Of a DNA stretch of 64,000 nt, positions 1 through 64,000 are shown one piece after another. The position numbers and the translations under genes were made by a program. The stretch is from Candidatus Babelota bacterium (GTDB lineage: Bacteria > Babelota > Babeliae > Babelales > RVW-14), in assembly GCA_013289515.1 (NCBI GenBank), contig JABCZU010000005.1:5424-69423 (forward strand), read 5' to 3'. The notes under the pieces were generated by a model. It had not been told where the DNA came from. It worked only from the letters and a program-made list of their open reading frames with translations, and searched no databases. Numbering within the stretch: position 1 is the first letter of the stretch; every line of letters begins with the position of its first letter.

Positions 1-39
1 TTTCCACGGTACCCGCATCACGCGGATTTCTAAGAAAAT

Positions 40-63
40 GAGGCGCTCGCTTTCGAGCGCCTC
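40..63 (-). terminator. GC-rich hairpin (GAGGCGCTCG-CTTT-CGAGCGCCTC) just after the stop of the 71..559 gene
   Basis: Perfect 10 bp stem with a 4 nt loop read directly. A- and T-runs flank it on both sides, so it could act in both directions. Confidence 0.55.
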
Positions 64-70
64 AAAAAAA

Positions 71-559
71 TTACTTCGCTAGCGACGCCGTCTCTGCATC
101 AAGCAAAATGATGATGCCATCTTGTATCAACTGATTGGTGCTTACAAAGGTGATTGATCCGTCAGCATTAACGGTCACAAGCGCGGCCACAAGGCTTTGT
201 ATCACGCTGCTCACCGTGGCGTTATCCTGAACAAGATTGTACTTCTGCAAGATGGCCAGGACATCCTGCGTTACCACGCCATTACTGTTATTAAGGCAGT
301 ACTGCACAAATTGACTAAATTGTTGCGGGTAGTTTTGATTGAGCTCGGTAAGTATTGCCTGTAATGAAGTCAAAAAGGTACCGGCCACCGATATGCCATT
401 AACCTGAACAATATTAGTCAACACCGTCGAGCTTCCTACCAAGCTTGTGAAGAATGAGCCTATGCTCGCAGGACTTGCCTTTAACAACTGTTGGCTGCTC
501 ATCATCACGATACCAAGTCCAAGCATTGGCACCATCACACTTTTTTTCGTTATGCTCAT
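71..559 (-). CDS. Hypothetical secreted protein
   Basis: 162 aa ORF with an N-terminal hydrophobic signal-like segment (KKSVMVPMLGLGIVMM). No family recognised. Confidence 0.6.
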   Translation of the reverse strand: MSITKKSVMVPMLGLGIVMMSSQQLLKASPASIGSFFTSLVGSSTVLTNIVQVNGISVAGTFLTSLQAILTELNQNYPQQFSQFVQYCLNNSNGVVTQDVLAILQKYNLVQDNATVSSVIQSLVAALVTVNADGSITFVSTNQLIQDGIIILLDAETASLAK

Positions 560-638
560 GAAATCTCCCTACAGATTACTAGAATGAAACGTACGATATT
601 TTGCTATTAGACCTCTTCTGGCGCTACGTTAATACTTA

Positions 639-794
639 AAAACGGCGCTCGTGGTGAGGAAGCTGCGCAGCAGCTGTCTCGAACCATACGAGCGTACGGC
701 GCCAAGATCCTTCGAGACGGCCACGAAGTGGCCTCCTCAGGACGAGCGCTAGCGAGTAGTTTATCCTGAGCCTCGTCGAAGGAAGCGCCGTTTT
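639..794. repeat. Intergenic MITE-like palindromic element. Termini are AAAACGGCGCT ... AGCGCCGTTTT.
   Basis: 11 bp terminal inverted repeats. Internal modules (GCGCTCGTGGTGAGGA..GTCTCGAACC and ATCCTTCGAGACGGCC..CCTCCTCAGGACGAGCGC) recur at 1961-2064, 13045-13079 and 33932-33985. Confidence 0.7.
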
Positions 795-879
795 AGTCAA
801 CTTCAAGTTTCGAAAGAGGTCTTTTACACAACCTTCAGTCTGCCAAAAACAATAAGTGAAAGTGAATACAATGTGCATT

Positions 880-3699
880 TTACAAATCCCGTATTGCCCG
901 ATCAAGCAATGCAACCGCCTCTTGGTACGAAGTCGCCGCATCAAAATGCATCGGCTTACCAATTTTGACGGTAATGCTGCCGCGTGAGCGCGGTAAGAAA
1001 TGATCGTATGGCACGAGGCCTGCAAGGCCAATAATTTTTACTGGCACCACAGGTGCCTTCATCTCAAGCGCAATCAGGCCGGCGCCAGCCTTGAGCGGCG
1101 ATAGGTTGCCATCGCGGCTCATCCTCCCTTCTGGAAAAACAACCACATTGTACCCGGCATCAAGCATGGTGCCCATGTTCAATAGACCGGTGGCAATGTG
1201 TTCGTGTTCATGGCGTGGAAAAGGGAAGGCGTTGAAAAAGAGTTCGGCAAGCCAGGCAAAGGTGCGATATTCTTCATACAAAACATCGTAGGCAGCAGCA
1301 AATGAGATGCGTTTTTTGATTGCAGGAGGCAGTGCAGCCATCACCACCAACCCGTCGATTAGCGAAACATGATTGGGCATAATGATGACCGGGCCGTTAA
1401 TGCCGGCAAGATGTTCCAGGCCTTCAACGCGTATCCGATTGAACAGACACGTGGTAACCAGGCTGATCATACCCCGTCCGGGCATGCGCAATAGCCGTGC
1501 CCACCAGGCCCGTGGCCATGCCTTAACGCGTGGCATTTTTGTTAAGGGCTTGGCGGTGGCGATAATGGTTTCCAATTCTGCTACGGTGGTCTGCGCGGTC
1601 ATCAGACGTTCATCGATCAGGATGCCATACTGCTCTTCAATGCGTGTGATGCACTCTATGCGCATTAATGAATCAAATTTTAAATCAGTACCCAGGCGCG
1701 TATCGCCATTGATGAGTACACTATCCACCCTACTCACCTGCGCCAGCAGCGTAATCAGTTTGGTTACGGCGGCATGAGCACCGGTTGGCAGTTGCTTGTT
1801 GCCATGCTGCTGAAGGTAGGCAATCACCTCGCCTCGTTTAATCTTACGGGTGACGGTACGCGGAAAATCGTCTTGCGGCCAGATTGACCAGCCGGTAATA
1901 TGCTGGTAGGATGCAAGCTGCTGGTTTGCCTGCTGAACAATATGGTCTAGCGTAGACGATGCGCTCGTCCTTGGTTCGAGACGCTGCTTACGCAGCTCCT
2001 CACCACGAGCGCTCACCCTGAGGAGGCCGGAGGCCGTCTCGAAGGGGCCGAAGGATATGAGCGCATCATCCTTGAGCAAAAAGGCAGCATGTATTTCAAG
2101 CTGGCCTGCTGGCGTGGTAAGGCCAACCACACAGGCATCGGCAACGCCAGGAAGCGTGTGCAATACAGCCTCAATATCTTCTGGAAAAATATTTTGTGCC
2201 CCCGGTCCTTTGATCATAAAACGTTGTCGCCCTTTTAAAAACCAAAAGCCATCGTTGTCGCAATAACCGATGTCACCAGTTTTTAACCAACCGTCACTGG
2301 TAAACACTTCGGCCGTCTTTGCCGGATGTTGAAAATAACCTGGCGTAATATTTGGCCCGGTTACCTCGATCTCATTATCCTTGCTCAAGCGCATAGACAC
2401 CATCGGCAGCGGTTTACCCACTGAGCCAAGGCGGCGATGAGCAAAGGTATTGCCCGTCAAGATCGGCGACGTTTCCGTCAGGCCGTACCCTTGCAATACC
2501 GTAACACCAAGATTATCCCAAAATGTTTCTACGGGCGCTTCAAGGGCCGAGCCGCCACAGGCGATAGTATTTAATCGGCCGCCAAACTTTTTTAGTACCG
2601 GCCAGCAGACCAGGCGACGCAACGCTTGCCCTACGAAGCCCTTCGAAGCTTTAGCGGAGTAGGGGCGTAGTAGGGGCATACACGCAGCAAGAGCAAACAT
2701 GCGGTTAAGCATAGCGGTTTTGCCATTGTCATGAGCCTGCACATAAATTTGCTGCCTCATGACGGCTAAAAATTCTGGCACTGCAGCCATTTTGGTAATG
2801 CGGTATGTCTGGAGTAATTCTCTAATCGCGCCGTGTGAGTGCGCATAAATAATGTGCGCACCGAGCAGGTAGGGCAAGAAAAGGCCAACGGTCAGTTCAA
2901 ACATGTGGCTGAGCGGCAAGACGGATAGGAGACGTTCATGGTCGCTCTGTAGGGACAGCAGCTCTTGCGCGCCGAGCACGTCGGACATAATATTGCCGTG
3001 GGTGAGCATGACCCCTTTTGGGTCGCCGGTGGTGCCTGATGTGTACATGATGAGGGCTAGGTTGGTGGGGGCTATTGGTTGGCGTCGCCCCCCTCCATTC
3101 GAACCCTCACCAAAATGGCTCGGGCTATCGCCCTGCGGGTTCTCCATCGGGGCGAACGGCTTTTTTTGACTTGAAAGTACTTTACATTCTTGATCCGACT
3201 CAGGGTGATCGGGAGACTCAGAACCGTTCGCCCCGATGGAGGCTTGTTTCAAGCCGAATGGAGGGGAGCGGCGGTTCAAGACCAGAGACCCCTCCCCCTC
3301 AAACAAATTTTCCAAATCATACGTGACAACATCTGGCAACACATGCCGCACCGAGCGCGCTTTAAAAAAGAGCCGCGCATTGGTCTGCTGCGCAACAAGC
3401 TGCAACATGGTCTGCGTATTTTGTGGCGCCAGTGGCACGACGGGGCACCCGCGCAACAGGCATCCCCACAGCACGACAACCCAGTACGGCGAGTTGGGCG
3501 CACAGATAATGACCGGATCGCCTTTGTTTAGTTGGTGCTTGTCCAGCAATAGTGCCACACGACAGGCAAGATCATAGACCTGTTGGTAGGTCAGGGTTGT
3601 GGTCCGAAAGCCCATGCGCATAGTAAGCGCCGGCTGGCTGGAAAAGCGTTGTGTGCTTTGCGCTAGTAAGTCGGTTAAGAGCGTCATGTTAAAAATCAT
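880..3699 (-). CDS. Three-domain lipid enzyme: AMP-dependent acyl synthetase/ligase, then a phosphopantetheine carrier domain, then a PlsC-type acyltransferase
   Basis: AMP-binding motif IMYTSGTTGDPKGVMLTH. Carrier-like LGTDLKFDSLMRIE. Acyltransferase HX4D motif NHVSLIDG plus FPEGRMSRDG. The ATG overlaps the upstream stop (ATGA). Confidence 0.85.
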   Translation of the reverse strand: MIFNMTLLTDLLAQSTQRFSSQPALTMRMGFRTTTLTYQQVYDLACRVALLLDKHQLNKGDPVIICAPNSPYWVVVLWGCLLRGCPVVPLAPQNTQTMLQLVAQQTNARLFFKARSVRHVLPDVVTYDLENLFEGEGSLVLNRRSPPFGLKQASIGANGSESPDHPESDQECKVLSSQKKPFAPMENPQGDSPSHFGEGSNGGGRRQPIAPTNLALIMYTSGTTGDPKGVMLTHGNIMSDVLGAQELLSLQSDHERLLSVLPLSHMFELTVGLFLPYLLGAHIIYAHSHGAIRELLQTYRITKMAAVPEFLAVMRQQIYVQAHDNGKTAMLNRMFALAACMPLLRPYSAKASKGFVGQALRRLVCWPVLKKFGGRLNTIACGGSALEAPVETFWDNLGVTVLQGYGLTETSPILTGNTFAHRRLGSVGKPLPMVSMRLSKDNEIEVTGPNITPGYFQHPAKTAEVFTSDGWLKTGDIGYCDNDGFWFLKGRQRFMIKGPGAQNIFPEDIEAVLHTLPGVADACVVGLTTPAGQLEIHAAFLLKDDALISFGPFETASGLLRVSARGEELRKQRLEPRTSASSTLDHIVQQANQQLASYQHITGWSIWPQDDFPRTVTRKIKRGEVIAYLQQHGNKQLPTGAHAAVTKLITLLAQVSRVDSVLINGDTRLGTDLKFDSLMRIECITRIEEQYGILIDERLMTAQTTVAELETIIATAKPLTKMPRVKAWPRAWWARLLRMPGRGMISLVTTCLFNRIRVEGLEHLAGINGPVIIMPNHVSLIDGLVVMAALPPAIKKRISFAAAYDVLYEEYRTFAWLAELFFNAFPFPRHEHEHIATGLLNMGTMLDAGYNVVVFPEGRMSRDGNLSPLKAGAGLIALEMKAPVVPVKIIGLAGLVPYDHFLPRSRGSITVKIGKPMHFDAATSYQEAVALLDRAIRDL
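1961..2064. repeat. Palindromic repeat element embedded in frame in the 880..3699 CDS
   Basis: Its reverse complement matches the modules of the 639-794 element. It encodes FGPFETASGLLRVSARGEELRKQRLEPRT between the ligase and carrier domains. Confidence 0.7.
3085..3300. repeat. Composite palindromic repeat element embedded in frame in the 880..3699 CDS
   Basis: Holds inverted copies of CCGTTCGCCCCGATGGAG and CCTCCATTCGAAC. The segment 3089-3167 is the reverse complement of a near-identical segment at 13081-13160. Confidence 0.75.
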
Positions 3700-4844
3700 T
3701 CAAGATCATCATCAGCACTAGCACCAAGAACGTCAGCTATTGCCGAAGCTTCTGCCAACTCGAGCTCACGCTTACTGAGTGGGGATAGCAACCCCCTAAC
3801 CCATGATGAGACACCAGATGTAATAGCATGTTGCTTTAACTGGAGCGATTGCATTAATGAGATCGTATTGCTAGTAGACGACGCCAACGGTGCTCGCTGC
3901 ACCTGGGCCTGCTGGGGCACCCTAACATCAGCTGGTACCGATAATTCAACCTGCTGTCCTCCCGCTACGCTCGGAGCATTATCACGCACAGGCGGCTCAT
4001 CCTGATCAGGATCATTAGAACAATATTTTTCATAGGCCGCAATCTCAGCAACACTCAGCCCATTAAATAAAAATTCTTGCCATGAAGTATAGTTATTAAA
4101 CAGCGCGCAAAGTCGTTCCAGAACACTTGTACGCTCACCTTCCCAATAATCTCTGTAATTTTTTTTATTGAATCTATCAATCTGCTCACTATCAACAGAG
4201 GTGAAAACAATAGCCTCCGTACTCGTTGCAAAACCTTTGTAGGCATACAGTGACCATAATGGTAGCGGCAGCCTAAAAGGCTGTGCCTGTTTCTCGGCAA
4301 ACCATGCTAGTGCCTTGTTTTTAGCCTGGGCAAATGAAATAAGGCAGGTGCGCCCAAGCAAACCTGCCCCAAACCAATAGAGGTATTTTTGTTTAAAGAT
4401 TTTCATAAGATCATAGGAATAACGGTACTGTTGAACATCTCGCATGAACGTTGCAAATGTGCGTTCAGGCTTCAATGAGAGCATTTCACACGTTGCATAA
4501 TCCTGCTGAGCACGTAACGTTGCTATCAACACGTACGTCCCAATAATCTCCCATTCATGCACATCCAATGCGGCCCATTTTTTTGAATCACCTTTATTGC
4601 GCAGGTAAAGATACATGAGTGGCACATGACCATCTGTCATGTGTTCCCTAATCCACTCTAAAACAAGGTCCTTATCATCGGTCGTAAGTAGCTCCCGCAA
4701 TATTCCAATGAGCGGGGTAAATGCTTGCCGCGCAAGAAGCTGATTACAGGCCTCTTTTTTTGTATCGGTCCACAGATGCTGCGCATCAAGAGGTTGATAG
4801 TTGAAAACAAAGAGCAACAATAAGAGTTTTACTATAATGCGCAT
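3696..4844 (-). CDS. Hypothetical secreted protein, paralog of the 4872..5849 gene
   Basis: Signal peptide MRIIVKLLLLLFVF. Motifs shared with the neighbour include HVPLMYLYL vs HVPLLYELF and LPLPLW vs LPLPVW. Confidence 0.7.
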   Translation of the reverse strand: MRIIVKLLLLLFVFNYQPLDAQHLWTDTKKEACNQLLARQAFTPLIGILRELLTTDDKDLVLEWIREHMTDGHVPLMYLYLRNKGDSKKWAALDVHEWEIIGTYVLIATLRAQQDYATCEMLSLKPERTFATFMRDVQQYRYSYDLMKIFKQKYLYWFGAGLLGRTCLISFAQAKNKALAWFAEKQAQPFRLPLPLWSLYAYKGFATSTEAIVFTSVDSEQIDRFNKKNYRDYWEGERTSVLERLCALFNNYTSWQEFLFNGLSVAEIAAYEKYCSNDPDQDEPPVRDNAPSVAGGQQVELSVPADVRVPQQAQVQRAPLASSTSNTISLMQSLQLKQHAITSGVSSWVRGLLSPLSKRELELAEASAIADVLGASADDDLE

Positions 4845-4871
4845 AACATTCCTGGACCTGTGTTGTTTGGG

Positions 4872-5849
4872 TTATTTTTGTTGTGATGATGATGACGAAG
4901 ATGACGAGGATGATGAGGATGGCGCAGGCACCGGTAATGGCATTGCTGCGTTCACGCTGACGTCATTGCTTTGAGCAGCGTTTTGGTTGGCAGGCGCTTT
5001 GGCAGCAATTGGCTCATCTTGAAGGATGTTAAATACATCATCCCACGTAATGCCGTCACTGCTCTTTTGCTGTGTGGTCAGCTTTTTCCAAGTCTCAACA
5101 AAAATTTCTTCTCTTTTTTCTTTCACTGCAGTTACAATATGCGCATTCATAAATGCGCCACGCATCGCTTCCGTTGGTGACGTGAAATCGATCCACAAAT
5201 TACTCCACAGGTAGTTATTAACAAGAGCTTTAAATGACCCGTCTAACATTTTTTTAGTCACGTAACACACCCATACAGGCAATGGCAGCGTTTTAATATT
5301 TTCCAGGACAGAGCCCTTGCTCTGAGAAAAATAGGAATTTGCTAGCTGGAGTATGTGATCACATGGAAGTGGGGCTGCAATCTTACTTTTATCAAAACGC
5401 ACTTGATAGTTCTTCAACAAGTACTTAAATGTGTCAAATTCAGATTTCCAAGCATCTCCAAAGTGCGCTTGGCAACAAGCAACGTCAGCTTTTGCCAGAA
5501 TCAGGCTATTGATCATCCATGCAGCGTTCGCCTCCAGCGCCTTAGTGCCTGGTGCATGGTTTACTTTATATACCTCACCAGTAGTCTGTCTAAATAATTC
5601 GTACAACAGTGGTACATGCAACCCCTTTATAGCTGCAGACCTCAGCCAATCAGTTACTTGAGAACTATTTTCATACAAGCTTCCATACGTATCTTGACGA
5701 ACCTCTTTAAGCACTTTTTCATAATCTTGAATTGCTAGCGCATCATCTAACATTTTTTGTTTTTCTGCCCAATTACTTTTGAGCGGTATAGTGTGCAAAA
5801 TTGCTGAACATACCAGAACTAATGATAGTGATTGCTTGATGGTGATCAT
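4872..5849 (-). CDS. Hypothetical secreted protein, paralog of the 3696..4844 gene, with a C-terminal poly-Ser tract
   Basis: Signal peptide, paralog motifs and a run of 13 Ser near the C-terminus. Confidence 0.7.
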   Translation of the reverse strand: MITIKQSLSLVLVCSAILHTIPLKSNWAEKQKMLDDALAIQDYEKVLKEVRQDTYGSLYENSSQVTDWLRSAAIKGLHVPLLYELFRQTTGEVYKVNHAPGTKALEANAAWMINSLILAKADVACCQAHFGDAWKSEFDTFKYLLKNYQVRFDKSKIAAPLPCDHILQLANSYFSQSKGSVLENIKTLPLPVWVCYVTKKMLDGSFKALVNNYLWSNLWIDFTSPTEAMRGAFMNAHIVTAVKEKREEIFVETWKKLTTQQKSSDGITWDDVFNILQDEPIAAKAPANQNAAQSNDVSVNAAMPLPVPAPSSSSSSSSSSSSQQK

Positions 5850-6437
5850 AAGAATTCTCCTTATCTACTCGATCTACTGGACCTTAACAACAATGTTGCT
5901 TGATCCTATCATGCGAATTATCTAAAATCAAGACTAATAACAGCAAGGCGATTTCTTGCTCTGCTAAAGAGCAGTATTAAAAAAAATATGTATAAAACTT
6001 GATTAAGAAGAAACCGCATGGTATTGTTCTTTGTTACAAGCTGTTTTGTAAGGCTAAGCAACACATTCTTAATGCTGCATCACTCGAACAGGACACCGTT
6101 CCAAGTAATTACAGTCGTAAATAAAAATCGAGATCGTGTCGGTTTCTAGGCACTGTGTTGCAAGGCACAGTTTTTGTTATTGTCATTAAAAAACACTTGA
6201 TTTTTAAAAACACTATGCTAGGCTTAGCTGGCATCTTGAAAAAAACACCGTTGCCTAACTCATGTAACTGTTAGTTGAGTTTGGGTGGGTTATTTTTGGG
6301 GTTGTTTTTTAACCGTACTGCACAGTACACAGAAGCGCGCGTGATGTGTGTTGTGTGGTGGTAGGTTAAGAAACAAAAATTTTGTGTTGTGTATCCATAT
6401 TCAATTGTGAACAGTAAAAAGTAAAAGGATCTTTCTT

Positions 6438-7022
6438 ATGAAAAGACTTGCACTCGGATTATTGATCGCTGTAAGCGCATCATCAGTTAATGCTGCCGTA
6501 ACAGCACCAACAGCAACAACTACAGTTGCTAAAGCTAAAGCAGGAAAAATGGCTAGCTTCAAAGCTTGGGTTAAAAACAACCCTGCTAAGTTCGCTATGC
6601 TCTCAGCAGTTGCAGTAGCAGTTGTTGCAGACCTTGGTTATTCTGTCCAACATCGCACAGAAATCCTACATCCTGCAGTTCCAGCAGTTGCACCAGTTGC
6701 AGCAGTCCCTGCAGGCGTTGATGCTAACGGAGTTGCAACCCCAGCAGTTCCTGCGGTAATTGGATCCCTAGGGGTACCTGCAGTCACACAAGAGCTCGAT
6801 TACATGCACGCTCTTAAGTACAATGCACTTGATAACCGTGCTGCTAAATGGGCTACACAGGACAAAAAGCATATGGCTGGTACAGCAGTTGCAGTCATTG
6901 CTATTGTTGTTGCCCTATGGGACCTTTGCGATCGCGGTAACAATTCCGCAATCAAAGCGCTTTACAACAAAATTGTTGGTAAAACAGCAAGCGCAGCAGT
7001 TGCTCCAGTAGCAGCTAACTAA
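6438..7022 (+). CDS. Hypothetical Ala/Val/Pro-rich secreted or membrane protein
   Basis: Signal peptide MKRLALGLLIAVSASSVNA, AAGGA-like ribosome binding site upstream, and hydrophobic segments. Confidence 0.6.
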   Translation: MKRLALGLLIAVSASSVNAAVTAPTATTTVAKAKAGKMASFKAWVKNNPAKFAMLSAVAVAVVADLGYSVQHRTEILHPAVPAVAPVAAVPAGVDANGVATPAVPAVIGSLGVPAVTQELDYMHALKYNALDNRAAKWATQDKKHMAGTAVAVIAIVVALWDLCDRGNNSAIKALYNKIVGKTASAAVAPVAAN

Positions 7023-7037
7023 GTAAGCTTTTTTATC

Positions 7038-7068
7038 GGCGCTCATCCTGAGCTTGTCGAAGGATCAG
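7038..7068. repeat. Short copy of the GCGCTC..ATCCTTCGACAAGCTCAGGA..GAGCGC repeat family
   Basis: Its reverse complement matches 13045-13079. It lies just after the stop of the 6438..7022 gene and is followed by TTTTT, so it may also act as a terminator. Confidence 0.55.
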
Positions 7069-7128
7069 TTTTTCTTAGTTTATAAAAGAGAGAGGAATTG
7101 CCAAGCGCAGTTCCTCTCTCTTTCTTTT

Positions 7129-7779
7129 TTACCGACTCCTGGTCACCCCAACCCGCTTGCACATGCTATTGATCGCACACGAGCTGCACTTTGGCGAGAC
7201 CGCCACGCAGACATTCTGTCCCCAAATCACCAACAACTTATTCCACACCGTCCAATACTTTTTCGGCAGCGTCTCGCGCAAGACCTCCTCCGTTTGTTCA
7301 ACCGTCTTGGTTTTAATGATGCCAAGGCGATTTGAGATACGATGCACGTGGGTGTCGACACAGATTGCCGGTTTGCCAAAGGCGAGACCCAGGACCAAAT
7401 TTGCCGTCTTTAAGCCGATGCCTTTAATGCTGATCAGCTGCTCGTACGTTGCGGGCACCTTGCCGTCATAGTCAGTCAGCAGCACATCGCTGACATGGTG
7501 CAGGCTCTTTGCCTTATTTTTATAAAAGCCAGTCTTGTACACAATCTTTTCAAGGGCCGGTAGCGGCAAGGCAAGGATCGCCTTGGGCGTGCGTGCACGC
7601 GTAAACAGATCGCGGCACACGTGAATAGTTGTTGAATCTTTGGCACGTAGGCTAAGCAGGCAGGATATAAGAATCAGAAACGGGTCGTGGCCAAATTCGA
7701 CAATGATCTGGTCAACCAACGGTTGGACCATTGGCGCCGTCTCTTTTTTAAGCGTCTTTACAATGGTATCAATAAGCAT
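7129..7779 (-). CDS. nth: Endonuclease III (DNA glycosylase/AP lyase)
   Basis: HhH-GPD core (LISIKGIGLKTANLVL) and a C-terminal 4Fe-4S cluster motif CX6CX2CX5C (CVAVSPKCSSCAINSMC). Confidence 0.9.
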   Translation of the reverse strand: MLIDTIVKTLKKETAPMVQPLVDQIIVEFGHDPFLILISCLLSLRAKDSTTIHVCRDLFTRARTPKAILALPLPALEKIVYKTGFYKNKAKSLHHVSDVLLTDYDGKVPATYEQLISIKGIGLKTANLVLGLAFGKPAICVDTHVHRISNRLGIIKTKTVEQTEEVLRETLPKKYWTVWNKLLVIWGQNVCVAVSPKCSSCAINSMCKRVGVTRSR

Positions 7780-7932
7780 GTACGATTCTCCTACGGTTAT
7801 CGTGGGCTATTTTAAACATCTGATTGTCTTTCCTGTAAATATCTTGTAAAAATATGGTTCGATTATGGACGCAAATAAAAGTGTTAGCAATCCTTAGTGA
7901 TGTTTATTGCGTCGGCCATTACGCAGCCAGGC

Positions 7933-8119
7933 GTCGTCCCAGGCTTGACCTGGGATCCAGGGGAAACTGCACATGGCTTAGTACTAATATTCTCGTATTT
8001 CCATCATACAAATTCCCAAGCAGTCAGGATGAAAAGATTATGATAAAAACTAAAAAGGCATTGTTGGTGAATGTTTTTTCTACCCTTCCCCTGGATCCCA
8101 GGTCAAGCCTGGGATGACG
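7933..8119. mobile_element. 187 bp MITE-like element with 33 bp terminal inverted repeats
   Basis: CGTCGTCCCAGGCTTGACCTGGGATCCAGGGGA at 7933-7965 matches the reverse complement of 8087-8119 at 32 of 33 positions. AT-rich, non-coding interior. Confidence 0.8.
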
Positions 8120-8182
8120 TCCGTAGAAACCACGTACCAACAAAAAACATAGTATAAATTATTTTGATGAGAAGGAATATGC

Positions 8183-9124
8183 GTGGATATCCAATTGCTT
8201 TGCGCAAAAATAAAAGACTTCATCACCTTCTTTGAAGTAGAAAAAAATGCCTCGAAGCATACTATCAGAGCATACGAGGGGGACCTGCGCCAGCTCTTTG
8301 CCTTCTGCGAAGATATACAAAAACGCGAACCGGCCAAGCTTCAGTCCTTTGAGCACTTTTTAAAGCGCTACATCGTCTCACTCTTTTATCGCAAGATTAG
8401 CAAGGCGTCGCTTGCTCGCAAGCTCTCATGCCTGCGGTCATTTCAACAATTTTTGCATGGCCAGGGTATTAAGATTACGGTACCCATCAGCTCTCCACGC
8501 ATAGACCGAACGCTACCGGTAACGTTAAGCGTTGATGAGATCTTCTTTTTGCTGGATTCAATTAAGAATGAAGATCTGCCAACCCCTTACCCAAACAGGG
8601 ATAAGACCATCTTTGAACTGGTGTATGCTACCGGCGTGCGCTGTGGTGAGCTTGTTGGCATCACGCTACAAGACATTGACCTTGACCAGAAGATCATTCG
8701 CGTTATGGGCAAGGGGCGCAAGGAGCGCCTGGTACTCTTTGGCGGCAAAGCGAAGGAAATGCTTCAGGAATATTTGAGCACCGAACGGCCGCTTCTGCTT
8801 AAAGATAGTGCACAAAATGCCCTATTTTTGAATTATGCGGGGGGGCAGTTGACCACACGCTCGATTCAGCGTATCTTTGAGATGTTCAGGCACTTTTTAA
8901 ATGTCGACCGCAAGCTTACGCCGCACAAGATTCGCCACTCTTTTGCAACACACCTCTTGCAAGGTGGCGTCGATTTGCGTATCATTCAAGAACTCCTTGG
9001 ACATAAAACTATAGCAACGACAGAAATTTATACGCACATTTCAAACCAACAGCTGGCCAAAATGTGTGATGAAAAGCATCCGTTAAACAACCTTGATCAC
9101 CTAGTATTGGACGATAATTCATGA
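8183..9124 (+). CDS. Tyrosine site-specific recombinase, XerC/XerD family
   Basis: C-terminal catalytic region HKIRHSFATHLLQGGVDLRIIQELLGHKTIATTEIYTH. GTG start. Confidence 0.85.
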   Translation: MDIQLLCAKIKDFITFFEVEKNASKHTIRAYEGDLRQLFAFCEDIQKREPAKLQSFEHFLKRYIVSLFYRKISKASLARKLSCLRSFQQFLHGQGIKITVPISSPRIDRTLPVTLSVDEIFFLLDSIKNEDLPTPYPNRDKTIFELVYATGVRCGELVGITLQDIDLDQKIIRVMGKGRKERLVLFGGKAKEMLQEYLSTERPLLLKDSAQNALFLNYAGGQLTTRSIQRIFEMFRHFLNVDRKLTPHKIRHSFATHLLQGGVDLRIIQELLGHKTIATTEIYTHISNQQLAKMCDEKHPLNNLDHLVLDDNS

Positions 9125-10014
9125 ACGTACTCACCCCTACACATACCTCCGCCTACGACCTCATCGACTCTGGCAACGGCTTAAAACTAGAACAATTTGG
9201 TAGCAACATTGTCATTCGCCCTGACAGTAACTGTGTTTGGGCACCAAAACTTCCAGAAGCTATCTGGAAAAAGGCAACCGCACAGTACAATAAAAATGAA
9301 GCTGGCAACTGGGAATGGACGCTGGCCGGCACCTTCAAGACGCCATGGCACTACACCTGGCAGGCACCAGAGAGTGCAAGCCGCCAAGAGCGCGTCAAAA
9401 TTACCTGCAAACTGCGTACGTCGCAATCAAAAAACATCGGGATCTTTCCTGAGCAAGCAGCTCATTGGGCCTGGATGATTGAACAAATTCAAGAGTCTCA
9501 TTATCAACCAAAGGTGCTCAACCTTTTCGGTTACACAGGCGCGGCCACGTTGTGCGCTGCTGCTGCTGGCGCTGAAGTATGCCATGTTGACGCTTCGCAA
9601 TCGGTCATCAATTGGGCTGTAGAAAATCAAAAATTAAGCAAGCTTGATGAAGCGCCAATCCGCTGGATTATGGACGATTGCGCCAAATTTGTCGCCCGTG
9701 AAATTAAACGCGGTGTGCAGTACGATGCGATCATTATGGATCCACCAGCATTTGGCCGTGACAACAAAGGTAATATTTTTGAATTTGAAAAAAATATTTA
9801 TAACCTTCTTCAGCTCTGCACACAAGTCCTGCGACCAAAGCCATTGTTCTTTATTTTCAATGGTTATTCCATGGGCTACTCTGCTACCGTTTTGCAAAAT
9901 TTGCTTGCAGACTTCTACCCAATGAAGACTATCGATGCTGGCGAGTTGCAACTGGTTGAGCAACAGAGCAAGCGTCAGTTGCCTTCTGGTTTGTATGCTC
10001 GTTTGGGGTTTTAA
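9121..10014 (+). CDS. Class I SAM-dependent methyltransferase (RlmI/RlmK C-terminal-like)
   Basis: SAM-binding motif LNLFGYTGAATLCAAAAGAEVCHVD and IIMDPPAFGR. ATGA overlap with the recombinase stop. Confidence 0.75.
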   Translation: MNVLTPTHTSAYDLIDSGNGLKLEQFGSNIVIRPDSNCVWAPKLPEAIWKKATAQYNKNEAGNWEWTLAGTFKTPWHYTWQAPESASRQERVKITCKLRTSQSKNIGIFPEQAAHWAWMIEQIQESHYQPKVLNLFGYTGAATLCAAAAGAEVCHVDASQSVINWAVENQKLSKLDEAPIRWIMDDCAKFVAREIKRGVQYDAIIMDPPAFGRDNKGNIFEFEKNIYNLLQLCTQVLRPKPLFFIFNGYSMGYSATVLQNLLADFYPMKTIDAGELQLVEQQSKRQLPSGLYARLGF

Positions 10015-10016
10015 CT

Positions 10017-10208
10017 AAGGTCAAGTCCTGGATGACAAGTAAGGAAGTGCTTTATTTTGATTGGATCCTGAAACGAGTTCCCAGCCTTCGCATAAAGCTA
10101 CGGCGGGCAGGCTAGGATGACAAATCAATGGTAAACTTTTTCACCTTGTTGTCACCCTGAATAGTAATTTTTCCGTTTTTGTCATCCTGAACTCGTTTCA
10201 GGATCCAC
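10017..10208. repeat. Composite palindromic element with a perfect 19 bp inverted repeat
   Basis: TGGATCCTGAAACGAGTTC at 10062-10080 against GAACTCGTTTCAGGATCCA at 10189-10207. The left end (GGTCAAGTCCTGGATGAC) resembles the end of the 7933-8119 element. Confidence 0.7.
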
Positions 10209-10285
10209 TATCCACTTCTTTAATGTGACACATCAGTTGCACTAGTCCTAAAAAAAATGATAGTTTTAGACTCAAAATAGCTTTT

Positions 10286-11467
10286 TTGCTGGACTTTAAA
10301 AAAGAGGCCGCCACCGTGAAATATCCTGGACAAGAATCGTCAATCTTAGAATTTAAACGTGAACTTCCTGAAAATAATCAAATTGTGAAGACCATCATTG
10401 GCTTTTGCAATCAGCATGGTGGCAAACTTATTGTTGGTATCGATGATGATGGCACCATTGTCGGTATTCCAGAAGAAAAACTACAAGCAGTTCAAGAATA
10501 TTTGGATCAATTAATCTATGATTCAACCACGCCACCTATTATTCCCAAAGTGTATACCCAGCGCTTTGGTGAACAAGCCGTCCTTATCGTTGAAGTTTCT
10601 GAGGGTATGAATAAACCATATTTTAAAACATCAGAACAGCTCTCAAAGGGCACATACATCAGGCTTGGTCGCAGTACATTGCGTGCAGGTGCAACCATTA
10701 TTGAAGAATTACAGTGGCACTCCAGAGGACTTGAGTATGATATGATGCCGGTACATCGGGCATCACCTGACGATCTTGATATGATAAGAATAAAAAACTT
10801 TCTTGAGAAAAGAAAAAGTAGTCGTCGGGGTAGTACAATAGGCTCCATAGATGACGCATTGAATGCCTATCACCTTGTTGCAAAAGAACACGGCAAGGAA
10901 TACCCAACAGTATGTGGACTCCTGCTTTTTGGCAAAAATCCGGATCATTTTTTTTCTGAAGCACGCATCATGGCGACGCATTTTTTTGGAACAGAGGGAA
11001 GAGAAGCTATTGCAAGCATTAACTGCACAGGAACACTCATAGAACAGTATTATACGGTATATGATTTCATTTTGAGTAGATTGCATCGTTCCTTTAGTAT
11101 CAAAGGCCCAACACGTATTGAAAAACTTGAGATTCCTGAGGTGGCTATTCGCGAAGCACTGATCAATGCTATTGTTCATCGAAATTATCATCACCCAGCA
11201 CCAACTAAAGTGGCAATATATCAAGACAGAATTGAATTTTTTAGCCCAGGAGAATTCCCAAGCCCACTTAACACAAAAAATCTTACGATGGGGCTTACCT
11301 ACATTCGTAATCACGCAATTTGCAAAATCTTTTTTGAGTTAGGAATTATTGAGACAATGGGTTCAGGCTTCCTGACAATATTCAAAGAATATGAAACAAT
11401 GCACTTAAAAACCCCTATTGTTGTAGAAGGTGAAAATTTTATTAAATGCATTCTGCCGCGCGAATAA
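10286..11467 (+). CDS. AlbA_2 (Schlafen-like) DNA-binding domain plus HATPase_c_4 ATP-binding protein
   Basis: N-terminal ESSILEFKRELP...GGKLIVGIDDDG and C-terminal ALINAIVHRNY motifs. The ORF starts at TTG. A GTG at 10316 is an alternative start. Confidence 0.7.
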   Translation: MLDFKKEAATVKYPGQESSILEFKRELPENNQIVKTIIGFCNQHGGKLIVGIDDDGTIVGIPEEKLQAVQEYLDQLIYDSTTPPIIPKVYTQRFGEQAVLIVEVSEGMNKPYFKTSEQLSKGTYIRLGRSTLRAGATIIEELQWHSRGLEYDMMPVHRASPDDLDMIRIKNFLEKRKSSRRGSTIGSIDDALNAYHLVAKEHGKEYPTVCGLLLFGKNPDHFFSEARIMATHFFGTEGREAIASINCTGTLIEQYYTVYDFILSRLHRSFSIKGPTRIEKLEIPEVAIREALINAIVHRNYHHPAPTKVAIYQDRIEFFSPGEFPSPLNTKNLTMGLTYIRNHAICKIFFELGIIETMGSGFLTIFKEYETMHLKTPIVVEGENFIKCILPRE

Positions 11468-11487
11468 TGCGGGCACCTGATGGTGCC

Positions 11488-12507
<1,020 letters not shown>

Positions 12508-12566
12508 CTACGTTAACACAACGTAGTGGTGATCATACCTAATTTTTTAACCATACTGGTGCCTTC

Positions 12567-14618
12567 ATGCTACCACAAAAATATCAATATTTCTTCTGGC
12601 GGCTTAACGAAATGGGAATAAAAACCGCAGGCAAACTTTTATATTATCGTCTCAAAAAAAAATTGTTTGCTATGCGCTACCACAAGCGATGGCGCCAGGG
12701 CCTATCATATTCCAGCTGGGCAACGCTTGCTAAAAGGCACAACCTGCCACCCTTTGAGCAATGTTTTGCCACGTTACACAATAATAATCTCTGTGGGCAG
12801 ATCTGGTCAGATGAACTTTTTAAGACCAGTATTCCGGCACGATGGCACGACAAACAGGCGGTGTACCAACAGGCTGATGCAGTCGCCGATGGACGCATCA
12901 GTATTTTAGGCTTTGACAGGCTGCAATTGCCCGAAGGGCCAATTCCGTGGCATGAGGACGTTACGCATGCAGTCAAATCGCCGGTGGGCTGGCAGAGGGA
13001 TTTTTATCAGCATATTAGCATTCTGTCGCAAGAAGAGAATGTATGCGCTCATATCCTTCGACAAGCTCAGGACGAGCGCCTTTTTTCCGTTCGCCCCGAT
13101 GGAGAACCCGCAGGGCATAGCCTGAGCTTTGCGAAGGTTCGAATGGAGGGGGCCGAACGGGACAGAACGCACGACATAAAAGTACCGTGGGAACTATCAC
13201 GCTCCCAGCACCTCTTTGTGCTCGGCCTAGGATACCATTACGCAATCCAGGACCGAGACCACGTGCGCATGGAACGATACGCTGCCACCTTCACGCGGCA
13301 TTGCACCGACTGGCTTGATAATAACCCCTTCCTCCAGGGCGTCAATTGGACCAACCCCATGGAAGTCGCCATACGGGCCATCAACTGGACGTGGGCTTTT
13401 TACTTTTTTAAGGCAGCGCCAGAAATCACGCCAGCTTTGTGGGAACGTTTTATTACAGCGCTCTACGATCATGCCATCTATCTTGAGCACCATTGGGAAA
13501 TTTCAGACAAGCCAAATAATCACTATCTTGCCAATGTTATCGGCTATTTGTATCTGTGCAATTTTTTTGCGCCACTGATTAAACGCTTTAAGTGGCTACA
13601 GCGGCAGACGCTCAGTCAGCTCTGCATAGCCTGGAAAGATCAGATGCTCCATGACGGCACGAGTTATGAGGGATCCAGCGCGTACCACTCACTGGTCACT
13701 GAAATGGTGCTGCATGGCATCCTGATTGATAGATACACATACCGCAAGCTTCCGGATACATTAACCACGCTCTTTAAGCGAATGCATGAGGTAACTGGCC
13801 ATCTTGCATACGCACCCGATGCCTTGCTGCATATCGGCGATAATGACAGCGGTACGATCGTCACCGGCCTTGCCTATACGCCAACTCAGGCGCCGCAACT
13901 GCAAACCTATCAGCATTTTGGTCTCACCATCATGCGTCAGCCGGACTGGCTCCTCACCTTTCGTCATCCAGCCTATAAACCGGAGCAACCAACGGGGCAC
14001 TTTCATCAGGATGCACTCTCGTTTACCCTCAGTGCACACGGCATGCCGCTTTTTATTGATCCAGGCACCTATCTGTACACATCACATGCAGCAGCCAGAA
14101 ATTATTTGCGCAGCGTCGGCAGTCACAATACTTTTTTTATATCGAGCGCTCAAGGGCTTGAAATGCCCTCAGATCTTTTTCAGCTACCACAACAGCCACA
14201 AGCATGGCATGCGACCATTACGCATAATGATGGACAGGTAACTATACAAGATCATCATGCTGGCTATGGGCCACCGGGACTATGCGCATGGCGCCGTATG
14301 GTGATAAGCACGCAAGAAAACATCATTAGGTGCACTGATTGGTGGGAAATAATGGATGGCTATAGCGGTGACGATGCTTTGGGCAGTACATGGGTGCTGT
14401 CACTGGCACCAGGCCTTGATGCGCTACAAGAGAATGATACAACCTGGCTTTTAAAAAGGGAAAGCCGTCCCTTAGCAACCATAACCACATCAGTGGCATA
14501 CAGCATTAAACCAAGTTTTGCTGCGCCTGCGTATGGCGCACAGCTGCCAACTACCCTGTTGACCGCAACCGCGGGGATAGATACAATGCCAATGGAATTT
14601 GCTATACAACTTTTATAG
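12567..14618 (+). CDS. Heparinase II/III-like family protein
   Basis: C-terminal motif GHFHQDALSFTLSAHGMPLFIDPGTYLY...HNT. Carries an in-frame repeat insertion at 13045-13160. Confidence 0.7.
   Translation: MLPQKYQYFFWRLNEMGIKTAGKLLYYRLKKKLFAMRYHKRWRQGLSYSSWATLAKRHNLPPFEQCFATLHNNNLCGQIWSDELFKTSIPARWHDKQAVYQQADAVADGRISILGFDRLQLPEGPIPWHEDVTHAVKSPVGWQRDFYQHISILSQEENVCAHILRQAQDERLFSVRPDGEPAGHSLSFAKVRMEGAERDRTHDIKVPWELSRSQHLFVLGLGYHYAIQDRDHVRMERYAATFTRHCTDWLDNNPFLQGVNWTNPMEVAIRAINWTWAFYFFKAAPEITPALWERFITALYDHAIYLEHHWEISDKPNNHYLANVIGYLYLCNFFAPLIKRFKWLQRQTLSQLCIAWKDQMLHDGTSYEGSSAYHSLVTEMVLHGILIDRYTYRKLPDTLTTLFKRMHEVTGHLAYAPDALLHIGDNDSGTIVTGLAYTPTQAPQLQTYQHFGLTIMRQPDWLLTFRHPAYKPEQPTGHFHQDALSFTLSAHGMPLFIDPGTYLYTSHAAARNYLRSVGSHNTFFISSAQGLEMPSDLFQLPQQPQAWHATITHNDGQVTIQDHHAGYGPPGLCAWRRMVISTQENIIRCTDWWEIMDGYSGDDALGSTWVLSLAPGLDALQENDTTWLLKRESRPLATITTSVAYSIKPSFAAPAYGAQLPTTLLTATAGIDTMPMEFAIQLL
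13045..13160. repeat. Palindromic repeat element embedded in frame in the heparinase-like CDS
   Basis: GCGCTCATATCCTTCGACAAGCTCAGGACGAGCGC followed by CCGTTCGCCCCGATGGAGAACCCGCAGGGC..GGTTCGAATGGAGGGG. Encodes ILRQAQDERLFSVRPDGEPAGHSLSFAKVRMEGAER. Confidence 0.75.
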
Positions 14619-14732
14619 TACTCGAACAATGTGTTGATCGGTGTCCAAAAGCGGCCAAAGGGCTTTAACCGTTTTTGTTGGGTAAAAGTCAAGGATGCGG
14701 CAACCGAGGGTACTCAGCTGCCGCCAGTATAA

Positions 14733-17723
14733 CTACTTCTTAGGACTGGTTTTACAACACTTCGTTAACGTCCAATCTGTTATTGAGTCGCCATTAATGT
14801 GTAACTCTGCATACGGATGATCACCTAATCTATCATCGCCGAGCATGCCTGAGGCGCCAGCAACACTTAATGTGTAAACAGCATTTTTGCAGATTGGCAG
14901 CGTATCAAGTGTATTATCAAATATTCCTGTGCTGCTACTACTACTACTGCTACTGCTGTTATTATTATTAAAGAGTCCCACAAGGCCGCCGTATTTATTA
15001 AGGCCTTGCATCATAAGCTCGTAATGTTGGTGGGCACGGATCATAAAACTAATGCCTTGCAGCTGAAATATCTCCTCGGTGATCGTTTTACCATAAGCGC
15101 ATCTACACGGGTTGTTACTATCGCATACAAAGTCATGTTGTGCATTATTATCGTAGCGATCAACATTGGTGCCAAAGTCTGCATCGTGTTTATTAATGCC
15201 AACATCGCGAAAGGCAAATGCTACATCGCTCCAGCAAAAACCAAATCCTTCCAGAGAGTGCGGGCGATGTCCAATATGCCGCGAACAGAAAGAATAAAGG
15301 AAGCTGTCTGGCGATAAAAATATTTGCCTCATCTCTTCGCTTATGGCATCTTGTGCTATCTTTTCTCCGGTTATTAATTGATAAACAAGCTCTTGAATTT
15401 CTCCATCATTATCTTCAAGAAAATCTAAATGTTTTTTTATTGGCTCATAGTTGGTATAGTTTGGCGTATTTTTTAGTCTATTCAGACAGACATCTGTTTC
15501 TGCGTTCATATCATTCTGCATCAGTGTAAGGAGTTCGGCCATTATATCTGTACCCAGGATGAAAGGATGAGAAGGATGCGAGGCAAAATGTCTTTCATAC
15601 CTATTAAGACATTGTAATAGTACTCTGTATTTTCTATTAACGCTTTTAAGCCCATTTATATCAGGCAGGTAACATACTATCTGTTTATTTGGTGTTCTAT
15701 CTGCAAGTGTTTCGTAAAGCGTGCCTGCATTAACGAACGCTTGTGAAAAACAATTTTTAAATTGATTTAACTTCTTTTCATCACAGTGCTGATCGGAGAA
15801 GGCAGCGTGCATTTTCCAAAAGAGGTTTCCGACGGCAAACATTCGCTGTCCCATTTTTATTGTCTCATCATCTATTTTGGCCTTTTCCTCTCCTAGGATA
15901 TGGTGCGCCTGGGCTTCGTAGTCTTCCCAGGTGCTCTTGATGATAGCATTTACAACAGCGGTTTTTTGCTGGTCAGAAAGATGGTTGATCAGTTTTGTGG
16001 GGTTAAATTTTTCGTCGGTGATCATATCAAAGCGAATAGCAAGATTACTGTTCTGGAAAAATTTCCTGAGTTTATAACATCCTATATCAAGTCCGCCATG
16101 ACAGACTATACCGCGCTCTCCTGGCTTATCCCTATTTTCTAGGGATGCTGCTACGGGAAAAAGGTTATAGATGCCGGCAATAAGATTTTGAAGATCTACA
16201 TTAGTCCCAATAATGGTTTTATCGTCATTAGTCAGTTTTTGCTCCGCTTCGCGTAGAAAACCATCGCGGTTATTCATTGCTACATCTTCATGGTTACCAC
16301 GTGTAAAAAATACGCTATCGTTATGAGAATTTCTTATTTTGAAAAGCATTATCAAATACATGGTTTCAACGCCATAGAGGCCTCGATCGACAAAATCACC
16401 AAGAAAGCCAAGATAATAATCCTTTTGTATGATTTTTAACTGTTCATCAATGCAACCTTTTTTATAAAGATCCTCAAGGATGGCAACCAGCGAATGAAAG
16501 CCACTGTGCAAATCGCCTATTAATCCAACGGTGCTATCATTAGGGAAACGTTTCTTTTCAATATAGGGGATGAATGTGCTGTGTTCTAAACTGAAGAGCG
16601 TTGCAGGAGGTTGTTGATTATTATGCCATTGTTGCACGTTATCAGGGAGACGATCGTTTTTCATCACGGTCGCGAAAGCTTGGGCTACGTCCAAAAAATC
16701 AGCGTAGATTTTTTTGGTAAATTTATTTTCATTTTTCAACAAACGATATAAAGCCTGCACGTTCTTCTGGCGCTGCTCTTGTTCTGTTTGATTGTTTGTC
16801 CCGCTAGGTACATACATTTGGGAGCACAGAGGAAGTTCTCTCTCAATAAGTCTTTGCAAAAACGGTAAGCCAATAGGATTCTTTAACAATTCAGCACTGT
16901 TATCCTGCGGAGTGCTGTTGCCTGGCGTTATAAGGCTTGTTCGTGTATTACCATATGGTGTTGGTGTACGAGAAGGGGAAAACGGTGTAGAGAGTGAAAG
17001 GCGCCGTGACCCAAATTTTGGGGCATTAGTAAGCTGTGCCTGTGATGTAACATTCTCTGCCTCTTCGGCAATGCTTGCAAGCTCATTTTTGATGTCATCA
17101 TTATCATCATCATTAATATCTGTATTGCGATTAACATTAACATTCTGATTATTCGCTGTTACCGGATAATTGGAAAAAGCATTCTCTGCGTTACCTGCCA
17201 TTATTGGTGAGCTTGACGAGCTTGAAGAGCTTTGCTCATATCTTTTTTTTACTGGATTATTCGCCGTAGGACGATTAATAGAGGAATTATATACTGCTGA
17301 TGTATCACACTTATTTTCCCATGCATTATTATCCGTGCTCACATACGATGGTAACGGCATATGGTGTTCTGGACTAGTTCTTCCAAGTTGAGTGTTGCTG
17401 GGTAAGGGGGAATGTGTTGGTGAGGGTGTAGGTGTTGGCGTTGGTATCCTCCAAATATCCTCTCGAGATGAATCTCCTGCGCGAACTGGCAGAGCTTGCG
17501 ATGAACTTGCCTGCCCTTCGAAGCCTTCTACTTCGCTCTCCGAGCTTGGGGGAACGGGTTGGCGAAGTAGAGATGAGCTGGCAGCGCCTTGTCTTTGCGA
17601 TGAAAGTGATTGCGAACGCGAAGATGCGCTTCTTTTCATTGCATAGAGCGCTGGACCGCCTGGTGATACCAGGTATAGAGAAATTAATAACATTATCATG
17701 CGATGTAGTCTTAACGTATTCAT
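14733..17723 (-). CDS. Secreted PPP-family (eukaryote-like) Ser/Thr protein phosphatase with a long low-complexity N-terminal region
   Basis: Motifs GDLHSG, GDFVDRG, GNHED, HGG and IRAHQ occur in the canonical order. Signal peptide present. GGAGG ribosome binding site 5 nt before the ATG at 17723. The ORF track starts at a TTG at 17735. Confidence 0.8.
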   Translation of the reverse strand: MNTLRLHRMIMLLISLYLVSPGGPALYAMKRSASSRSQSLSSQRQGAASSSLLRQPVPPSSESEVEGFEGQASSSQALPVRAGDSSREDIWRIPTPTPTPSPTHSPLPSNTQLGRTSPEHHMPLPSYVSTDNNAWENKCDTSAVYNSSINRPTANNPVKKRYEQSSSSSSSSPIMAGNAENAFSNYPVTANNQNVNVNRNTDINDDDNDDIKNELASIAEEAENVTSQAQLTNAPKFGSRRLSLSTPFSPSRTPTPYGNTRTSLITPGNSTPQDNSAELLKNPIGLPFLQRLIERELPLCSQMYVPSGTNNQTEQEQRQKNVQALYRLLKNENKFTKKIYADFLDVAQAFATVMKNDRLPDNVQQWHNNQQPPATLFSLEHSTFIPYIEKKRFPNDSTVGLIGDLHSGFHSLVAILEDLYKKGCIDEQLKIIQKDYYLGFLGDFVDRGLYGVETMYLIMLFKIRNSHNDSVFFTRGNHEDVAMNNRDGFLREAEQKLTNDDKTIIGTNVDLQNLIAGIYNLFPVAASLENRDKPGERGIVCHGGLDIGCYKLRKFFQNSNLAIRFDMITDEKFNPTKLINHLSDQQKTAVVNAIIKSTWEDYEAQAHHILGEEKAKIDDETIKMGQRMFAVGNLFWKMHAAFSDQHCDEKKLNQFKNCFSQAFVNAGTLYETLADRTPNKQIVCYLPDINGLKSVNRKYRVLLQCLNRYERHFASHPSHPFILGTDIMAELLTLMQNDMNAETDVCLNRLKNTPNYTNYEPIKKHLDFLEDNDGEIQELVYQLITGEKIAQDAISEEMRQIFLSPDSFLYSFCSRHIGHRPHSLEGFGFCWSDVAFAFRDVGINKHDADFGTNVDRYDNNAQHDFVCDSNNPCRCAYGKTITEEIFQLQGISFMIRAHQHYELMMQGLNKYGGLVGLFNNNNSSSSSSSSSTGIFDNTLDTLPICKNAVYTLSVAGASGMLGDDRLGDHPYAELHINGDSITDWTLTKCCKTSPKK

Positions 17724-17902
17724 AAAAACCTCCAAGTTTTCTTTACTGACTATAAAAAAATTATTTCAACTATGAATAAGTTACCATGGGCATGGCACAA
17801 CGTCAAATATAAATTTAAATGCTAGGAAAAGCGTTAATATTGATGTTTTTTGTGCTAATTAAGCGCTTTCTGGGTAAAAAACAGCCTAAGGGGAAAATAG
17901 CA

Positions 17903-18787
17903 TCAATACTCGCCAACTATCCTGGCCACATCCTCGATCATATAACGATCTCCCTGTGCCAAATGGTCTCCCACTACCATCTGCTCCTTTTCCTTAAAAT
18001 AGTTAGCAAAGGGAAGCTGATCGTAAATGCCAGCGTCTATCGCAAGGTCTACGGGCGTTTTACCAGCCTCATTTTTAATCATTGGATCAGCGCCCGCGTG
18101 CAGCATTATGTTGATAAGGGAGTTGATCGAAGCAATTTCTTTATTTATGAAATCTGTATACATCTCTTCTGTGCCCCTGTTGGGAAGCAAAGCACAGTTC
18201 TTAATAAGCATAATCATGTTATGCGCCTGATGAACAAGCAAATGAAGAGCTGTCGCCTTACCATCATTATCCTGTATATCAAAAGGATGTGCTTGCGTAT
18301 TATCGTTAGCAGCTTGATCGTCATTGGTGGCTTTTTCAGCCGCAATGGTGGCCATAATGAGTACTGTGACAGTGTTTATCTTATAAGCAGATACAGCAAG
18401 CATTAATGCTGTTTGGCCCCTGCCATAGCGTTGCTGAAGGTTCAGATTGGCATGTGCTGCAATAAGTACCTTGACAACGTCCATGTTACCGGCATATGCA
18501 GCAGTCATTAATGCTGTCCAGCCAGACTTGGTCTCAGCATCCACGTTGGCTTGTTTGTTTATCAATTTCTTTATTTTTGGCACATTTTCATCGTGAATAG
18601 CCTGGAACCATTCGTCAACACTTGGTTTTGCAGCAGATGAGTTGCTGGATGATAACCGTGCCTGCCCTTCGGAGCCATTTTGGCGAAGTAGAGAGCTTGA
18701 TTTAGATGACAAATTTCCACCACGTATCGGAGCAAAGTGACCTGCAACGATACTACAAACTGCTATAATGAGTATTTTCTTGAGCAT
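17903..18787 (-). CDS. Ankyrin-repeat protein with signal peptide
   Basis: ANK motifs GWTALMTAAYAGNMDVVKVLIAAHANLN and GQTALMLAV. N-terminal hydrophobic leader. Confidence 0.8.
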   Translation of the reverse strand: MLKKILIIAVCSIVAGHFAPIRGGNLSSKSSSLLRQNGSEGQARLSSSNSSAAKPSVDEWFQAIHDENVPKIKKLINKQANVDAETKSGWTALMTAAYAGNMDVVKVLIAAHANLNLQQRYGRGQTALMLAVSAYKINTVTVLIMATIAAEKATNDDQAANDNTQAHPFDIQDNDGKATALHLLVHQAHNMIMLIKNCALLPNRGTEEMYTDFINKEIASINSLINIMLHAGADPMIKNEAGKTPVDLAIDAGIYDQLPFANYFKEKEQMVVGDHLAQGDRYMIEDVARIVGEY

Positions 18788-18914
18788 GATAATTTCCTAA
18801 AAATGGTTTAAGGCTAAGCGCCTGCATTGATGTAAATGATTTTCGATTTATGAGTAATGTGCCATGCGTTTGGTGCAGTGTCAACACTGTATTTAAAGGT
18901 TCAAATGCCTGTGC

Positions 18915-19850
18915 TTAAGGTAGCCTGACTTGTATAGCATGATTCATACGCCTTTTTATCCCAATCATTGAGCGATAGCATGACATGTGCAAGCGCATAA
19001 AGAGGCCTCTGACTTCGTGTGCAGCATCCATGCCACGCTCATCAGCATCAGCGGCTATTGTGATGGTCCGCGCCGGAAATTGTCTTCTCAGTTGCTCGAT
19101 AACCGGTTTTATGTTGCCCGCATCAAAGGCGATGATAACCGGTGTCTTGCATGCCTGATACACACTGGCCCCGGTTGCATAACCCTCTGTTATCATGATT
19201 GGCTCGTCATTATCAAGGGAGCCAAGAATATGGAAATTCCCCCTTTTTTGACCGCCAGATAAAAAGGTTTTATACGAGACGCCATTATTATTCATTGAGA
19301 TGAACTGTAATGTACGAATCTGTCCGGCAGCATTTTTGAGCGGAAGTATCAGTGATGGGTAGCCGTTCGGATTAATGCCAAAGCGTGCATCGACCGGCTC
19401 AATGCCTTTAGCAACTGCATAACGCAAGTACTGTGGTTCTGATGTGCTTTCAACGCTTTCTTGCCATATCTTGCACGCAACCTTAGCGACGCGATCGCGT
19501 TCAGTGTTTAGTTGCGCCAGCGTAGCCTCACGTTGTTGTTTGCATACAGCAGCAAACTCTTCGCGCTCTTGTTGGCTGTAGAGGTTGCTATCATCATGGG
19601 ATCTAAACTTAAGCGTAACATCGGTAGGCCAGGATCCATAGGTACAGTTAAGGTATTGGGTTCCTTGCCCTAAAACCCCTGTGTGGGCGACATACCATTC
19701 ATCCTTTTTATTTTTTTTCTCGTCTGCTGAATAGCGGCGTAACAAGCCATCAGCAATGATGCCCGCATCGCACCTCAACCCATTATCCGCCATATGACGC
19801 TCACAATCGACTTGCAAGTCATAGATAGTGCGTAGTCCTTGTGTAATCAT
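18915..19850 (-). pseudogene. Phage/plasmid primase-like protein (COG4643-like N-domain plus Toprim), probably truncated at the C-terminus
   Basis: DGLLRRYSADEKKNKKDEWYV motif and Toprim MITEGYATG...IAADADERG. No helicase or primase C-terminal part. The 3' end consists of an 85 bp repeat that also occurs at 21287-21371. Confidence 0.6.
18921..19005. repeat. 85 bp direct repeat, copy A
   Basis: Matches 21287-21371 in the same orientation with about 6 mismatches. The last ~40 bp are identical. Confidence 0.85.
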
Positions 19851-20122
19851 GCATCTCCTTAAAAAGATTATTGATGTTGTTGTTATTACTAACGCGACCT
19901 CTTCCTAGATGATAAAGCTTGAGTAACAATATCATGGCAATAGCCTTTGTCTATGCCCGTTTTTGTGTTGGCGACTGAAAGTCACGTGTTTATCGTGGTA
20001 TTGGATGACAAGAAATCTTTTCGACATTACGCCACCTGGCATAAATGATGCTTATTTGGTAAAGTCATACATAATAAAAATTAAAGAAGGAAAATAGTAA
20101 TCAATCTTCTTAATGCACAAAT

Positions 20123-21289
20123 TTGAAAGCTCTTATGATCAAAAAAATAAAAAAAGTTGTTGAAAAAAAGATCGCTCAAAAAGAGTATGCACAGGTATTG
20201 AAAGAGATTATAAAACAAATTGAGCAATCCCAAACTGAGGCTATTTCTTCGATTAACGAGGTCCTCAATAAGCGTAATTTATTGTTGGGTAAAATCATTG
20301 TTGAAAAACAAAAGAAGCATGGATGGGGTTCAAATTTTTTAGAAAATATAGCCAAGGATATGCAAAATATGGCTCCAGGAATCGAGGGTTTTTCGTCTGC
20401 CAATATTTATCGTATGAAGGCTTTCTATGAGGCTTATGGAAATTCTCGCACAGCTGTGCGAGAATTAGAAGAATTGCCCATTTTTACCATTCCGTGGGGA
20501 CACAATGTAGTACTTTTGCAGAAACTAAAAAATAATGACCAGCGTTTGTGGTATGCGCAAAAATCTATTGAATATGGTTGGAGCAGAAGCATGTTAGAAA
20601 CGTGGATCAAATCTGATCTTTATAATCGCGAGGGAAAAGCGATAACCAATTTTTCTAAGACCTTACCAAAGCCTCATTCTGATATGGCGCAGCAATCATT
20701 AAAAGATCCCTATAATTTTGATTTTTTAACATTACAAAAAGAGCACCTTGAACAGGAGTTGGAACAAGGGCTTGTCGAAAATGTCCAAAAACTATTGCTT
20801 GAGATGGGCAAAGGATTTGCACTTGTTGGTAGGCAGTATCATTTAGAAAAAGAAGGTGATGACTTATATATCGATCTTCTTTTCTATCATACAAAATTAA
20901 AATGCTACATTGTTGTTGAATTAAAAGCTCGAGCATTTGATCCGCGTGATGTTGGACAACTTAATTATTACCTATCAGCTGTTGATGATATGGTTCGTGA
21001 CTCTGATGATAAGCCTACGATTGGTCTGTTATTATGCAAAACAAAAAAAAACTACAAGGCAGAATATGCTTTACGTAATTTTACCTCGCCAATTGGTATA
21101 GCAGAATATGAAACAGCGATTTTAAAAAAGTTGTCCAAGGAACTCAAAAGCAACTTGCCAACAATTAAAGAAATAGAAACGGAGCTGGAAAGACAAGATG
21201 TTTTAGCTGATACAATGGCTTCCCCAAAAAAAACATCCAGCCTTGCTAAGGTTTCTAAAACGAAATTAAACAAACGCTCTATCAAGTAG
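20123..21289 (+). CDS. DUF1016 / YhcG-like PDDEXK nuclease family protein
   Basis: FALVGRQYHLEKEGDDLYIDLLFYHTKLKCYIVVELKARAFDPRDVGQLNYYL. An ATG at 20135 is an alternative start. Paralog at 31047..32240. Confidence 0.8.
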   Translation: MKALMIKKIKKVVEKKIAQKEYAQVLKEIIKQIEQSQTEAISSINEVLNKRNLLLGKIIVEKQKKHGWGSNFLENIAKDMQNMAPGIEGFSSANIYRMKAFYEAYGNSRTAVRELEELPIFTIPWGHNVVLLQKLKNNDQRLWYAQKSIEYGWSRSMLETWIKSDLYNREGKAITNFSKTLPKPHSDMAQQSLKDPYNFDFLTLQKEHLEQELEQGLVENVQKLLLEMGKGFALVGRQYHLEKEGDDLYIDLLFYHTKLKCYIVVELKARAFDPRDVGQLNYYLSAVDDMVRDSDDKPTIGLLLCKTKKNYKAEYALRNFTSPIGIAEYETAILKKLSKELKSNLPTIKEIETELERQDVLADTMASPKKTSSLAKVSKTKLNKRSIK

Positions 21290-21371
21290 CCTGGCTGGTA
21301 TAGCATGACTCGTATGCCTTTTTATCCCGATCATTGAGCGATAGCATGACATGTGCAAGCGCATAAAGAGG
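21287..21371. repeat. 85 bp direct repeat, copy B
   Basis: See 18921-19005. It begins at the stop codon of the DUF1016 gene. Confidence 0.85.
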
Positions 21372-21448
21372 GTAGGAACGGATGTGGTTGTGCACTGAGT
21401 AGCTTACGTTTTCCTAAAGCACGGTTCACGCGTGCTTCTCGTATAATA

Positions 21449-21532
21449 ATGGTCAAAAAAGACGGTACATTGTGACAGGTTATGGTTAAAAAAGACGGTG
21501 GTTTATTATAACTTATGGTTAAAATCGACGGT
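21449..21532. promoter_or_regulatory. Three iteron-like direct repeats, ATGGT(C/T)AAAA(AA/TC)GACGGT, spaced 33 bp apart
   Basis: Copies at 21449-21466, 21482-21499 and 21515-21532, read directly. Confidence 0.6.
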
Positions 21533-21625
21533 AGATTTGGCTTGGTCTGGTAGATTTTAGGCTAGCAGGCGGGCGAAGGCATATTTAAGAAAATGCTGTC
21601 TTTGTTATCTCACCCTAACCAAATA

Positions 21626-21675
21626 TTGACTTTACTCAATTGATTGAGTAATTTTACTTAATGCATTGAGTAAAA
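21626..21675 (+). promoter_or_regulatory. Sigma70-like promoter (TTGACT-N17-TAATTT) overlapped by operator-like palindromes
   Basis: TACTCAAT-TG-ATTGAGTA at 21633-21650 lies between the -35 and -10 boxes. A second imperfect palindrome is at 21652-21675. The site is 30 bp upstream of the 21706 ATG. Confidence 0.45.
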
Positions 21676-21705
21676 TTAAAACGAGCGTCAGATTCAGGGG
21701 TTTCC

Positions 21706-22899
21706 ATGCAAAAACGTCCGATTTTTCAATTGCTTATGGAGCGGGTTCAAGAACCACGCCGCTTTATCCAAGTTCTCCTTGGCCCCAGGCAGGTGGGAAA
21801 AACGACGTTGGCCATACAGGTGACAGAGGCGCTGGATAAGCCTTTTCATTTTATATCAGCCGATACGGCAACCCTGCAGGACCTTGCGTGGCTGCAACAA
21901 CAATGGGAAGTCGCCAGGCAAAAGGCTACCGCTGGCAAAGGGTGCATGCTGATTATTGATGAGGTGCAAAAGATTCCTCATTGGTCAGATTTGATAAAAT
22001 CACTGTGGGATGCCGACACGCGTAATGGGGTAGATGTCTCTCTGATGATTTTGGGCTCATCTCCCTGGCTGGTACAAAAGGGATTAACCGAAAGCCTGGC
22101 GGGACGCTTTGAAATTATCCCAATAACCCACTGGTCATTTAGTGAGATGCGCACGTGCTTTGACTGGTCTTTGGAACAGTATGCATATTTTGGCGGCTAT
22201 CCAGGGGCGGTGCCGCTGATTGATGAAAATGATCCTTCACGATGGATGAATTACATCAATGACTCGCTTATTGAAACAACCATTTCCCGCGATATTCTTC
22301 TGATGACGCAGGTCAATAAACCGGCACTCCTGCGCCGTCTTTTTCAATTGGGCTGTATGTATTCGGGGCAAATGCTGTCGTACACAAAAATGCTTGGCCA
22401 GCTTCAGGATTCAGGTAACACAACGACGCTTGCCCATTATTTAGACCTGTTGTCCGGTGCTGGACTGCTTGATGGCTTACAAAAGTTTGCCCAACAGGGT
22501 GTGCGACAACGGGGATCAAGCCCGAAGTTTGCTGTGTATAATACAGCGCTGATGACTGCCCAATCGCACAAGACGTTCAAGCAGGCATGCCAAGACCGTT
22601 CGTATTGGGGACGGCTGATTGAATCTACCGTTGGCGCGCATTTATTAAACAGCATACGCGGGACCGGCATTGAACTTTTTTACTGGCGTGAGGGTGATAA
22701 AGAGGTCGATTTTGTTTTAAGAAAGGGGGATGCTATCACCGCCATCGAGGTCAAAAGCGGGACAGAGAACTTTAACCACTCCGGTATCGATCTGTTTATC
22801 GATGCATTTAAACCAAGCCGTGTTTTACTGGTTGGCGATCAAGGCATACCGCTGAGTGATTTTCTGACAGCCCCCATTACTGATTTTGTTAAAACCTAA
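21706..22899 (+). CDS. AAA+ ATPase (AAA_14 plus DUF4143 family)
   Basis: Walker A motif LLGPRQVGKTTL, Walker B motif LIIDEVQ, and the size and architecture typical of COG1373. Confidence 0.75.
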   Translation: MQKRPIFQLLMERVQEPRRFIQVLLGPRQVGKTTLAIQVTEALDKPFHFISADTATLQDLAWLQQQWEVARQKATAGKGCMLIIDEVQKIPHWSDLIKSLWDADTRNGVDVSLMILGSSPWLVQKGLTESLAGRFEIIPITHWSFSEMRTCFDWSLEQYAYFGGYPGAVPLIDENDPSRWMNYINDSLIETTISRDILLMTQVNKPALLRRLFQLGCMYSGQMLSYTKMLGQLQDSGNTTTLAHYLDLLSGAGLLDGLQKFAQQGVRQRGSSPKFAVYNTALMTAQSHKTFKQACQDRSYWGRLIESTVGAHLLNSIRGTGIELFYWREGDKEVDFVLRKGDAITAIEVKSGTENFNHSGIDLFIDAFKPSRVLLVGDQGIPLSDFLTAPITDFVKT

Positions 22900-23521
22900 A
22901 CGATAATTCGCGTAAGGCTTGTCGCAATTCATACAACGGCAAGCCAAGTGTGCCAGAATATGAACCATTGATTGTTTTCAGAAACGAAGCCCCAAAATCT
23001 TCAAGCGCCCCGGCGCCAGCGCAGTTTACTACAAAGGGCATGGCGGCAAAATAGGCCTCAAGATCCTCTTCAGGGACTTGGAAGTGCGCCACGGCTTGGC
23101 TGGTCCAAGTGATCTGTTCAAAAAGCTGCCAATCATTACCAGCCCGGTCATACCTTCTCAAACAACACCCGGTCACAACCTCTATCGGCTCCGCGCGCAT
23201 CAGCCGCAGCATAGTCTTAGCATCGTCCTTATCCTGCGGCTTGCCCAGCATATGGTTGGTATGTGTTGTTCTGATAAGCGTATCGGCCGTCAGCACAAAC
23301 AATCTATTGCCGGCTATATCGGTGACGGCAGGAAAGCTAATGGTATCCATTTTGCCCTGGGCAATAGCCAGCACATAATCAGCAAATGGCAGACTGCCCT
23401 GCTCCAGCACCTCGTCACTATGATGGCTGAGCACGTTGAATGCCATGCGAGCCTCCTTGAGCAGTCGCTGACGTGAGGCGGATTGAGAGGCGATATAGAG
23501 GATGTCTTGATTAGTATTCAC
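22889..23521 (-). CDS. maf: Maf-like nucleoside triphosphate pyrophosphatase
   Basis: N-terminal LYIASQSASRQRLL and the overall Maf pattern. GTG start overlaps the dprA stop (GTGA). Confidence 0.8.
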   Translation of the reverse strand: MNTNQDILYIASQSASRQRLLKEARMAFNVLSHHSDEVLEQGSLPFADYVLAIAQGKMDTISFPAVTDIAGNRLFVLTADTLIRTTHTNHMLGKPQDKDDAKTMLRLMRAEPIEVVTGCCLRRYDRAGNDWQLFEQITWTSQAVAHFQVPEEDLEAYFAAMPFVVNCAGAGALEDFGASFLKTINGSYSGTLGLPLYELRQALRELSFRF

Positions 23522-24795
23522 AATACCCGTTCCCAGCTGCCAACAAAAGTCTGTCGCACGCGGCCATCGAGCTGTAATGAAAAGAGGCGGTCTTGCAGAT
23601 CACTCACCTGAAATCCAGTCTTATCCAGCAGTTCGTCAAGGCTTGCTGGCTCTTGTAAGCACCCCATAAGCAGCGCAGTTGCTGGATCATCGTTATTGAT
23701 TGGCTGAGCTTGCCCTGCCACTGGACTGGCACTGGTCATATCGTGCTCATCAAAGGTTGTCCTCACCGCCGGACGAATAAGGCTACTCTGTTGATATACC
23801 GTCCCAAACTCTTCCAAAATATCGGTCACGGTATTAACTAGCTTAGCCCCCTGCTTGATAAGCTGGTGGCACCCCGCACTCAGCTCATCATAAATCATGC
23901 CTGGCACAGCAAAGACCTGACGCCCTTGCTCAAGCGCACAGCTTGCCGTTATAAGCGCGCCGCTCTTTGCCGCCGCTTGGACGACAAGGCAACCAAGGCT
24001 TAGGCCAGCTATAACGCGATTTCGTGCAGGAAAATTATGGCGTTCCGGTTCTTCCATGAGCGGGAAAATGGAAAGGACGCCGCCGCCACTTTGCACAATG
24101 CGCCTAAAGAGCGGGATGTTCACGTCCGGGTACGGATGTAACAACCCTGAGCCCAGGACTGCAACCGTTGTGCCCCCATTGTCTAGCGTAATGGTATGAG
24201 CCATCGTGTCAGCGCCGAGCGCGCCGCCGCTAACAATGCACCACTCCTGTGCCAATAAGTCGGGAATCATATTCTTAAGAACGGTGTTTGCATAATCGGT
24301 CGCCTTGCGGGAACCAACGATCCCCATGCATTTAACTGCGGGAGCCGGTAACGATCCCTCAAGGTATAAAATCAGAGGGGGGTGGGTAATCTGCTTTAAG
24401 ATTTCTGGGTAGGCAGTATCAAGGATCGTAATAATTTTAATACCATAATGCTGGGCCTTAGCAAGCTCATCATCAAGACGAACACGGCTGGCAAGCCATT
24501 CGACTATGCTTGTAGCAAGCTTTTCACTCAAGCCAACCTTTTTGACAAAGTCAGCCGATGAATAGCTGTACAAAACACTCATATCCATGAGGTGGTGGTG
24601 TTCTATAACTTCCATCCATCCTGCATGCAATACATCTGGAAATAACTCATTATGAAGGTGCCGCAACAGCTTGAATGCTGTTGCGGGCCCAATGACTTTA
24701 TTATTAAGTGAGAGGTGTAATAAAACGTCTCGGTTATTCTGCGTCAACATCCTGATCATCCATTGGTAGCATTTCGGTGTCATCCATACCATCAT
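23518..24795 (-). CDS. dprA: DNA-processing protein DprA (Smf)
   Basis: GSRKATDY...[12 protein letters not shown]...[12 protein letters not shown]...KSGALITA...GRQVFAVPG. The true start is probably an internal Met, because the ORF overlaps the gyrA 3' end. Confidence 0.85.
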
Positions 24796-27328
24796 CAGTA
24801 TCCAGCTGAGCCGGTTGATCTATAAGTGGCAACGCGTGCATCACCATGGTTTCAGTTGGCTGAGCAGCTGCCTGTTCGTTATCCTCAGAGCCATCAAAGG
24901 CTAACATGGAATTCAATACCTGACCGGCATCAAGGCGTACAAGGCGTACTCCTTTGGCTTGACGCCCCATTGTACGAATCTCTTGCGGTGACAACCTAAT
25001 GATTTTACCATTTGAGTCGATAAGCAGGATATGCGAATCATCACTAACACGCTCAAGGCCAATCACATAGCCGTTACGTGTATCGGTAGGAATGGTTCTC
25101 ACACCAAAGCCGCCACGGTGTGCCACTCTAAAGTCTGCAACACGTACGCGCTTGCCATAACCACATGAGGTAGCAAACAATAGATCACTTGTCTCTGGGA
25201 TAACCTCAAGGCCTACGACGCAATCGTTCTTGCGCAGCATTATACCGCGCACACCGGCTGCATTACGGCCCATGGCACGAATCTCGGTCTCTTTGAAATG
25301 AATGCCCTGACCGTTCTTGGTTGCAATAACAATTGAATCGGTACCTGAACTAATGGCACAGAAAGCCAATTCGTCACCTTCGTTCAGGTTCAGCGCACGA
25401 ATACCGGTGCTACGAATTTTTGCAAAATCCATGGCATCGGTCTTTTTGATAACGCCCTTACGGGTAATCATAACCAGGAATTTGCCTTCCATGCCACGGG
25501 TACAGAGCAGTTTAACAACTTTTTCATTCTCGGTAAGTTGCAATAGATTAACGATAGCACGACCTTTTGCCGTTCGTGAACCTTCAGGAATCTGAAATAC
25601 CTTTTGGCTGTAAATACGACCATGATTGGTGAAGAATAACAGTTCATCATGATTTTTTGTAACAAAGGCATCAAGCATGACATCATCAGAATCTTCCAGA
25701 TCTGCCATACCCTTTTTGCCCTTGCCGCCACGGTGTTGGACCGCATAGGTTTCGAGTATAACACGCTTGATGTACCCCTTGCGCGTCAGGGTGACCAATA
25801 CCTCTTCGTCAGGAATAAGGTCGGCTTCACTTAGGCTGTCAATGGCACCCTCAATGCGTGTACGACGAGGGTCGGCATAGGTGGCTTTAATATATTCAAG
25901 CTCTTTAACAATCTCGGCTTTAAGCACTAAGTCGTCATTCAAGATCAGCTCAAGCTTGGCAATAATCTTTTTAAGATCTTCAATTTCTGCATAAATTTTA
26001 TCGCGCTCAAGGCCTGTTAAGCGTTGCAGACGCATTTCAAGAATAGCCTTGGACTGCTCTGGTGTGATACCAAAGCGAGCATTCATCTGCCCAGCAGCCT
26101 CTTCACCAGTCTGTGATTGTTTGATAAGCGCAATAACCTCATCAATATTGCTCAGAGCAATAATCAGGCCTTCAAGAATATGCGCCCTGGCCTTACTCTT
26201 TGCCAGATCAAATTCTGTACGCTTAGTAATAATTTCACGGCGGTGCAGGAGGAAATGCTCAATCATTTCACGCAATGAGAAGAACATCGGCCTGTTTTGA
26301 TACAGGGCTAGCATCAGGATAGAGACGGATGATTGCAGCGATGTATGCTTGTAAAGCTGGTTGAGGATCACCTGTGGAATCTCACTACGACGCAGTTCAA
26401 TAACCACGCGAATACCGCGGCGGTCAGATTCGTCACGAATATTTGAGATACCATCAATGATCTTATTTTTTACCAGATCAGCAATTTTGGTAATCAGATC
26501 GGCCTTATTTACCTGGAATGGCAACTCAGTGATAATCAGCGCGGTATGGCGCTTGTTTTCTTCTACCTCTACAACACCGCGTAGAATGAGCTGTCCATGA
26601 CCGGTACGGTATGCTTTAACAATGCCAGCACGACCGCAAATAATACCGCCAGTAGGAAAGTCCGGCGCCGGTACCATTTCAAAAAGTTTGTCTTCAGATA
26701 GATTAGGATCATTGAGTATGGCCATACAGGCATCAACAATTTCACCCAAATTGTGTGGGGGTATCGAGGTGGCCATACCAACCGCAATACCGGTTGAACC
26801 GTTAATCAGCAGATTTGGAATCTTGCTTGGTAGCAGGGTTGGCTCTGTGTCCGATTCATCAAACGTAGGAACAAAAAGAACGGTATCTTTTTCGATATCA
26901 GCCAAAAGCTCACGCGCCATACGAGCCATACGGACTTCGGTATAACGCATTGCTGCTGCATTGTCCCCGTCGACCGATCCCCAGTTACCCTGGCCATCAA
27001 GGAGCGGGTAGCGCTTAGAAAATTCCTGCACCAGTCCCACCATGGTTTGGTAGATCGCGCTATCACCATGCGGGTGGTAATGACCGATCACTTCACCCAC
27101 AACGGTCGCCGATTTACGATACGGCCGTTCATGATAAAGCCCAAGATCGTGCATTGCATAAAGGATACGTCGATGCACCGGCTTTAATCCATCACGCACA
27201 TCAGGAAGCGCACGACTGACAATGACCGACATTGCATAATCAAGAAATGCTGTTTTCAGCTCTTTCTCTATTGATAACGGAGCAACCCCAAGGTGTTTCC
27301 CGTCATTACCTGTTTCTGTAATTGCCAT
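24734..27328 (-). CDS. gyrA: DNA gyrase subunit A
   Basis: [39 protein letters not shown]-terminal beta-pinwheel repeats and an acidic tail. Confidence 0.95.
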
Positions 27329-27451
27329 GCCTTACCTTCCAGGGGCCTAACGATTAGATTAATAACCAAAACTTACTATAAAATAGCGAGTATTAGCATA
27401 CGCTGCTTTACAAAATCTGGCAAGACGCGTAAACAGAATCAATTGTGAACC

Positions 27452-27479
27452 TTGCGTTCAGCAAGCGGATCGGTATAAT
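27452..27479 (+). promoter_or_regulatory. Candidate sigma70 promoter, TTGCGT-N16-TATAAT
   Basis: Read directly. About 90 bp upstream of the ankyrin gene start at 27572. Confidence 0.4.
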
Positions 27480-27571
27480 CTACCTTAAATTTGATTTATA
27501 GCGTTAAAATCGCTATAATCCCTGTTGCCTAAAGACATTTTTTGTATTTTTCAACACCAAGGATATCACCA

Positions 27572-28798
27572 ATGACTATTCTATCACGCTCAGGCATCAA
27601 TCGAATAAAGCTCACCCTATTTTTGGCGGCCGTAACCAACAGTTGCTCCCTGCTGGGCATGGACGCCTGGGATGAGCAAGAAACATCTTCCTCCCTACTT
27701 CGCTCTCCGAGCTTCGTAGGGCAAGCACGCTCAGCTCAAGCACACTGGAATACAACCACTGCCTTGGAGAAAGTTGGTGACCGCAACAAGAAATTTGACC
27801 AGTCCATTTTGGACGCAATTAATGCATTAGCATTAGAATGGGGCATTCAGCGGGGCATTGAATATGTGGCGGTCGATCCACACCTGCCACCAGTCCTGAG
27901 TAACATAGTATCGGACTATTCCTATAATCCCGATTTGCACCAGGACGCACAAGTGGTTTTTGATTATCTACACACAGTTCAAGGCTTTGAAATACAAGAT
28001 GGCATGCTGATTAACCGAGATGATTCTGATGGCAATACTATTCTGCACCTACTTGCTGCTGATCAGGACTCAGACAGAGCATTGCCTGTTTTGGATGCAC
28101 TCATTAGAATCATGCAGGAATATAACATTGATCCATCCCAAGGTTTGAATGCGTTCAATAGAATTATACAGGAACATACGCATAGAAACATTTTCCTCGC
28201 CGATGCTCCTACAATGGTGACACAGCTCCTTGATAATGGCACCATCAACCCAAGTGGGCCAATCAATAAAAAAGGGGAGATGCCTATAGGAATAGCCGTT
28301 AGAATAGATGAACATGGCAAGCGTAAGCATTATGCTTATGCCTCGCGTAGAGACATGATAAACAAATTAGGCGGTGCAGAAACACCTATTGCCATTGCCG
28401 TTGAATGGGGTGATGATTCTTTGATGAAGCTACTCATTCAGTACGGAGCTTATGTAGACGGTAAGTACTACCATGGCCGGACACCATTGCACAGACTCTG
28501 CTGGTACACCTATCTGACCGATCAAGAGGTAATGTCTCACGCCACCTATTTACTTACACACGGTGCCAATGTTAATGCTCGAAATGACGAGCAAGAGACC
28601 CCACTCCATCTCGCCGTCATCAGGCGCTCCATTCCGTTGGTAAAGCTCCTTTTGCAGTGGGGGGCTGACGTACATGCTGTTGATCTCAATGGTAATACAC
28701 CACTTAGTTTTGCCAGGTCAAATCTCAGCGGATGCAGCAAGGAGCCTGCCAGGGCAGAAATACTTGCCATGCTTCAAGAACACGCTGCCCAACAATAA
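27572..28798 (+). CDS. Ankyrin-repeat protein with signal peptide (family member 1)
   Basis: The N-terminus MTILSRSGINRIKLTLFLAAVTNSCSLLGMD is conserved with the 29768 and 32307 genes. ANK motifs GNTILHL, TPLHLAV and GNTPLSFA. AAGGA ribosome binding site. Confidence 0.85.
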   Translation: MTILSRSGINRIKLTLFLAAVTNSCSLLGMDAWDEQETSSSLLRSPSFVGQARSAQAHWNTTTALEKVGDRNKKFDQSILDAINALALEWGIQRGIEYVAVDPHLPPVLSNIVSDYSYNPDLHQDAQVVFDYLHTVQGFEIQDGMLINRDDSDGNTILHLLAADQDSDRALPVLDALIRIMQEYNIDPSQGLNAFNRIIQEHTHRNIFLADAPTMVTQLLDNGTINPSGPINKKGEMPIGIAVRIDEHGKRKHYAYASRRDMINKLGGAETPIAIAVEWGDDSLMKLLIQYGAYVDGKYYHGRTPLHRLCWYTYLTDQEVMSHATYLLTHGANVNARNDEQETPLHLAVIRRSIPLVKLLLQWGADVHAVDLNGNTPLSFARSNLSGCSKEPARAEILAMLQEHAAQQ

Positions 28799-28831
28799 TG
28801 GCCTGCCACCACAACAACTGCGTAAAGATTC

Positions 28832-28860
28832 TTGCCCCTAGCCCAGCTGACAATTATACT
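28832..28860 (+). promoter_or_regulatory. Conserved promoter-like TTGCCC-N17-TATACT in the ankyrin 3' flank
   Basis: The same motif in the same context occurs at 30962-30990. It precedes the cassette gene. Confidence 0.45.
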
Positions 28861-28904
28861 AGCGGGTAATAGTGATTGAATAAATAGCCACGAGAGGAAA
28901 CTAT

Positions 28905-29225
28905 ATGATAACGCCCGAAATAATTGAAGAAGTAAAAAATCGGCTGGTTAAAGTTTACAACCCGATAGAGATTTATCTTTTTGGCTCATATGCCTGGGGC
29001 CATCCTGACGACGAAAGTGATTTAGATTTGTTGGTGGTGGTACGTACATCTGATGATAAAAGTCATAAACGCAGCATCCCTGGCCGACGCGCATTATTCG
29101 AACTCGATATTCCAAAAGATTTGATGGTATACACACAAGATGAATTTAATGTGCGCTGTGCAAATCCAACATCCTTACTTTATAAGATCAAAAACAAGGG
29201 CAAGGTGCTGTATGCCTCAAGTTAA
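28905..29225 (+). CDS. Nucleotidyltransferase-domain (MNT) protein, predicted antitoxin partner of HEPN
   Basis: NTase motif LFGSYAWGHPDDESDLDLLVV. GAGAGGAAA ribosome binding site. Confidence 0.8.
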   Translation: MITPEIIEEVKNRLVKVYNPIEIYLFGSYAWGHPDDESDLDLLVVVRTSDDKSHKRSIPGRRALFELDIPKDLMVYTQDEFNVRCANPTSLLYKIKNKGKVLYASS

Positions 29226-29637
29226 TGAATGGCTTGATTGGATTGACAAAGCATCTGGTGATCTAAAATCAGCAAGAAAATTGATGAAAGATGACGATGA
29301 AACGCTTCATAATGCTGCCTATTTTACACAACAAGCAGCTGAAAAGGCACTCAAAGCTTACCTCGTCTTTAAGCATCAATCAGTTATCAGAACGCATGAT
29401 TTAGAAAAACTATTAATGAACTGCATGAAACTTGATAGCACATTTAATCAATTGCGTGCATATACCGAAATTTTATCACCATTTGCAACTTACACACGTT
29501 ATCCAGATGATCGATTTGATATAGATCGTACGGAAGCAACCGAAGCGATTAAGTATGCCGAAAAGGTCTTTAAATTTGTGAAAGCAAAAATAGATCCGGC
29601 TGAAAAAACCCCACAACTAAGTCTTTTTGATTTTTGA
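29212..29637 (+). CDS. HEPN-domain protein, predicted toxin
   Basis: HEPN pattern AAYFTQQAAEKALKAYL...IRTHDLEKL. The ATG at 29212 overlaps the MNT 3' end by 14 nt. The ORF track's upstream start at 29140 is unlikely. Confidence 0.75.
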   Translation: MPQVNEWLDWIDKASGDLKSARKLMKDDDETLHNAAYFTQQAAEKALKAYLVFKHQSVIRTHDLEKLLMNCMKLDSTFNQLRAYTEILSPFATYTRYPDDRFDIDRTEATEAIKYAEKVFKFVKAKIDPAEKTPQLSLFDF

Positions 29638-29643
29638 AAATAG

Positions 29644-29708
29644 AAGCAGAAAATACGCGTATTAAAAAAAGAGGAAAATGCCCTCTAGATCATCAAAATC
29701 ATAACGCC
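29644..29708 (+). pseudogene. Remnant of a DUF1016 gene 3' end
   Basis: AGCAGAAAAT..TCATCAAAATC(A/G)TAACGCC aligns with 32183-32244, the 3' end of the intact DUF1016 gene. The same palindrome follows it. Confidence 0.6.
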
Positions 29709-29714
29709 ATGTAA

Positions 29715-29736
29715 TTGTGCAGCAGCTGCTGCACAA
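29715..29736. repeat. 22 bp perfect palindrome TTGTGCAGCAGCTGCTGCACAA, copy 1
   Basis: Read directly. Followed by the conserved TTACACACATGAGGAAT leader of the ankyrin gene. Confidence 0.9.
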
Positions 29737-29767
29737 ATTGGTATTACACACATGAGGAATCTCATCA

Positions 29768-30955
29768 ATGACCATTCTATCACACTCTAGCATCAATCGA
29801 ATTAAAGTTGCCTTATTTATGGCGGCTCTCACGAGCAGCTGTTCACTGCTGGGCATGGACGCTTCGGAAGGGCAACAAACAGATAACGCGCAAGCCCACT
29901 GGAATACAACCACTGCCTTAGAGAAAATTGGTAAATACAACAAGGAATTTGACCAATCAATTCTTGATGCGATTAACACAATACTTTTGCCAACCGGCTC
30001 TCAGTACGAGCTGCGTGAAATATCCAATCGATACATGATACGGGATATTCATGACATGATAGTTGCTGAGTATTACGACAGTCCTGGACTGCGCGAGGAT
30101 GCACAAATTGTTTTTGATTATTTACACAATGTTCAAGGCTTTGCAGTACGCAATGGCAGGCTGGTTAACCGCACTAACCCTGATGGCCAAACTATTCTTC
30201 ATCTGATTGCTGCTGATCTGAACCTAATAAGAGCATTGCCCATTTTGGATGCGCTCATCTCCATAATGCTAGCATATGGTATCGATCCATACCAAAGCAC
30301 TAAGCTATACCAAGCAATAGCCGATAAAGATATTAAAAGAGCAACTCAGCTCCTTGCCAATGGTGCCAATCCAAATGGGCCAATTGATAAAAATGGTGAA
30401 ATGCCTATAACGATTTGGCAACGGCTAAGGATGGGGCTAACACAAACAAGAGTACTGATGCGAGACATGCTAATGAATGCATCTGGTAGATATCAGAGCG
30501 AGCCGCCCCTTGTTAAGGCGGCAAAAATGGATGATGATTCATTTTTGCAACTACTTCTTAAATATGGGGCCTATGTAGACGGTAAAGACTGTGAGGGCAA
30601 CACACCATTATGCACTGTTATCTCATTAAGCAATGGAGTCCGTCTCTTGCCCAAGGATGGGCTATTGCAAACTATGCATTTGGTTAAGTGTGGCGCCAAC
30701 ATTAATATCAGAAATAATTGCAGCGCAACGCCATTGCACCTTGCCACGAACAGACACGGTGCTTATCGATTAATTGAACTTTTGTTGCATTTTGGTGCTG
30801 ATATGAATGCACTCAATAGAGATGGTCGTACACCATTATATGGCCAGGAGTGTTATAGATTACTAAGGTATGATCCTACAAATGCGGCTATACAAATCAT
30901 GCTTCAGAATCATATTCAACAGGAACAAACTAGCGCCACCACAACCGCTACGTGA
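29768..30955 (+). CDS. Ankyrin-repeat protein with signal peptide (family member 2)
   Basis: MTILSHSSINRIKVALFMAALTSSCSLLGMD and ANK motifs. Confidence 0.85.
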   Translation: MTILSHSSINRIKVALFMAALTSSCSLLGMDASEGQQTDNAQAHWNTTTALEKIGKYNKEFDQSILDAINTILLPTGSQYELREISNRYMIRDIHDMIVAEYYDSPGLREDAQIVFDYLHNVQGFAVRNGRLVNRTNPDGQTILHLIAADLNLIRALPILDALISIMLAYGIDPYQSTKLYQAIADKDIKRATQLLANGANPNGPIDKNGEMPITIWQRLRMGLTQTRVLMRDMLMNASGRYQSEPPLVKAAKMDDDSFLQLLLKYGAYVDGKDCEGNTPLCTVISLSNGVRLLPKDGLLQTMHLVKCGANINIRNNCSATPLHLATNRHGAYRLIELLLHFGADMNALNRDGRTPLYGQECYRLLRYDPTNAAIQIMLQNHIQQEQTSATTTAT

Positions 30956-30961
30956 AGATTC

Positions 30962-30990
30962 TTGCCCGTAAGCCAGCTAGCAATTATACT
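30962..30990 (+). promoter_or_regulatory. Conserved promoter-like TTGCCC-N17-TATACT, second copy
   Basis: Same flank sequence as 28832-28860. Confidence 0.45.
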
Positions 30991-31046
30991 AGCGGGTAAT
31001 TGGTATTGGATAAATATAACCACAGAAGTATTTCGTTAAGGTTGCC

Positions 31047-32240
31047 ATGGTAAAAAAAATAAAAGCTGCTCCGAAAAAAAATAGTTCTGCATTAAAAATT
31101 AATCAAAAAGACTACGTGCACTTTCTTGAAAAACTTACGGCAGATATTGCAACAACCCAATTACAAGCAGCCTTGGCTATCACCAAAGAGCTAACGATGC
31201 TGTACTGGCGGATAGGTACCATGCTCTCAGAAAAAATAGGAGATCAAGGATGGGGCGCGAAGACCATAGATCGTCTCGCCAGTGACCTTCAGTCAGCCTT
31301 TCCGGATATATCGGGATTTTCTGTACGAAACCTTAAGTACATGCGCAAATTTGCTGACTGCTACACTGATATCAATTGTGCAGCAGCTGCTGCACAAATT
31401 CCATGGGGCCACAACATGGTCATCTTGGATAAGGTCAAGGACCTCGCACAAAGGCTTTGGTATGCACAACAAACCATTGAAAATGGCTGGAGTCGTAGCA
31501 TGCTTGAACACTGGATTGAATCAATGCTATACAGCCGAAAAGGCAAGGCGGTTACTAATTTCAAAAAGACCCTGCCGCCAACCCAATCAGATTTAGCAGA
31601 GCAAACGCTTAAGGACCCGTATAATTTCTCATTTATCGCACTGGATACCAAATTTAGAGAAAGAGAGCTTGAGCAAGGGCTTATCGATCACGTACAAAAA
31701 TTTTTAATAGAGCTTGGTGATGGGTTTGCCTTTGTTGGAAGGCAGTATCGCATTGAAATAGATGATGAAGATAATTTTATTGATCTGCTATTTTATCATA
31801 CAAAATTGCGCTGCTACATTATCGTCGAATTAAAGGCTACAGCATTTGATCCAAGAGATGCAGGGCAGATAAATTTTTACCTATCTGCCGTTGATGCTAT
31901 GTTAAAGCACCCAGCAGACAATCCATCAATAGGTATTTTGTTATGCAAAACCAAAAGTAGAATCAAAGCGGAATACGCGCTTAGAGACATAAATAAACCG
32001 ATAGGCGTAGCAAGTTATAAAACACAATTAGTAGAAAGTCTGCCTAAATCTTTTAAGGGAAGTTTGCCAACTACTGAAGAAATTGAGACTGAGCTAGAAA
32101 AACAGGAATTATTGGCTGGCAACAAGACGGTCAAAGAGCAAAAGAAAGTACCGAAGAAAGCGCCAATTAAGGCTAAAACAAAGCAGAAAATGAGCGCATC
32201 AAAGAAGAGCAAAAGGCCGTCTAAATCATCAAAATCGTAA
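31047..32240 (+). CDS. DUF1016 / YhcG-like PDDEXK nuclease family protein (second copy)
   Basis: FAFVGRQYRIEIDDEDNFIDLLFYHTKLRCYIIVELKATAFDPRDAGQINFYL. Lys-rich C-terminal tail. Confidence 0.8.
   Translation: MVKKIKAAPKKNSSALKINQKDYVHFLEKLTADIATTQLQAALAITKELTMLYWRIGTMLSEKIGDQGWGAKTIDRLASDLQSAFPDISGFSVRNLKYMRKFADCYTDINCAAAAAQIPWGHNMVILDKVKDLAQRLWYAQQTIENGWSRSMLEHWIESMLYSRKGKAVTNFKKTLPPTQSDLAEQTLKDPYNFSFIALDTKFRERELEQGLIDHVQKFLIELGDGFAFVGRQYRIEIDDEDNFIDLLFYHTKLRCYIIVELKATAFDPRDAGQINFYLSAVDAMLKHPADNPSIGILLCKTKSRIKAEYALRDINKPIGVASYKTQLVESLPKSFKGSLPTTEEIETELEKQELLAGNKTVKEQKKVPKKAPIKAKTKQKMSASKKSKRPSKSSKS
31376..31397. repeat. 22 bp palindrome, copy 2, inside the DUF1016 CDS
   Basis: Encodes NCAAAAAQ in frame. 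The paralog at 20123 has unrelated residues at this position. Confidence 0.9.
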
Positions 32241-32286
32241 CGCCATGTAATTGTGCAGCAGCTGCTGCACAATTACATGGCGTTAC
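32237..32286. repeat. 50 bp perfect palindrome containing 22 bp core copy 3
   Basis: All 25 base pairs were checked by hand (GTAACGCCATGTAATTGTGCAGCAG|CTGCTGCACAATTACATGGCGTTAC). It overlaps the DUF1016 stop codon. Confidence 0.95.
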
Positions 32287-32306
32287 ACACATGAGGAATA
32301 TTATCA

Positions 32307-33419
32307 ATGACCATTCTATCACACTCCAATACCAATCAAATAATGCTCGCCTTATTTGTGGCAGTCCTCACGAGCAGCTGTCCGCTTTTGGGTATGAATA
32401 CCTGTGAAGAGCACCAAACATCTGCCCAACTATCTCACTACACAGCCGCTGCTTTGAAAGAAATTGGTAGACGTAACAAGGAATTTGATCAATCAATTCT
32501 TGATGCGATTAACACAATACTTTTGCCAACCGGCCCTCAGTGCGAAGTACGTGAAATATCCAATCGATACATGATACGGGATATTCATGATATGATAGTT
32601 ACTGAATATTACGACAATCCTGGACTGTGCCAGGACGCACAACTTGTTTTTGATTATTTATACGATATCCAAAATTTTGCCATACGCAATGGCAGGCTGG
32701 TTAACCGCACTAACCCTGATGGCAATACTATCCTGCACCTTATCGCTGCTGATATCAACGCTGCACAGACAGAAAGAATAAAGTTCGTTTATAAGGCACT
32801 TATCAGAATTACACAAGAATATAACATTGATTCAAACCCAAGCGCCCAGCTATGCGAGGCGATAAAGGCTAAGGATCTTGCAAGAGCCACTCAGTTACTT
32901 AATGAGGGCACCGATCCAAATGGTATGGTCAATAAAAAGGGGCAGTTGCCTCCTTCCTTATATTTCATACCCAAAAGACAATACCTATCGCATTATCATC
33001 CACAAGACATGTGGCGGCAACTGACGATCAATGGGATCTTCCTGGACCTAACGAGGGTATCTGGAAACTCACCACTTACACTAGCAGATAACAATTTTGA
33101 GTTTATATCACTGCTACTCAGATATGGGGCCTATGTAGATTGTAAAAATTTTTTAAATCCTGCACTGTTACTTACCACTTTTTTTATTTACAACAACGTA
33201 AGCATCCAGGATAAGTGCCATAAAGAGTTCCCTTTACATGCGGCCTGCAAACGGAACTCTCCTGAATTTGTTGAATGTTTGTTACAACAGGGTGCTGATG
33301 TACATGCTATTGATGCTTGCGGCAGAACACCGCTCGATGTTGCTGAGGATGAGCAGAGGAACAGGCCAGGCGATCATAAGCCGGCGGCTATAGTTGCTAT
33401 GCTGAAGAACGTTGCTTAA
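32307..33419 (+). CDS. Ankyrin-repeat protein with signal peptide (family member 3)
   Basis: MTILSHSNTNQIMLALFVAVLTSSCPLLGMN and ANK motifs. Confidence 0.85.
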   Translation: MTILSHSNTNQIMLALFVAVLTSSCPLLGMNTCEEHQTSAQLSHYTAAALKEIGRRNKEFDQSILDAINTILLPTGPQCEVREISNRYMIRDIHDMIVTEYYDNPGLCQDAQLVFDYLYDIQNFAIRNGRLVNRTNPDGNTILHLIAADINAAQTERIKFVYKALIRITQEYNIDSNPSAQLCEAIKAKDLARATQLLNEGTDPNGMVNKKGQLPPSLYFIPKRQYLSHYHPQDMWRQLTINGIFLDLTRVSGNSPLTLADNNFEFISLLLRYGAYVDCKNFLNPALLLTTFFIYNNVSIQDKCHKEFPLHAACKRNSPEFVECLLQQGADVHAIDACGRTPLDVAEDEQRNRPGDHKPAAIVAMLKNVA

Positions 33420-33432
33420 CAATAAGGCTTAT

Positions 33433-33458
33433 AATTGTGCAGCAGCTGCTGCACAATT
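33433..33458. repeat. 26 bp perfect palindrome containing 22 bp core copy 4, between convergent genes
   Basis: AATTGTGCAGCAGCTGCTGCACAATT. It lies between the ankyrin stop (33419) and the pgpA stop (33463), so it could be a bidirectional terminator. Confidence 0.9.
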
Positions 33459-33462
33459 GGCA

Positions 33463-34017
33463 TTACACACATGTAAACCATGCAATAAAAACAGCCACAA
33501 GCCATAGTAATAGGCGAGTTATCACCCCGGCAACGATATCGTCACCAAGCACGCCCCAGCATCCGGGCAATCGACGGTCAATAAAGCCGATAGGGAATGG
33601 TTTAAAGATATCAAGCAACCTGAAGACAGCAAAGGCTAGGAAATACCAGCCCCATTGCTGCGGCACGGCGATGAGGGCAATCAACATGCCTACCACCTCA
33701 TCAATAACAATCCATGAGGGATCTTGGTTGACACTGTTTGGCAGGGAACGCTTGACCGCCAGTAGACCAATGGCCGTAAGGGCAAGCGCTATGCCCAGCG
33801 AATAGCCAACAGGCAGCAGAGGCGTACTGAAAACGATGAGTAGCGTCGCAAGGCTGGCGGCAGTGCCGGGGCATCCGGGGATGTATCCGATACAAAAGAA
33901 TGATGAGATAAGATTGGCTATTTTTTGTGAAGGCGCTCGATATCCTTCGAGACGGTTGCGTTGCAACCTCCTCAGGACGAGCGCCTTTTTCAAGTTTCTA
34001 AAAAAGCCCAATCCCAT
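33463..34017 (-). CDS. pgpA: Phosphatidylglycerophosphatase A
   Basis: FFCIGYIPGCPGTAASL motif, membrane helices and DIFKPFPI. The N-terminal 30 aa derive from a repeat element. Confidence 0.8.
   Translation of the reverse strand: MGLGFFRNLKKALVLRRLQRNRLEGYRAPSQKIANLISSFFCIGYIPGCPGTAASLATLLIVFSTPLLPVGYSLGIALALTAIGLLAVKRSLPNSVNQDPSWIVIDEVVGMLIALIAVPQQWGWYFLAFAVFRLLDIFKPFPIGFIDRRLPGCWGVLGDDIVAGVITRLLLWLVAVFIAWFTCV
33932..33985. repeat. Palindromic repeat element within the pgpA 5' coding region
   Basis: GGCGCTCG..ATCCTTCGAGACGGTTGCGTTGCAACCTCCTCAGGACGAGCGCC. Same family as 639-794. Confidence 0.7.
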
Positions 34018-34022
34018 AATGA

Positions 34023-34625
34023 TTACCTTTGCTTTTGGTTACCACACGCAACGCGGCAATAAGAGATTAAATAATCAAGACCGGTGTACAATGTTAAGGC
34101 AACAACGGCGTATACAACGTACAAAGTGGCTGCAATAACTACGGTATTCTGGCCATTGTCAACCATGCACTGAATGAAGAGCGCGTAGATAGCAATCGCC
34201 TGCAAGAAAGTTTTGCGTTGTGCAAGCCTGGTGGTCTTTAATGTCCAGCCCTGCTTAAGCGCAAGCGACCGTAACAAGGTGACCACAATATCACGCATAA
34301 CAATTAATGCCACAACCAACCAAGAAATGGTGCCGCGATACACAAAAGCAGCAAGGACGCCACAGATTAAAATCTTATCAGCCATAGGATCCAGGTAGGC
34401 ACCCAGCTCACTTTCTACATGCCAACGACGCGCTATGTAGCCATCAAACAGATCGGTTACAATAGCCAAGGAGAATAATAGTATAGCGGGGTATAACGCT
34501 CCACCATCACACACGCATAACATGATAACCGGAAGAGCCAGAAGCATGCGCACTAGTGCAAGTATATTAGGGAAATTTTTCCATGCCCAAGACAATGTAT
34601 GCCCTTTTTTTGATGATAGCCACAC
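34023..34625 (-). CDS. pgsA: CDP-diacylglycerol--glycerol-3-phosphate 3-phosphatidyltransferase
   Basis: CDP-alcohol phosphatidyltransferase motif DLFDGYIARRWHVESELGAYLDPMADK. GTG start. Confidence 0.88.
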   Translation of the reverse strand: MWLSSKKGHTLSWAWKNFPNILALVRMLLALPVIMLCVCDGGALYPAILLFSLAIVTDLFDGYIARRWHVESELGAYLDPMADKILICGVLAAFVYRGTISWLVVALIVMRDIVVTLLRSLALKQGWTLKTTRLAQRKTFLQAIAIYALFIQCMVDNGQNTVVIAATLYVVYAVVALTLYTGLDYLISYCRVACGNQKQR

Positions 34626-34678
34626 AATAACACACGCTCTTAAATGTATCGTTATTTTGCCCTATTGGCAATGCGCAA

Positions 34679-36340
34679 TCACCAAAGGGCCTCCAGCGTT
34701 AAGGCAATCTGAAATGTACGCGGTACATTGCGACCAGCAAAGACATATAAACCGCCAAGCTCGACAAGAAAATGATCGGTACATTTGTAGGTATATTGAA
34801 GTCCTACCATATGGGACATGGTAGATGTATCTTTTTCCAATACATGCGTTACCAGGTTTGGCAACTTATTATCAATAGGCCTTACCGTATCCTGGCCTTT
34901 AAACTGGAACTGATAGGATAGATCAAAATAATCCATGGTCGTAAAAATACCATCAATAATATTACCAGCTTGGCAGAAAAATGATGCCCCTGGCGTAATA
35001 CGTACAGGATGGATCTGATCAGGAAAACCCCGTACCGTACTATCAGGCAACGAAAAATCGCCATCAAAAAGAAATGATTCGCCAAACAAAATATGATCTT
35101 TTGCTAGGAGTGTCGGGAGAACTTTGCCATTAAAAACATTGCCCTGTAAAACATCTCTGACTGGAACTCGATAGTTGCGGCGATCTGATAAGCTAAACGC
35201 GCCGCTAAAATGCATGTAGGGATTAAGCGCGCGGTATTTTTCCCAAAATAATGATAGATACCCCGCAAATTGCGTAAAGCCTGTAATACCAACACCAAGC
35301 GGCTGACTCCATAATTTTGAACTATCGGTCGCTCGTGACGTTGGTAATTGAACATAGACACCGGCTAGCGCCCATCTAATACCTTCCAGTGGCAACTTGG
35401 CAGTGACATAGAGCGTAGAATCACCTAAGCCAACGGTAAAGTCATTTTTTTTGAGCTTCATGCCCTTGCGTGATAAAAGATCGTCAACAAAGGCCTCAAG
35501 TGATGCATAGTGGCTAAAAAATTTATTTTGTTCGCCAACATCAAAGGTGGCTGGCACTCCATTAACAAATTGCACCGGCGGCGGGAAGGCATTTGCCGGC
35601 TGGGAAATGACACCCCCACTCCCATTATTGCCGCCAAAGGCATCGAGATTTTCCTGAATATTTTGTAGCTTTTGGCGATTTTCCTGCGTGAGATCGTTGG
35701 CAATACATAGGTGTTGTTGCTGAATCATCACCGGGACGTTGACACCAATGGTGAGCTTATTGCTGTCAAAATTACGCGCATATTGCAGCTGGGCTGAATA
35801 TTGCTCGAGGGATGCTCTGAAAATAATTGGCTGATGAGCCAGGATGCCTAAGTAGTCGTTATTTTTAACCAAAGCTGGCGTAGAAAGAACGCCGGTACCA
35901 ACCAGCTTCTCCTGATCGATAAGCTTGCTTGCAAGTAAAATATCTTGTACGCGTATGTCTGATGCGCCAAAAATTACATGGGATAGATTGGCTGTATCGC
36001 CATTATTTTTGTATCCCTGCGAGGATATTGTTGCCAAAAAGGTGCACAGCAGCATATCGCTGCCTTCAAAGTAATTGGCATAAAAGGGCCAGGCTGGAAA
36101 GAGAACTTTGTCCCTGACCTTTTGCAAGCCCTCTGTTTGTTGTCCCTTTTTGATTGGTTGCTTTGTACTTGATGCACCAAGATCTTTGTTAATGTCAGCC
36201 ATAGAGCGTAGATGAACACCGATCTCTTGCGACACTCGATCAGTAATAAGCTTGTTATTATTATCAAGTGCTATGCTCTTGCCATACAGGGTGTGTGACA
36301 ACAGCATAGCACTTGATAATAGATATATAGATACTTTCAT
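34679..36340 (-). CDS. Putative outer-membrane protein (beta-barrel candidate)
   Basis: Signal peptide MKVSIYLLSSAMLLSHTLYG, alternating beta-like C-terminal segments and a terminal aromatic residue (..LTLEALW). Family not recognised. Confidence 0.5.
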   Translation of the reverse strand: MKVSIYLLSSAMLLSHTLYGKSIALDNNNKLITDRVSQEIGVHLRSMADINKDLGASSTKQPIKKGQQTEGLQKVRDKVLFPAWPFYANYFEGSDMLLCTFLATISSQGYKNNGDTANLSHVIFGASDIRVQDILLASKLIDQEKLVGTGVLSTPALVKNNDYLGILAHQPIIFRASLEQYSAQLQYARNFDSNKLTIGVNVPVMIQQQHLCIANDLTQENRQKLQNIQENLDAFGGNNGSGGVISQPANAFPPPVQFVNGVPATFDVGEQNKFFSHYASLEAFVDDLLSRKGMKLKKNDFTVGLGDSTLYVTAKLPLEGIRWALAGVYVQLPTSRATDSSKLWSQPLGVGITGFTQFAGYLSLFWEKYRALNPYMHFSGAFSLSDRRNYRVPVRDVLQGNVFNGKVLPTLLAKDHILFGESFLFDGDFSLPDSTVRGFPDQIHPVRITPGASFFCQAGNIIDGIFTTMDYFDLSYQFQFKGQDTVRPIDNKLPNLVTHVLEKDTSTMSHMVGLQYTYKCTDHFLVELGGLYVFAGRNVPRTFQIALTLEALW

Positions 36341-37635
36341 TAATCTTCTACCAGTGACTTAAGCGCCTCTTTTAAAAGTTTTTTACGATCCTGTTTTTGT
36401 TGCATAGCCTTGGCATCTTCTCGCATGGTCTGGAACTGTTTGTTGACCTCTTCTCGTACTTTTATATCCATCTCTTTAAGACGACGCTCTTCCTGCTCAT
36501 TACTTTGATTAATGGCATCAAGATTTTTTTCCAGCGCCTCTAATTTTTGCGTAAGTGTCTTGCCAAGCTCTACTACCTTTTGCTCAGTGGTGGTTAATCT
36601 ATGTTCAAGGGCTTGCTGTTCTTGCAATAACTGCTTTTCGCTCGCTGATGCGGTCTCAGCCCGACCCTCTAATGCATCAATTTGTTTTGTCTGCGCCTTT
36701 ACTACATCCTTAACATCGTCAACTTTGTTGTTTGTAGCCTTCAACGTATCATCAAGCCGCTTATGCTGGCTAACCATCTTTTTCTGATGATCAGTGCGCT
36801 CATTAATCTTCTTTTCCAAGGTGGCAATTGCCTTTGTTTTTGTATCCAATGTATGCGTAAGTCTGTCAACTTTCTTTTCAAGTACAGCGGTCTGTTTTAC
36901 AGCTTTTTTAATATCGTCTCTTTTTTCCTGTTTTTTCAAAAACTCTTCCACGTGCAATAGGCGGCGTTCAACATTGGGTGTTGCTGGAACAGAAGGCGCT
37001 GCTACCTGGGCTGCCTCATCATGACTTTCTACCTGAGATACTTCAGGCCTATCTGCGCTCTCTGCGCTGGATTGCACCGGCCAGTTAATAACATCGTTGT
37101 ACAGCAGTAGGCCTATGGTAATAGTGGCAAGTATGGCAATGAGCACAACATACAGTATCCAGGCACGCGGTCGTATGCGTAGGTAAGCACCTCTCACAGC
37201 CCCCAGTCCCTGATACATCGATGATCCGGCCGTATGCCGAAAGCCTGAAAGCCAGTAGTGCGTTGTGCGGTATCTGGACACTATTTTTGACCAAGCCATT
37301 CGGCCAAATTCTGTTACGCCACGCACAATGCTTGACGATGCGTACACAATGCCCTGCCAAGAGCGCTGTGCCGCCCTAACTACAAATGCCATCGCCACGC
37401 CACACCATTGTGCCACGCTGGACCAAACCGTACGGCTAAAATTTGCTATGCTAGGCACAATACCTGACGATGCGTACATAATGCCCTGCCAAGAGCGCTG
37501 TGCCACCCTAAGCACAAATGCCCAGGCACCACGCATCTTGGAAAAGGCTACCGTAACAATGAATACTACCCAAGCCATTATTCGCCGTAAGGCATCCTGA
37601 CAAGAACTTACTATTTTTTTAAAAAAATTTTGCAT
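36340..37635 (-). CDS. Membrane-anchored coiled-coil protein
   Basis: Hydrophobic N-terminal half with a 44 aa tandem duplication. The C-terminal ~230 aa are rich in K/E/Q heptad-like sequence. ATG at 37635 is preferred over the TTG at 37686. Its stop overlaps the start of the next gene (TAATG). Confidence 0.6.
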   Translation of the reverse strand: MQNFFKKIVSSCQDALRRIMAWVVFIVTVAFSKMRGAWAFVLRVAQRSWQGIMYASSGIVPSIANFSRTVWSSVAQWCGVAMAFVVRAAQRSWQGIVYASSSIVRGVTEFGRMAWSKIVSRYRTTHYWLSGFRHTAGSSMYQGLGAVRGAYLRIRPRAWILYVVLIAILATITIGLLLYNDVINWPVQSSAESADRPEVSQVESHDEAAQVAAPSVPATPNVERRLLHVEEFLKKQEKRDDIKKAVKQTAVLEKKVDRLTHTLDTKTKAIATLEKKINERTDHQKKMVSQHKRLDDTLKATNNKVDDVKDVVKAQTKQIDALEGRAETASASEKQLLQEQQALEHRLTTTEQKVVELGKTLTQKLEALEKNLDAINQSNEQEERRLKEMDIKVREEVNKQFQTMREDAKAMQQKQDRKKLLKEALKSLVED

Positions 37636-37741
37636 AAAGCATCTCTCCCAGCTTGCACTACTCTTTAAATCTTTTTTAACGTACAAAATTTAGCCAATTA
37701 ATCGCAAGAATCGTCTAAATAATAATTATAAGATCAGGCTC

Positions 37742-40700
37742 CTAATTACGCATACCTTGTGGCGAAATCGTAAATATCCCAGCACTATTAGTCCCATAAA
37801 TCAACCCAGTCGCCGGATCATCCTTGGTTATTCGGTCATTCGCGGATAAGGAGGTAAACATGGCCGGCGTAAGGCTGGCTGGATTAGTAATTGGCTGCTT
37901 GGCCATGCTATCAAAGCTATTAAGCAGGGTGCGGCCCCCAGCACTATTAACAAACACCGTGCTGTAGGTTAATGCCGGTACTGTATTCAATAACAAGCGC
38001 ACTAGACCAAATACAGTGGTTTGTATAGGACGCAGGAACAGGAAGTTTTGAACATACCCAACCAGCGCGCTGCCAGCCAGACCTACCCGCCCATTACCAA
38101 TAAGCTCGGCGCCAATAGTACTAAAGTTAAATGGTGCATTAGCTCTATTGTTGCCAATACTCAGCAGCCCCTGTTGATTTAAGAAGAAGAAACCACCATC
38201 TTCAAATGATAATTTCTGTAAAAGGCTATTCTGAGGGACGCCTTTATTCGCGTTAATCTCCAAGACCCCTTGTTGACCAATAATGCCAACGCCCTGGTTA
38301 TGGAACTCTATATTAAAAGTTCCTTGGCTGAAGGATACAAATCCTTGTACTGGACTGGTTGGATTAGCCGGATTTTGGTTTACGGCATCAACTTTCAGCC
38401 GCGCATCTCTATCAACCACCATCGTTATTGCATCAGCTGAACTGCCTCCCAGAACAAGCTGTTGTCCTCCCTCGACAGAGATGAGCGCACCGGTATCAAT
38501 GAGCACCATTCCCTGTCCGGTGATAGAAGCGGTAGCCGGCGCTATTGCTGGTACTGTTGCGTTGTTGGTCAAACGAACTTTAGCTCTATCGGTCGCAGCT
38601 ACGGTGGCAGAGGCGTTGGTTCCGGCCCCGCCAAGCTTAATGGTAAGGCCATTTTGCAACCACACCGTACCATTACCCTGCCACTGCAAGAGCGCACCGG
38701 CTGGGATGGTTATTGGCGATGCCCCTGCTGTCATGATAACCATGGCTCCTTGGGCCTGCTTATCAAAGGTAATAAAGAGCTGGGCCCCTGGGTTAAAATT
38801 AAGTTGGCCATTGAAAGTGAACGTATTGGTAATCACAAGCTGATTATTTGTGCCATTAATATAAATAGTATCATTCGCCTTCAGCGTTGTTGGCGTTGAT
38901 CCTTGGTACACCGTGGCGTTGCCCATCAAATATAATTGCAACGTATTAACAGGATCAATATCAAAATTAGTAATTGACCCATTTGATACTTCAATGCCTC
39001 CACTTGCGTCATTAATTACCTGAGAGCCGGTCAGCACTCGTGTCTTAATATTTGTTGGCGGCAGGGGAAAATCTCTTGTTACCATATCATTATCTAGATA
39101 GTCACCACTACGCTTTTTACCCTGCTGCTTAGGTGGCCTGTGCTGTACACTGGCCTTTGGCTTATTAGCGGATGGCTTAGTAGCAAGCGGTTTATTTACA
39201 ATCGGCTTGCTCTGAGCATCTTTATTATATTCACGTTGTTTTAATTTTTGCTGAGCAAGGAAGGCGGCCTCCTGCCTTTTGCGCATAACTTCAAAGGCAT
39301 TGGTGGGGCGTTTTTTGAGCTGTTGCGGCTGTCTGATGACAAATGATGAATCAATAGCATTTGGAATATTGAGTGCAGTCAACGAAACACCGGCATTTAC
39401 TACCAAGTTGGCGGCCAACTGTTTTACCGGGAAGTTCTGAATCTGTATGTTTTGTCCACCAATCACCGCGTTAAGGTCAGTCACAAAGGCATTGGAGCCT
39501 AGATTGTTGACTGCTACCGCATAATTATCAAAAACAAGGCTGCTATACGCAATGCTAGACCCACCAACCAGCAGTAGATTATCACCAAAATTGACCGTTG
39601 GTGTACCTGAGACCGGCAACGTGCTTAGGTTAAGGGAGATATCTAACTGACTGTCAAATAATGCGCTATAGCCAATCAGCCCACTGAGTGTTAATTGATC
39701 ATTACGTAGCCGCAACGTATTATTTACAGCTTCAACAAAGAAGCTCATATCGGTATCAACATCAATATCTACAATGCTCTCACCGGTCAATGCCATGGCG
39801 CCCGTAAATATGCCGCCCGGCACAGCAACGCTTGCTACCGCAACACTTTGCAACCCTGTAAATTCTATATTTTCCAAGGCGATGGTACCCAGGCCAAGAT
39901 TGAAGGTTTTAATAATATTACCGGCCGAATCAACAATTGGCTGGATACTAACCCGCTTTTGAGCCCCTTCGCCAGTGAGGGTAAAGACGTTTGGCGTGTT
40001 TTGATCACCAAGTACTTGGATGGCATCCCCTGTTAATGAAATATCATCAATCAACTGAAAATCAACCCTAGGACCAATCAATAGTGAACTACCAGCTCCA
40101 AAGTCAAAGGTAAGCCCAGTAAGGCCGGCAAAGGTGATATTTTCTATCTCAAATATTACCCCCGGCTTTAAAAGAAGCTGCGGGTAAACAACATCACTAA
40201 ACATTATGGTCGCGCCCTGACCATTCAAGAGTAAATTATGATCAATTATAATCTGCTCACCTGGCTGCACCGTAAAACCATTGGTTATTGTCAATGTAGT
40301 TGATAGCGGAATCGTCCCAGTAAGCTCACCGCCACGCATAACTTGAATCGCACTGCTCAGTATTCTGAATCCATATAAAAACGCATTACTCGTATCACGT
40401 GCCAAAAATAAGAATGCCGCACTATTGATACGTGATAAAAATACTATTGCTTCGCTATTTACTCTATCACCGTACAACAATGCATTACTATTGGTGCGAT
40501 CACCAAATAACAGCGCATTACTGTTATTGCGGTCACCAAAAAGGAGTGCGTTACTGGTTATTCTGCTGTTATACGCAAAGGCTGCGCTTAAGACTCTATT
40601 TAGATACAGCAATGTATTACTGTTGTTCTTGGTTAGGAACAACTTGGCATTACTATCTGTCCTCTCATTAAACAGCAGCGCATTGCTATTTATGCGATCC

Positions 40701-43700
40701 CCAAATAACAGAGCGTTACTGTTGTTTTTAGTAAGAAATAACAATGTATTGCTCAATATCCTTAGGTTTTTATTTGTTGATTGGCTATTATTAATAATTG
40801 CAAACAACAAGGCATTACTGTTTATACGATTCAGGTACAGGAGTGCATTACTATTCACTCGATTATTGTAGGCTGCCGTCTCACTATTTATACGATCTCC
40901 AAAAAGAAGCGCATTGCTTGTTATCCTTGTTGCATACAATAATGCATTGCTATTGTATCGCACTAAGAAATTCAATGATTCACTGCTTATACGCGATAAA
41001 AATACTATTGCCTCACTATTTACTCTATCACCGTACAACAATGCATTACTATTGATGCGATCCCCAAATAAGAGAGTGTTGCTGTTTATACGGTCACCAA
41101 ACAATAACGCATTACTGGTGATTCGATTGTTGTATAGAATCGTGTTACTAAGCGTTCTGTTTACATAAAGAGCGTAACTACTAAAGGTACGATTTCCCGA
41201 TAGTACTGCGTTACTGGTCACCCTACTATTATATGCAAGGGCTGCACTTAATACTCTGTTCAGATACAATAACGTATTACTATTATTTTTGGTCAGGAAC
41301 AATTTGGCATTGCTGTCTGTTCTTTCGTTAAATAGCAACGCATTACTATTGATGCGATCACCAAATAACAAAGCATTGCTATTATTTTTAGTAAGAAATA
41401 ACAATGTATTGCTCAATATCCTTAGGTTTTTATTTGTTGATTGGCTATTATTAATAATTGCAAACAATAAGGCATTACTGTTTATACGATTCAGATACAG
41501 GAGTGCATTACTATTATTGGTCGTTAGGCGCAGCATCGCATTGCTGTTTATACGATCTCCAAACAAGAGAGCGTTACTGTTAATGCGATCACCAAATAAC
41601 AAGGCATTGCTTAACGTTCTATCAATGTACAGTGCGTAACTGCTACTTGTGCGATTGGCTGATAATATTGCATTGCTCGTGATTCTTGTTGCAAACAGTA
41701 ATGCATTACTGTTGTAACGTGCCAAGTATAATAATGATTCACTGGCTGTACGCGACAAGAACACTATCGCTTCACTATTGACTCTGTCACCGTACAATAA
41801 GGCGTTGCTGTTAATGCGATCACCAAAGAGCAGTGCATTGCTATTGACACGATTCAAGTACAACAAGGCATTACTGTTGTTGGTCGTTAGGCGCAGCATC
41901 GCATTGCTGTTTATACGATCTCCAAACAAGAGAGCGTTACTGTTAATGCGATCACCAAATAACAAGGCATTGCTCAAGGTTCGATCAATGTACAATGCAT
42001 AACTACTACTTGTACGATTAGCTGACAATATTGCATTGCTGGTCACCCTATTGTTGTACAAGATTGTATTGCTCAGCGTCCTATTCACATAGAGCTCAAA
42101 GCTACTGGTTGTTCTCTTTAAGGATAGCAGCGCATTGCTGGTGATTCTATTGTTATAGAGAATTGTCTCGCTATTTACTCTGTCGCCGTACAATAAGGCA
42201 TTACTGTTTATACGATTCAGGTACAGGAGTGCATTACTATTATTGGTCGTTAAGCGCAACATTGCGTTACTGTTGATACGATCTCCAAGCAAAAGCGCAT
42301 TGCTATTGATGCGATCACCGAACAACAAGGCATTGCTTAACGTTCTATCAATGTACAGTGCATAACTGCTACTTGTACGATTGGCTGATAATATTGCGTT
42401 GCTGGTCGTTCTATTGTTGAATAGTATCGTGTTACTCAATGTTCTGTTGCTGTAAAGCCCATAACTGCTAAATGTGCGATTGGCTGATAACAACGCCTCA
42501 CTAGTAATTCTATTGTTGTAGAGGATCGTGTTGCTAAGCGTTCGATTTACATACAAAGCATAACTACTGCTTGTCCTATTTGCCGATAAAATCGCATTGC
42601 TCAACGTCCTATTTACATATAACGCGTAGCTACTACTTGTGCGATTGGCCGATAGTAACGCTTCACTGGTTATACGATTATTGTACAGGATCGTCTCACT
42701 ATTTACTCTGTAACCGTACAATAATGCGTTGCTGTTTACACGGTTCAGGTACAGCAAGGCATTGCTGTTATTAGTGGTTAGGCGCAGCATGGCATTGCTA
42801 TTTATGCGATCTCCAAAGAGCAGCGCGTTACTGGTGATTCTTGTTGCATACAGTAATGCATTACTTGTAAAACGTGCTAAGGATGACAATGCCGCACTGC
42901 TGATACGCGATAAGAATACTATTGCTTCACTATTTACCCTGTCACCATACAAAAGCGCATTACTGTTTATTCTATCACCAAAAAGAAGTGCATTGCTTGT
43001 AATTCTATTATTGTATAGGATCGTATTACTCAATGTTCTATTAACGTACAGCTCGTAGCTACTCGTTGTTCGCTTTAAGGACAGTAAAGCATTGCTGGTC
43101 ACTCGGTTGTTGTAGAGGATCGTCTCACTGTTGACTCTATCGCCGAAGAGCAGCGCGTTGCTGTTTATGCGGTCACCAAAGAGCAGTGCATTGCTCAAGG
43201 TCCTGTCTACGTACAATGCATAACTGCTACTTGTTCGATTGGCTGATAATATTGCATTACTTGTAACACGGTTATTGTACAAGATCGTGTTACTCAGCGT
43301 CCTATTCACATAAAGCTCGTAGCTACTCGTTGTTCTCTTCAATGACAGTAAGGCGTTGCTGTTATACCGTGCCAGAAACAATAATGCTTCACTATCTATA
43401 CGAGATAGGAACACTATCGCCTCGCTGTTTACCCTATCTCCATACAGCAATGCATTGCTATTTACACGGTTCAAGTACAACAAGGCGTTACTGTTGTTGG
43501 TCGTTAGGCGCAACATCGCATTGCTGTTGATACGATCTCCAAACAAAAGCGCGTTACTGTTAATTCTATCACCAAATAACAAGGCATTGCTCAAGGTTCG
43601 ATCAATGTACAATGCATAACTGCTCGTTGTACGGTTTGCTGATAATATCGCATTGCTTGTAACACGGTTATTGTACAGGATCGTGTTGCTCAAGGTTCTA

Positions 43701-45367
43701 TTTACATACAACGCATAACTGCTACTTGTTCGATTAGCTGACAATATCGCGTTACTGGTAATTCTATTGTTATACAAAATTGTATTGCTAAGCGTCCTAT
43801 TAACATATAATGCATAGCTACTGCTTGTCCTATTGGCTGATAATATCGCTTCACTCGTTACACGATTATTATACAAGATCGTATTACTAAGCGTCCTATT
43901 CACGTACAATGCGTAGCTGCTAGATGTACGATTGGCAGATAACAGTGCCTCGCTGGTAACTCTATTGTTGTACAAGATCGTGTTACTCAACGTTCTATTC
44001 ACATATAACGCGTAGCTACTACTTGTACGATTGGCTGATAATATCGCATTACTGGTGGTTCTATTATTATAGAGGATCGTATTGCTATTCTCGCGATCAC
44101 CAAAGAGCAATGCCGCGCTGTTTATTCTATCACCAAATAAAAGTGCATTACTATTTATGCGATCGCCAAAGAGCAAGGCATTACTATTTGTTCTAGCTAA
44201 ATATAATAGTGTATTACTATTAGCTGTCACTGCCGCCGCATTAGTCATGGCATTAATCATGCCACCATTTAAATACGTTATAAATTTGGTACCCGCATCT
44301 GCTGCGGCGATACTGACGGTGGGCTGAATATTTTTAGCATCAGGATATTGGGTTGGATCATACCATAAGGTGACGCCATCAACCGTCAACGATGAGCTGT
44401 TGCTTACGGTCAGCACATGATTTTTTGTTACAATGGTTGATTCACCGTTGACATAAATACCACCTATAGTAAATGTGTATGAATTGGCCATTTCAATTTC
44501 AACACGCGTAAGACGCAATTGCGATGAAACACTTTCAAAAACAAAGCCCCCAAGTCCTAGTCCTTTAATCTTAATATCCTTCAAGTGCAGCGTAGTATTG
44601 GGTCTAATCCAAATAGAACCACGTTGCGTCAGATCAAGAATATTACCGTTGCCTAGGATGGTAGGCTGATTGCCAGATGTTAATGTACCAAAGGTCCACA
44701 TACCTGAGAGCTTGGTGTTACCCCGTAACTGCAAATCACTTGCATCGTTCCATAAAAGTGTATGCGTAAGTTTTAAAGAACCACTTGCCAGGGGAGCGCC
44801 AAAGGCAAACATCCTACCCGCTGTATCAACGGCACCCGATCCGGTAAGCGTTGCATCTGGCAACAGCCGAAGATCATCATCAAGAATAATGGTACCGCCA
44901 TTCATAACAATGGAACCGATATCGCCCGTAAGGGCCAAGGTAAGGCTACTGAGATTAGACGTAAGCGATAACGGACTGGTGAGCGTAAAATCTGGCGTGC
45001 CTTCTAGGCGGTTTCCGCCACGGATCACCGTAATTTGGTCTGAAAAGACACCATCAGATATACGAAAAATTTGATTAGTGTTAAGCACAATTGGCTGTGC
45101 CGACGTTGCGGCGTACGTGCCGGTAAAATAGGCGGGGTTGCCATTAATAGTCAGCATACCACCATTGAAAGCAATGGGCTGCTGTCCTGCCACTTTACCT
45201 GTTTGTGCAAGCGTCCCATTCCAGCTTGGAATGCTCGTATTAACGGTAAATTTTGCAGGCCCGACATTAATAGTAGAGTCTTGGCCAGAAAAATTAAGAC
45301 CAGCAAAACAGGTTATTTGAGCGAAGAGCACAATGATCAGATACATCAAACATGTATGATAACTCAT
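37742..45367 (-). CDS. Giant repeat protein 1 (2541 aa): signal peptide, conserved N-domain, about 118 copies of an 11-aa repeat, unique ~860 aa C-region
   Basis: Uninterrupted 7.6 kb ORF. The N-terminus is homologous to the other three giant proteins. Confidence 0.85.
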   Translation of the reverse strand: MSYHTCLMYLIIVLFAQITCFAGLNFSGQDSTINVGPAKFTVNTSIPSWNGTLAQTGKVAGQQPIAFNGGMLTINGNPAYFTGTYAATSAQPIVLNTNQIFRISDGVFSDQITVIRGGNRLEGTPDFTLTSPLSLTSNLSSLTLALTGDIGSIVMNGGTIILDDDLRLLPDATLTGSGAVDTAGRMFAFGAPLASGSLKLTHTLLWNDASDLQLRGNTKLSGMWTFGTLTSGNQPTILGNGNILDLTQRGSIWIRPNTTLHLKDIKIKGLGLGGFVFESVSSQLRLTRVEIEMANSYTFTIGGIYVNGESTIVTKNHVLTVSNSSSLTVDGVTLWYDPTQYPDAKNIQPTVSIAAADAGTKFITYLNGGMINAMTNAAAVTANSNTLLYLARTNSNALLFGDRINSNALLFGDRINSAALLFGDRENSNTILYNNRTTSNAILSANRTSSSYALYVNRTLSNTILYNNRVTSEALLSANRTSSSYALYVNRTLSNTILYNNRVTSEAILSANRTSSSYALYVNRTLSNTILYNNRITSNAILSANRTSSSYALYVNRTLSNTILYNNRVTSNAILSANRTTSSYALYIDRTLSNALLFGDRINSNALLFGDRINSNAMLRLTTNNSNALLYLNRVNSNALLYGDRVNSEAIVFLSRIDSEALLFLARYNSNALLSLKRTTSSYELYVNRTLSNTILYNNRVTSNAILSANRTSSSYALYVDRTLSNALLFGDRINSNALLFGDRVNSETILYNNRVTSNALLSLKRTTSSYELYVNRTLSNTILYNNRITSNALLFGDRINSNALLYGDRVNSEAIVFLSRISSAALSSLARFTSNALLYATRITSNALLFGDRINSNAMLRLTTNNSNALLYLNRVNSNALLYGYRVNSETILYNNRITSEALLSANRTSSSYALYVNRTLSNAILSANRTSSSYALYVNRTLSNTILYNNRITSEALLSANRTFSSYGLYSNRTLSNTILFNNRTTSNAILSANRTSSSYALYIDRTLSNALLFGDRINSNALLLGDRINSNAMLRLTTNNSNALLYLNRINSNALLYGDRVNSETILYNNRITSNALLSLKRTTSSFELYVNRTLSNTILYNNRVTSNAILSANRTSSSYALYIDRTLSNALLFGDRINSNALLFGDRINSNAMLRLTTNNSNALLYLNRVNSNALLFGDRINSNALLYGDRVNSEAIVFLSRTASESLLYLARYNSNALLFATRITSNAILSANRTSSSYALYIDRTLSNALLFGDRINSNALLFGDRINSNAMLRLTTNNSNALLYLNRINSNALLFAIINNSQSTNKNLRILSNTLLFLTKNNSNALLFGDRINSNALLFNERTDSNAKLFLTKNNSNTLLYLNRVLSAALAYNSRVTSNAVLSGNRTFSSYALYVNRTLSNTILYNNRITSNALLFGDRINSNTLLFGDRINSNALLYGDRVNSEAIVFLSRISSESLNFLVRYNSNALLYATRITSNALLFGDRINSETAAYNNRVNSNALLYLNRINSNALLFAIINNSQSTNKNLRILSNTLLFLTKNNSNALLFGDRINSNALLFNERTDSNAKLFLTKNNSNTLLYLNRVLSAAFAYNSRITSNALLFGDRNNSNALLFGDRTNSNALLYGDRVNSEAIVFLSRINSAAFLFLARDTSNAFLYGFRILSSAIQVMRGGELTGTIPLSTTLTITNGFTVQPGEQIIIDHNLLLNGQGATIMFSDVVYPQLLLKPGVIFEIENITFAGLTGLTFDFGAGSSLLIGPRVDFQLIDDISLTGDAIQVLGDQNTPNVFTLTGEGAQKRVSIQPIVDSAGNIIKTFNLGLGTIALENIEFTGLQSVAVASVAVPGGIFTGAMALTGESIVDIDVDTDMSFFVEAVNNTLRLRNDQLTLSGLIGYSALFDSQLDISLNLSTLPVSGTPTVNFGDNLLLVGGSSIAYSSLVFDNYAVAVNNLGSNAFVTDLNAVIGGQNIQIQNFPVKQLAANLVVNAGVSLTALNIPNAIDSSFVIRQPQQLKKRPTNAFEVMRKRQEAAFLAQQKLKQREYNKDAQSKPIVNKPLATKPSANKPKASVQHRPPKQQGKKRSGDYLDNDMVTRDFPLPPTNIKTRVLTGSQVINDASGGIEVSNGSITNFDIDPVNTLQLYLMGNATVYQGSTPTTLKANDTIYINGTNNQLVITNTFTFNGQLNFNPGAQLFITFDKQAQGAMVIMTAGASPITIPAGALLQWQGNGTVWLQNGLTIKLGGAGTNASATVAATDRAKVRLTNNATVPAIAPATASITGQGMVLIDTGALISVEGGQQLVLGGSSADAITMVVDRDARLKVDAVNQNPANPTSPVQGFVSFSQGTFNIEFHNQGVGIIGQQGVLEINANKGVPQNSLLQKLSFEDGGFFFLNQQGLLSIGNNRANAPFNFSTIGAELIGNGRVGLAGSALVGYVQNFLFLRPIQTTVFGLVRLLLNTVPALTYSTVFVNSAGGRTLLNSFDSMAKQPITNPASLTPAMFTSLSANDRITKDDPATGLIYGTNSAGIFTISPQGMRN
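40345..44225 (-). repeat. 33 nt (11 aa) coding tandem repeat array in giant protein 1
   Basis: Units such as ALLFGDRINSN, TILYNNRVTSN, AILSANRTSSSY and ALYVNRTLSN. Boundaries are approximate. Confidence 0.85.
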
Positions 45368-45447
45368 CTCTCCCCTACCTCTTTTCCGTTATACATAAGC
45401 ACTTATCGACGCAAGAATAACGTATTGCCCAACACCAAAACAAGTAA

Positions 45448-46500
45448 TCATTGATATTTTACCTGTCCATACATATAAACCGTCGCACCACCCTTAACTT
45501 TAGTGATTAAACTTGAATTCAAAAGTAATGCTTCGCCACTATTTCTGCCTGTGCTTGTCATCGTAACCTGGTCATCCAAGAGCAGCGTTCCTGTTTGTAA
45601 TTGTAGGCCGGTATTGGTAGAAAAAAGTGTACAGCCACTTAAATAAAGATTTGATGTTTGATCGGTCATGAAAAGTAAGTTGCTATTGGCTCTACGCGGG
45701 GCATAACTAAATGTTGTATCATGATCAAACATAAGGGTGCTCAGGGAATTAATAGTGCTGCCAACCCCCGTGGTATAGGCAAACGTTGTCGTCCCCGTAA
45801 ATACAACGTCCTTATCAAATAAAATGGATCCACGGGAGAAGGTATAATTAGCAGAACATCCGAAAACAACATTTCTCAGTACCAAAGAGCCGCTGTCCAT
45901 CAAACAGCGTATATTGGTTCTACCCACATTATTGATAGTTATATCTTCTAAAATAAGCTGCGAATTGGGCCTAACTATCAATGACGAACCTTCACTCAGG
46001 GTTAACTTTCTGCCGGGGCCACTAATTTTACAATTATCAGTAAATTGTAAAACCCCATAAATTCTTGCATCGGTATCAAAAAGTAAATTCGCTGCATCAA
46101 AATTAAATGAAAATGACATGACAAATTCTGTTGCTGTCGGACCAAATTCAAGTGTGTGAGTATTTGCCAAAATCGTGCCACTTCCTGTAAAACGTATTGG
46201 TTGGGCAAGCTTCAAATCTTCTAATAGTGATAATACGCCCCCATTTAAGTTTATGGCACTCGAGACTGGAAAAAAGGCGTTATACGTGCACGTGGTCGTA
46301 TTTGCTGCCAGAGTAAACCCATTCGCAAGGTATGCAAATCCTAAAATAGTATTTACTTGTCCATTAGGAAAGGCTGCTGTTGGATTGAGAGACACATTAT
46401 TATTAGCACCGACCGTTAACCCATGGGCTACAGGTGACAGCACATATGCTACCATTATTACTATAAAACCTATCTTGCTCATTGCCTGTGGTACCATCAA
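45448..46500 (-). CDS. Partner protein 1 (~350 aa, signal peptide), homologous to the C-terminal module of the giant proteins
   Basis: Motifs LANGFTLAANTTTCTY..LNGG.LSL, NIRCLMDSGS, NYTFSRGSILFD, FSYAPR and C-terminal YMYGQVKYQ. The start is probably the ATG at 46497. Confidence 0.8.
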   Translation of the reverse strand: MMVPQAMSKIGFIVIMVAYVLSPVAHGLTVGANNNVSLNPTAAFPNGQVNTILGFAYLANGFTLAANTTTCTYNAFFPVSSAINLNGGVLSLLEDLKLAQPIRFTGSGTILANTHTLEFGPTATEFVMSFSFNFDAANLLFDTDARIYGVLQFTDNCKISGPGRKLTLSEGSSLIVRPNSQLILEDITINNVGRTNIRCLMDSGSLVLRNVVFGCSANYTFSRGSILFDKDVVFTGTTTFAYTTGVGSTINSLSTLMFDHDTTFSYAPRRANSNLLFMTDQTSNLYLSGCTLFSTNTGLQLQTGTLLLDDQVTMTSTGRNSGEALLLNSSLITKVKGGATVYMYGQVKYQ

Positions 46501-46519
46501 TTGCTCCCGCCCTCTATGA

Positions 46520-49500
46520 CTAAAATAGTATCACGCTACCTGTCAGATTATTGCCATTCACTATGGTTGCTAAAATAGAAAGGTACATAAGTCCTGGACT
46601 CAAACTCAATGGCTGATTAAGCACCAGCGTGGTTGTTGGGTTTAATGTAAGACCAGAATATTGATTATCCATAAGAAATGAGGTGCTCTTTACATTTTGA
46701 TACACCAAATAACCGGTATCAAGTCTTAAGAGTGCACCAGAACTGATCTGGACGGCCTGATCATCACTGCTGATATTATCCCCGATAATAATACCCGAAC
46801 CGGCTGAGCCACCTTCAGCAACCAAGTCAGAGATACCATCAATAAGCAGCGACCCGTTTGTTAACTGCATGCCATACTTCGTTGCATGGAGTGTGGCACT
46901 ATCCAGTTGCAAGAGCGATGTGTTATCAGCAAAGGTAAGCAATTGCTGCCTATTCCCCTGCGGGTCATAACTAAAGGTAAATGACGGCTCTAGGAGCAGA
47001 GTAGCATTTGACTGAATAGTAGAAGCAAGCGAAGTATTAAACGCAAAGGTATATGACCCAACCATATCTAAGAAGCGTGTAACTTGGAATGATCCGCTGC
47101 TAAAGGTAAAGTTGTTGGACTGTACCCATGTCACACCATCAAAAATAATAACTGATGAGTTATCCATACATGAAAGCTTAGTGTCACCAGCCCCACGTAT
47201 ATTGGCATTTTTTAAATGAAGCTTGGCATCGTGACCAACAAGGACATTTGCATTATTCCCTAGGGTAATGGTGCATCCCTGTGCGTCCAACAGACAGGTT
47301 CCTGTAAACTTTAGCGTACTATTAATAGTAATGTCGTTAGAAAACACCAAATCTGCATTGTTAATAGTCAGCGCAGATGCGGTTGAGAAGCCGGTAAAGG
47401 TTGCCGAAAAATTAATACTATGATTATCCCCAATAATCAGGCCGCCAGTCTGAAAATATGCGCCGCTATTCAGCGTAAGATCAGAGGCCAGATACAATTG
47501 CCCACCGTGTAGTGCTATAGCGCCTGCAATAGGATAGACCGATTGAAAGGTCACTGTCGTAGTATTAGTTTGTAGGCTAAAGCCATTGGGTAGGTAGTTG
47601 AATGTATTGATTACGTTGCTTGTGCCGCCAATAAAACTATTGTTCGATGCTGTAACTGCCGTAGCCAAAAATTCATTACTGGTGATACGCTCAAAATACA
47701 ATAAAGCATTGCTCAGCGTTCTGTTTACGTACAGTGCATAACTGCTATTAGCACGATTTGCTGATAACAATGCATTGCTTGTATAACGTGCTAAGGATGA
47801 CAATGCCGCACTGCTTATGCGCGATAAGAATACTATTGCTTCACTATTCACTCTGTCGCCAAATAACAGTGCATTGCTATTTATTCGTGTTGCAAATAAC
47901 AATGCGTTACTGGTGTAACGTGCTAATGCACCCAACGCTTCACTATTTGTGCGCGATAAAAATATTATTGCCTCACTATTCACCCTGTCACCAAACAACA
48001 GTGCGTTGCTGTTAGTGCGACTCAAATACAACAGTGCATTACTATTGTTGGTGGTCAGCCTCAACATAGCGTTGCTGTTGATACGGTCACCAAAGAGCAA
48101 GGCGTTACTATTATTTTTTGTCAGGAATAACAAGGCGTTGCTTGTCGTTCTTCCTGCGCTTCCTCCATTGAGGATGGCATTGCTCAACACGCGCATATCA
48201 TAGGCCAACGTCTCACTAATGATCCTGTTATTGTACAGAATCGTGTTACTGAGGGTTCTATTGCTATAAAGCCCATAGCTACTCGTTGTCCTCTGCAAGG
48301 AGAGCAGCGCATTACTGTTGTAGCGGGCTAAGAATGCTAGTGACTCACTATTTGTACGTGAAAGAAAATTGATTGCCTCGCTGTTTACTCTGTCACCGTA
48401 CAATAATGCATTGCTATTTATGCGATTCAGATACAATAAGGCGTTGCTATTATTCGTCGTTAGGCGCAGCATTGCATTGCTATTGATTCTGTCGCCAAGC
48501 AAAAGAGCATTACTATTTATGCGGTCACCGAACAATAAGGCGTTGCTCAAGGTTCGATCAACATACAGTTCATAACTGCTTGTCGTCCTTTTCAGAGACA
48601 GGAGTGCATTACTTGTAACACGGTTGTTGTACAGGATCGTGTTACTCAGCGTCCTGTTGACATACAATTCATAGCTGCTCGTTGTTCTCTTCAGGGACAA
48701 TAAAGCATTGCTGGTTGTTCTGTTGTTGTACAGGATTGTCTCACTGTTGACCCTATCACCGAAGAGCAGGGCATTACTATTGTTTCTTGTTAGGAATAAT
48801 AGTGCGTTGCTGTTATTGGTCGTCAGCCTCAACATAGCGTTGCTGTTGATACGGTCACCAAAGAGCAAGGCGTTACTATTATTTTTTGTCAGGAATAACA
48901 AGGCGTTGCTTGTCACTCTTCCAAAACTTCCGCCATTGAGAGTGGCGCTACTTAATATACGGAAATCATAAGCAAGCGTGTTGCTTAATATCCTGTTGCT
49001 ATACAAGCCATAACTGCTAAATGTACGATTGGCTGACAACAATGCTTCACTTGTTATCCTGTTATTGTACAGAATCGTATTGCTCAGGGTTCTGTTTACG
49101 TAGAGCTCAAAGCTACTGGTTGTTCTTTTCAGGGATAGCAGTGCATTACTGTTATAGCGGGCCAAGAATGCTAGTGACTCACTATTTGTACGTGAAAGAA
49201 AATTGATTGCCTCGCTGTTTACTCTGTCACCGTACAATAATGCATTGCTATTGATGCGATCACCGAACAATAGTGCGTTACTGTTGTTTCTTGTTAGAAA
49301 TAATAGTGCATTGCTGTTATTGGTTGTGAGTCTCAGCATTGCGTTACTGTTAATTCTGTCACCAAACAAGAGTGCGTTGCTGTTTATACGATCGCCAAAT
49401 AACAAGGCATTGCTCAAGGTCCTGTCAACATAGAGCTCATAACTACTTGTCGTCCTCTTTAAGGACAACAGTGCGTTACTTGTAACACGGTTGTTGTACA

Positions 49501-52500
49501 AGATCGTGTTGCTGAGCGTTCTATTAACGTACAGTCCGTAGCTACTCGCTGTTCTCTTTAAAGATAGTAAGGCGTTGCTAATAACTCGATTGTTATACAG
49601 GATTGTCTCACTATTTACGCGATCGCCAAAGAGTAAGGCATTGCTATTATTTCTTGTCAGGAATAAGAGCGCATTACTGTTATTGGTTGTTAAACGCAGC
49701 ATGGCATTGCTATTGATACGATCACCAAACAATAAAGCGTTACTATTTATGCGATTCAGGAACAACAAGGCATTACTATTTGTTCTGCCAGCACTACCGC
49801 CATTGAGGATGGCACTACTCAAAATGCGGAAATCATAGGCCAGCGTCTCGCTGATTATTCTGTTATTGTACAGGATCGTGTTACTCAGCGTCCTGTTCAC
49901 ATATAACTCAAAGCTGCTGGTTGTTCTCTTCAAAGATAGGAGTGCATTACTGTTGTAGCGGGCCAAGAATGCTAACGACTCACTAGCTGTACGTGACAAA
50001 AAGTTGATTGCCTCACTATTTACGCGATCGCCATACAGAAGTGCGTTACTATTTATGCGACTCAGGAACAAGAGTGCATTACTGTTATTGGTCGTTAGGC
50101 GCAGCATTGCATTGCTGTTGATACGATCACCGAATAAGAGCGCGTTACTGTTATTTTTAGTCAGGAACAACAAGGCATTGCTATTTGTTCTTCCAGCACT
50201 ACCGCCATTGAGGATGGCGTTGCTTAACACACGCACATCATAGGCCAACGTCTCGCTGATTATTCTGTTATTGTATAGGATTGTGTTACTTAGTGTTCTA
50301 TTAACGTAGAGTCCGTAGCTACTCGTTGTTCGCTTTAATGACAACAGCGCATTGCTTGTGATTCTATTATTATAGGCGACCGTTTCACTGCCTACGCGAT
50401 CGCCAAAGAGCAGTGCGTTGCTATTGACGCGGTTCAGATACAGAAGTGCATTACTGTTATTCGTGCTGAGACGCAACAATGTATTACTATTTACGCGCGC
50501 ACCAAATAATAATGCGTTACTGTTGATACGATCACCAAACAACAAGGCATTGCTTAAGGTTCTGTCTATATATAACGCATAGCTGCTACTTGTACGATTG
50601 GCTGATAACAGCGCATTACTGGTCACACGATTGTTGTACAGGACCGTATTACTCAATGTTCTATTAACATAAAGCTCGTAGCTGCTCGTTGTGCGCTTCA
50701 ATGATAGCAGCGCATTGCTTGTTATTCTATTGTTGTAGAGTATCGTGTTACTCAGCGTCCTATTAACATACAAGGCATAGCTACTTGCCGTGCGCTTTAA
50801 TGACAGAATGGCATTACTGTTATTGGTACTGAGTCGCAGCATCGCGTTACTGTTGATACGATCGCCAAACAAGAGAGCATTGCTGTTTATACGATCACCA
50901 AATAACAAGGCGTTGCTCAAGGTCCTATCCACATACAGTGCGTAACTGCTACTTGTACGATTGGCCGATAATATGGCGTTGCTAGTAACACGGTTATTGT
51001 ACAGAATCGTATTGCTCAGCGTCCTGTTGACGTACAGCTCATAGCTACTCGTCGTCCTCTTCAGAGACAGTAATGCATTACTGGTTGTTCTGTTGTTGTA
51101 CAAAATCGTGTTACTCAGGGTTCTATTCACATACAACGCGTAACTACTACTTGTACGATTCGCCGATAACAATGCGTTACTATTTGTGCGATTGCCAAAT
51201 AGCGAAGCGTTACTCAGGGTTCTATTCACATACAACGCATAACTGCTACTCGTACGATTGGCTGATAACAATGCATTACTGGTGGTTCTATTGTTATACA
51301 GAATCGTGTTACTATTCTCTCTAGCACCAAAGAGCAATGCCGCGCTGTTTATTCTATCGCCAAAGAGCAAGGCATTACTATTTGTTCTAGCTAAATATAA
51401 CAGTGTATTACTATTAGCCGTCACTGCCGCCGCATTGGTCATGGCGTTAATCATGCCGCCATTTAAATACGTTATAAATTTGGTACCAACATCTGCTGCT
51501 GCGATACTGACGGTGGGCTGAATATTTTTAGCATCAGCATATTGGGTTGGATCATACCATAATGTCACCCCATCAACCGTCAGGGATGAGCTGTTACTCA
51601 TCGTCAGTATATGGTTTTTTGTTACAATAACCGATTCGCCGTTAACATAAATACCACCAGCAGTAACGGTGTATGAATTAGCCATCTCAATTTCAACACG
51701 ACTGAGACGTAATTGAGAACTAACACTTTCAAAAACAAAGCCGCCTCGTCCAAGCCCTTTTATTTTTACATCAACAAGACGAAGCGTTGTATTAGCTTTA
51801 ATAAAAATTGAGCTACCGCGCGAAAGATCGAGCGTATGCCCGTGCCCATCAATAGTAGGCATACAACCGGCCGTTAACGTCCCAAAGCGCCACATGCCAT
51901 ACAATACTGTATTACCGTCTAATTGTAATTGACTGGCATCGTTCCATAGTAGTGTATGTGTCAGCCGTAATGCACTACTTGCAAGGCCAGCACCTAAGAT
52001 AAATTTTCTTCCTGTTGTGTTTACCGTACCTGACCCGGTAAGCGTAGCATCTGGTAACAGCCGAAGATCATTATCAAGGATGATCGTTCCGCCGTTCATT
52101 GTAATAGGCCCAAGGTCACCATTAAGCGCAAGCGTAACACTGCTGAGATTATGCGTTAAGACCAGTGGTGTAGTAATGGATGAATAATCTGCGGTACCCT
52201 CAAGGCGATTGCCACCACGAATGATGGCAATTTGATCTGAAAACAGCCCATCATCAGGACGAAATAGTTGATTAGTGTTGAGGACAATTGGCTGCGCTGA
52301 TGTTGGTGCATACGTGCCGGTAAAGTATGCTGGATTACCATTGATTGCGAGCGTCCCACCATTAAAGGTGATTGGTTGCGTCCCAACAACCGCTCCCGTC
52401 TGGGCAAGCATCCCATTCCAGCTTGGAATGGCGGTATTGACAATAAATTTTGCAGGACCAACACTAATCATAGAACTTGGCCCAGAGAAATTTAATCCCG

Positions 52501-52567
52501 CTGGTAAACACGGTGTATCAGCAAGGAGCATGACAATAAAATATATCCAGCACGCCGCTAAACTCAT
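46520..52567 (-). CDS. Giant repeat protein 2 (2015 aa)
   Basis: Uninterrupted ORF with signal peptide, conserved N-domain, repeat array and a partner-like C-module ending in ..GSVILF. Confidence 0.85.
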   Translation of the reverse strand: MSLAACWIYFIVMLLADTPCLPAGLNFSGPSSMISVGPAKFIVNTAIPSWNGMLAQTGAVVGTQPITFNGGTLAINGNPAYFTGTYAPTSAQPIVLNTNQLFRPDDGLFSDQIAIIRGGNRLEGTADYSSITTPLVLTHNLSSVTLALNGDLGPITMNGGTIILDNDLRLLPDATLTGSGTVNTTGRKFILGAGLASSALRLTHTLLWNDASQLQLDGNTVLYGMWRFGTLTAGCMPTIDGHGHTLDLSRGSSIFIKANTTLRLVDVKIKGLGRGGFVFESVSSQLRLSRVEIEMANSYTVTAGGIYVNGESVIVTKNHILTMSNSSSLTVDGVTLWYDPTQYADAKNIQPTVSIAAADVGTKFITYLNGGMINAMTNAAAVTANSNTLLYLARTNSNALLFGDRINSAALLFGARENSNTILYNNRTTSNALLSANRTSSSYALYVNRTLSNASLFGNRTNSNALLSANRTSSSYALYVNRTLSNTILYNNRTTSNALLSLKRTTSSYELYVNRTLSNTILYNNRVTSNAILSANRTSSSYALYVDRTLSNALLFGDRINSNALLFGDRINSNAMLRLSTNNSNAILSLKRTASSYALYVNRTLSNTILYNNRITSNALLSLKRTTSSYELYVNRTLSNTVLYNNRVTSNALLSANRTSSSYALYIDRTLSNALLFGDRINSNALLFGARVNSNTLLRLSTNNSNALLYLNRVNSNALLFGDRVGSETVAYNNRITSNALLSLKRTTSSYGLYVNRTLSNTILYNNRIISETLAYDVRVLSNAILNGGSAGRTNSNALLFLTKNNSNALLFGDRINSNAMLRLTTNNSNALLFLSRINSNALLYGDRVNSEAINFLSRTASESLAFLARYNSNALLSLKRTTSSFELYVNRTLSNTILYNNRIISETLAYDFRILSSAILNGGSAGRTNSNALLFLNRINSNALLFGDRINSNAMLRLTTNNSNALLFLTRNNSNALLFGDRVNSETILYNNRVISNALLSLKRTASSYGLYVNRTLSNTILYNNRVTSNALLSLKRTTSSYELYVDRTLSNALLFGDRINSNALLFGDRINSNAMLRLTTNNSNALLFLTRNNSNALLFGDRINSNALLYGDRVNSEAINFLSRTNSESLAFLARYNSNALLSLKRTTSSFELYVNRTLSNTILYNNRITSEALLSANRTFSSYGLYSNRILSNTLAYDFRILSSATLNGGSFGRVTSNALLFLTKNNSNALLFGDRINSNAMLRLTTNNSNALLFLTRNNSNALLFGDRVNSETILYNNRTTSNALLSLKRTTSSYELYVNRTLSNTILYNNRVTSNALLSLKRTTSSYELYVDRTLSNALLFGDRINSNALLLGDRINSNAMLRLTTNNSNALLYLNRINSNALLYGDRVNSEAINFLSRTNSESLAFLARYNSNALLSLQRTTSSYGLYSNRTLSNTILYNNRIISETLAYDMRVLSNAILNGGSAGRTTSNALLFLTKNNSNALLFGDRINSNAMLRLTTNNSNALLYLSRTNSNALLFGDRVNSEAIIFLSRTNSEALGALARYTSNALLFATRINSNALLFGDRVNSEAIVFLSRISSAALSSLARYTSNALLSANRANSSYALYVNRTLSNALLYFERITSNEFLATAVTASNNSFIGGTSNVINTFNYLPNGFSLQTNTTTVTFQSVYPIAGAIALHGGQLYLASDLTLNSGAYFQTGGLIIGDNHSINFSATFTGFSTASALTINNADLVFSNDITINSTLKFTGTCLLDAQGCTITLGNNANVLVGHDAKLHLKNANIRGAGDTKLSCMDNSSVIIFDGVTWVQSNNFTFSSGSFQVTRFLDMVGSYTFAFNTSLASTIQSNATLLLEPSFTFSYDPQGNRQQLLTFADNTSLLQLDSATLHATKYGMQLTNGSLLIDGISDLVAEGGSAGSGIIIGDNISSDDQAVQISSGALLRLDTGYLVYQNVKSTSFLMDNQYSGLTLNPTTTLVLNQPLSLSPGLMYLSILATIVNGNNLTGSVILF
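47680..51418 (-). repeat. 33 nt coding repeat array in giant protein 2 (about 113 units)
   Basis: Same repeat family. Boundaries are approximate. Confidence 0.85.
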
Positions 52568-52578
52568 CTATTCCCTTT

Positions 52579-53643
52579 TTATTGGTATTTTATTCGCCCA
52601 TACATATAAACCGATGCACCGCCCATGACCTTAGTAGTCAAGCTGGAATTTAGAAGTAATGCTTCACCACTATTTCTACTTGTGCTTGTAACCGTGACCT
52701 GATCATCTAACAATAGTGTCCCTGTTTGCAACTGTAATCCTGTATACGTAGAAAAAAGTGTGCAGCCACTCAAATAAAGGCATGATGTTTGGTCTGTCAT
52801 GGACAACAAGCTACCATTTGCCCTGCGTGGGGCGTAGCTAAGCGTGGTATCGTGATCGAACATTAGGGTGCTGAGTGAATTAATGGTACTGCCCACGCCG
52901 GTTGTGTACGCAAATGTTGTAGTACCGGTAAATATAACATCCTGATCAAACAAAATTGATCCACGGGAAAAGGTGTAATTAGCAGAGGATTCCAGGATAA
53001 CATTTCGTAGCACTATGGAACCGTTATCCATCAAGCACCGTAGATTGGTTCTGCCCACATTCCTAATCGTAATATCTTCTATAATAAGCTGCGAATTAGG
53101 CCTGACGACTAAAGCCGAACCATTGTTAAGCGTCAATACTTTGCCATGCTTTCCACAAATTTTACAACCCTGTGCAAATTGTAACGTCGAATAAAGCCTT
53201 GTGTTGGTATCAAATCGTAGCATGGTGGAATCAAAATTGAACGTGGCTGTAAGTGCAAAGTCGGTAGTCGTTTCACCGATAGCAAATAAACTTTGGTTGC
53301 CTAAAATAGTACCACCAGTAGGAAAGGCCACCGGTTGGAAGCAAATGAAATCTTCAGCCAATGATAACGTCCCTCCATTAAGACTCACCGTACTCGAGAC
53401 CGGAAAAAAGCCGGCAAAGGTGCATGTGGTAGTGCTGCTCGCAAAGTTAAAACCATTGAGCATCACACCAAAACCAAGAATATTATTACCACCACCAGCA
53501 AGGTTGGCCGTAGGTTGAAGCGATACGTTAGCATTTGATCCTATATTTGGTGCTTTAACACCACCAATCATAATACTCAGCACCATGAAGAGACAACAAA
53601 TATAACGCGTAATAAAAATCATTAACAAAATCCCCACAAACAT
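52579..53643 (-). CDS. Partner protein 2 (354 aa)
   Basis: Paralog of the 45448..46500 and 57727..58788 genes. Ends YMYGRIKYQ. Confidence 0.8.
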   Translation of the reverse strand: MFVGILLMIFITRYICCLFMVLSIMIGGVKAPNIGSNANVSLQPTANLAGGGNNILGFGVMLNGFNFASSTTTCTFAGFFPVSSTVSLNGGTLSLAEDFICFQPVAFPTGGTILGNQSLFAIGETTTDFALTATFNFDSTMLRFDTNTRLYSTLQFAQGCKICGKHGKVLTLNNGSALVVRPNSQLIIEDITIRNVGRTNLRCLMDNGSIVLRNVILESSANYTFSRGSILFDQDVIFTGTTTFAYTTGVGSTINSLSTLMFDHDTTLSYAPRRANGSLLSMTDQTSCLYLSGCTLFSTYTGLQLQTGTLLLDDQVTVTSTSRNSGEALLLNSSLTTKVMGGASVYMYGRIKYQ

Positions 53644-53650
53644 GCTGTCA

Positions 53651-56600
53651 TTAAAATTGACTTACAGAGCCGTTAAATAACAAAGGATTAATTAAACCAG
53701 CCTGCGTTGAAAGGTACAGTACTGCGGATCCTAAATTCATCGTCTGATCAAGTAATAAGTCTCCACCAGGATTGATTACCATGCTTGAATACTGACTCCC
53801 AACGACCAGTGAGGGCGCATTAACGTTTTGATAGATTAGGTAACCTCTATCCATCTCTAAAATCGCTCCAGGTTTAAGCACAAGTATCTGATCATGACTT
53901 GCATTATTATCACCAAGAATAAAACCAGTCGTCTGGTTGCTGCCGTTAAAAAATCCGGTGGTTGTCACAGCACCTTCAACAAAAATCTGCGCCAAACCGT
54001 CCACGGACAAATTGCCATTAATAAGCTGCATGCCATATTTTGTAGCATGAATCGTAGCATTATTCATATATAATTGTGATGAATTATCCGCAAAGGTCAG
54101 GAGCTTCGGCCTATTGCCCTGAGGATCATAACTAAAGGTGAATGTTGGCTCCAAATATAGGGAGGCATTATGCGCAATGGTCGATGAAAGTGATGTATGA
54201 AAGGCAAAGGTGTACGTGCCATACATATCCAAAAATGTATTAATCTGAAACGACCCACGACTAAAGGTAAAGTTATTATCCTGTATCCACGTAATAGCAT
54301 CAAAAATAATTGAAGCAGAATTATCCATACAGGAGATATTATTACTACCAACACCGCGTATGGTTGCATTTCTCACATTAAGCGAAGCATTATGACCGAT
54401 AACAACATTTGCGTTAGGGCCAAGGATGATTGTACACCCTTGGGCATCAAGCAAACAGGCGCCGGTAAATTTTAGGGTACTATTGATAGTTAAGTCATTA
54501 TTAAGATACATGTTAGCGGTATTAAATATAAGCGGGGAAGTACCTGGAAAGGTACTTACTGTAGGTGCCAAATCAATACTATAATTATTGGCGTTAATCA
54601 CCCCGCCTGTTTGGAAATAGCCGCCATTGCCCAAAACAAGATCCGACCCTAACTGTAATGACCCGCCGTGTAGTGCTATAGGCCCTGCAACTGGATAAAC
54701 TGACTGAAAGGTTACTGTCGTGGTGTTACTGTGTAGGCTAAAACCACTTGGCAGGTAGTTAAATGGCGTGATTACATTGCTTGAGCCACCAATAAAACTA
54801 TTGTTCGTTGATGTATGCGCGGAGGACAAGAATTCATTACTGAAGATGCGAGCGTTATACAATATCGTATTGCTCAGCGCTCTTATAAGTACCGGATTAG
54901 CCGCCGCCGCTACAAAGACAATGGCTGCGCTTGCAATTCTATTATTAAACAGGATTGTATTACTCAGTGTTCTATTCACATACAAGGCATAACTACTACT
55001 CGTACGATTTGCCGATAGCAAGGCTTCGCTCGTTATTCTATTGTTATAGAGTATCGTGTTGCTTAACGTTCTATTTACATATAATGCGTAACTGCTTGCT
55101 GTACGCTTTAACGATATGATCGCATTACTGTTATTCGTTGATAACCGTAACATTGCATTGCTGTTAACGCGATCACCAAATAACAATGCATTACTGTTAT
55201 TTTTTGTCAGGAACAACAGGGCATTGCTTGTCGTTCTTCCAAAGCTTCCGCCATTCAGAGTGGCACTGCTGAGCACACGCATGTCATAGGCCAGTGTGTT
55301 ACTAGTGATTCTGTTGTTGTACAAGATCGTGTTACTCAGAGTTCTGTTTACATACAACCCATAGCTGCTACTTGTTCGATTGGCCGACAATATCGCTTCG
55401 CTCGTTATTCTATTCACATACAATGCGTAACTACTTGCTGTGCGCTTTAGTGATATGATGGCGTTACTGTTATTCGTTGATAATCGAAGCATTGCATTAC
55501 TGTTGACTCGATTCAGGAACAACAGGGCACTACTATTGATGCGATTACCAAATAACAATGCCGAGCTTAGTGTCCTATCAACATACAACGCGTAACTACT
55601 GCTCGTTCGATTTGCCGATAACAAGGCCTCGCTCGTTATACGATTGTTATATAAAATCGTATTGCTTAACGTTCTATTCACATACAAAGCATAACTGCTT
55701 GCTGTGCGTTTCAATGATAGAATGGCATTACTGTTATTTGTTGATAACCGTAGCATTGCATTACTATTAACCCGGTTCAGATACAATAATGCGTTACTAT
55801 TGATGCGACTGCCAAACAATAACGCAGTACTCAACGTTCTATCAACATACAATGCATAGCTGCTGCTTGTACGATTTGCCGATAACAACGCGTTACTGTT
55901 TGTCCTATTGCCATATAATGATGCATTACTCAGCGTTCTATTCACATACAAAGCATAGCTACTACTGGTGCGATTCGCTGATAGCAGCGCTTCACTGGTG
56001 ATGCGATTGTTATAGAGTATCGTGTTGCTTAACGTTCTATTCACATATAATGCATAACTGCTTGCTGTACGCTTTAATGATATGATGGCATTACTGTTAT
56101 TTGTTGATAAGCGTAACATTGCGTTACTATTCACACGTGCCGCAAATAACAGCGCATTGCTATTTATGCGATTACCAAAGAGCAACGCATTACTCAGTGA
56201 CCTATCCGCATACAATGCATAACTGCTATGGGTACGATTGGCTGATAGCAATGCGTTACTATTCGTGCGATTACCAAATAGCGAAGCGTTACTCAGCGTC
56301 CTATTCACGTATAATGCATAACTGCTACTCGTACGATTTGCCGATAATATCGCAGTACTATTTGTCCTATTCACATACAACGCATAGCTACTACTTGTTC
56401 TATTTGCCGACAATATCGCATTACTCAACGTTCTATCAACATACAACGCATAAGAGCTATGAGTACGATTCGCTGACAGTATTGCAGTACTATTTGTACG
56501 ATTCACATACAAGCTATAACTACTAAAGGTTCTATTTGCTGATAATATCGCATTACTATTTGCTACCACAAGGCTAAGTGGTGCCATTCCTTGAATTGCC

Positions 56601-57712
56601 CCGCCGTTCAAGTAGGTGATTGATGTGGTGCCAATATTGGCCGCCGCAGCAGAAACCACAGGACGAATATTTCTATTGTCATTATATTGGGTTGGATCGT
56701 ACCAAAGCGTCGTCCCATCTACGGTCAGGGTGGCAGCATTAGTCAAGGTGAGCAGATGATTTTTTGTTACAATTACTGATTCACCCTCAATATAAATACC
56801 GCCTATTGTAACGGTATAAGAATTGGCCATTTCAATTTCAACGTGAGAAAGGTGAATATTGGCAGTCTGATCTTGAAAAACAAAGCCGCCACGACCCAGC
56901 CCTTTAATTTTAATATTGGCCAGTCTCAGTGATACGCCGCGTGAGATATAAATAGATCCCCCTTGTGTTAAATCAAGGGTTTTGTCATGACCAACAATAC
57001 GCGCGTATGCCGAGTCATTTTTGGTAAATGTCCATTGACCCGATAAAGCAAGATTGCCTTCGATCAAAATTTTATCAGCATCACACAGTAAAAGCGTATG
57101 CGTTAGTGCTAAACTTTGTGTTGCATAAGGGCCTCCAAAAAGTAGATTTCTACCATCCAAAGAAACGTATCCAGAACCTTGTAACGAGGCATCTTGCGCT
57201 AACTCAAGATCACCATCAAGAAGTATATTTCCCCCATTCATTACTATGTTACCCATGCGACCTGCAAGGCCAAGCGTCACAAAACTCAAATTATGCGCTA
57301 GAGTAAGAGGAGCTGACACCAATCGGTCAAACAGCGCACTGCCATCTAATCTGTTTCCCCCTCGTATAACAACAATCGGGGTGAACAATTGACCCTCTTC
57401 TGCACGCAATAACTGGTTGGTGGTGAGCACAAACGGCGATGTAGCTCCAGGGGCATATATAAATGAGCCTTCAGCATCGGCATTACCAATACTAAGCATC
57501 CCACCGTTAAAGGTAATTGGTTGCGTTCCGACTATCGCTCCTACCTGCGTCAGCGTGCCATTCCACGCTGGAATTGCAGTATTAATAGCAAATTTTGCAG
57601 GACCAACATTAATCGTCGAGCTTGCTCCTGAAAAATTTAATCCTGCTGGTAAGCATGGTGCCTCAGCAAGGAGCATTATAATAAAATAGAGCCAGCACAC
57701 GAACAAACCCAT
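53651..57712 (-). CDS. Giant repeat protein 3 (1353 aa)
   Basis: Same architecture as giant protein 2. Ends ..NGSVSQF. Confidence 0.85.
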   Translation of the reverse strand: MGLFVCWLYFIIMLLAEAPCLPAGLNFSGASSTINVGPAKFAINTAIPAWNGTLTQVGAIVGTQPITFNGGMLSIGNADAEGSFIYAPGATSPFVLTTNQLLRAEEGQLFTPIVVIRGGNRLDGSALFDRLVSAPLTLAHNLSFVTLGLAGRMGNIVMNGGNILLDGDLELAQDASLQGSGYVSLDGRNLLFGGPYATQSLALTHTLLLCDADKILIEGNLALSGQWTFTKNDSAYARIVGHDKTLDLTQGGSIYISRGVSLRLANIKIKGLGRGGFVFQDQTANIHLSHVEIEMANSYTVTIGGIYIEGESVIVTKNHLLTLTNAATLTVDGTTLWYDPTQYNDNRNIRPVVSAAAANIGTTSITYLNGGAIQGMAPLSLVVANSNAILSANRTFSSYSLYVNRTNSTAILSANRTHSSYALYVDRTLSNAILSANRTSSSYALYVNRTNSTAILSANRTSSSYALYVNRTLSNASLFGNRTNSNALLSANRTHSSYALYADRSLSNALLFGNRINSNALLFAARVNSNAMLRLSTNNSNAIISLKRTASSYALYVNRTLSNTILYNNRITSEALLSANRTSSSYALYVNRTLSNASLYGNRTNSNALLSANRTSSSYALYVDRTLSTALLFGSRINSNALLYLNRVNSNAMLRLSTNNSNAILSLKRTASSYALYVNRTLSNTILYNNRITSEALLSANRTSSSYALYVDRTLSSALLFGNRINSSALLFLNRVNSNAMLRLSTNNSNAIISLKRTASSYALYVNRITSEAILSANRTSSSYGLYVNRTLSNTILYNNRITSNTLAYDMRVLSSATLNGGSFGRTTSNALLFLTKNNSNALLFGDRVNSNAMLRLSTNNSNAIISLKRTASSYALYVNRTLSNTILYNNRITSEALLSANRTSSSYALYVNRTLSNTILFNNRIASAAIVFVAAAANPVLIRALSNTILYNARIFSNEFLSSAHTSTNNSFIGGSSNVITPFNYLPSGFSLHSNTTTVTFQSVYPVAGPIALHGGSLQLGSDLVLGNGGYFQTGGVINANNYSIDLAPTVSTFPGTSPLIFNTANMYLNNDLTINSTLKFTGACLLDAQGCTIILGPNANVVIGHNASLNVRNATIRGVGSNNISCMDNSASIIFDAITWIQDNNFTFSRGSFQINTFLDMYGTYTFAFHTSLSSTIAHNASLYLEPTFTFSYDPQGNRPKLLTFADNSSQLYMNNATIHATKYGMQLINGNLSVDGLAQIFVEGAVTTTGFFNGSNQTTGFILGDNNASHDQILVLKPGAILEMDRGYLIYQNVNAPSLVVGSQYSSMVINPGGDLLLDQTMNLGSAVLYLSTQAGLINPLLFNGSVSQF
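54830..56565 (-). repeat. 33 nt coding repeat array in giant protein 3 (about 52 units)
   Basis: Same repeat family. Boundaries are approximate. Confidence 0.85.
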
Positions 57713-57726
57713 CTATTCCCTTTGTT

Positions 57727-58788
57727 CTATTGATATTTTATTCGTCCATACATGTAAACGGTCGAACCGCCCATCACCTTGGTAGTAAGGCTGGAATTAA
57801 GCAGAATCGACTCGCCGGTATTTCTGCCTGTGCTTGTCATCGTAACCTGATCATCTAATAACAACGTTCCTGTTTGCAACTGTAATCCTGTATACGTAGA
57901 AAAAAGCGTGCAACCGCTTAAATAAAGGCACGATGTGTTATCAATCATATTCAGTAAATTTCCTCGCGCATTACGCGGGGCATAACTAAAGGTAGTATCG
58001 TGATCAAACATAAGCGTACTTAGCGTATTAATCGTACTGCCAATCCCCGAGGTATACGCAAACGTTGTGGTACCGGTAAATACAACGTCTTTATCAAATA
58101 AAATTGATCCACGAGAGAAGGTATAATTTGCACTGCATGCCAAAATAACATTGCGCAGAATCAGTGATCCATTATCCATCAAACAACGTACATTGGTTGT
58201 GCCTAAATTGCTAAGCGTTACATCTTCTATAATAAGCTGCGAATTTGGCCTCACCACAAGGGCTGAACCGTTCTCGAGTGTTAGTACTTTACCCGTCGTT
58301 CCACGAATTTTACAATTTTGTGCAAATTGTAAGATGCCATAAAGCCTTGTATTGGTATCAAACTGTAGTATGGTTGCATTAAAATTCAATGAGGCCGTTA
58401 GCACAAAGTCAGTTGTGGTTTCACCAAGAGTAAAGCTATTGCCATTACCCAAAATAGTGCCGCCCGTGGGAAAGCGTATCGGTTGAACACATATAAAATC
58501 TTGTCCAAGTGACAACACCCCACCATTCAAGCTTACCGCGCTAGAGACTGGAAAATAGCTACCAAAAGTACATGTATCGGTGTTGGCTGCAAAATTGAAT
58601 CCATTATCCAGAGCACCAAAGGCGAGTATGGCATTAAGCCCACCCCCAAGCGCTGCTGTCGGTTGAATCGACACTGTAGTGTTTGATCCCACGTTTGCCG
58701 CTTTGACCAAGCCGGCTATTGCTATCAGGATAATAAAATAACAGATATAACGAGTAATAATGCGCATTACCAATACTCCCACAAACAA
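57727..58788 (-). CDS. Partner protein 3 (353 aa)
   Basis: Paralog of the other partners. The TTG start aligns with the ATG start of partner 2 (MFVGVLVM vs MFVGILLM). Confidence 0.8.
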   Translation of the reverse strand: MFVGVLVMRIITRYICYFIILIAIAGLVKAANVGSNTTVSIQPTAALGGGLNAILAFGALDNGFNFAANTDTCTFGSYFPVSSAVSLNGGVLSLGQDFICVQPIRFPTGGTILGNGNSFTLGETTTDFVLTASLNFNATILQFDTNTRLYGILQFAQNCKIRGTTGKVLTLENGSALVVRPNSQLIIEDVTLSNLGTTNVRCLMDNGSLILRNVILACSANYTFSRGSILFDKDVVFTGTTTFAYTSGIGSTINTLSTLMFDHDTTFSYAPRNARGNLLNMIDNTSCLYLSGCTLFSTYTGLQLQTGTLLLDDQVTMTSTGRNTGESILLNSSLTTKVMGGSTVYMYGRIKYQ

Positions 58789-58795
58789 ATTATGC

Positions 58796-61700
58796 TCAAA
58801 ACTGGCTCACAGAACCGTTAAGGTACTGTTGATTTATTAAGCCACCACTGGTAGAAAGATTCAGTATCCCGGGCGACAAATTCATTGGCTGTTCAAGTAA
58901 TAAGTCTGCACCCGGATTTATTGTTATATTTGAATATTGACTGCGAGCAAATAACGAGCTTGCATTAACATTTTGATAGATTAAATACCCTCTATCCATC
59001 TCTAACGTAGCACCGAAATTCAGCACAAGTATCTGATCATTACCTGCATTATTACCAAGAACAAAGCCGGCCGTCTGACTACTACCAACGTTCAACAATC
59101 CAGTTACAGCCTGAGCCCCTTCAACAAAAATTTGCGCTAATCCATCTACTAATAAGGTACCGTTAGTGAGCTGCATGCCATATTTTGTAGCATGGATCGT
59201 GGCGTTATTCATATATAACTGTGATGAATTATTTAAAAAGGTAAGCAGCTGTGGTCTATTACCTTGTGGGTCATAACTAAAGGTAAATGCCTGATCTAAA
59301 GAAAGTGTTGAGTTAGAATGAATCGTTGATGCAAGCGATGTATTAAAGGCAAAGGTATACGAACCTATCATATCAAAAGAATGAACTACGCCAAAAGACC
59401 CATTACTAAAGGTAAAATTAGCATCCTGAATCCACGCCGTTGTATCAAAAATTATGGATCCTGAATTATCTTGGCAACAAATATTGCTACCACCAACTTT
59501 ATTTAAAAATATATTTTTAAAGCGAAGTGTAGCGTTTTGTTTTACCGTGATGCTGCCAGCAGTTGCTAGCGATAACGTATTGCCTTGACCATCAATAATA
59601 CACGATCCTTCTACAAACAGTGGTGCCGCCAGATTCGTAGCATCATTTAATTTTATAAATGCTCCATTCCCATTAAACAACATCGTGCTTGTCCATGTAG
59701 TGGTACCTAGATTAAGATTAAGCGTGTGAGAGGCAAGTTGCAGAAACCCTCCCCCAGTAATAACTATGCCGTACCCAAGGGTTAAATCATTGCCCAGCGT
59801 TATGGTGCCGCCATTTAAACTAATGTTACTCAGGATACTGCCGCCTACGTCAAGGGTAGCTGCTGGTGACAGACCGCTAAAAATTATAGGACCAGAAATG
59901 TCGCCTATAGATGCTATCGTATTCCCCGTCCCTTCAATTAATGAGGCTAGCGGATAGGTACCAAAGGTAGCCTTCACGGTGCCACCGTTGAAAAGTAATA
60001 AGGTTTGAGCAGTAAAACGAGTAGCCGTTACCGTAAATTCTGCTGTCGGTAACGTAACATTAGCATTTGTATAATACATGGATGTCCCGGGTGCCAGGAT
60101 TGAGCCGCCACTACCCAGTTCTGAAACATTAATGTTGGAATAGTTCGTGCTGTGCTTATCGTAAATGACACTATTGCCACTTTGTACATAGTTGACAGGA
60201 ACATCATGAGAGGCAAAGGTGCTTGATCGCGTAACATTACTCACCAAATAACCGCTTGCTAAATTAATAGCTGCATCCGGATACAAATAGATGTAGGGAT
60301 CATTGGCACTATTGCCATTACCAACGAGAAGACCATTACTTGTGCTAGTAGAATTAATATCAATATACACTTCTCGATCAATAACAACCGCACCATTAAG
60401 AAGTGACATCCCGGATGAGGTAACGGTAAATGTACAATTCTCAAGTTTTAACTTGGCGGTCTGATCGGTAAAATAAAGCGGCTCGCGCGAGAAAATACCG
60501 CCAGTTCGCCCAATAGTTACGTTAATAACATCAGAAAGGTACCACATGGACTCAGTATCAATAGTACTGGTCAATGAAGATGCATAGACAAACGTATACG
60601 GACCAACAAAATGAACCTGGTTATCAAATTCTATAGAGCCCTGCGTAAACGTATAGTTTCCTGTCTGGGTCCATTGCATATTATCTAAAATGAGCTTGGC
60701 ACTATTATCAAGACACTGGATGCGGCCGCTCGTTACGCTATTGAGATCAACATTGCGTAAACGCAAGCTGGCATTATGCCCCACAACGATGCTAGCATTA
60801 CTGCCCAGTGATATGCTGCAACCACGCGCATCAAGCACGCAGTTGCCCGTAAATTTAGCAGTCCCAGACAAGGTGATATCGTTGTTAAGATAAATGTTTG
60901 CATTATTCAACACCATATTATTTGTCATGGTCATGCCGGTGATCGTTGAAGAGAAATCCACCGCATGGTTGTTGGCAATGATCGTCCCGCAAGTCCCCCA
61001 ATTGGTCACGTTCTGGAAAATAAGATCGGTACCTAAATACAGTTGTCCACCATGCAATGATACAAAGCCTGATACAGGAAAGACTGAGCCAAAGGTACAG
61101 GTGGTATTAGAATCCTGCAGAACAAAGCCTTTTTCGAAAAATTGGAACGGGAAAATAATGTTAGTTGATACCCCGGTCGGAAATATGGTAAATGGCTGCA
61201 CCGCAGGGGCTGTGACAATCGCATTACTATTTACACGGTTACCAAATAATAACGCATTACTTGTTGTTCTATTGTTGTACAAGATCGTATTGCTCAGTGT
61301 TCTATTCACATACAATGCATAACTACTACTCGTACGATTTGCCGATAGTATTGCGTTACTATTTATTCTGTAGTTATACAAGATTGTATTGCTGAGCGTT
61401 CTGTTAACATACAACTCATAGCTGCTTGTCGTACGCTTTAATGATAATAAGGCGTTACTAGCCGTTCTATTGTTATACAGGTCAGCATTGCTTAATGTTC
61501 TATTCACATACAATGCATAGCTGCTACTTGTCCTATTGGCCGATAGTATCGCGTTACTTGTTGTTCTAGCATTGTACAAAATTGTGTTACTATTTGTTCT
61601 ATTCACATACAAGGCATAGCTGCTACTCGTGCGATTTGCGGACAAGATCGCATTACTTGTTGTTCTGGCATTATATAAAATTGTATTGCTCAACGTCCTA

Positions 61701-62974
61701 TTCACATATAAGGCATAGCTACTATGTGTACGGTTGGCTGATAATAAAGCATTGCTCGTTATTCTAGCATTATACAAAATCGTATTACTATTGTTTTTAT
61801 TGAGATAGAGCAAGGTATTACTGTTGGCTGCAGCAAGCACCAGCGGAGTCATGCCCTGGACAGCGCCACCATTTGAATAGGTAACAAATTTATTATTAAC
61901 ATTACTTGCAGCATTTTGAAGCGGTTGAATTGCGTAATCTGTGACATATTGCGTGGTATCATACCATAGCGTAACCCCATCAACCGTCAGTGATGCATTG
62001 GTGCTCATCGTCAATACATGATTTTTTGTAACAATGGTTGACTCACCATTAACGACAATGCCGCCAGTCGTAACGGTATAGGAGTTAGCCATCTCAATTT
62101 CAACGCGACTGAGACGCAATTGCGATGTGTGATCTTCAAAGACAAAACCCCCTCGACCCAAGCCTTTTATTTTTACATCGACCAAGCGTAGCATTGTATT
62201 AGCTTTAATAAAAATTGAGCTGCCGCGTGATAAATCAAGTGTATGCCCATTGCCAGAAATGGTAGGATCACAATTTGCATTCGCTAGAGTGCCAAATCGC
62301 CACATGCCATACAAAACCACATTACCATTTAATTGTAATTGGCTAGCATCATTCCATAGCAGCGTATGCGTCAATAGTAATGCACCGCTTGAAAGTCCAG
62401 CACCAAAGATAAATCTTCTTCCTGCTGTATCTACCGTGCCTGATCCAGTCAGTGTAGCATCTGGCAATAAATCAAGATCATTATCAAGAATAATCGTTCC
62501 ACCATTCATGGCAATTGAGCCCATATTACCATTAATCGCCAGCGTAACGCTGCTTAAATTGTGGGCCAATGTTAGTGGTGTAGCCAAAGAAAAATCGGGA
62601 GTACCTTCTAGCCTATTGCCATTGCGAATGACAACAACAGCACTAGAAAATAGGCCATCTGACACGCGCAAGAGCTGATTAGTATTCAGAACAAATGGCG
62701 TTGCCGCATTACCAGCATACAGACAGTTTGCCCATGCAGGATTATTATTGATAGTGACGATGCCATTGGTAAAGGTAATCGGCTGGCCAACGACAGCCCC
62801 TGTTTGTGCAAGCGTTCCATTCCAACCGGTAATAGCAGTATTCAGAATTAACTTACCAGAGCCAACAGTAACCGTTGAACCCTGGTGCAAAAAATTTAAC
62901 CCGGCAACAGCACTACAGGATGCCTGATAACAGAGGAAGAAAGCCACATATACAAGGCTAGTACAATAACTCAT
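58796..62974 (-). CDS. Giant repeat protein 4 (1392 aa) with a short repeat array and two partner-like modules
   Basis: Conserved N-domain, about 19 repeat units, then two copies of the C..D..GC / C.DNS / NFTF / FSYDPQGNR module. Ends ..NGSVSQF. Confidence 0.85.
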   Translation of the reverse strand: MSYCTSLVYVAFFLCYQASCSAVAGLNFLHQGSTVTVGSGKLILNTAITGWNGTLAQTGAVVGQPITFTNGIVTINNNPAWANCLYAGNAATPFVLNTNQLLRVSDGLFSSAVVVIRNGNRLEGTPDFSLATPLTLAHNLSSVTLAINGNMGSIAMNGGTIILDNDLDLLPDATLTGSGTVDTAGRRFIFGAGLSSGALLLTHTLLWNDASQLQLNGNVVLYGMWRFGTLANANCDPTISGNGHTLDLSRGSSIFIKANTMLRLVDVKIKGLGRGGFVFEDHTSQLRLSRVEIEMANSYTVTTGGIVVNGESTIVTKNHVLTMSTNASLTVDGVTLWYDTTQYVTDYAIQPLQNAASNVNNKFVTYSNGGAVQGMTPLVLAAANSNTLLYLNKNNSNTILYNARITSNALLSANRTHSSYALYVNRTLSNTILYNARTTSNAILSANRTSSSYALYVNRTNSNTILYNARTTSNAILSANRTSSSYALYVNRTLSNADLYNNRTASNALLSLKRTTSSYELYVNRTLSNTILYNYRINSNAILSANRTSSSYALYVNRTLSNTILYNNRTTSNALLFGNRVNSNAIVTAPAVQPFTIFPTGVSTNIIFPFQFFEKGFVLQDSNTTCTFGSVFPVSGFVSLHGGQLYLGTDLIFQNVTNWGTCGTIIANNHAVDFSSTITGMTMTNNMVLNNANIYLNNDITLSGTAKFTGNCVLDARGCSISLGSNASIVVGHNASLRLRNVDLNSVTSGRIQCLDNSAKLILDNMQWTQTGNYTFTQGSIEFDNQVHFVGPYTFVYASSLTSTIDTESMWYLSDVINVTIGRTGGIFSREPLYFTDQTAKLKLENCTFTVTSSGMSLLNGAVVIDREVYIDINSTSTSNGLLVGNGNSANDPYIYLYPDAAINLASGYLVSNVTRSSTFASHDVPVNYVQSGNSVIYDKHSTNYSNINVSELGSGGSILAPGTSMYYTNANVTLPTAEFTVTATRFTAQTLLLFNGGTVKATFGTYPLASLIEGTGNTIASIGDISGPIIFSGLSPAATLDVGGSILSNISLNGGTITLGNDLTLGYGIVITGGGFLQLASHTLNLNLGTTTWTSTMLFNGNGAFIKLNDATNLAAPLFVEGSCIIDGQGNTLSLATAGSITVKQNATLRFKNIFLNKVGGSNICCQDNSGSIIFDTTAWIQDANFTFSNGSFGVVHSFDMIGSYTFAFNTSLASTIHSNSTLSLDQAFTFSYDPQGNRPQLLTFLNNSSQLYMNNATIHATKYGMQLTNGTLLVDGLAQIFVEGAQAVTGLLNVGSSQTAGFVLGNNAGNDQILVLNFGATLEMDRGYLIYQNVNASSLFARSQYSNITINPGADLLLEQPMNLSPGILNLSTSGGLINQQYLNGSVSQF
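61215..61828 (-). repeat. 33 nt coding repeat array in giant protein 4 (about 19 units)
   Basis: Same repeat family. Boundaries are approximate. Confidence 0.8.
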
Positions 62975-63104
62975 CCAACGTCCTTTTTCTCTTTTTTACT
63001 CCATGTCGAAGCGATGATAGCTCATTACTCTAAGCTAAGACAAATAAAAGAATTAATAATGAAAAAAGCGTATTACTGCTCGTATTATTTGGGCACCAAC
63101 ATCA

Positions 63105-64000
63105 TCATATCACCTTAACAAACCCGTTCACATTAACCGCGGCCGTTCCCTTTAATCGAATGTTAAGATTAGAATTTAAGGTAAGCGCCTCGCCACTATT
63201 TTTTGCCGAGCTACTCAACGTAATATTATCATCTAAAATAAGTGTACCACCGCTCAGCAATAATCCCGTTCTTGTTGAATAGAGCGTGCAGCCGTTCAGA
63301 TATAACGCTGATGTTGCGTCTGTCATGAATAATAAAGCATTCTTTGCATTGCGCGGCGCATAGCTAAAGGTAACACCACTATCAACAAATAAGGTGGACA
63401 ATGATCCAATCGTGCTGGTCAGGCCACTGGCGTAAATAAAGGTGCCGGTGCCGGTCAGTACCACCGTCCCATCGAATAACAGTGATCCACTGGTGAGTGT
63501 AAAATTATTAGACAAAAAGAGATTAGAATTTCTTAAGACCACAGAGCCATTATCACTCATACAGCGCAGATTATTGTTATTAAGCCCAACAATATTAGTG
63601 TCCTCAAACACCAATTGGCCACCAGGACGTATAATGATTGGGCTATTGCTATTAAGCGTAATTTTATTGCCTTTCCCCATTATTTTACAGTGACCACCAA
63701 ACTGAACATCGCGCGTAATAATAAGATTGGTATTTAAAAGAAGATTGGTATTGTTAAATAGAAGTGGATAGTCATAATCAACGGAATATACCAGAGCCTG
63801 CGGCACGGCATCTCCGAGCGCTAAGTGATTGCCATCATGCGAAAAACGCCCTGCGGTCACGTTGCCATTGCCATTATCAAGCAGGCCGCTGGCCTCAATG
63901 AGTTGATAATTAATCTGGTCAAAATAAAATATGACCACATCACTACCGCTTGCAGCATTACCAGAGTAAGCAACGGATAAATATTTGCCCGTAGTATTCC
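63105..64000 (-). CDS. Partner protein 4, 5'-partial, with a different N-terminal extension
   Basis: The C-terminal 200 aa are homologous to partners 1-3. The reading frame stays open upstream of the GTG at 63938 through to the window edge. Confidence 0.7.
   Translation of the reverse strand, partial: NTTGKYLSVAYSGNAASGSDVVIFYFDQINYQLIEASGLLDNGNGNVTAGRFSHDGNHLALGDAVPQALVYSVDYDYPLLFNNTNLLLNTNLIITRDVQFGGHCKIMGKGNKITLNSNSPIIIRPGGQLVFEDTNIVGLNNNNLRCMSDNGSVVLRNSNLFLSNNFTLTSGSLLFDGTVVLTGTGTFIYASGLTSTIGSLSTLFVDSGVTFSYAPRNAKNALLFMTDATSALYLNGCTLYSTRTGLLLSGGTLILDDNITLSSSAKNSGEALTLNSNLNIRLKGTAAVNVNGFVKVI

Follow-up and report, generated by a model that had tools for sequence, protein, structure and literature searches.

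An 11-residue repeat in four giant exported proteins of a Dependentiae bacterium and its possible role as a hendecad coiled-coil stalk

The stretch of DNA analysed here (the window, 64 kb in all) encodes four giant proteins, G1 to G4 (Table 1). Each has an N-terminal hydrophobic signal sequence, and all are built in the same order: a signal peptide, a beta-helix module, a repeat rod, and then at least one further beta-helix module or, in G1, a “tail” that is conserved in relatives and adjoins an outer-membrane-like gene. The giants alternate with stand-alone beta-helix module ORFs, from which they are separated by gaps of 7-19 nt, except at the G1 and G4 ends, where the gaps widen to about 80 nt and about 130 nt. 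The outer-membrane-like protein of the window has no Pfam, NCBIfam or PDB match; of 18 related loci, 5 have a homologue of it beside family genes, and each of these homologues has F as its last residue. The position of the 448-aa gene is occupied in related loci L001, L005, L008, L011 and L018 by short TM and K/E-rich ORFs, or by a K/E-rich N-terminal region that opens the barrel ORF.

The modules on either side of the repeats appear to be parallel beta-helices. When the full G4 protein was modelled with AlphaFold (the context run), residues 30-340 came out beta-rich with pLDDT above 90, and residues 605-920 reach a pLDDT of about 70-97, mostly above 85. Foldseek searches with the flanking modules returned only right-handed beta-helix proteins, and these weakly (best PDB E = 8e-3, TM about 0.1-0.3); the structural neighbours were confined to beta-helix adhesin passengers, lyases and viral fibre proteins.

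Table 1. Genes and protein segments of the locus, with positions in the window
Feature	Position	Strand	Description	Basis
Outer-membrane-like protein	34679-36340	-	553 aa; C-terminus ...LEALW	
Membrane and coiled-coil protein	36340-37686	-	448 aa; membrane segments + coiled coil; directly downstream of G1	
G1 ORF	37742-45367	-	2541 aa	
G1 C-terminal tail	37742-40351	-	869 aa; different domain type; Lys/Pro-rich segment	
G1 repeat array	40352-44212	-	aa 386-1672; 117 uninterrupted 11-residue units	autocorrelation + parsing
G1 signal peptide + N-terminal beta-helix module	44213-45367	-		alignment
Stand-alone beta-helix module ORF	45448-46500	-	350 aa; signal peptide	
G2 ORF	46520-52567	-	2015 aa	
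G2 C-terminal beta-helix module	46520-47674	-	one copy	blastp domain map
G2 repeat array	47675-51406	-	aa 388-1631; ~112 units (108 11-mers + four 14-mers)	parsing
G2 signal peptide + N-terminal beta-helix module	51407-52567	-		alignment
Stand-alone module paralogue	52579-53643	-		
G3 ORF	53651-57712	-	1353 aa	
G3 C-terminal beta-helix module	53651-54835	-	one copy	blastp domain map
G3 repeat array	54836-56551	-	aa 388-959; ~50 units incl. one 14-mer	parsing
G3 signal peptide + N-terminal beta-helix module	56552-57712	-		alignment
Stand-alone module paralogue	57727-58788	-		
G4 ORF	58796-62974	-	1392 aa	
G4 C-terminal part	58796-61222	-	two more copies of the roughly 300-aa beta-helix module	blastp domain map
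G4 repeat array	61223-61816	-	aa 387-584; 18 units	parsing
G4 signal peptide + N-terminal beta-helix module	61817-62974	-		alignment; AlphaFold
Stand-alone module paralogue	63105-63938	-		

The repeat has the consensus A-[LI]-L-[YFS]-x-[ND]-R-[TIV]-x-S-[NSE]. Self-identity of the giants peaks at lags of 11, 22, 33 and onward (0.13-0.32, with the best non-multiple lags at about 0.09-0.11), and parsing in a strict 11-residue register yields about 297 units over the four arrays. The original prediction of roughly 300 copies is thereby borne out, and the array coordinates that came with it agree with ours to a few bases. No register shift occurs across the 117 units of G1, and the sole insertions in the window arrays are of +3 residues; the resulting 14-mers of G2 are of the AILNGGSAGRTNSN type. 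The final 2-3 units of the G3 array are degenerate. Among 248 parsed units, Ser occupies position 10 in 246 (99%), and Leu at position 3 and Arg at position 7 are each found in 225 (91%), which matches the near-invariance of Arg and Ser noted beforehand. The remaining positions are A/T/Y (1), L/I/A (2), Y/F/S (4), any residue (5), N/D (6), T/I/V (8), N/L/T/S (9) and N/S/E (11). A 33-aa super-repeat had also been proposed, and it is real: it consists of TILYNNRVTSN, AILSANRTSSS and YALYVNRTLSN in that order, and TRF detects a 99-nt period (4-5.5 copies) in G1, G2 and G4. Its supposed division into units of 12 and 10 aa beside an 11-mer did not stand, because reading both as 11-mers holds L3, R7 and S10 in register and makes the 12+10 parse unneeded.

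Leu is the most abundant residue of the repeat (17%), Lys and Glu make up just 0.9% and 1.7%, and the poor helix formers Asn, Ser and Thr account for 16.6%, 13.7% and 8.1%; the 1287 residues of the G1 array contain no Pro and 2.6% Gly. In hydrophobicity the 3.67 harmonic is matched or exceeded by those at 11 and 5.5, so this is no amphipathic coiled-coil sequence of the classical type. Unit types follow one another without a fixed phase modulo 2 or 3, and the array therefore has no distinct “sides”.

The repeat is old, and selection has acted on the peptide, as had been argued from its degenerate DNA. The peptide ALLFGDRINSN occurs in 23 copies, for which 21 distinct DNA sequences are used; on average these differ at 7 of 33 nt. 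Among units, identity is 33% at third codon positions as against 58% at positions 1+2, and all six codons are in use for both L3 and R7.

Sequence and profile searches of Pfam, NCBIfam, PHROGs and PDB gave no real match for the repeat (the best PDB hits from phmmer and hmmsearch, at E 0.08-0.7, are all unrelated proteins). Judged by sequence against these four collections, it belongs to no described family, in agreement with the original prediction. The only fibrous proteins with sub-threshold NCBIfam similarity inside the arrays are the coiled-coil proteins Scy and DivIVA/Wag31; similarly weak matches to a benzoate-CoA ligase and a methyltransferase appear fortuitous. A profile of the repeat matched no more than 141 clusters in a set of 1.84 billion proteins. 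The named relatives indicate Dependentiae/Babeliales, as does the gyrA gene of the window, and the family is restricted to the phylum Dependentiae; sequence searches found no viral relatives.

These relatives reveal how the length of the unit is allowed to vary. We surveyed 93 relatives from outside the window, counting distinct unit lengths between successive SN[ATS] anchors, although such counts are not phylogenetically independent. Peaks are seen at 11 (367), 14 (178), 18-19 (69), 21-22 (75), 25 (26) and 28 (19) residues, and troughs at 12-13 (7), 16 (5), 20 (6), 23-24 (9), 26 (1) and 30 (0). The Fourier maximum of this histogram lies at 3.5 residues, and this component remains significant after removal of lengths 11, 14, 22 and 33, being reached by none of 2000 random sets. 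Such a comb is expected if the SN[ATS] anchor must return to the same helix face. Unit lengths in the family are, in other words, quantised in helical steps. The longer units can be read in heptads as well: the 14-mers follow A-I-[VI]-x-L-x-x-x-[VI]-R-T-N-S-N, with heptad a/d positions at I2, L5, V9 and N12, and the 21-mers have theirs at 2, 5, 9, 12, 16 and 19. Some longer units contain GG or P, and Cys-Cys pairs occur at unit positions 5-6 in relatives.

Structure prediction, which was done with monomer AlphaFold2, gave a divided answer. When the first 22 units of G1 were modelled in isolation from a clean in-register alignment, two of five models showed one helix over residues 2-240 (mean pLDDT 85 and 83), and the remaining three were poor (pLDDT 55, 38 and 23). 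In the context run the G4 array was assigned no secondary structure, at pLDDT 23-33, so that the helix is a tentative prediction. Hendecad coiled coils are documented as hard AlphaFold targets (PMC11676326).

Taken at face value, the very low pLDDT of the context model and of the three poor models would suit a flexible, largely unstructured Asn/Ser/Thr-rich spacer, possibly a mucin-type brush carrying dense O- or N-glycans at the invariant Ser or at N-x-S/T sites. The polar composition, the invariant Ser10 and the 118 N-x-S/T sites over the four arrays could be read in the same way. We nevertheless consider such a spacer very unlikely, since hydrophobic and charged residues are selected position by position (L3 and R7 persist through six codons, and the same peptide is made from different DNA), a strict register is kept over 117 units, Leu is the most abundant residue, and coiled coils with polar cores are mis-scored as disordered (PMC13580157). 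Nor do the sequons speak for it. They had been thought to recur in most units, but there are just 0.32-0.67 per unit, not clearly more than in composition-preserving shuffles (38 observed against 46.6+/-5.4 in G1; 31 against 22.5+/-3.7 in G3, a modest excess). Their Asn falls at no conserved unit position in the four arrays, PglB-type D/E-x-N-x-S/T sites are essentially absent from the arrays, and no glycosyltransferase gene was found within the window. The proposal of N-glycosylation thus loses its footing.

Alternatively, the array could be a beta-structure fibre, in which each 11-mer would supply a short strand (A-L-L-Y-x) and an Asn/Ser-rich turn. Such a fibre might be a beta-solenoid that prolongs the flanking beta-helices, or an intertwined trimeric (triple) beta-helix with all faces equivalent. 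The beta-helix modules at both ends of the array would fit this idea, as would the 33-aa super-repeat and the layout of the unit, in which a hydrophobic stretch at positions 1-5 gives way to six polar residues (6-11), with N, S, T, G and D prominent among them. The context run showed no helix, and a monomer prediction cannot model an intertwined trimer, which would also account for the lack of phase modulo 2 or 3. That same lack of a fixed side tells against a solenoid, and to our knowledge 11 residues are too few for one solenoid coil without disulfides. Against either form, AlphaFold built no stacked strands from the array in the isolated or the context run, the length variants lie on a 3.5-residue comb rather than at arbitrary loop lengths, the 14- and 21-mers have heptad a/d spacing, Pro is absent and Gly scarce, and invariant Arg residues stacked every 4.8 A would carry a high electrostatic cost. 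We therefore regard a beta fibre as unlikely. The original prediction had named a beta-solenoid and a hendecad coiled coil as the two folds to be told apart, and the evidence leans toward the coiled coil.

The interpretation we favour, although it may equally well prove wrong, is that the four giants are Sec-exported fibrous proteins with a hendecad alpha-helical coiled-coil stalk, which serve in host adhesion by a Dependentiae (TM6/Babeliales) bacterium. The helix itself, its oligomeric state, the surface location and the adhesive role are what we infer from the observations above. Each 11-residue unit would make up three turns of an unbroken alpha-helix, at 11/3 = 3.67 residues per turn, and the helix would associate in parallel with like chains to give an almost straight hendecad coiled coil with Asn/Ser-rich layers. 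The core seam, read from the 14- and 21-mers, would run through unit positions 2, 5/6 and 9 (hendecad a, d/e and h), where the window units have L/I, L/G/N/V/A at 5 and N/D at 6, and N/L/T/S. A core-layer Asn, Thr, Ser or Leu at position 9, followed by the invariant Ser10, would resemble the N@d-T@e layers that are the commonest polar layer of adhesin stalks (PMC13580157). L3, R7, Y/F4, I/V/T8 and A1 would flank the seam, so that nearly every position of the unit would be constrained. The rod would then be a rigid spacer whose length, depending on the paralogue, comes to about 29, 85, 185 or 191 nm, and it would keep the distal beta-helix module away from the cell, perhaps for contact with or adhesion to a protist host. 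Candidates for a part in export or anchoring are the outer-membrane-like neighbour and the membrane coiled-coil protein, and the conserved synteny with the outer-membrane-like gene counts in favour of a stalk. Besides the divided AlphaFold results and the hydrophobicity pattern of the unit, further points count against one: the most invariant residues, L3, R7 and S10, lie off the proposed core seam, some relatives have GG or P in longer units, and the composition is rich in N, S and T.

Another possibility is that the helices associate side by side, using two or three conserved seams, to build a helical tube, a sheet or a surface lattice, and that the repeat is a building block of a coat, not a stalk. 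Plotted on an 11/3 helical net, the conserved residues line up in three stripes (2-5-9; 3-7-10 with 6; 1-4-8-11), each with hydrophobic members, and hydrophobic and polar rings alternate along the axis; the Cys-Cys pairs of relatives could cross-link chains. We find this very unlikely, however, as trimeric or tetrameric hendecad coiled coils have most positions in or beside the core anyway, and the range of 18 to 117 copies among paralogues would fit a spacer better than a lattice. Somewhat less improbable, but still doubtful, is that the array is a kind of fibre not seen before, a helix with alternating hydrophobic and Asn/Ser/Arg rings and three conserved seams that might assemble as a multi-helix tube, a rod with an ion- or water-filled polar core, or an alpha/beta fibre, and form a host-capture apparatus, long looked for in Dependentiae, of up to about 190 nm. 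If true, it would be the first identified attachment organelle for this uncultured parasitic phylum, and the array would be the longest near-perfect hendecad array in coiled-coil biology.

How do the giants compare with known systems? Hendecad families were reportedly surveyed by Martinez-Goikoetxea and Lupas in 2023. Like the tetrabrachion stalk and other hendecad (11/3) coiled coils, right-handed or straight, the giants sustain an 11-residue period along what would be extracellular fibrous rods; length variants in the family come at helical increments (+3, +4, +7), which would keep the seam in phase. Like those coiled coils, the giants are hard for AlphaFold and coiled-coil predictors (PMC11676326). 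Their motif R-x-N-S-N-A-L-L-Y is without relation in Pfam, NCBIfam or PDB. The amphipathic 11-mers of apolipoproteins, alpha-synuclein, perilipins and group-3 LEA proteins also make three helical turns per period, but they are Lys/Glu-rich and lipid- or desiccation-induced, whereas the giants are poor in both residues, exported and flanked by beta-helices. A lipid-binding amphipathic helix was rejected, as the 3.67 harmonic is not dominant and Pfam gave no match.

The flanking modules, as predicted parallel beta-helices, recall the passengers of beta-helix adhesins (Hbp, Ag43, Hap, TibA, Fap2). A classical autotransporter or chlamydial Pmp-like adhesin was set aside, given that Pfam found no barrel or Pmp family and structural similarity to passengers is weak. 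The plan of beta-helix, long repetitive fibre and beta-helix also recalls viral fibres in which a fibrous trimeric linker accompanies beta-helix domains (a Klosneuvirus collagen-repeat protein and S74-peptidase phage tail fibres, for example), but the linker of the giants is neither collagen nor a known repeat.

[quoted passage not shown] Both are long repetitive fibre stalks of diderm bacteria, if the giants are indeed on the surface; both would have Asn-rich layers followed by a hydroxyl residue (N-S in the giants, N-T in TAAs; PMC13580157); both mix heptad- and hendecad-type units, in the giants' relatives and in the Saa stalk (PMC13580157); and in both the stalk differs in length among paralogues and bears beta-structure domains at its ends, adhesive in TAAs and putatively so in the giants. 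The faint likeness to Hep_Hag heads that was remarked on at the outset did not survive, as Pfam detected no Hep_Hag, HIM, neck, YadA stalk or YadA anchor in the giants at E<=1. The giants also differ from TAAs in ending in a beta-helix module rather than a membrane barrel (blastp map, AlphaFold), in having no sequence similarity to any solved stalk, in an array of more than 1200 residues made up of hendecads nearly throughout, and in coming from another phylum, the Dependentiae. Their likeness to TAAs is best described as one of analogy, not of membership.

The repeat is real, is under strong selection, occurs in one phylum only, and has no counterpart in the family and structure libraries covered by our searches. 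Our best reading is of a new family of hendecad coiled-coil stalks within beta-helix fibre proteins, with the fold itself not established. The arrays lie in four giant genes (G1 to G4) within a ~29-kb gene run, which we call an operon of length-graded fibre proteins. Four small ORFs (277-354 aa) are interleaved with the giants, mostly across gaps of 7-19 nt. Self-identity along each giant protein peaks at lags of 11, 22, 33 and onward (0.13-0.32), compared with ~0.09-0.11 at the best lags that are not multiples of 11. When the arrays were parsed in a strict 11-residue frame, roughly 297 units were counted, in agreement with the ~300 units of the original prediction and essentially where it had placed them.

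Features of the window and of related loci (L numbers)
Feature	Coordinates	Strand	Description
Gene run	about 63938 down to 34679	-	G1-G4, small ORFs and downstream ORFs
G1	37742-45367	-	2541 aa
G2	46520-52567	-	2015 aa
G3 (P0015)	53651-57712	-	1353 aa
G4	58796-62974	-	1392 aa
G1 array	40352-44212	-	117 units, zero register shifts
G2 array	47675-51406	-	about 112 units including four 14-mers, type AILNGGSAGRTNSN
G3 array	about 54836-56551	-	about 50 units including one 14-mer
G4 array	61223-61816	-	18 units
448-aa and 553-aa ORFs	34679-37686	-	downstream of the giants
553-aa-type regions of relatives	L001 2165-4460; L005 9208-11631; L008 8059-9870; L011 13647-15437; L018 11801-13627		
Loci ending inside the array	L001, L002, L006, L010, L012, L014, L015		
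Multi-module proteins of relatives	L003 1754-9856; L004 1069-9528		1800-2800 aa
GyrA	24734-27328		
Paralogous protein cluster	27542-33419		370-418 aa
Further ankyrin protein	17903-18787		
Heparinase II/III-like protein	12567-14618		N and C domains
Defence/mobile-type genes	20123-21289, 31047-32240, 21706-22899, 29140-29637, 10286-11467, 8183-9124		

The logo of the 248 cleanly parsed units reads A/T/Y-L/I/A-L-Y/F/S-x-N/D-R-T/I/V-N/L/T/S-S-N/S/E, with L3 and R7 found in 225 of these units and S10 in 246. A 33-residue super-repeat had also been proposed, and a 99-nt period found by TRF bears this out. The 12- and 10-residue units from which it was thought to be built, on the other hand, turned out in the strict frame to be two ordinary 11-mers, AILSANRTSSS and YALYVNRTLSN, and we dropped the 12+10 parse in favor of 11+11. 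Larger duplicated blocks span 8, 11, and about 12 units (DNA identity 73-80%).

The copies vary in DNA and are conserved in peptide, and the repeat is therefore old and maintained at the protein level, as originally predicted. For instance, the 23 copies of ALLFGDRINSN are encoded by 21 distinct DNA sequences, averaging 7 mismatches in 33 bases, and all 17 copies of YALYVNRTLSN differ in DNA sequence. Between random unit pairs, identity is 33% at codon position 3 as against 58% at positions 1 and 2, and L3 and R7 draw on all six Leu and all six Arg codons, respectively. S10 is encoded by AGT or AGC in 246 of 246 cases, and never by TCN (counted over 40352-44212, 48947-51406, 55265-56551, and 61223-61816). 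Because no single synonymous step joins AGY and TCN, this pattern is what would be expected if the serine were irreplaceable even transiently, and it suggests that the S10 lineage never passed through a non-Ser intermediate.

N-glycosylation is not supported as the organizing principle of the repeat, and we rejected it as such. Sequons had been thought to recur in most units, but N-x-S/T occurs at only 0.32-0.67 per unit, without clear enrichment over shuffled sequences (38 vs 46.6+/-5.4 in G1; 31 vs 22.5+/-3.7 in G3). The sequon Asn (N6) alternates with D, T, S, and K, the motif D/E-x-N-x-S/T is found once in 3301 residues, and no glycosyltransferase gene is encoded within the 64-kb window. 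The invariant Ser10 could itself be a modification site.

Pfam, NCBIfam, PHROGs, and PDB chains yielded no genuine match to the repeat, so the expectation that it belongs to no described family stands. The one Pfam score above threshold was that of Tis1_ImmP (PF24154) on G1, at 32.7 bits against a gathering cut-off of 27; no single stretch passes, and we regard the score as a false positive because it arises from the summing of repeat copies. Summation of this kind could lead to the mis-annotation of such proteins. Pfam otherwise returned sub-threshold noise on the giants, and detected no Hep_Hag, YadA, or autotransporter family, leaving the suggested likeness to Hep_Hag repeats without backing. 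G3 carries a precomputed Pfam tag, PF28068.1, in the protein database. The far-sub-threshold NCBIfam matches to the arrays included two coiled-coil proteins, Scy and DivIVA/Wag31 (36-38 bits against cut-offs of 1040 and 260), which may hint at a coiled-coil-like periodicity. The PHROGs search gave zero matches. When the window array, a repeat profile built from 25 sequences, and a relative rich in 14-mers were compared with all PDB chains, only chance matches came back (antibody frameworks, a propeller lectin, a deformylase). Nor is the repeat described in the literature that we covered on Dependentiae adhesins, repeats, surface, and hendecads, which did not include the hendecad-family survey in J Struct Biol 215:108007.

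The window GyrA shares 73-83% identity with proteins that bear the names Candidatus Dependentiae, Babeliales, or TM6. The records that contain relatives of the repeat and the N-terminal domain are labelled TM6, Dependentiae, or Babeliales, or else belong to MAGs with generic or other labels. The closest foreign N-terminal domain is 51% identical. A 55-column profile covering five units, run against 1.84 billion proteins, retrieved just 141 cluster representatives at E<=1e-3, of which 67 reached E<=1e-10; a scan of viral contigs found zero relatives. Assemblies evidently break within the array, as the contigs of at least seven among the 18 related loci stop there, ~0.4-1.7 kb past the N-terminal module; the family is therefore systematically truncated in short-read assemblies and under-counted in MAGs. 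Among the foreign 11-mers, 64 of 367 distinct units have Cys-Cys at positions 5-6 (e.g. ALIACCKNNSN and ALLYCCRTTSN; P0024, P0025, P0026, P0030, and others), a pair found at that place in none of the window proteins. Such pairs might join chains through disulfides or bind metal within the rod.

Several ankyrin-repeat proteins, which are typical of the Dependentiae phylum (PMC6561590, PMC4776705), are encoded in the window. There is a cluster of paralogous proteins, of which three show ankyrin-like similarity at the C-terminus, and one more ankyrin protein lies elsewhere, as is typical of the repertoires with which Dependentiae manipulate hosts. Interspersed with housekeeping genes are several nuclease-, HEPN-, and Schlafen-type genes, of kinds commonly associated with defence or mobile elements: two paralogous YhcG/DUF1016 PDDEXK nucleases, an AAA_14/DUF4143 ATPase, a HEPN protein, a Schlafen AlbA_2 protein, and a tyrosine recombinase. 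The window of this presumed intracellular protist parasite also encodes a heparinase II/III-like protein, which may act on host or prey glycans.

The ~360-aa region that follows the signal peptide, the ~300-aa post-array regions, and the small interleaved ORFs are mutually homologous; G1 instead closes with a tail of 869 aa that includes a Lys/Pro-rich segment and is common to relatives. AlphaFold predicts both module copies of G4 (aa about 30-340 and 605-920) to be beta-rich, the N-terminal one with pLDDT above 90. The structural neighbours of the module (Foldseek, context model) are solely right-handed parallel beta-helix proteins, at weak scores: the autotransporter passengers Hbp, Ag43, EspC, Hap, and TibA, PL6 lyases, pectin methylesterases, and viral fibre or tailspike-like proteins. 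Dependentiae reuse the module widely as a building block. Several related proteins (those of L003 and L004; P0017, P0018, and P0020) carry many tandem modules joined to WD40/beta-propeller regions; 11-mer units are few in them, or no repeat run is detected.

The 553-aa ORF encodes an outer-membrane-like protein ending in ...LEALW. Its homologues adjoin family genes in 5 of 18 loci, and every one of them ends in F, as outer-membrane barrels typically do. Altogether these proteins are 550-610 aa long, have an aromatic C-terminal residue, and match no family; each is preceded by a short membrane and K/E-rich coiled-coil ORF, or has a K/E-rich segment at its own N-terminus. They are possible export or anchoring partners of the giants, and the neighbour-gene pattern supports, short of proof, a location of the giants at the envelope or surface.

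Unit length is quantized in helical steps. Distances between successive SN[ATS] anchors, surveyed over distinct units of 93 non-window relatives, are 11 (367 units), 14 (178), 18-19 (69), 21-22 (75), 25 (26), and 28 (19), with 12-13, 16, 20, 23-24, 26, and 30 almost absent. The strongest periodic component of this histogram is 3.5 residues; it persists without 11, 14, 22, and 33, and was reached by none of 2000 random sets. The 14-mers have a canonical heptad pattern, I2-L5-V9-N12, as do the 21-mers (2-5-9-12-16-19), from which we infer that the core seam of the 11-mer, a stripe along the helix, runs through positions 2, 5/6, and 9 (a, d/e, h). Also in favor of a helix, the G1 array has no proline and 2.6% glycine in 1287 residues, and unit types keep phase neither modulo 2 nor modulo 3. 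Counting against a helix, the arrays are rich in N, S, and T, and the most invariant residues, L3, R7, and S10, fall outside this seam. The unit itself consists of a hydrophobic block and then a polar block, with hydrophobicity harmonics at 11 and 5.5 residues at least as strong as that at 3.67. Such block-wise polarity, like the flanking beta-helix domains, agrees with a beta-solenoid or triple beta-helix fibre, which we nevertheless think unlikely, as it is at odds with the unit-length comb and the heptad patterns.

AlphaFold modeling, by which a beta-solenoid was to be told from a hendecad coiled coil, gave mixed results. With an in-register alignment, two models form a single helix over residues 2-240 (mean pLDDT 85 and 83), but the remaining three are poor (55, 38, and 23), and in G4 aa 1-960 the array has pLDDT 23-33 and zero secondary structure. 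We weigh the negative result lightly because AlphaFold has particular difficulty with hendecad coiled coils (PMC11676326) and because coiled coils with polar cores are called disordered with confidence (PMC13580157). The low pLDDT would also fit a disordered spacer, possibly glycosylated, but position-specific selection and 17% leucine make this very improbable. Just as doubtful is a higher-order helical assembly via three conserved seams.

If the arrays are helical, as the coiled-coil reading holds, they would form rods of about 191, 185, 85, and 29 nm. A stiff oligomeric stalk, whose most natural form by analogy would be a parallel trimer, would space the distal beta-helix module from the cell, so that four paralogues would give four reach lengths, with the small module proteins as possible accessory or alternative tips. 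Dependentiae (TM6) are widespread obligate protist parasites known almost wholly from metagenomes, and the function could be contact with the protist host. What the analysis shows are the 11-residue period, the selection on it, the domain architecture, the restriction to one phylum, and the helical steps in unit length; the helix, its oligomeric state, the surface position, and adhesion are inferences. The genomic papers that we covered treat ankyrin proteins, type IV pili, and ATP/ADP translocases, and none of them discusses a dedicated adhesin (PMC6561590, PMC4776705); length-graded fibre proteins with a conserved putative outer-membrane partner offer a concrete, testable candidate for host contact. 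The G1 array, an Asn/Ser-rich hendecad of 117 units in perfect register under strong purifying selection, is also a natural test case for protein science, as it belongs to a class of sequences on which predictors of structure and of disorder perform poorly (PMC11676326, PMC13580157). Interest would be higher if the fold or assembly proved unconventional, or if the fibres were the host-attachment apparatus of Dependentiae. Position 9 would be an Asn-rich layer followed by the invariant Ser, and in this the repeat formally resembles adhesin stalks, which are dominated by N@d-T@e layers (PMC13580157).

Follow-up and report, generated by a model that had tools for sequence, protein, structure and literature searches.

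Dependentiae form a widespread phylum of which hardly any member is in culture, and they live as obligate parasites of protists. Like the proteins described here, chlamydial Pmp proteins and autotransporters occur in obligate intracellular bacteria as clusters of several paralogues, and they are generally regarded as forming homo- and hetero-oligomers. In the Dependentiae papers that were searched, ankyrin, WD40, and further eukaryote-like repeats are all that is mentioned, and a type II secretion system is the sole one found in Babela (PMC4776705, PMC4378268). The window analysed here, which is the whole stretch of 64,000 nucleotides, contains a cluster of four giant proteins (G1 to G4) and of small partner proteins (P1 to P4), followed by genes for a coiled-coil protein and for a predicted outer-membrane protein of 553 aa (Table 1). 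The giants and partners share a module of a very large unannotated family, which is now named and bounded.

Comparison with known surface and secretion systems

The proteins of this locus resemble autotransporter passengers (Ag43, TibA, AIDA-I) and chlamydial Pmp proteins in their modelled right-handed beta-helix and predicted export, although the matches are weak (TibA, E = 0.01; Ag43, E = 0.017). Unlike autotransporters, the partners, G3, and G4 lack an Autotransporter domain at E <= 1, the C-terminal extension measures only about 86 to 100 aa, and the Dependentiae cluster encodes a separate orphan predicted outer-membrane protein instead of a C-terminal 12-stranded barrel translocator. The Pmp motif GGA[ILV] occurs at most once per protein here, no match to the Pfam family Chlam_PMP was obtained, and the repeating unit is a module of approximately 330 aa, whereas Pmp proteins and autotransporters repeat coils of 19 residues. 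Two-partner secretion (FHA/FhaC, HMW1) is similar in that a giant with a conserved N-terminal beta-helix domain and a predicted outer-membrane protein of about 550 aa are found in one operon. However, G3 and G4 contain no Haemagg_act/TPS domain, Foldseek searches with the N-domain retrieved generic beta-helices only, and even relaxed thresholds of E <= 1-10 yielded no signature of POTRA, ShlB, or Omp85. Moreover, the gene of the outer-membrane protein lies at the far 3' end behind the coiled-coil gene, and there are several paralogous module proteins rather than one exoprotein.

Systems of phage tailspikes or tail fibres and their downstream assembly chaperones share with this locus the beta-helix fold, which is a modelled one here, a small gene directly downstream of a large one, and a stalk that is not modelled as a monomer. 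They differ in that the context here is not that of a phage (tail and baseplate genes are absent) and in that the small protein is homologous to the large one and has its own predicted export signal. Chaperone-usher pili are likewise encoded by operons of paralogous subunits of varied size and role together with an outer-membrane protein, a layout from which the idea of a heteropolymer derives, but their incomplete Ig fold contrasts with the beta-helix found here, and neither usher or chaperone homologues nor donor-strand complementation were found. A type IX secretion C-terminal domain (Por_Secre_tail) was searched for in G4, P1, and the two-module protein P0077 with NCBIfam and Pfam, and none was detected.

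Table 1. Positions of the features of the cluster within the window.
Feature	Position	Strand	Remarks
553-aa orphan predicted outer-membrane beta-barrel protein	34679..36340	-	last in cluster; start overlaps preceding stop by 1 nt
Membrane-anchored coiled-coil protein	36340..37686	-	downstream of giant 1; weak coiled-coil-type matches (SMC, Crescentin and similar)
Giant 1 C-region	37745..40297	-	aa 1691-2541; no significant module match
Giant 1 repeat array	40298..44236	-	119 eleven-residue repeats; lag-11/33 autocorrelation
Giant 1 N-domain partial module	44441-44956	-	HMM
P1	45448..46500	-	350 aa; ORF; signal-like hydrophobic N-terminal helix, then one complete P-type beta-helix module
Giant 2 C-terminal extension	46523..46780	-	about 86 aa, ends ...GSVILF; BLASTP to C-termini of two-module proteins
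Giant 2 C-terminal module	46781..47644	-	aa 1642-1929; A/B hybrid; HMM E 2e-51
Giant 2 repeat array	47648-51436	-	
Giant 2 N-domain partial module	51605-52105	-	HMM
Tandem duplication unit	52350..54352	-	giant 3'-end, partner, and next giant 5'-end; other copy 57495-59497
P2	52579..53643	-	354 aa; single P-type module
Giant 3 C-terminal module	53987..54856	-	aa 953-1242; A/B hybrid; HMM E 2e-47
Giant 3 repeat array	54863-56581	-	
Giant 3 N-domain partial module	56603-57250	-	HMM
P3	57727..58788	-	353 aa; single P-type module
Giant 4 module B	59105..59965	-	aa 1004-1290; HMM E 1e-39
Giant 4 module A	60323..61243	-	aa 578-884; HMM E 4e-48
Giant 4 repeat array	61205-61843	-	
Giant 4 N-domain partial module	61952..62575	-	aa 134-341; HMM
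Partner 4	63105..64000	-	probable C-terminal part of a ~690-aa WD40-split P-type module; ORF open to window end, base 64000

A predicted beta-helix module family of Dependentiae

The three partner ORFs listed by the first-pass annotation are present on the minus strand at the positions that it gave (Table 1). Each of P1 to P3 consists of a signal-like hydrophobic N-terminal segment and exactly one complete module of about 330 residues, and their C-terminal end (GY.VYxN) coincides with the end point of many multi-module relatives. The AlphaFold2 (AF2) model of P1 (pLDDT 86.9, pTM 0.82) is an all-beta solenoid behind a helix at residues 4-21. The module is confidently modelled as a right-handed beta-helix with a complete and self-contained fold, and such a fold would count mildly against strand complementation. 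In Foldseek searches of the PDB and of viral structures, the top matches (TibA, Ag43, SRRP, tailspikes, and pectate lyases) were all right-handed beta-helices; these matches are generic and not significant (E >= 0.001, TM 0.2-0.35). The Pfam family Beta_helix (PF13229) stayed below its gathering score of 25.9 bits in P1 (18.0 bits, E 0.0024) and P3 (13.4 bits) and did not match P2, P4, or the giants at all. No Pfam or NCBIfam family was above threshold in the scanned partners, giants, two-module protein, coiled-coil protein, and 553-aa protein. Searches of PDB sequences with the module profile, the 11-residue repeats, and the 553-aa protein or its profile found no relative, the module profile reaching the pectate-lyase-like Jun a 1 at E 0.13, and our literature searches for the module family returned no description.

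With a cut-off of E <= 1e-3, an exhaustive profile search retrieved 2,468 representative relatives, of which 1,399 also passed E <= 1e-30. Clustered at 50% identity, the family has no fewer than 2,468 clusters. All named members are "hypothetical proteins" of Candidatus Dependentiae (TM6), and the module defines a large, unannotated family that is limited to this phylum as far as names exist. The family profile is marked by the pair Cys157/Cys199, which is invariant in all module types, and by the motifs NYTFSxGS, FSYxP, and TG(L/M)QL. Five forms of family members exist: the single P-type module, the P-type module with a WD40 propeller in one loop, tandem arrangements of two to eight copies, which are found in many relatives, and two types of giants. 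One giant type combines an N-domain and 11-residue repeats with C-terminal modules, and the other, represented by G1, has a different C-region.

Partner 4 probably belongs to the WD40-split form. The first-pass annotation had reported that its C-terminal half aligns with the module, and indeed the profile matches it at E 3e-75, over profile positions 110-351 only. The fragment, in which Pfam found no match, shares 42-46% identity with the C-terminal parts of WD40-split proteins of about 690 aa at four other loci (L002, L004, L006, L007). In P-type relatives of this length (these four loci and L008), WD40/beta-propeller Pfam matches lie between the two halves of the module, and of the putative insertion in partner 4 only the tail ('FSHDGNHLALGD') is present in the window. 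Many of the "WD40 proteins" of Dependentiae are thus beta-helix modules that display a propeller.

Relationship between partners and giants

According to the first-pass annotation, P1 to P3 are free-standing homologues of the C-terminal module of giants 2 to 4, and this homology is well supported. P1 aligns with residues 1644-1928 of giant 2 over 285 columns without any gap (34% identity, E 5e-46 in composition-adjusted BLASTP) and matches two separate modules of giant 4 (E 6e-46 and 3e-36). The family profile recovered P1 to P3 over their full length and also the C-terminal modules of G2, G3, and, twice, G4 (Table 1); the two tandem modules postulated for giant 4 are hence real. All six motif pairs that had been quoted as evidence fall into aligned columns. 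Giant 1 indeed lacks a C-terminal module, its profile match not being significant and its shuffle score amounting to z = 3.6. The content of Asn, Ser, and Thr is 29-35% in all these proteins. Compositional bias is excluded as the sole cause of the similarity, because Smith-Waterman scores of partners against C-modules reached z = 33-47 relative to 200 shuffles of the target, whereas the equally N/S/T-rich 11-residue repeats used as control gave z = 0.1. A reading of the partner ORFs as decaying gene fragments disagrees with their intact frames, their low dN/dS, and the orthologues found in many genomes; bias and decay together retain virtually no probability.

The further claim that a partner is a separately encoded copy of the terminal domain of its adjoining giant did not hold. 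P1 to P3 group together, and their identity to any giant C-module is only 30-34% over about 285 residues. The proposed comparison by a module tree, in which each partner should be closest to its adjacent giant, gave a negative result: the partners cluster with one another and with single-module orthologues of other Dependentiae (39-55% identity). The P-type module is an old and distinct subtype that is conserved throughout the phylum. The C-modules of the giants group instead with the A and B modules of a separate protein that has two modules. The two modules of G4 are 69% (A) and 61% (B) identical to their counterparts in an 824-aa two-module paralogue at locus L003. The source of this paralogue and of a fifth partner (P0004) is a short Logan contig without overlap with the window. 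The C-modules of giants 2 and 3 are recombinant A/B hybrids; in giant 2, the first ~160 aa are nearer to the A-type and the last ~130 aa to the B-type. The C-terminal extension of giant 2, with the motif GK.IIGSV..., is common to the two-module proteins of L003, L004, and L007, whereas the partners are devoid of it. The C-termini of the extra giants were thus derived from the two-module paralogue. No obvious congruence exists between the partner tree (P1,(P2,P3)) and the trees of the giant N-domains or C-modules, and these trees thus lend no support to a co-evolution of partner-giant pairs.

P2 is 70% identical to P1 and 77% to P3, which spans the range among the three partners. Their dN/dS ratios are 0.13-0.18 overall (P2, 0.13) and 0.04-0.10 in the C-terminal half, and the N-terminal half diverges faster. 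P1 to P3 are ancient duplicates under strong purifying selection, most of all in the C-terminal half. As a source of their similarity, recent gene conversion can be rejected, because dS is saturated (1.4-2.0) and the DNA identity of the cassettes is only about 74%.

Domains and repeats of the giants

The N-domain of the giants is 41-58% identical to that of giants from other Dependentiae. Residues 30-345 of G4 were modelled by AF2 as a beta-helix with pLDDT values mostly above 90. A weaker, partial match to the module profile is located in the N-domain of all four giants including giant 1 (E 4e-15, 8e-14, 1e-17, and 6e-10), an observation that was absent from the first-pass annotation. The 11-residue repeats follow the consensus L-[YF]-x-[ND]-R-[TIV]-x-S-[NS]-[AT]-[LI], in which Ser is conserved to 99%, and in G1 they continue without a break of register. 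Their fold may be an alpha-helical hendecad coiled coil, a beta-solenoid with 33 residues per coil, or a trimeric beta-helix; in the AF2 model of G4 residues 1-620, the repeats have a pLDDT of about 27. The arrays are not hypervariable contingency repeats, because their DNA repeats are only 68-80% identical. The C-region of giant 1 is homologous to that of the L007 giant (29% identity over 988 aa, E 8e-96) and also to those of L009, L011, and L001, and it is the ancestral type of giant C-terminus.

Gene order and tandem duplication

The surroundings of the cluster are chromosomal and non-phage (gyrA, pgsA, pgpA, and ankyrin genes). In many Dependentiae, among loci L001 to L021, a tightly packed cluster is found in the order two-module protein, WD40-split modules, single module, giant, coiled-coil membrane protein, and orphan predicted outer-membrane protein. 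A homologue of the coiled-coil protein occupies the same position in L009. Loci L001, L009, and L011 have a homologue of the 553-aa protein downstream of their G1-type giants, L017 has one beside module genes, and all five members of this family end in an aromatic residue after alternating hydrophobic residues. The 553-aa protein and its four homologues have no Pfam match at E <= 10, no NCBIfam match, and no PDB sequence relative, and no relation of the 553-aa protein to known secretion or usher families is detectable. As the conserved operon includes an orphan predicted outer-membrane protein, it offers a concrete candidate for surface machinery of host interaction.

Within the window, the distances from giant to partner are 7, 7, and 19 nt and those from partner to giant 14, 11, and 80 nt. 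P2 and P3 start 7 nt past the stop codons of G3 and G4, respectively, and such gaps suggest a possible translational coupling. Intergenic terminators did not occur above chance, and the counts of promoters and of terminators were at or below the expectation from shuffled sequences. The two copies of the unit that consists of a giant 3'-end, a partner, and the following giant 5'-end are 74% identical over 2011 bp (blastn), span three genes, and are bounded by the repeat arrays. This unit was tandemly amplified here with its ends at the arrays. The arrays thus acted as recombination sites, a clear example of gene ends being shuffled and amplified across gene boundaries. The strict alternation of partners and giants follows trivially from the duplication of a unit spanning three genes and is by itself no sign of partnership.

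Possible functions of the module proteins

The structural and evolutionary part of this picture appears highly probable to us. A co-assembly of the cluster proteins as co-operating subunits of an exported surface structure is more tentative and would have somewhat less than an even chance; module family and co-assembly taken as one explanation come close to even, but stay below it. The cluster proteins have hydrophobic N-terminal helices, with signal peptides judged by hydropathy only, and the N-termini of the giants are without the usual positive n-region. From these helices and from the invariant Cys pair, we infer that all cluster proteins may be exported by Sec. They would then be subunits of one fibrous structure at the surface or outside the cell, which would probably be the host-attachment apparatus of the intracellular parasite. 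The single-module partner could be a dedicated small subunit that joins the giant, most plausibly via its highly conserved C-terminal half. The variable N-terminal half and the WD40 insertions may provide binding diversity, and the orphan outer-membrane protein may function in export or anchorage. An association of partner and giant is disfavoured by some loci (L008, L016, L018), in which WD40-split genes lie between the single-module gene and the giant or no giant was seen on the fragment. In other Dependentiae, proteins with the N-domain and short 11-residue repeats have at their end a partial module whose best subtype score is often that of the P-type. By a Rosetta-stone argument, this fusion is a weak hint at an association of the parts, with subtype scores that differ only modestly. 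A more far-reaching version would regard the cluster as a previously unrecognised, phylum-wide envelope apparatus, namely a heteromeric beta-helix fibre of paralogous modules. A new kind of outer-membrane component would export or anchor this fibre, which would serve for attachment to or entry into protists, and the partner would be indispensable to it as a small subunit, be it adaptor, tip, or base. We consider this version rather unlikely.

Alternatively, the proteins may be independent paralogues. As members of one expanded family, they would be exported and act each on its own as adhesins or effectors, their adjacency would result from tandem duplication only, and partner and giant would not interact specifically. 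Paralogous repertoires of surface proteins do exist in other obligate intracellular bacteria, and the huge and highly paralogous family, the single amplified unit that explains the alternation, the lack of a closest relationship between partners and adjacent giants, and the complete stand-alone fold of the P1 model all accord with this alternative. The faster divergence of the N-terminal half would also be expected if binding surfaces diversify; however, the C-terminal half of the P-type module is very strongly constrained in all copies. Tandem duplication alone is also insufficient to account for the subtype order, which is kept between lineages sharing only 40-58% protein identity, and the 7-nt gaps with their suggested translational coupling would argue against independent action. 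This alternative thus seems unlikely, although it deserves to be taken seriously.

Less probable still, and in our opinion improbable, is a role of the partner as a transient assembly helper that would nucleate, cap, or chaperone the beta-helix modules or the 11-residue repeat stalk of the giant translated immediately ahead of it. The first-pass annotation had proposed such a capping or nucleating role beside strand complementation and a function as decoy or anchor, and the gene layout would parallel that of phage tail-fibre genes with their chaperone genes behind them. The ends of beta-helices are natural templating surfaces, P1 to P3 start shortly past the stop codon of a giant, and the low model confidence of the stalk as a monomer would fit a need for oligomerisation or help. 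However, the downstream layout is specific to this amplified locus, because in other Dependentiae the single-module gene usually lies upstream of the giant or has WD40-split genes between itself and the giant. Furthermore, the partner has its own predicted export signal and the same full module as its structural paralogues, the AF2 model contains no incomplete fold that would need complementation, and the tail-fibre chaperones are not known to be homologous to their fibre.

Finally, a carbohydrate-active enzyme (lyase, glycosidase, or depolymerase) acting on polysaccharides of the host or of the bacterium itself is very improbable: pectate lyases, polygalacturonases, alginate lyases, and tailspike depolymerases are among the weak Foldseek matches, and Jun a 1 was reached by the module profile, but the structural matches are not significant, no CAZy-type Pfam domain attained its threshold, and the alignment contains no invariant constellation of Asp, Glu, His, Lys, or Arg across the module subtypes. 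The residues that are invariant among these subtypes are Gly, Cys, Thr, Ser, Phe, Leu, and Asn, and the conserved Asp residues recur with each coil as part of a D-x-[ST] turn motif, a pattern that would point to a role in the structure.

The module shared by partners and giants

The small proteins encoded between the giants (P1-P3) had been claimed in the first-pass annotation to be homologous to the C-terminal modules (C-modules) of giants 2-4 (G2-G4), and BLASTP, HMM searches and shuffle statistics confirmed this. With composition-based statistics, P1 aligned to residues 1644-1928 of G2 without gaps over 285 columns (34% identity, E 5e-46) and matched two separate regions of G4 (E 6e-46 and 3e-36), in agreement with the two modules proposed for this giant. 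An HMM of P1-P3 matched G2 1642-1929, G3 953-1242, and G4 578-884 and 1004-1290 (E 1e-39 to 2e-51). Similarity by composition alone was ruled out, because partner versus C-module scores lay 33-47 SD above the mean of 200 target shuffles, whereas the equally N/S/T-rich 11-residue repeats of the giants gave z = 0.1. G1 indeed lacks a C-module; however, a weaker, partial module, overlooked previously, lies in the N-terminal domain of all four giants including G1 (E 6e-10 to 1e-17). The C-terminal half of partner 4 (P4) aligns as well, and only this half does so because the N-terminus lies past the window end. A different picture emerged for the idea that each partner is a copy of its neighbour's terminal domain: identity between P1-P3 and any giant C-module is only 30-34%, and neither the module tree nor the identities place a partner closest to its adjacent giant. 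Judged by sequence, the homology is ancient, and the partner/giant relationship itself is ordinary paralogy.

The AF2 model of P1 (15-sequence alignment; pLDDT 86.9, pTM 0.82) consists of an N-terminal helix (residues 4-21, presumed signal) followed by an unbroken all-beta solenoid, and the N-domain of G4 (residues 30-345) is likewise a confident beta-helix (pLDDT mostly above 90). All hits of Foldseek searches against the PDB and viral models were right-handed parallel beta-helices (TibA, Ag43, SRRP, tailspikes, pectate lyases), none of them significant (E at least 0.001, TM 0.2-0.35). Pfam gave Beta_helix below threshold and nothing else, and NCBIfam and PDB sequence searches found no relatives of the module. 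Invariant over all module types are Gly, Thr, Ser, Phe, Leu and Asn residues and two Cys 42 residues apart (C157 and C199 in P1), a pair suggestive of a disulfide. Each partner comprises one signal-like segment and exactly one full module ending in 'GY.VYxN', also the end point of many multi-module relatives, to which giants and two-module proteins add a ~86-100-aa extension ending ...GSVxxF.

The giants' central regions are built of exact 11-residue repeats that follow the consensus L-[YF]-x-[ND]-R-[TIV]-x-S-[NS]-[AT]-[LI], with Ser 99% conserved; the G1 array has 119 units and zero register breaks. The repeats also show a super-period of 33 residues. About half of the units contain an N-R-T sequon, and Cys-Cys pairs ('LLYCCRTNSNAL') are frequent in the equivalent repeats of other Dependentiae. 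AF2 could not fold this region as a monomer (pLDDT ~27), and no PDB sequences resemble it.

Family distribution and module subtypes

An exhaustive profile search over 1.84 billion representatives recovered 2,468 module proteins at E<=1e-3 and 1,399 at <=1e-30; most of the top 150 matches have 2, 3, 4, 5, 6 or 8 modules in tandem, repeating every ~415 aa. All named relatives are 'hypothetical protein' of Candidatus Dependentiae, TM6 or Babeliales, except for one MAG labelled Epsilonproteobacteria. In the literature searched, the module family is not described; WD40 and other eukaryote-like repeats are mentioned in the TM6 comparative-genomics and Babela papers, and type II was the sole secretion system detected in Babela (PMC4776705, PMC4378268). 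The finding opens a large unannotated family in a poorly understood phylum.

The module tree resolves four types. P-type modules form the single-module proteins and ~690-aa proteins in which a ~335-aa WD40 propeller interrupts the module at profile position ~119 (loci L002, L004, L006, L007 and L008 from Dependentiae genomes and metagenomes). The insertion loop corresponds approximately to P1 residues 121-130, where pLDDT drops to 74, and many ~690-aa Dependentiae 'WD40 proteins' are P-type beta-helix modules carrying a propeller in one loop. P4 is evidently such a WD40-split protein, truncated by the window end. P1-P3 share 70-77% identity, and 39-55% with P-type orthologues in other Dependentiae. 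A- and B-type modules are the first and second of ~830-aa two-module proteins, and the giants' partial N-domain module forms the N-type. Modules A and B of G4 are 69% and 61% identical to those of an 824-aa protein encoded outside the window on the same source contig (L003). This protein, which contains only a signal, modules A and B and the C-terminal extension, is the nearest relative of the C-terminal half of G4; a fifth P-type partner, P0004 (340 aa), lies 12 nt downstream of its gene. G2 and G3 each carry one C-module of A/B hybrid type: the first ~160 residues are 40-52% identical to A-type versus 12-42% to B-type, and the last ~130 are 57-91% identical to B-type. This pattern is the signature of a recombinational deletion inside a G4-like A+B tandem.

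Origin and selection of the alternating array

DNA at 52350-54352 and 57495-59497 aligns over 2,011 bp at 74% identity. The duplicated unit runs from the 3' end of one giant through an entire partner into the 5' end of the giant that follows; it is bounded by 11-residue repeat arrays, and its boundaries do not coincide with gene boundaries. Because this unit spans three genes, the giant/partner alternation is a product of tandem amplification, apparently through unequal recombination inside the arrays. The arrays' DNA repeats (period 99 nt and multiples) are only 68-80% identical and hence old, and slippage-prone contingency tracts were rejected. The partner duplicates are also old, since dS among P1-P3 is saturated (1.4-2.0); under this saturation, an overall dN/dS of 0.13-0.18 reflects purifying selection on maintained, functional genes. 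The C-terminal half is highly constrained (0.04-0.10) and the N-terminal half evolves faster (0.15-0.22).

Gene cluster organization and conservation

All cluster genes run towards lower coordinates. A partner follows a giant after 7, 7 and 19 nt and a giant follows a partner after 14, 11 and 80 nt, the final two genes overlap by 1 nt, and intergenic terminators did not exceed chance in pattern scans of the cluster. The entire giant/partner block, including the final two genes, looks like a single operon; pgsA- and pgpA-like genes sit downstream.

Coordinates of features in the window and of related genes at other loci
Feature	Position	Strand	Remarks
683-aa protein	12567-14618	plus	HepC-like
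1000-aa protein	14733-17735	minus	phosphoesterase domain
Ankyrin-repeat genes (4)	17903-18787, 27542-28798, 29768-30955, 32307-33419
DUF1016/YhcG PD-(D/E)XK nuclease paralogues (2)	20123-21289, 31047-32240
AAA_14/DUF4143 ATPase	21706-22899
HEPN protein	29140-29637
Orphan protein	34679-36340	minus	553 aa
Coiled-coil membrane protein	36340-37686	minus	448 aa
G1	37742-45367	minus	2541 aa
P1	45448-46500	minus	350 aa
G2	46520-52567	minus	2015 aa
P2	52579-53643	minus	354 aa
G3	53651-57712	minus	1353 aa
P3	57727-58788	minus	353 aa
G4	58796-62974	minus	1392 aa
P4	63105 to beyond 64000	minus	ORF open at window end
11-residue repeat arrays	40298-44236, 47648-51436, 54863-56581, 61205-61843	minus	central regions of giants
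553-aa family, other loci	L001 9302-10897, L009 3208-4812, L011 2328-4034, L017 3-1418
824-aa protein	L003 1927-5436 (together with P0004)		modules A and B

Synteny recurs among the roughly 20 loci examined in other Dependentiae genomes and metagenomes: one or more two- or three-module proteins, WD40-split modules (usually two), a single P-type protein and a giant, followed, given contig reach, by a small or coiled-coil protein and a 553-aa homologue. The giants of these loci have an N-domain 41-58% identical to that of G1, then 11-residue repeats and a C-region. The 3,100-aa giant of L007 shares the C-region of G1 (E 8e-96, 29% over 988 aa); G1 is therefore the ancestral-type giant.

The five members of the 553-aa family are encoded downstream of G1-type giants (L001, L009, L011, the window) or beside module genes (L017), and none has a relative in Pfam, NCBIfam or PDB. 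All five end in an aromatic residue after alternating hydrophobics (e.g., FGIDVSFNAEF), the classical terminal signal of outer-membrane beta-barrels, and the motif suggests that they are such barrels. The N-terminal segment of the 448-aa protein is duplicated internally ('...VAQRSWQGI(M/V)YASS...' twice), and the protein also has a coiled coil of ~220 aa and a single predicted transmembrane helix; L009 encodes a coiled-coil protein at the equivalent position.

Possible functions

Hydrophobic N-termini (Kyte-Doolittle, 15-residue average 1.7-2.7) and the invariant Cys pair point to export via Sec, and the cluster products would share an extracellular or surface destination. They may cooperate as one fibrous apparatus, since deeply diverged lineages keep the gene order and the genes lie close enough together for translational coupling. 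The single-module protein would then be a small dedicated subunit, and the predicted outer-membrane protein could supply export or anchorage. The local giant/partner alternation is, however, explained by tandem duplication alone, which weakens this reading. Its chief rival, that the products are paralogous adhesins or effectors each acting independently, is possible but the less likely account, the conserved gene order and tight spacing favouring cooperation. That partners act as chaperones, caps or nucleators is improbable, as gene order fits such a role only at this amplified locus. An enzymatic role of the module is very improbable, no invariant catalytic-type constellation having been found across all module types.

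Among known systems, the cluster proteins most resemble beta-helix adhesin families such as autotransporter passengers (including Ag43 and TibA), chlamydial Pmps and TpsA exoproteins. However, the proteins scanned lack the translocator barrel of autotransporters, the motifs of Pmps and the C-terminal domain of T9SS cargo; no TPS domain was found in the giants scanned, and the 553-aa family shows neither the Omp85 nor the POTRA features of a two-partner secretion partner. The description that fits the cluster best is that of a new variation, restricted to this phylum, on exported beta-helix fibres or adhesins, and its conserved operon is a candidate for host interaction in Dependentiae. Unusual are its ~330-aa module, which occurs alone, in tandem copies or as a support on which a WD40 propeller is displayed, its 11-residue-repeat stalks and its predicted orphan outer-membrane partner.

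The remainder of the window contains gyrA, ankyrin-repeat genes, and HEPN and DUF1016 nucleases; the flanking ankyrin/DUF1016/HEPN/AAA_14 set is typical Dependentiae accessory gene content. The closest genome match to the window is a MAG of candidate division TM6 (Dependentiae). The 683-aa protein with a weak heparinase-II/III-like (HepC) match (E 1.7e-10) and the 1000-aa protein with a calcineurin-like phosphoesterase domain have no obvious connection to the cluster.
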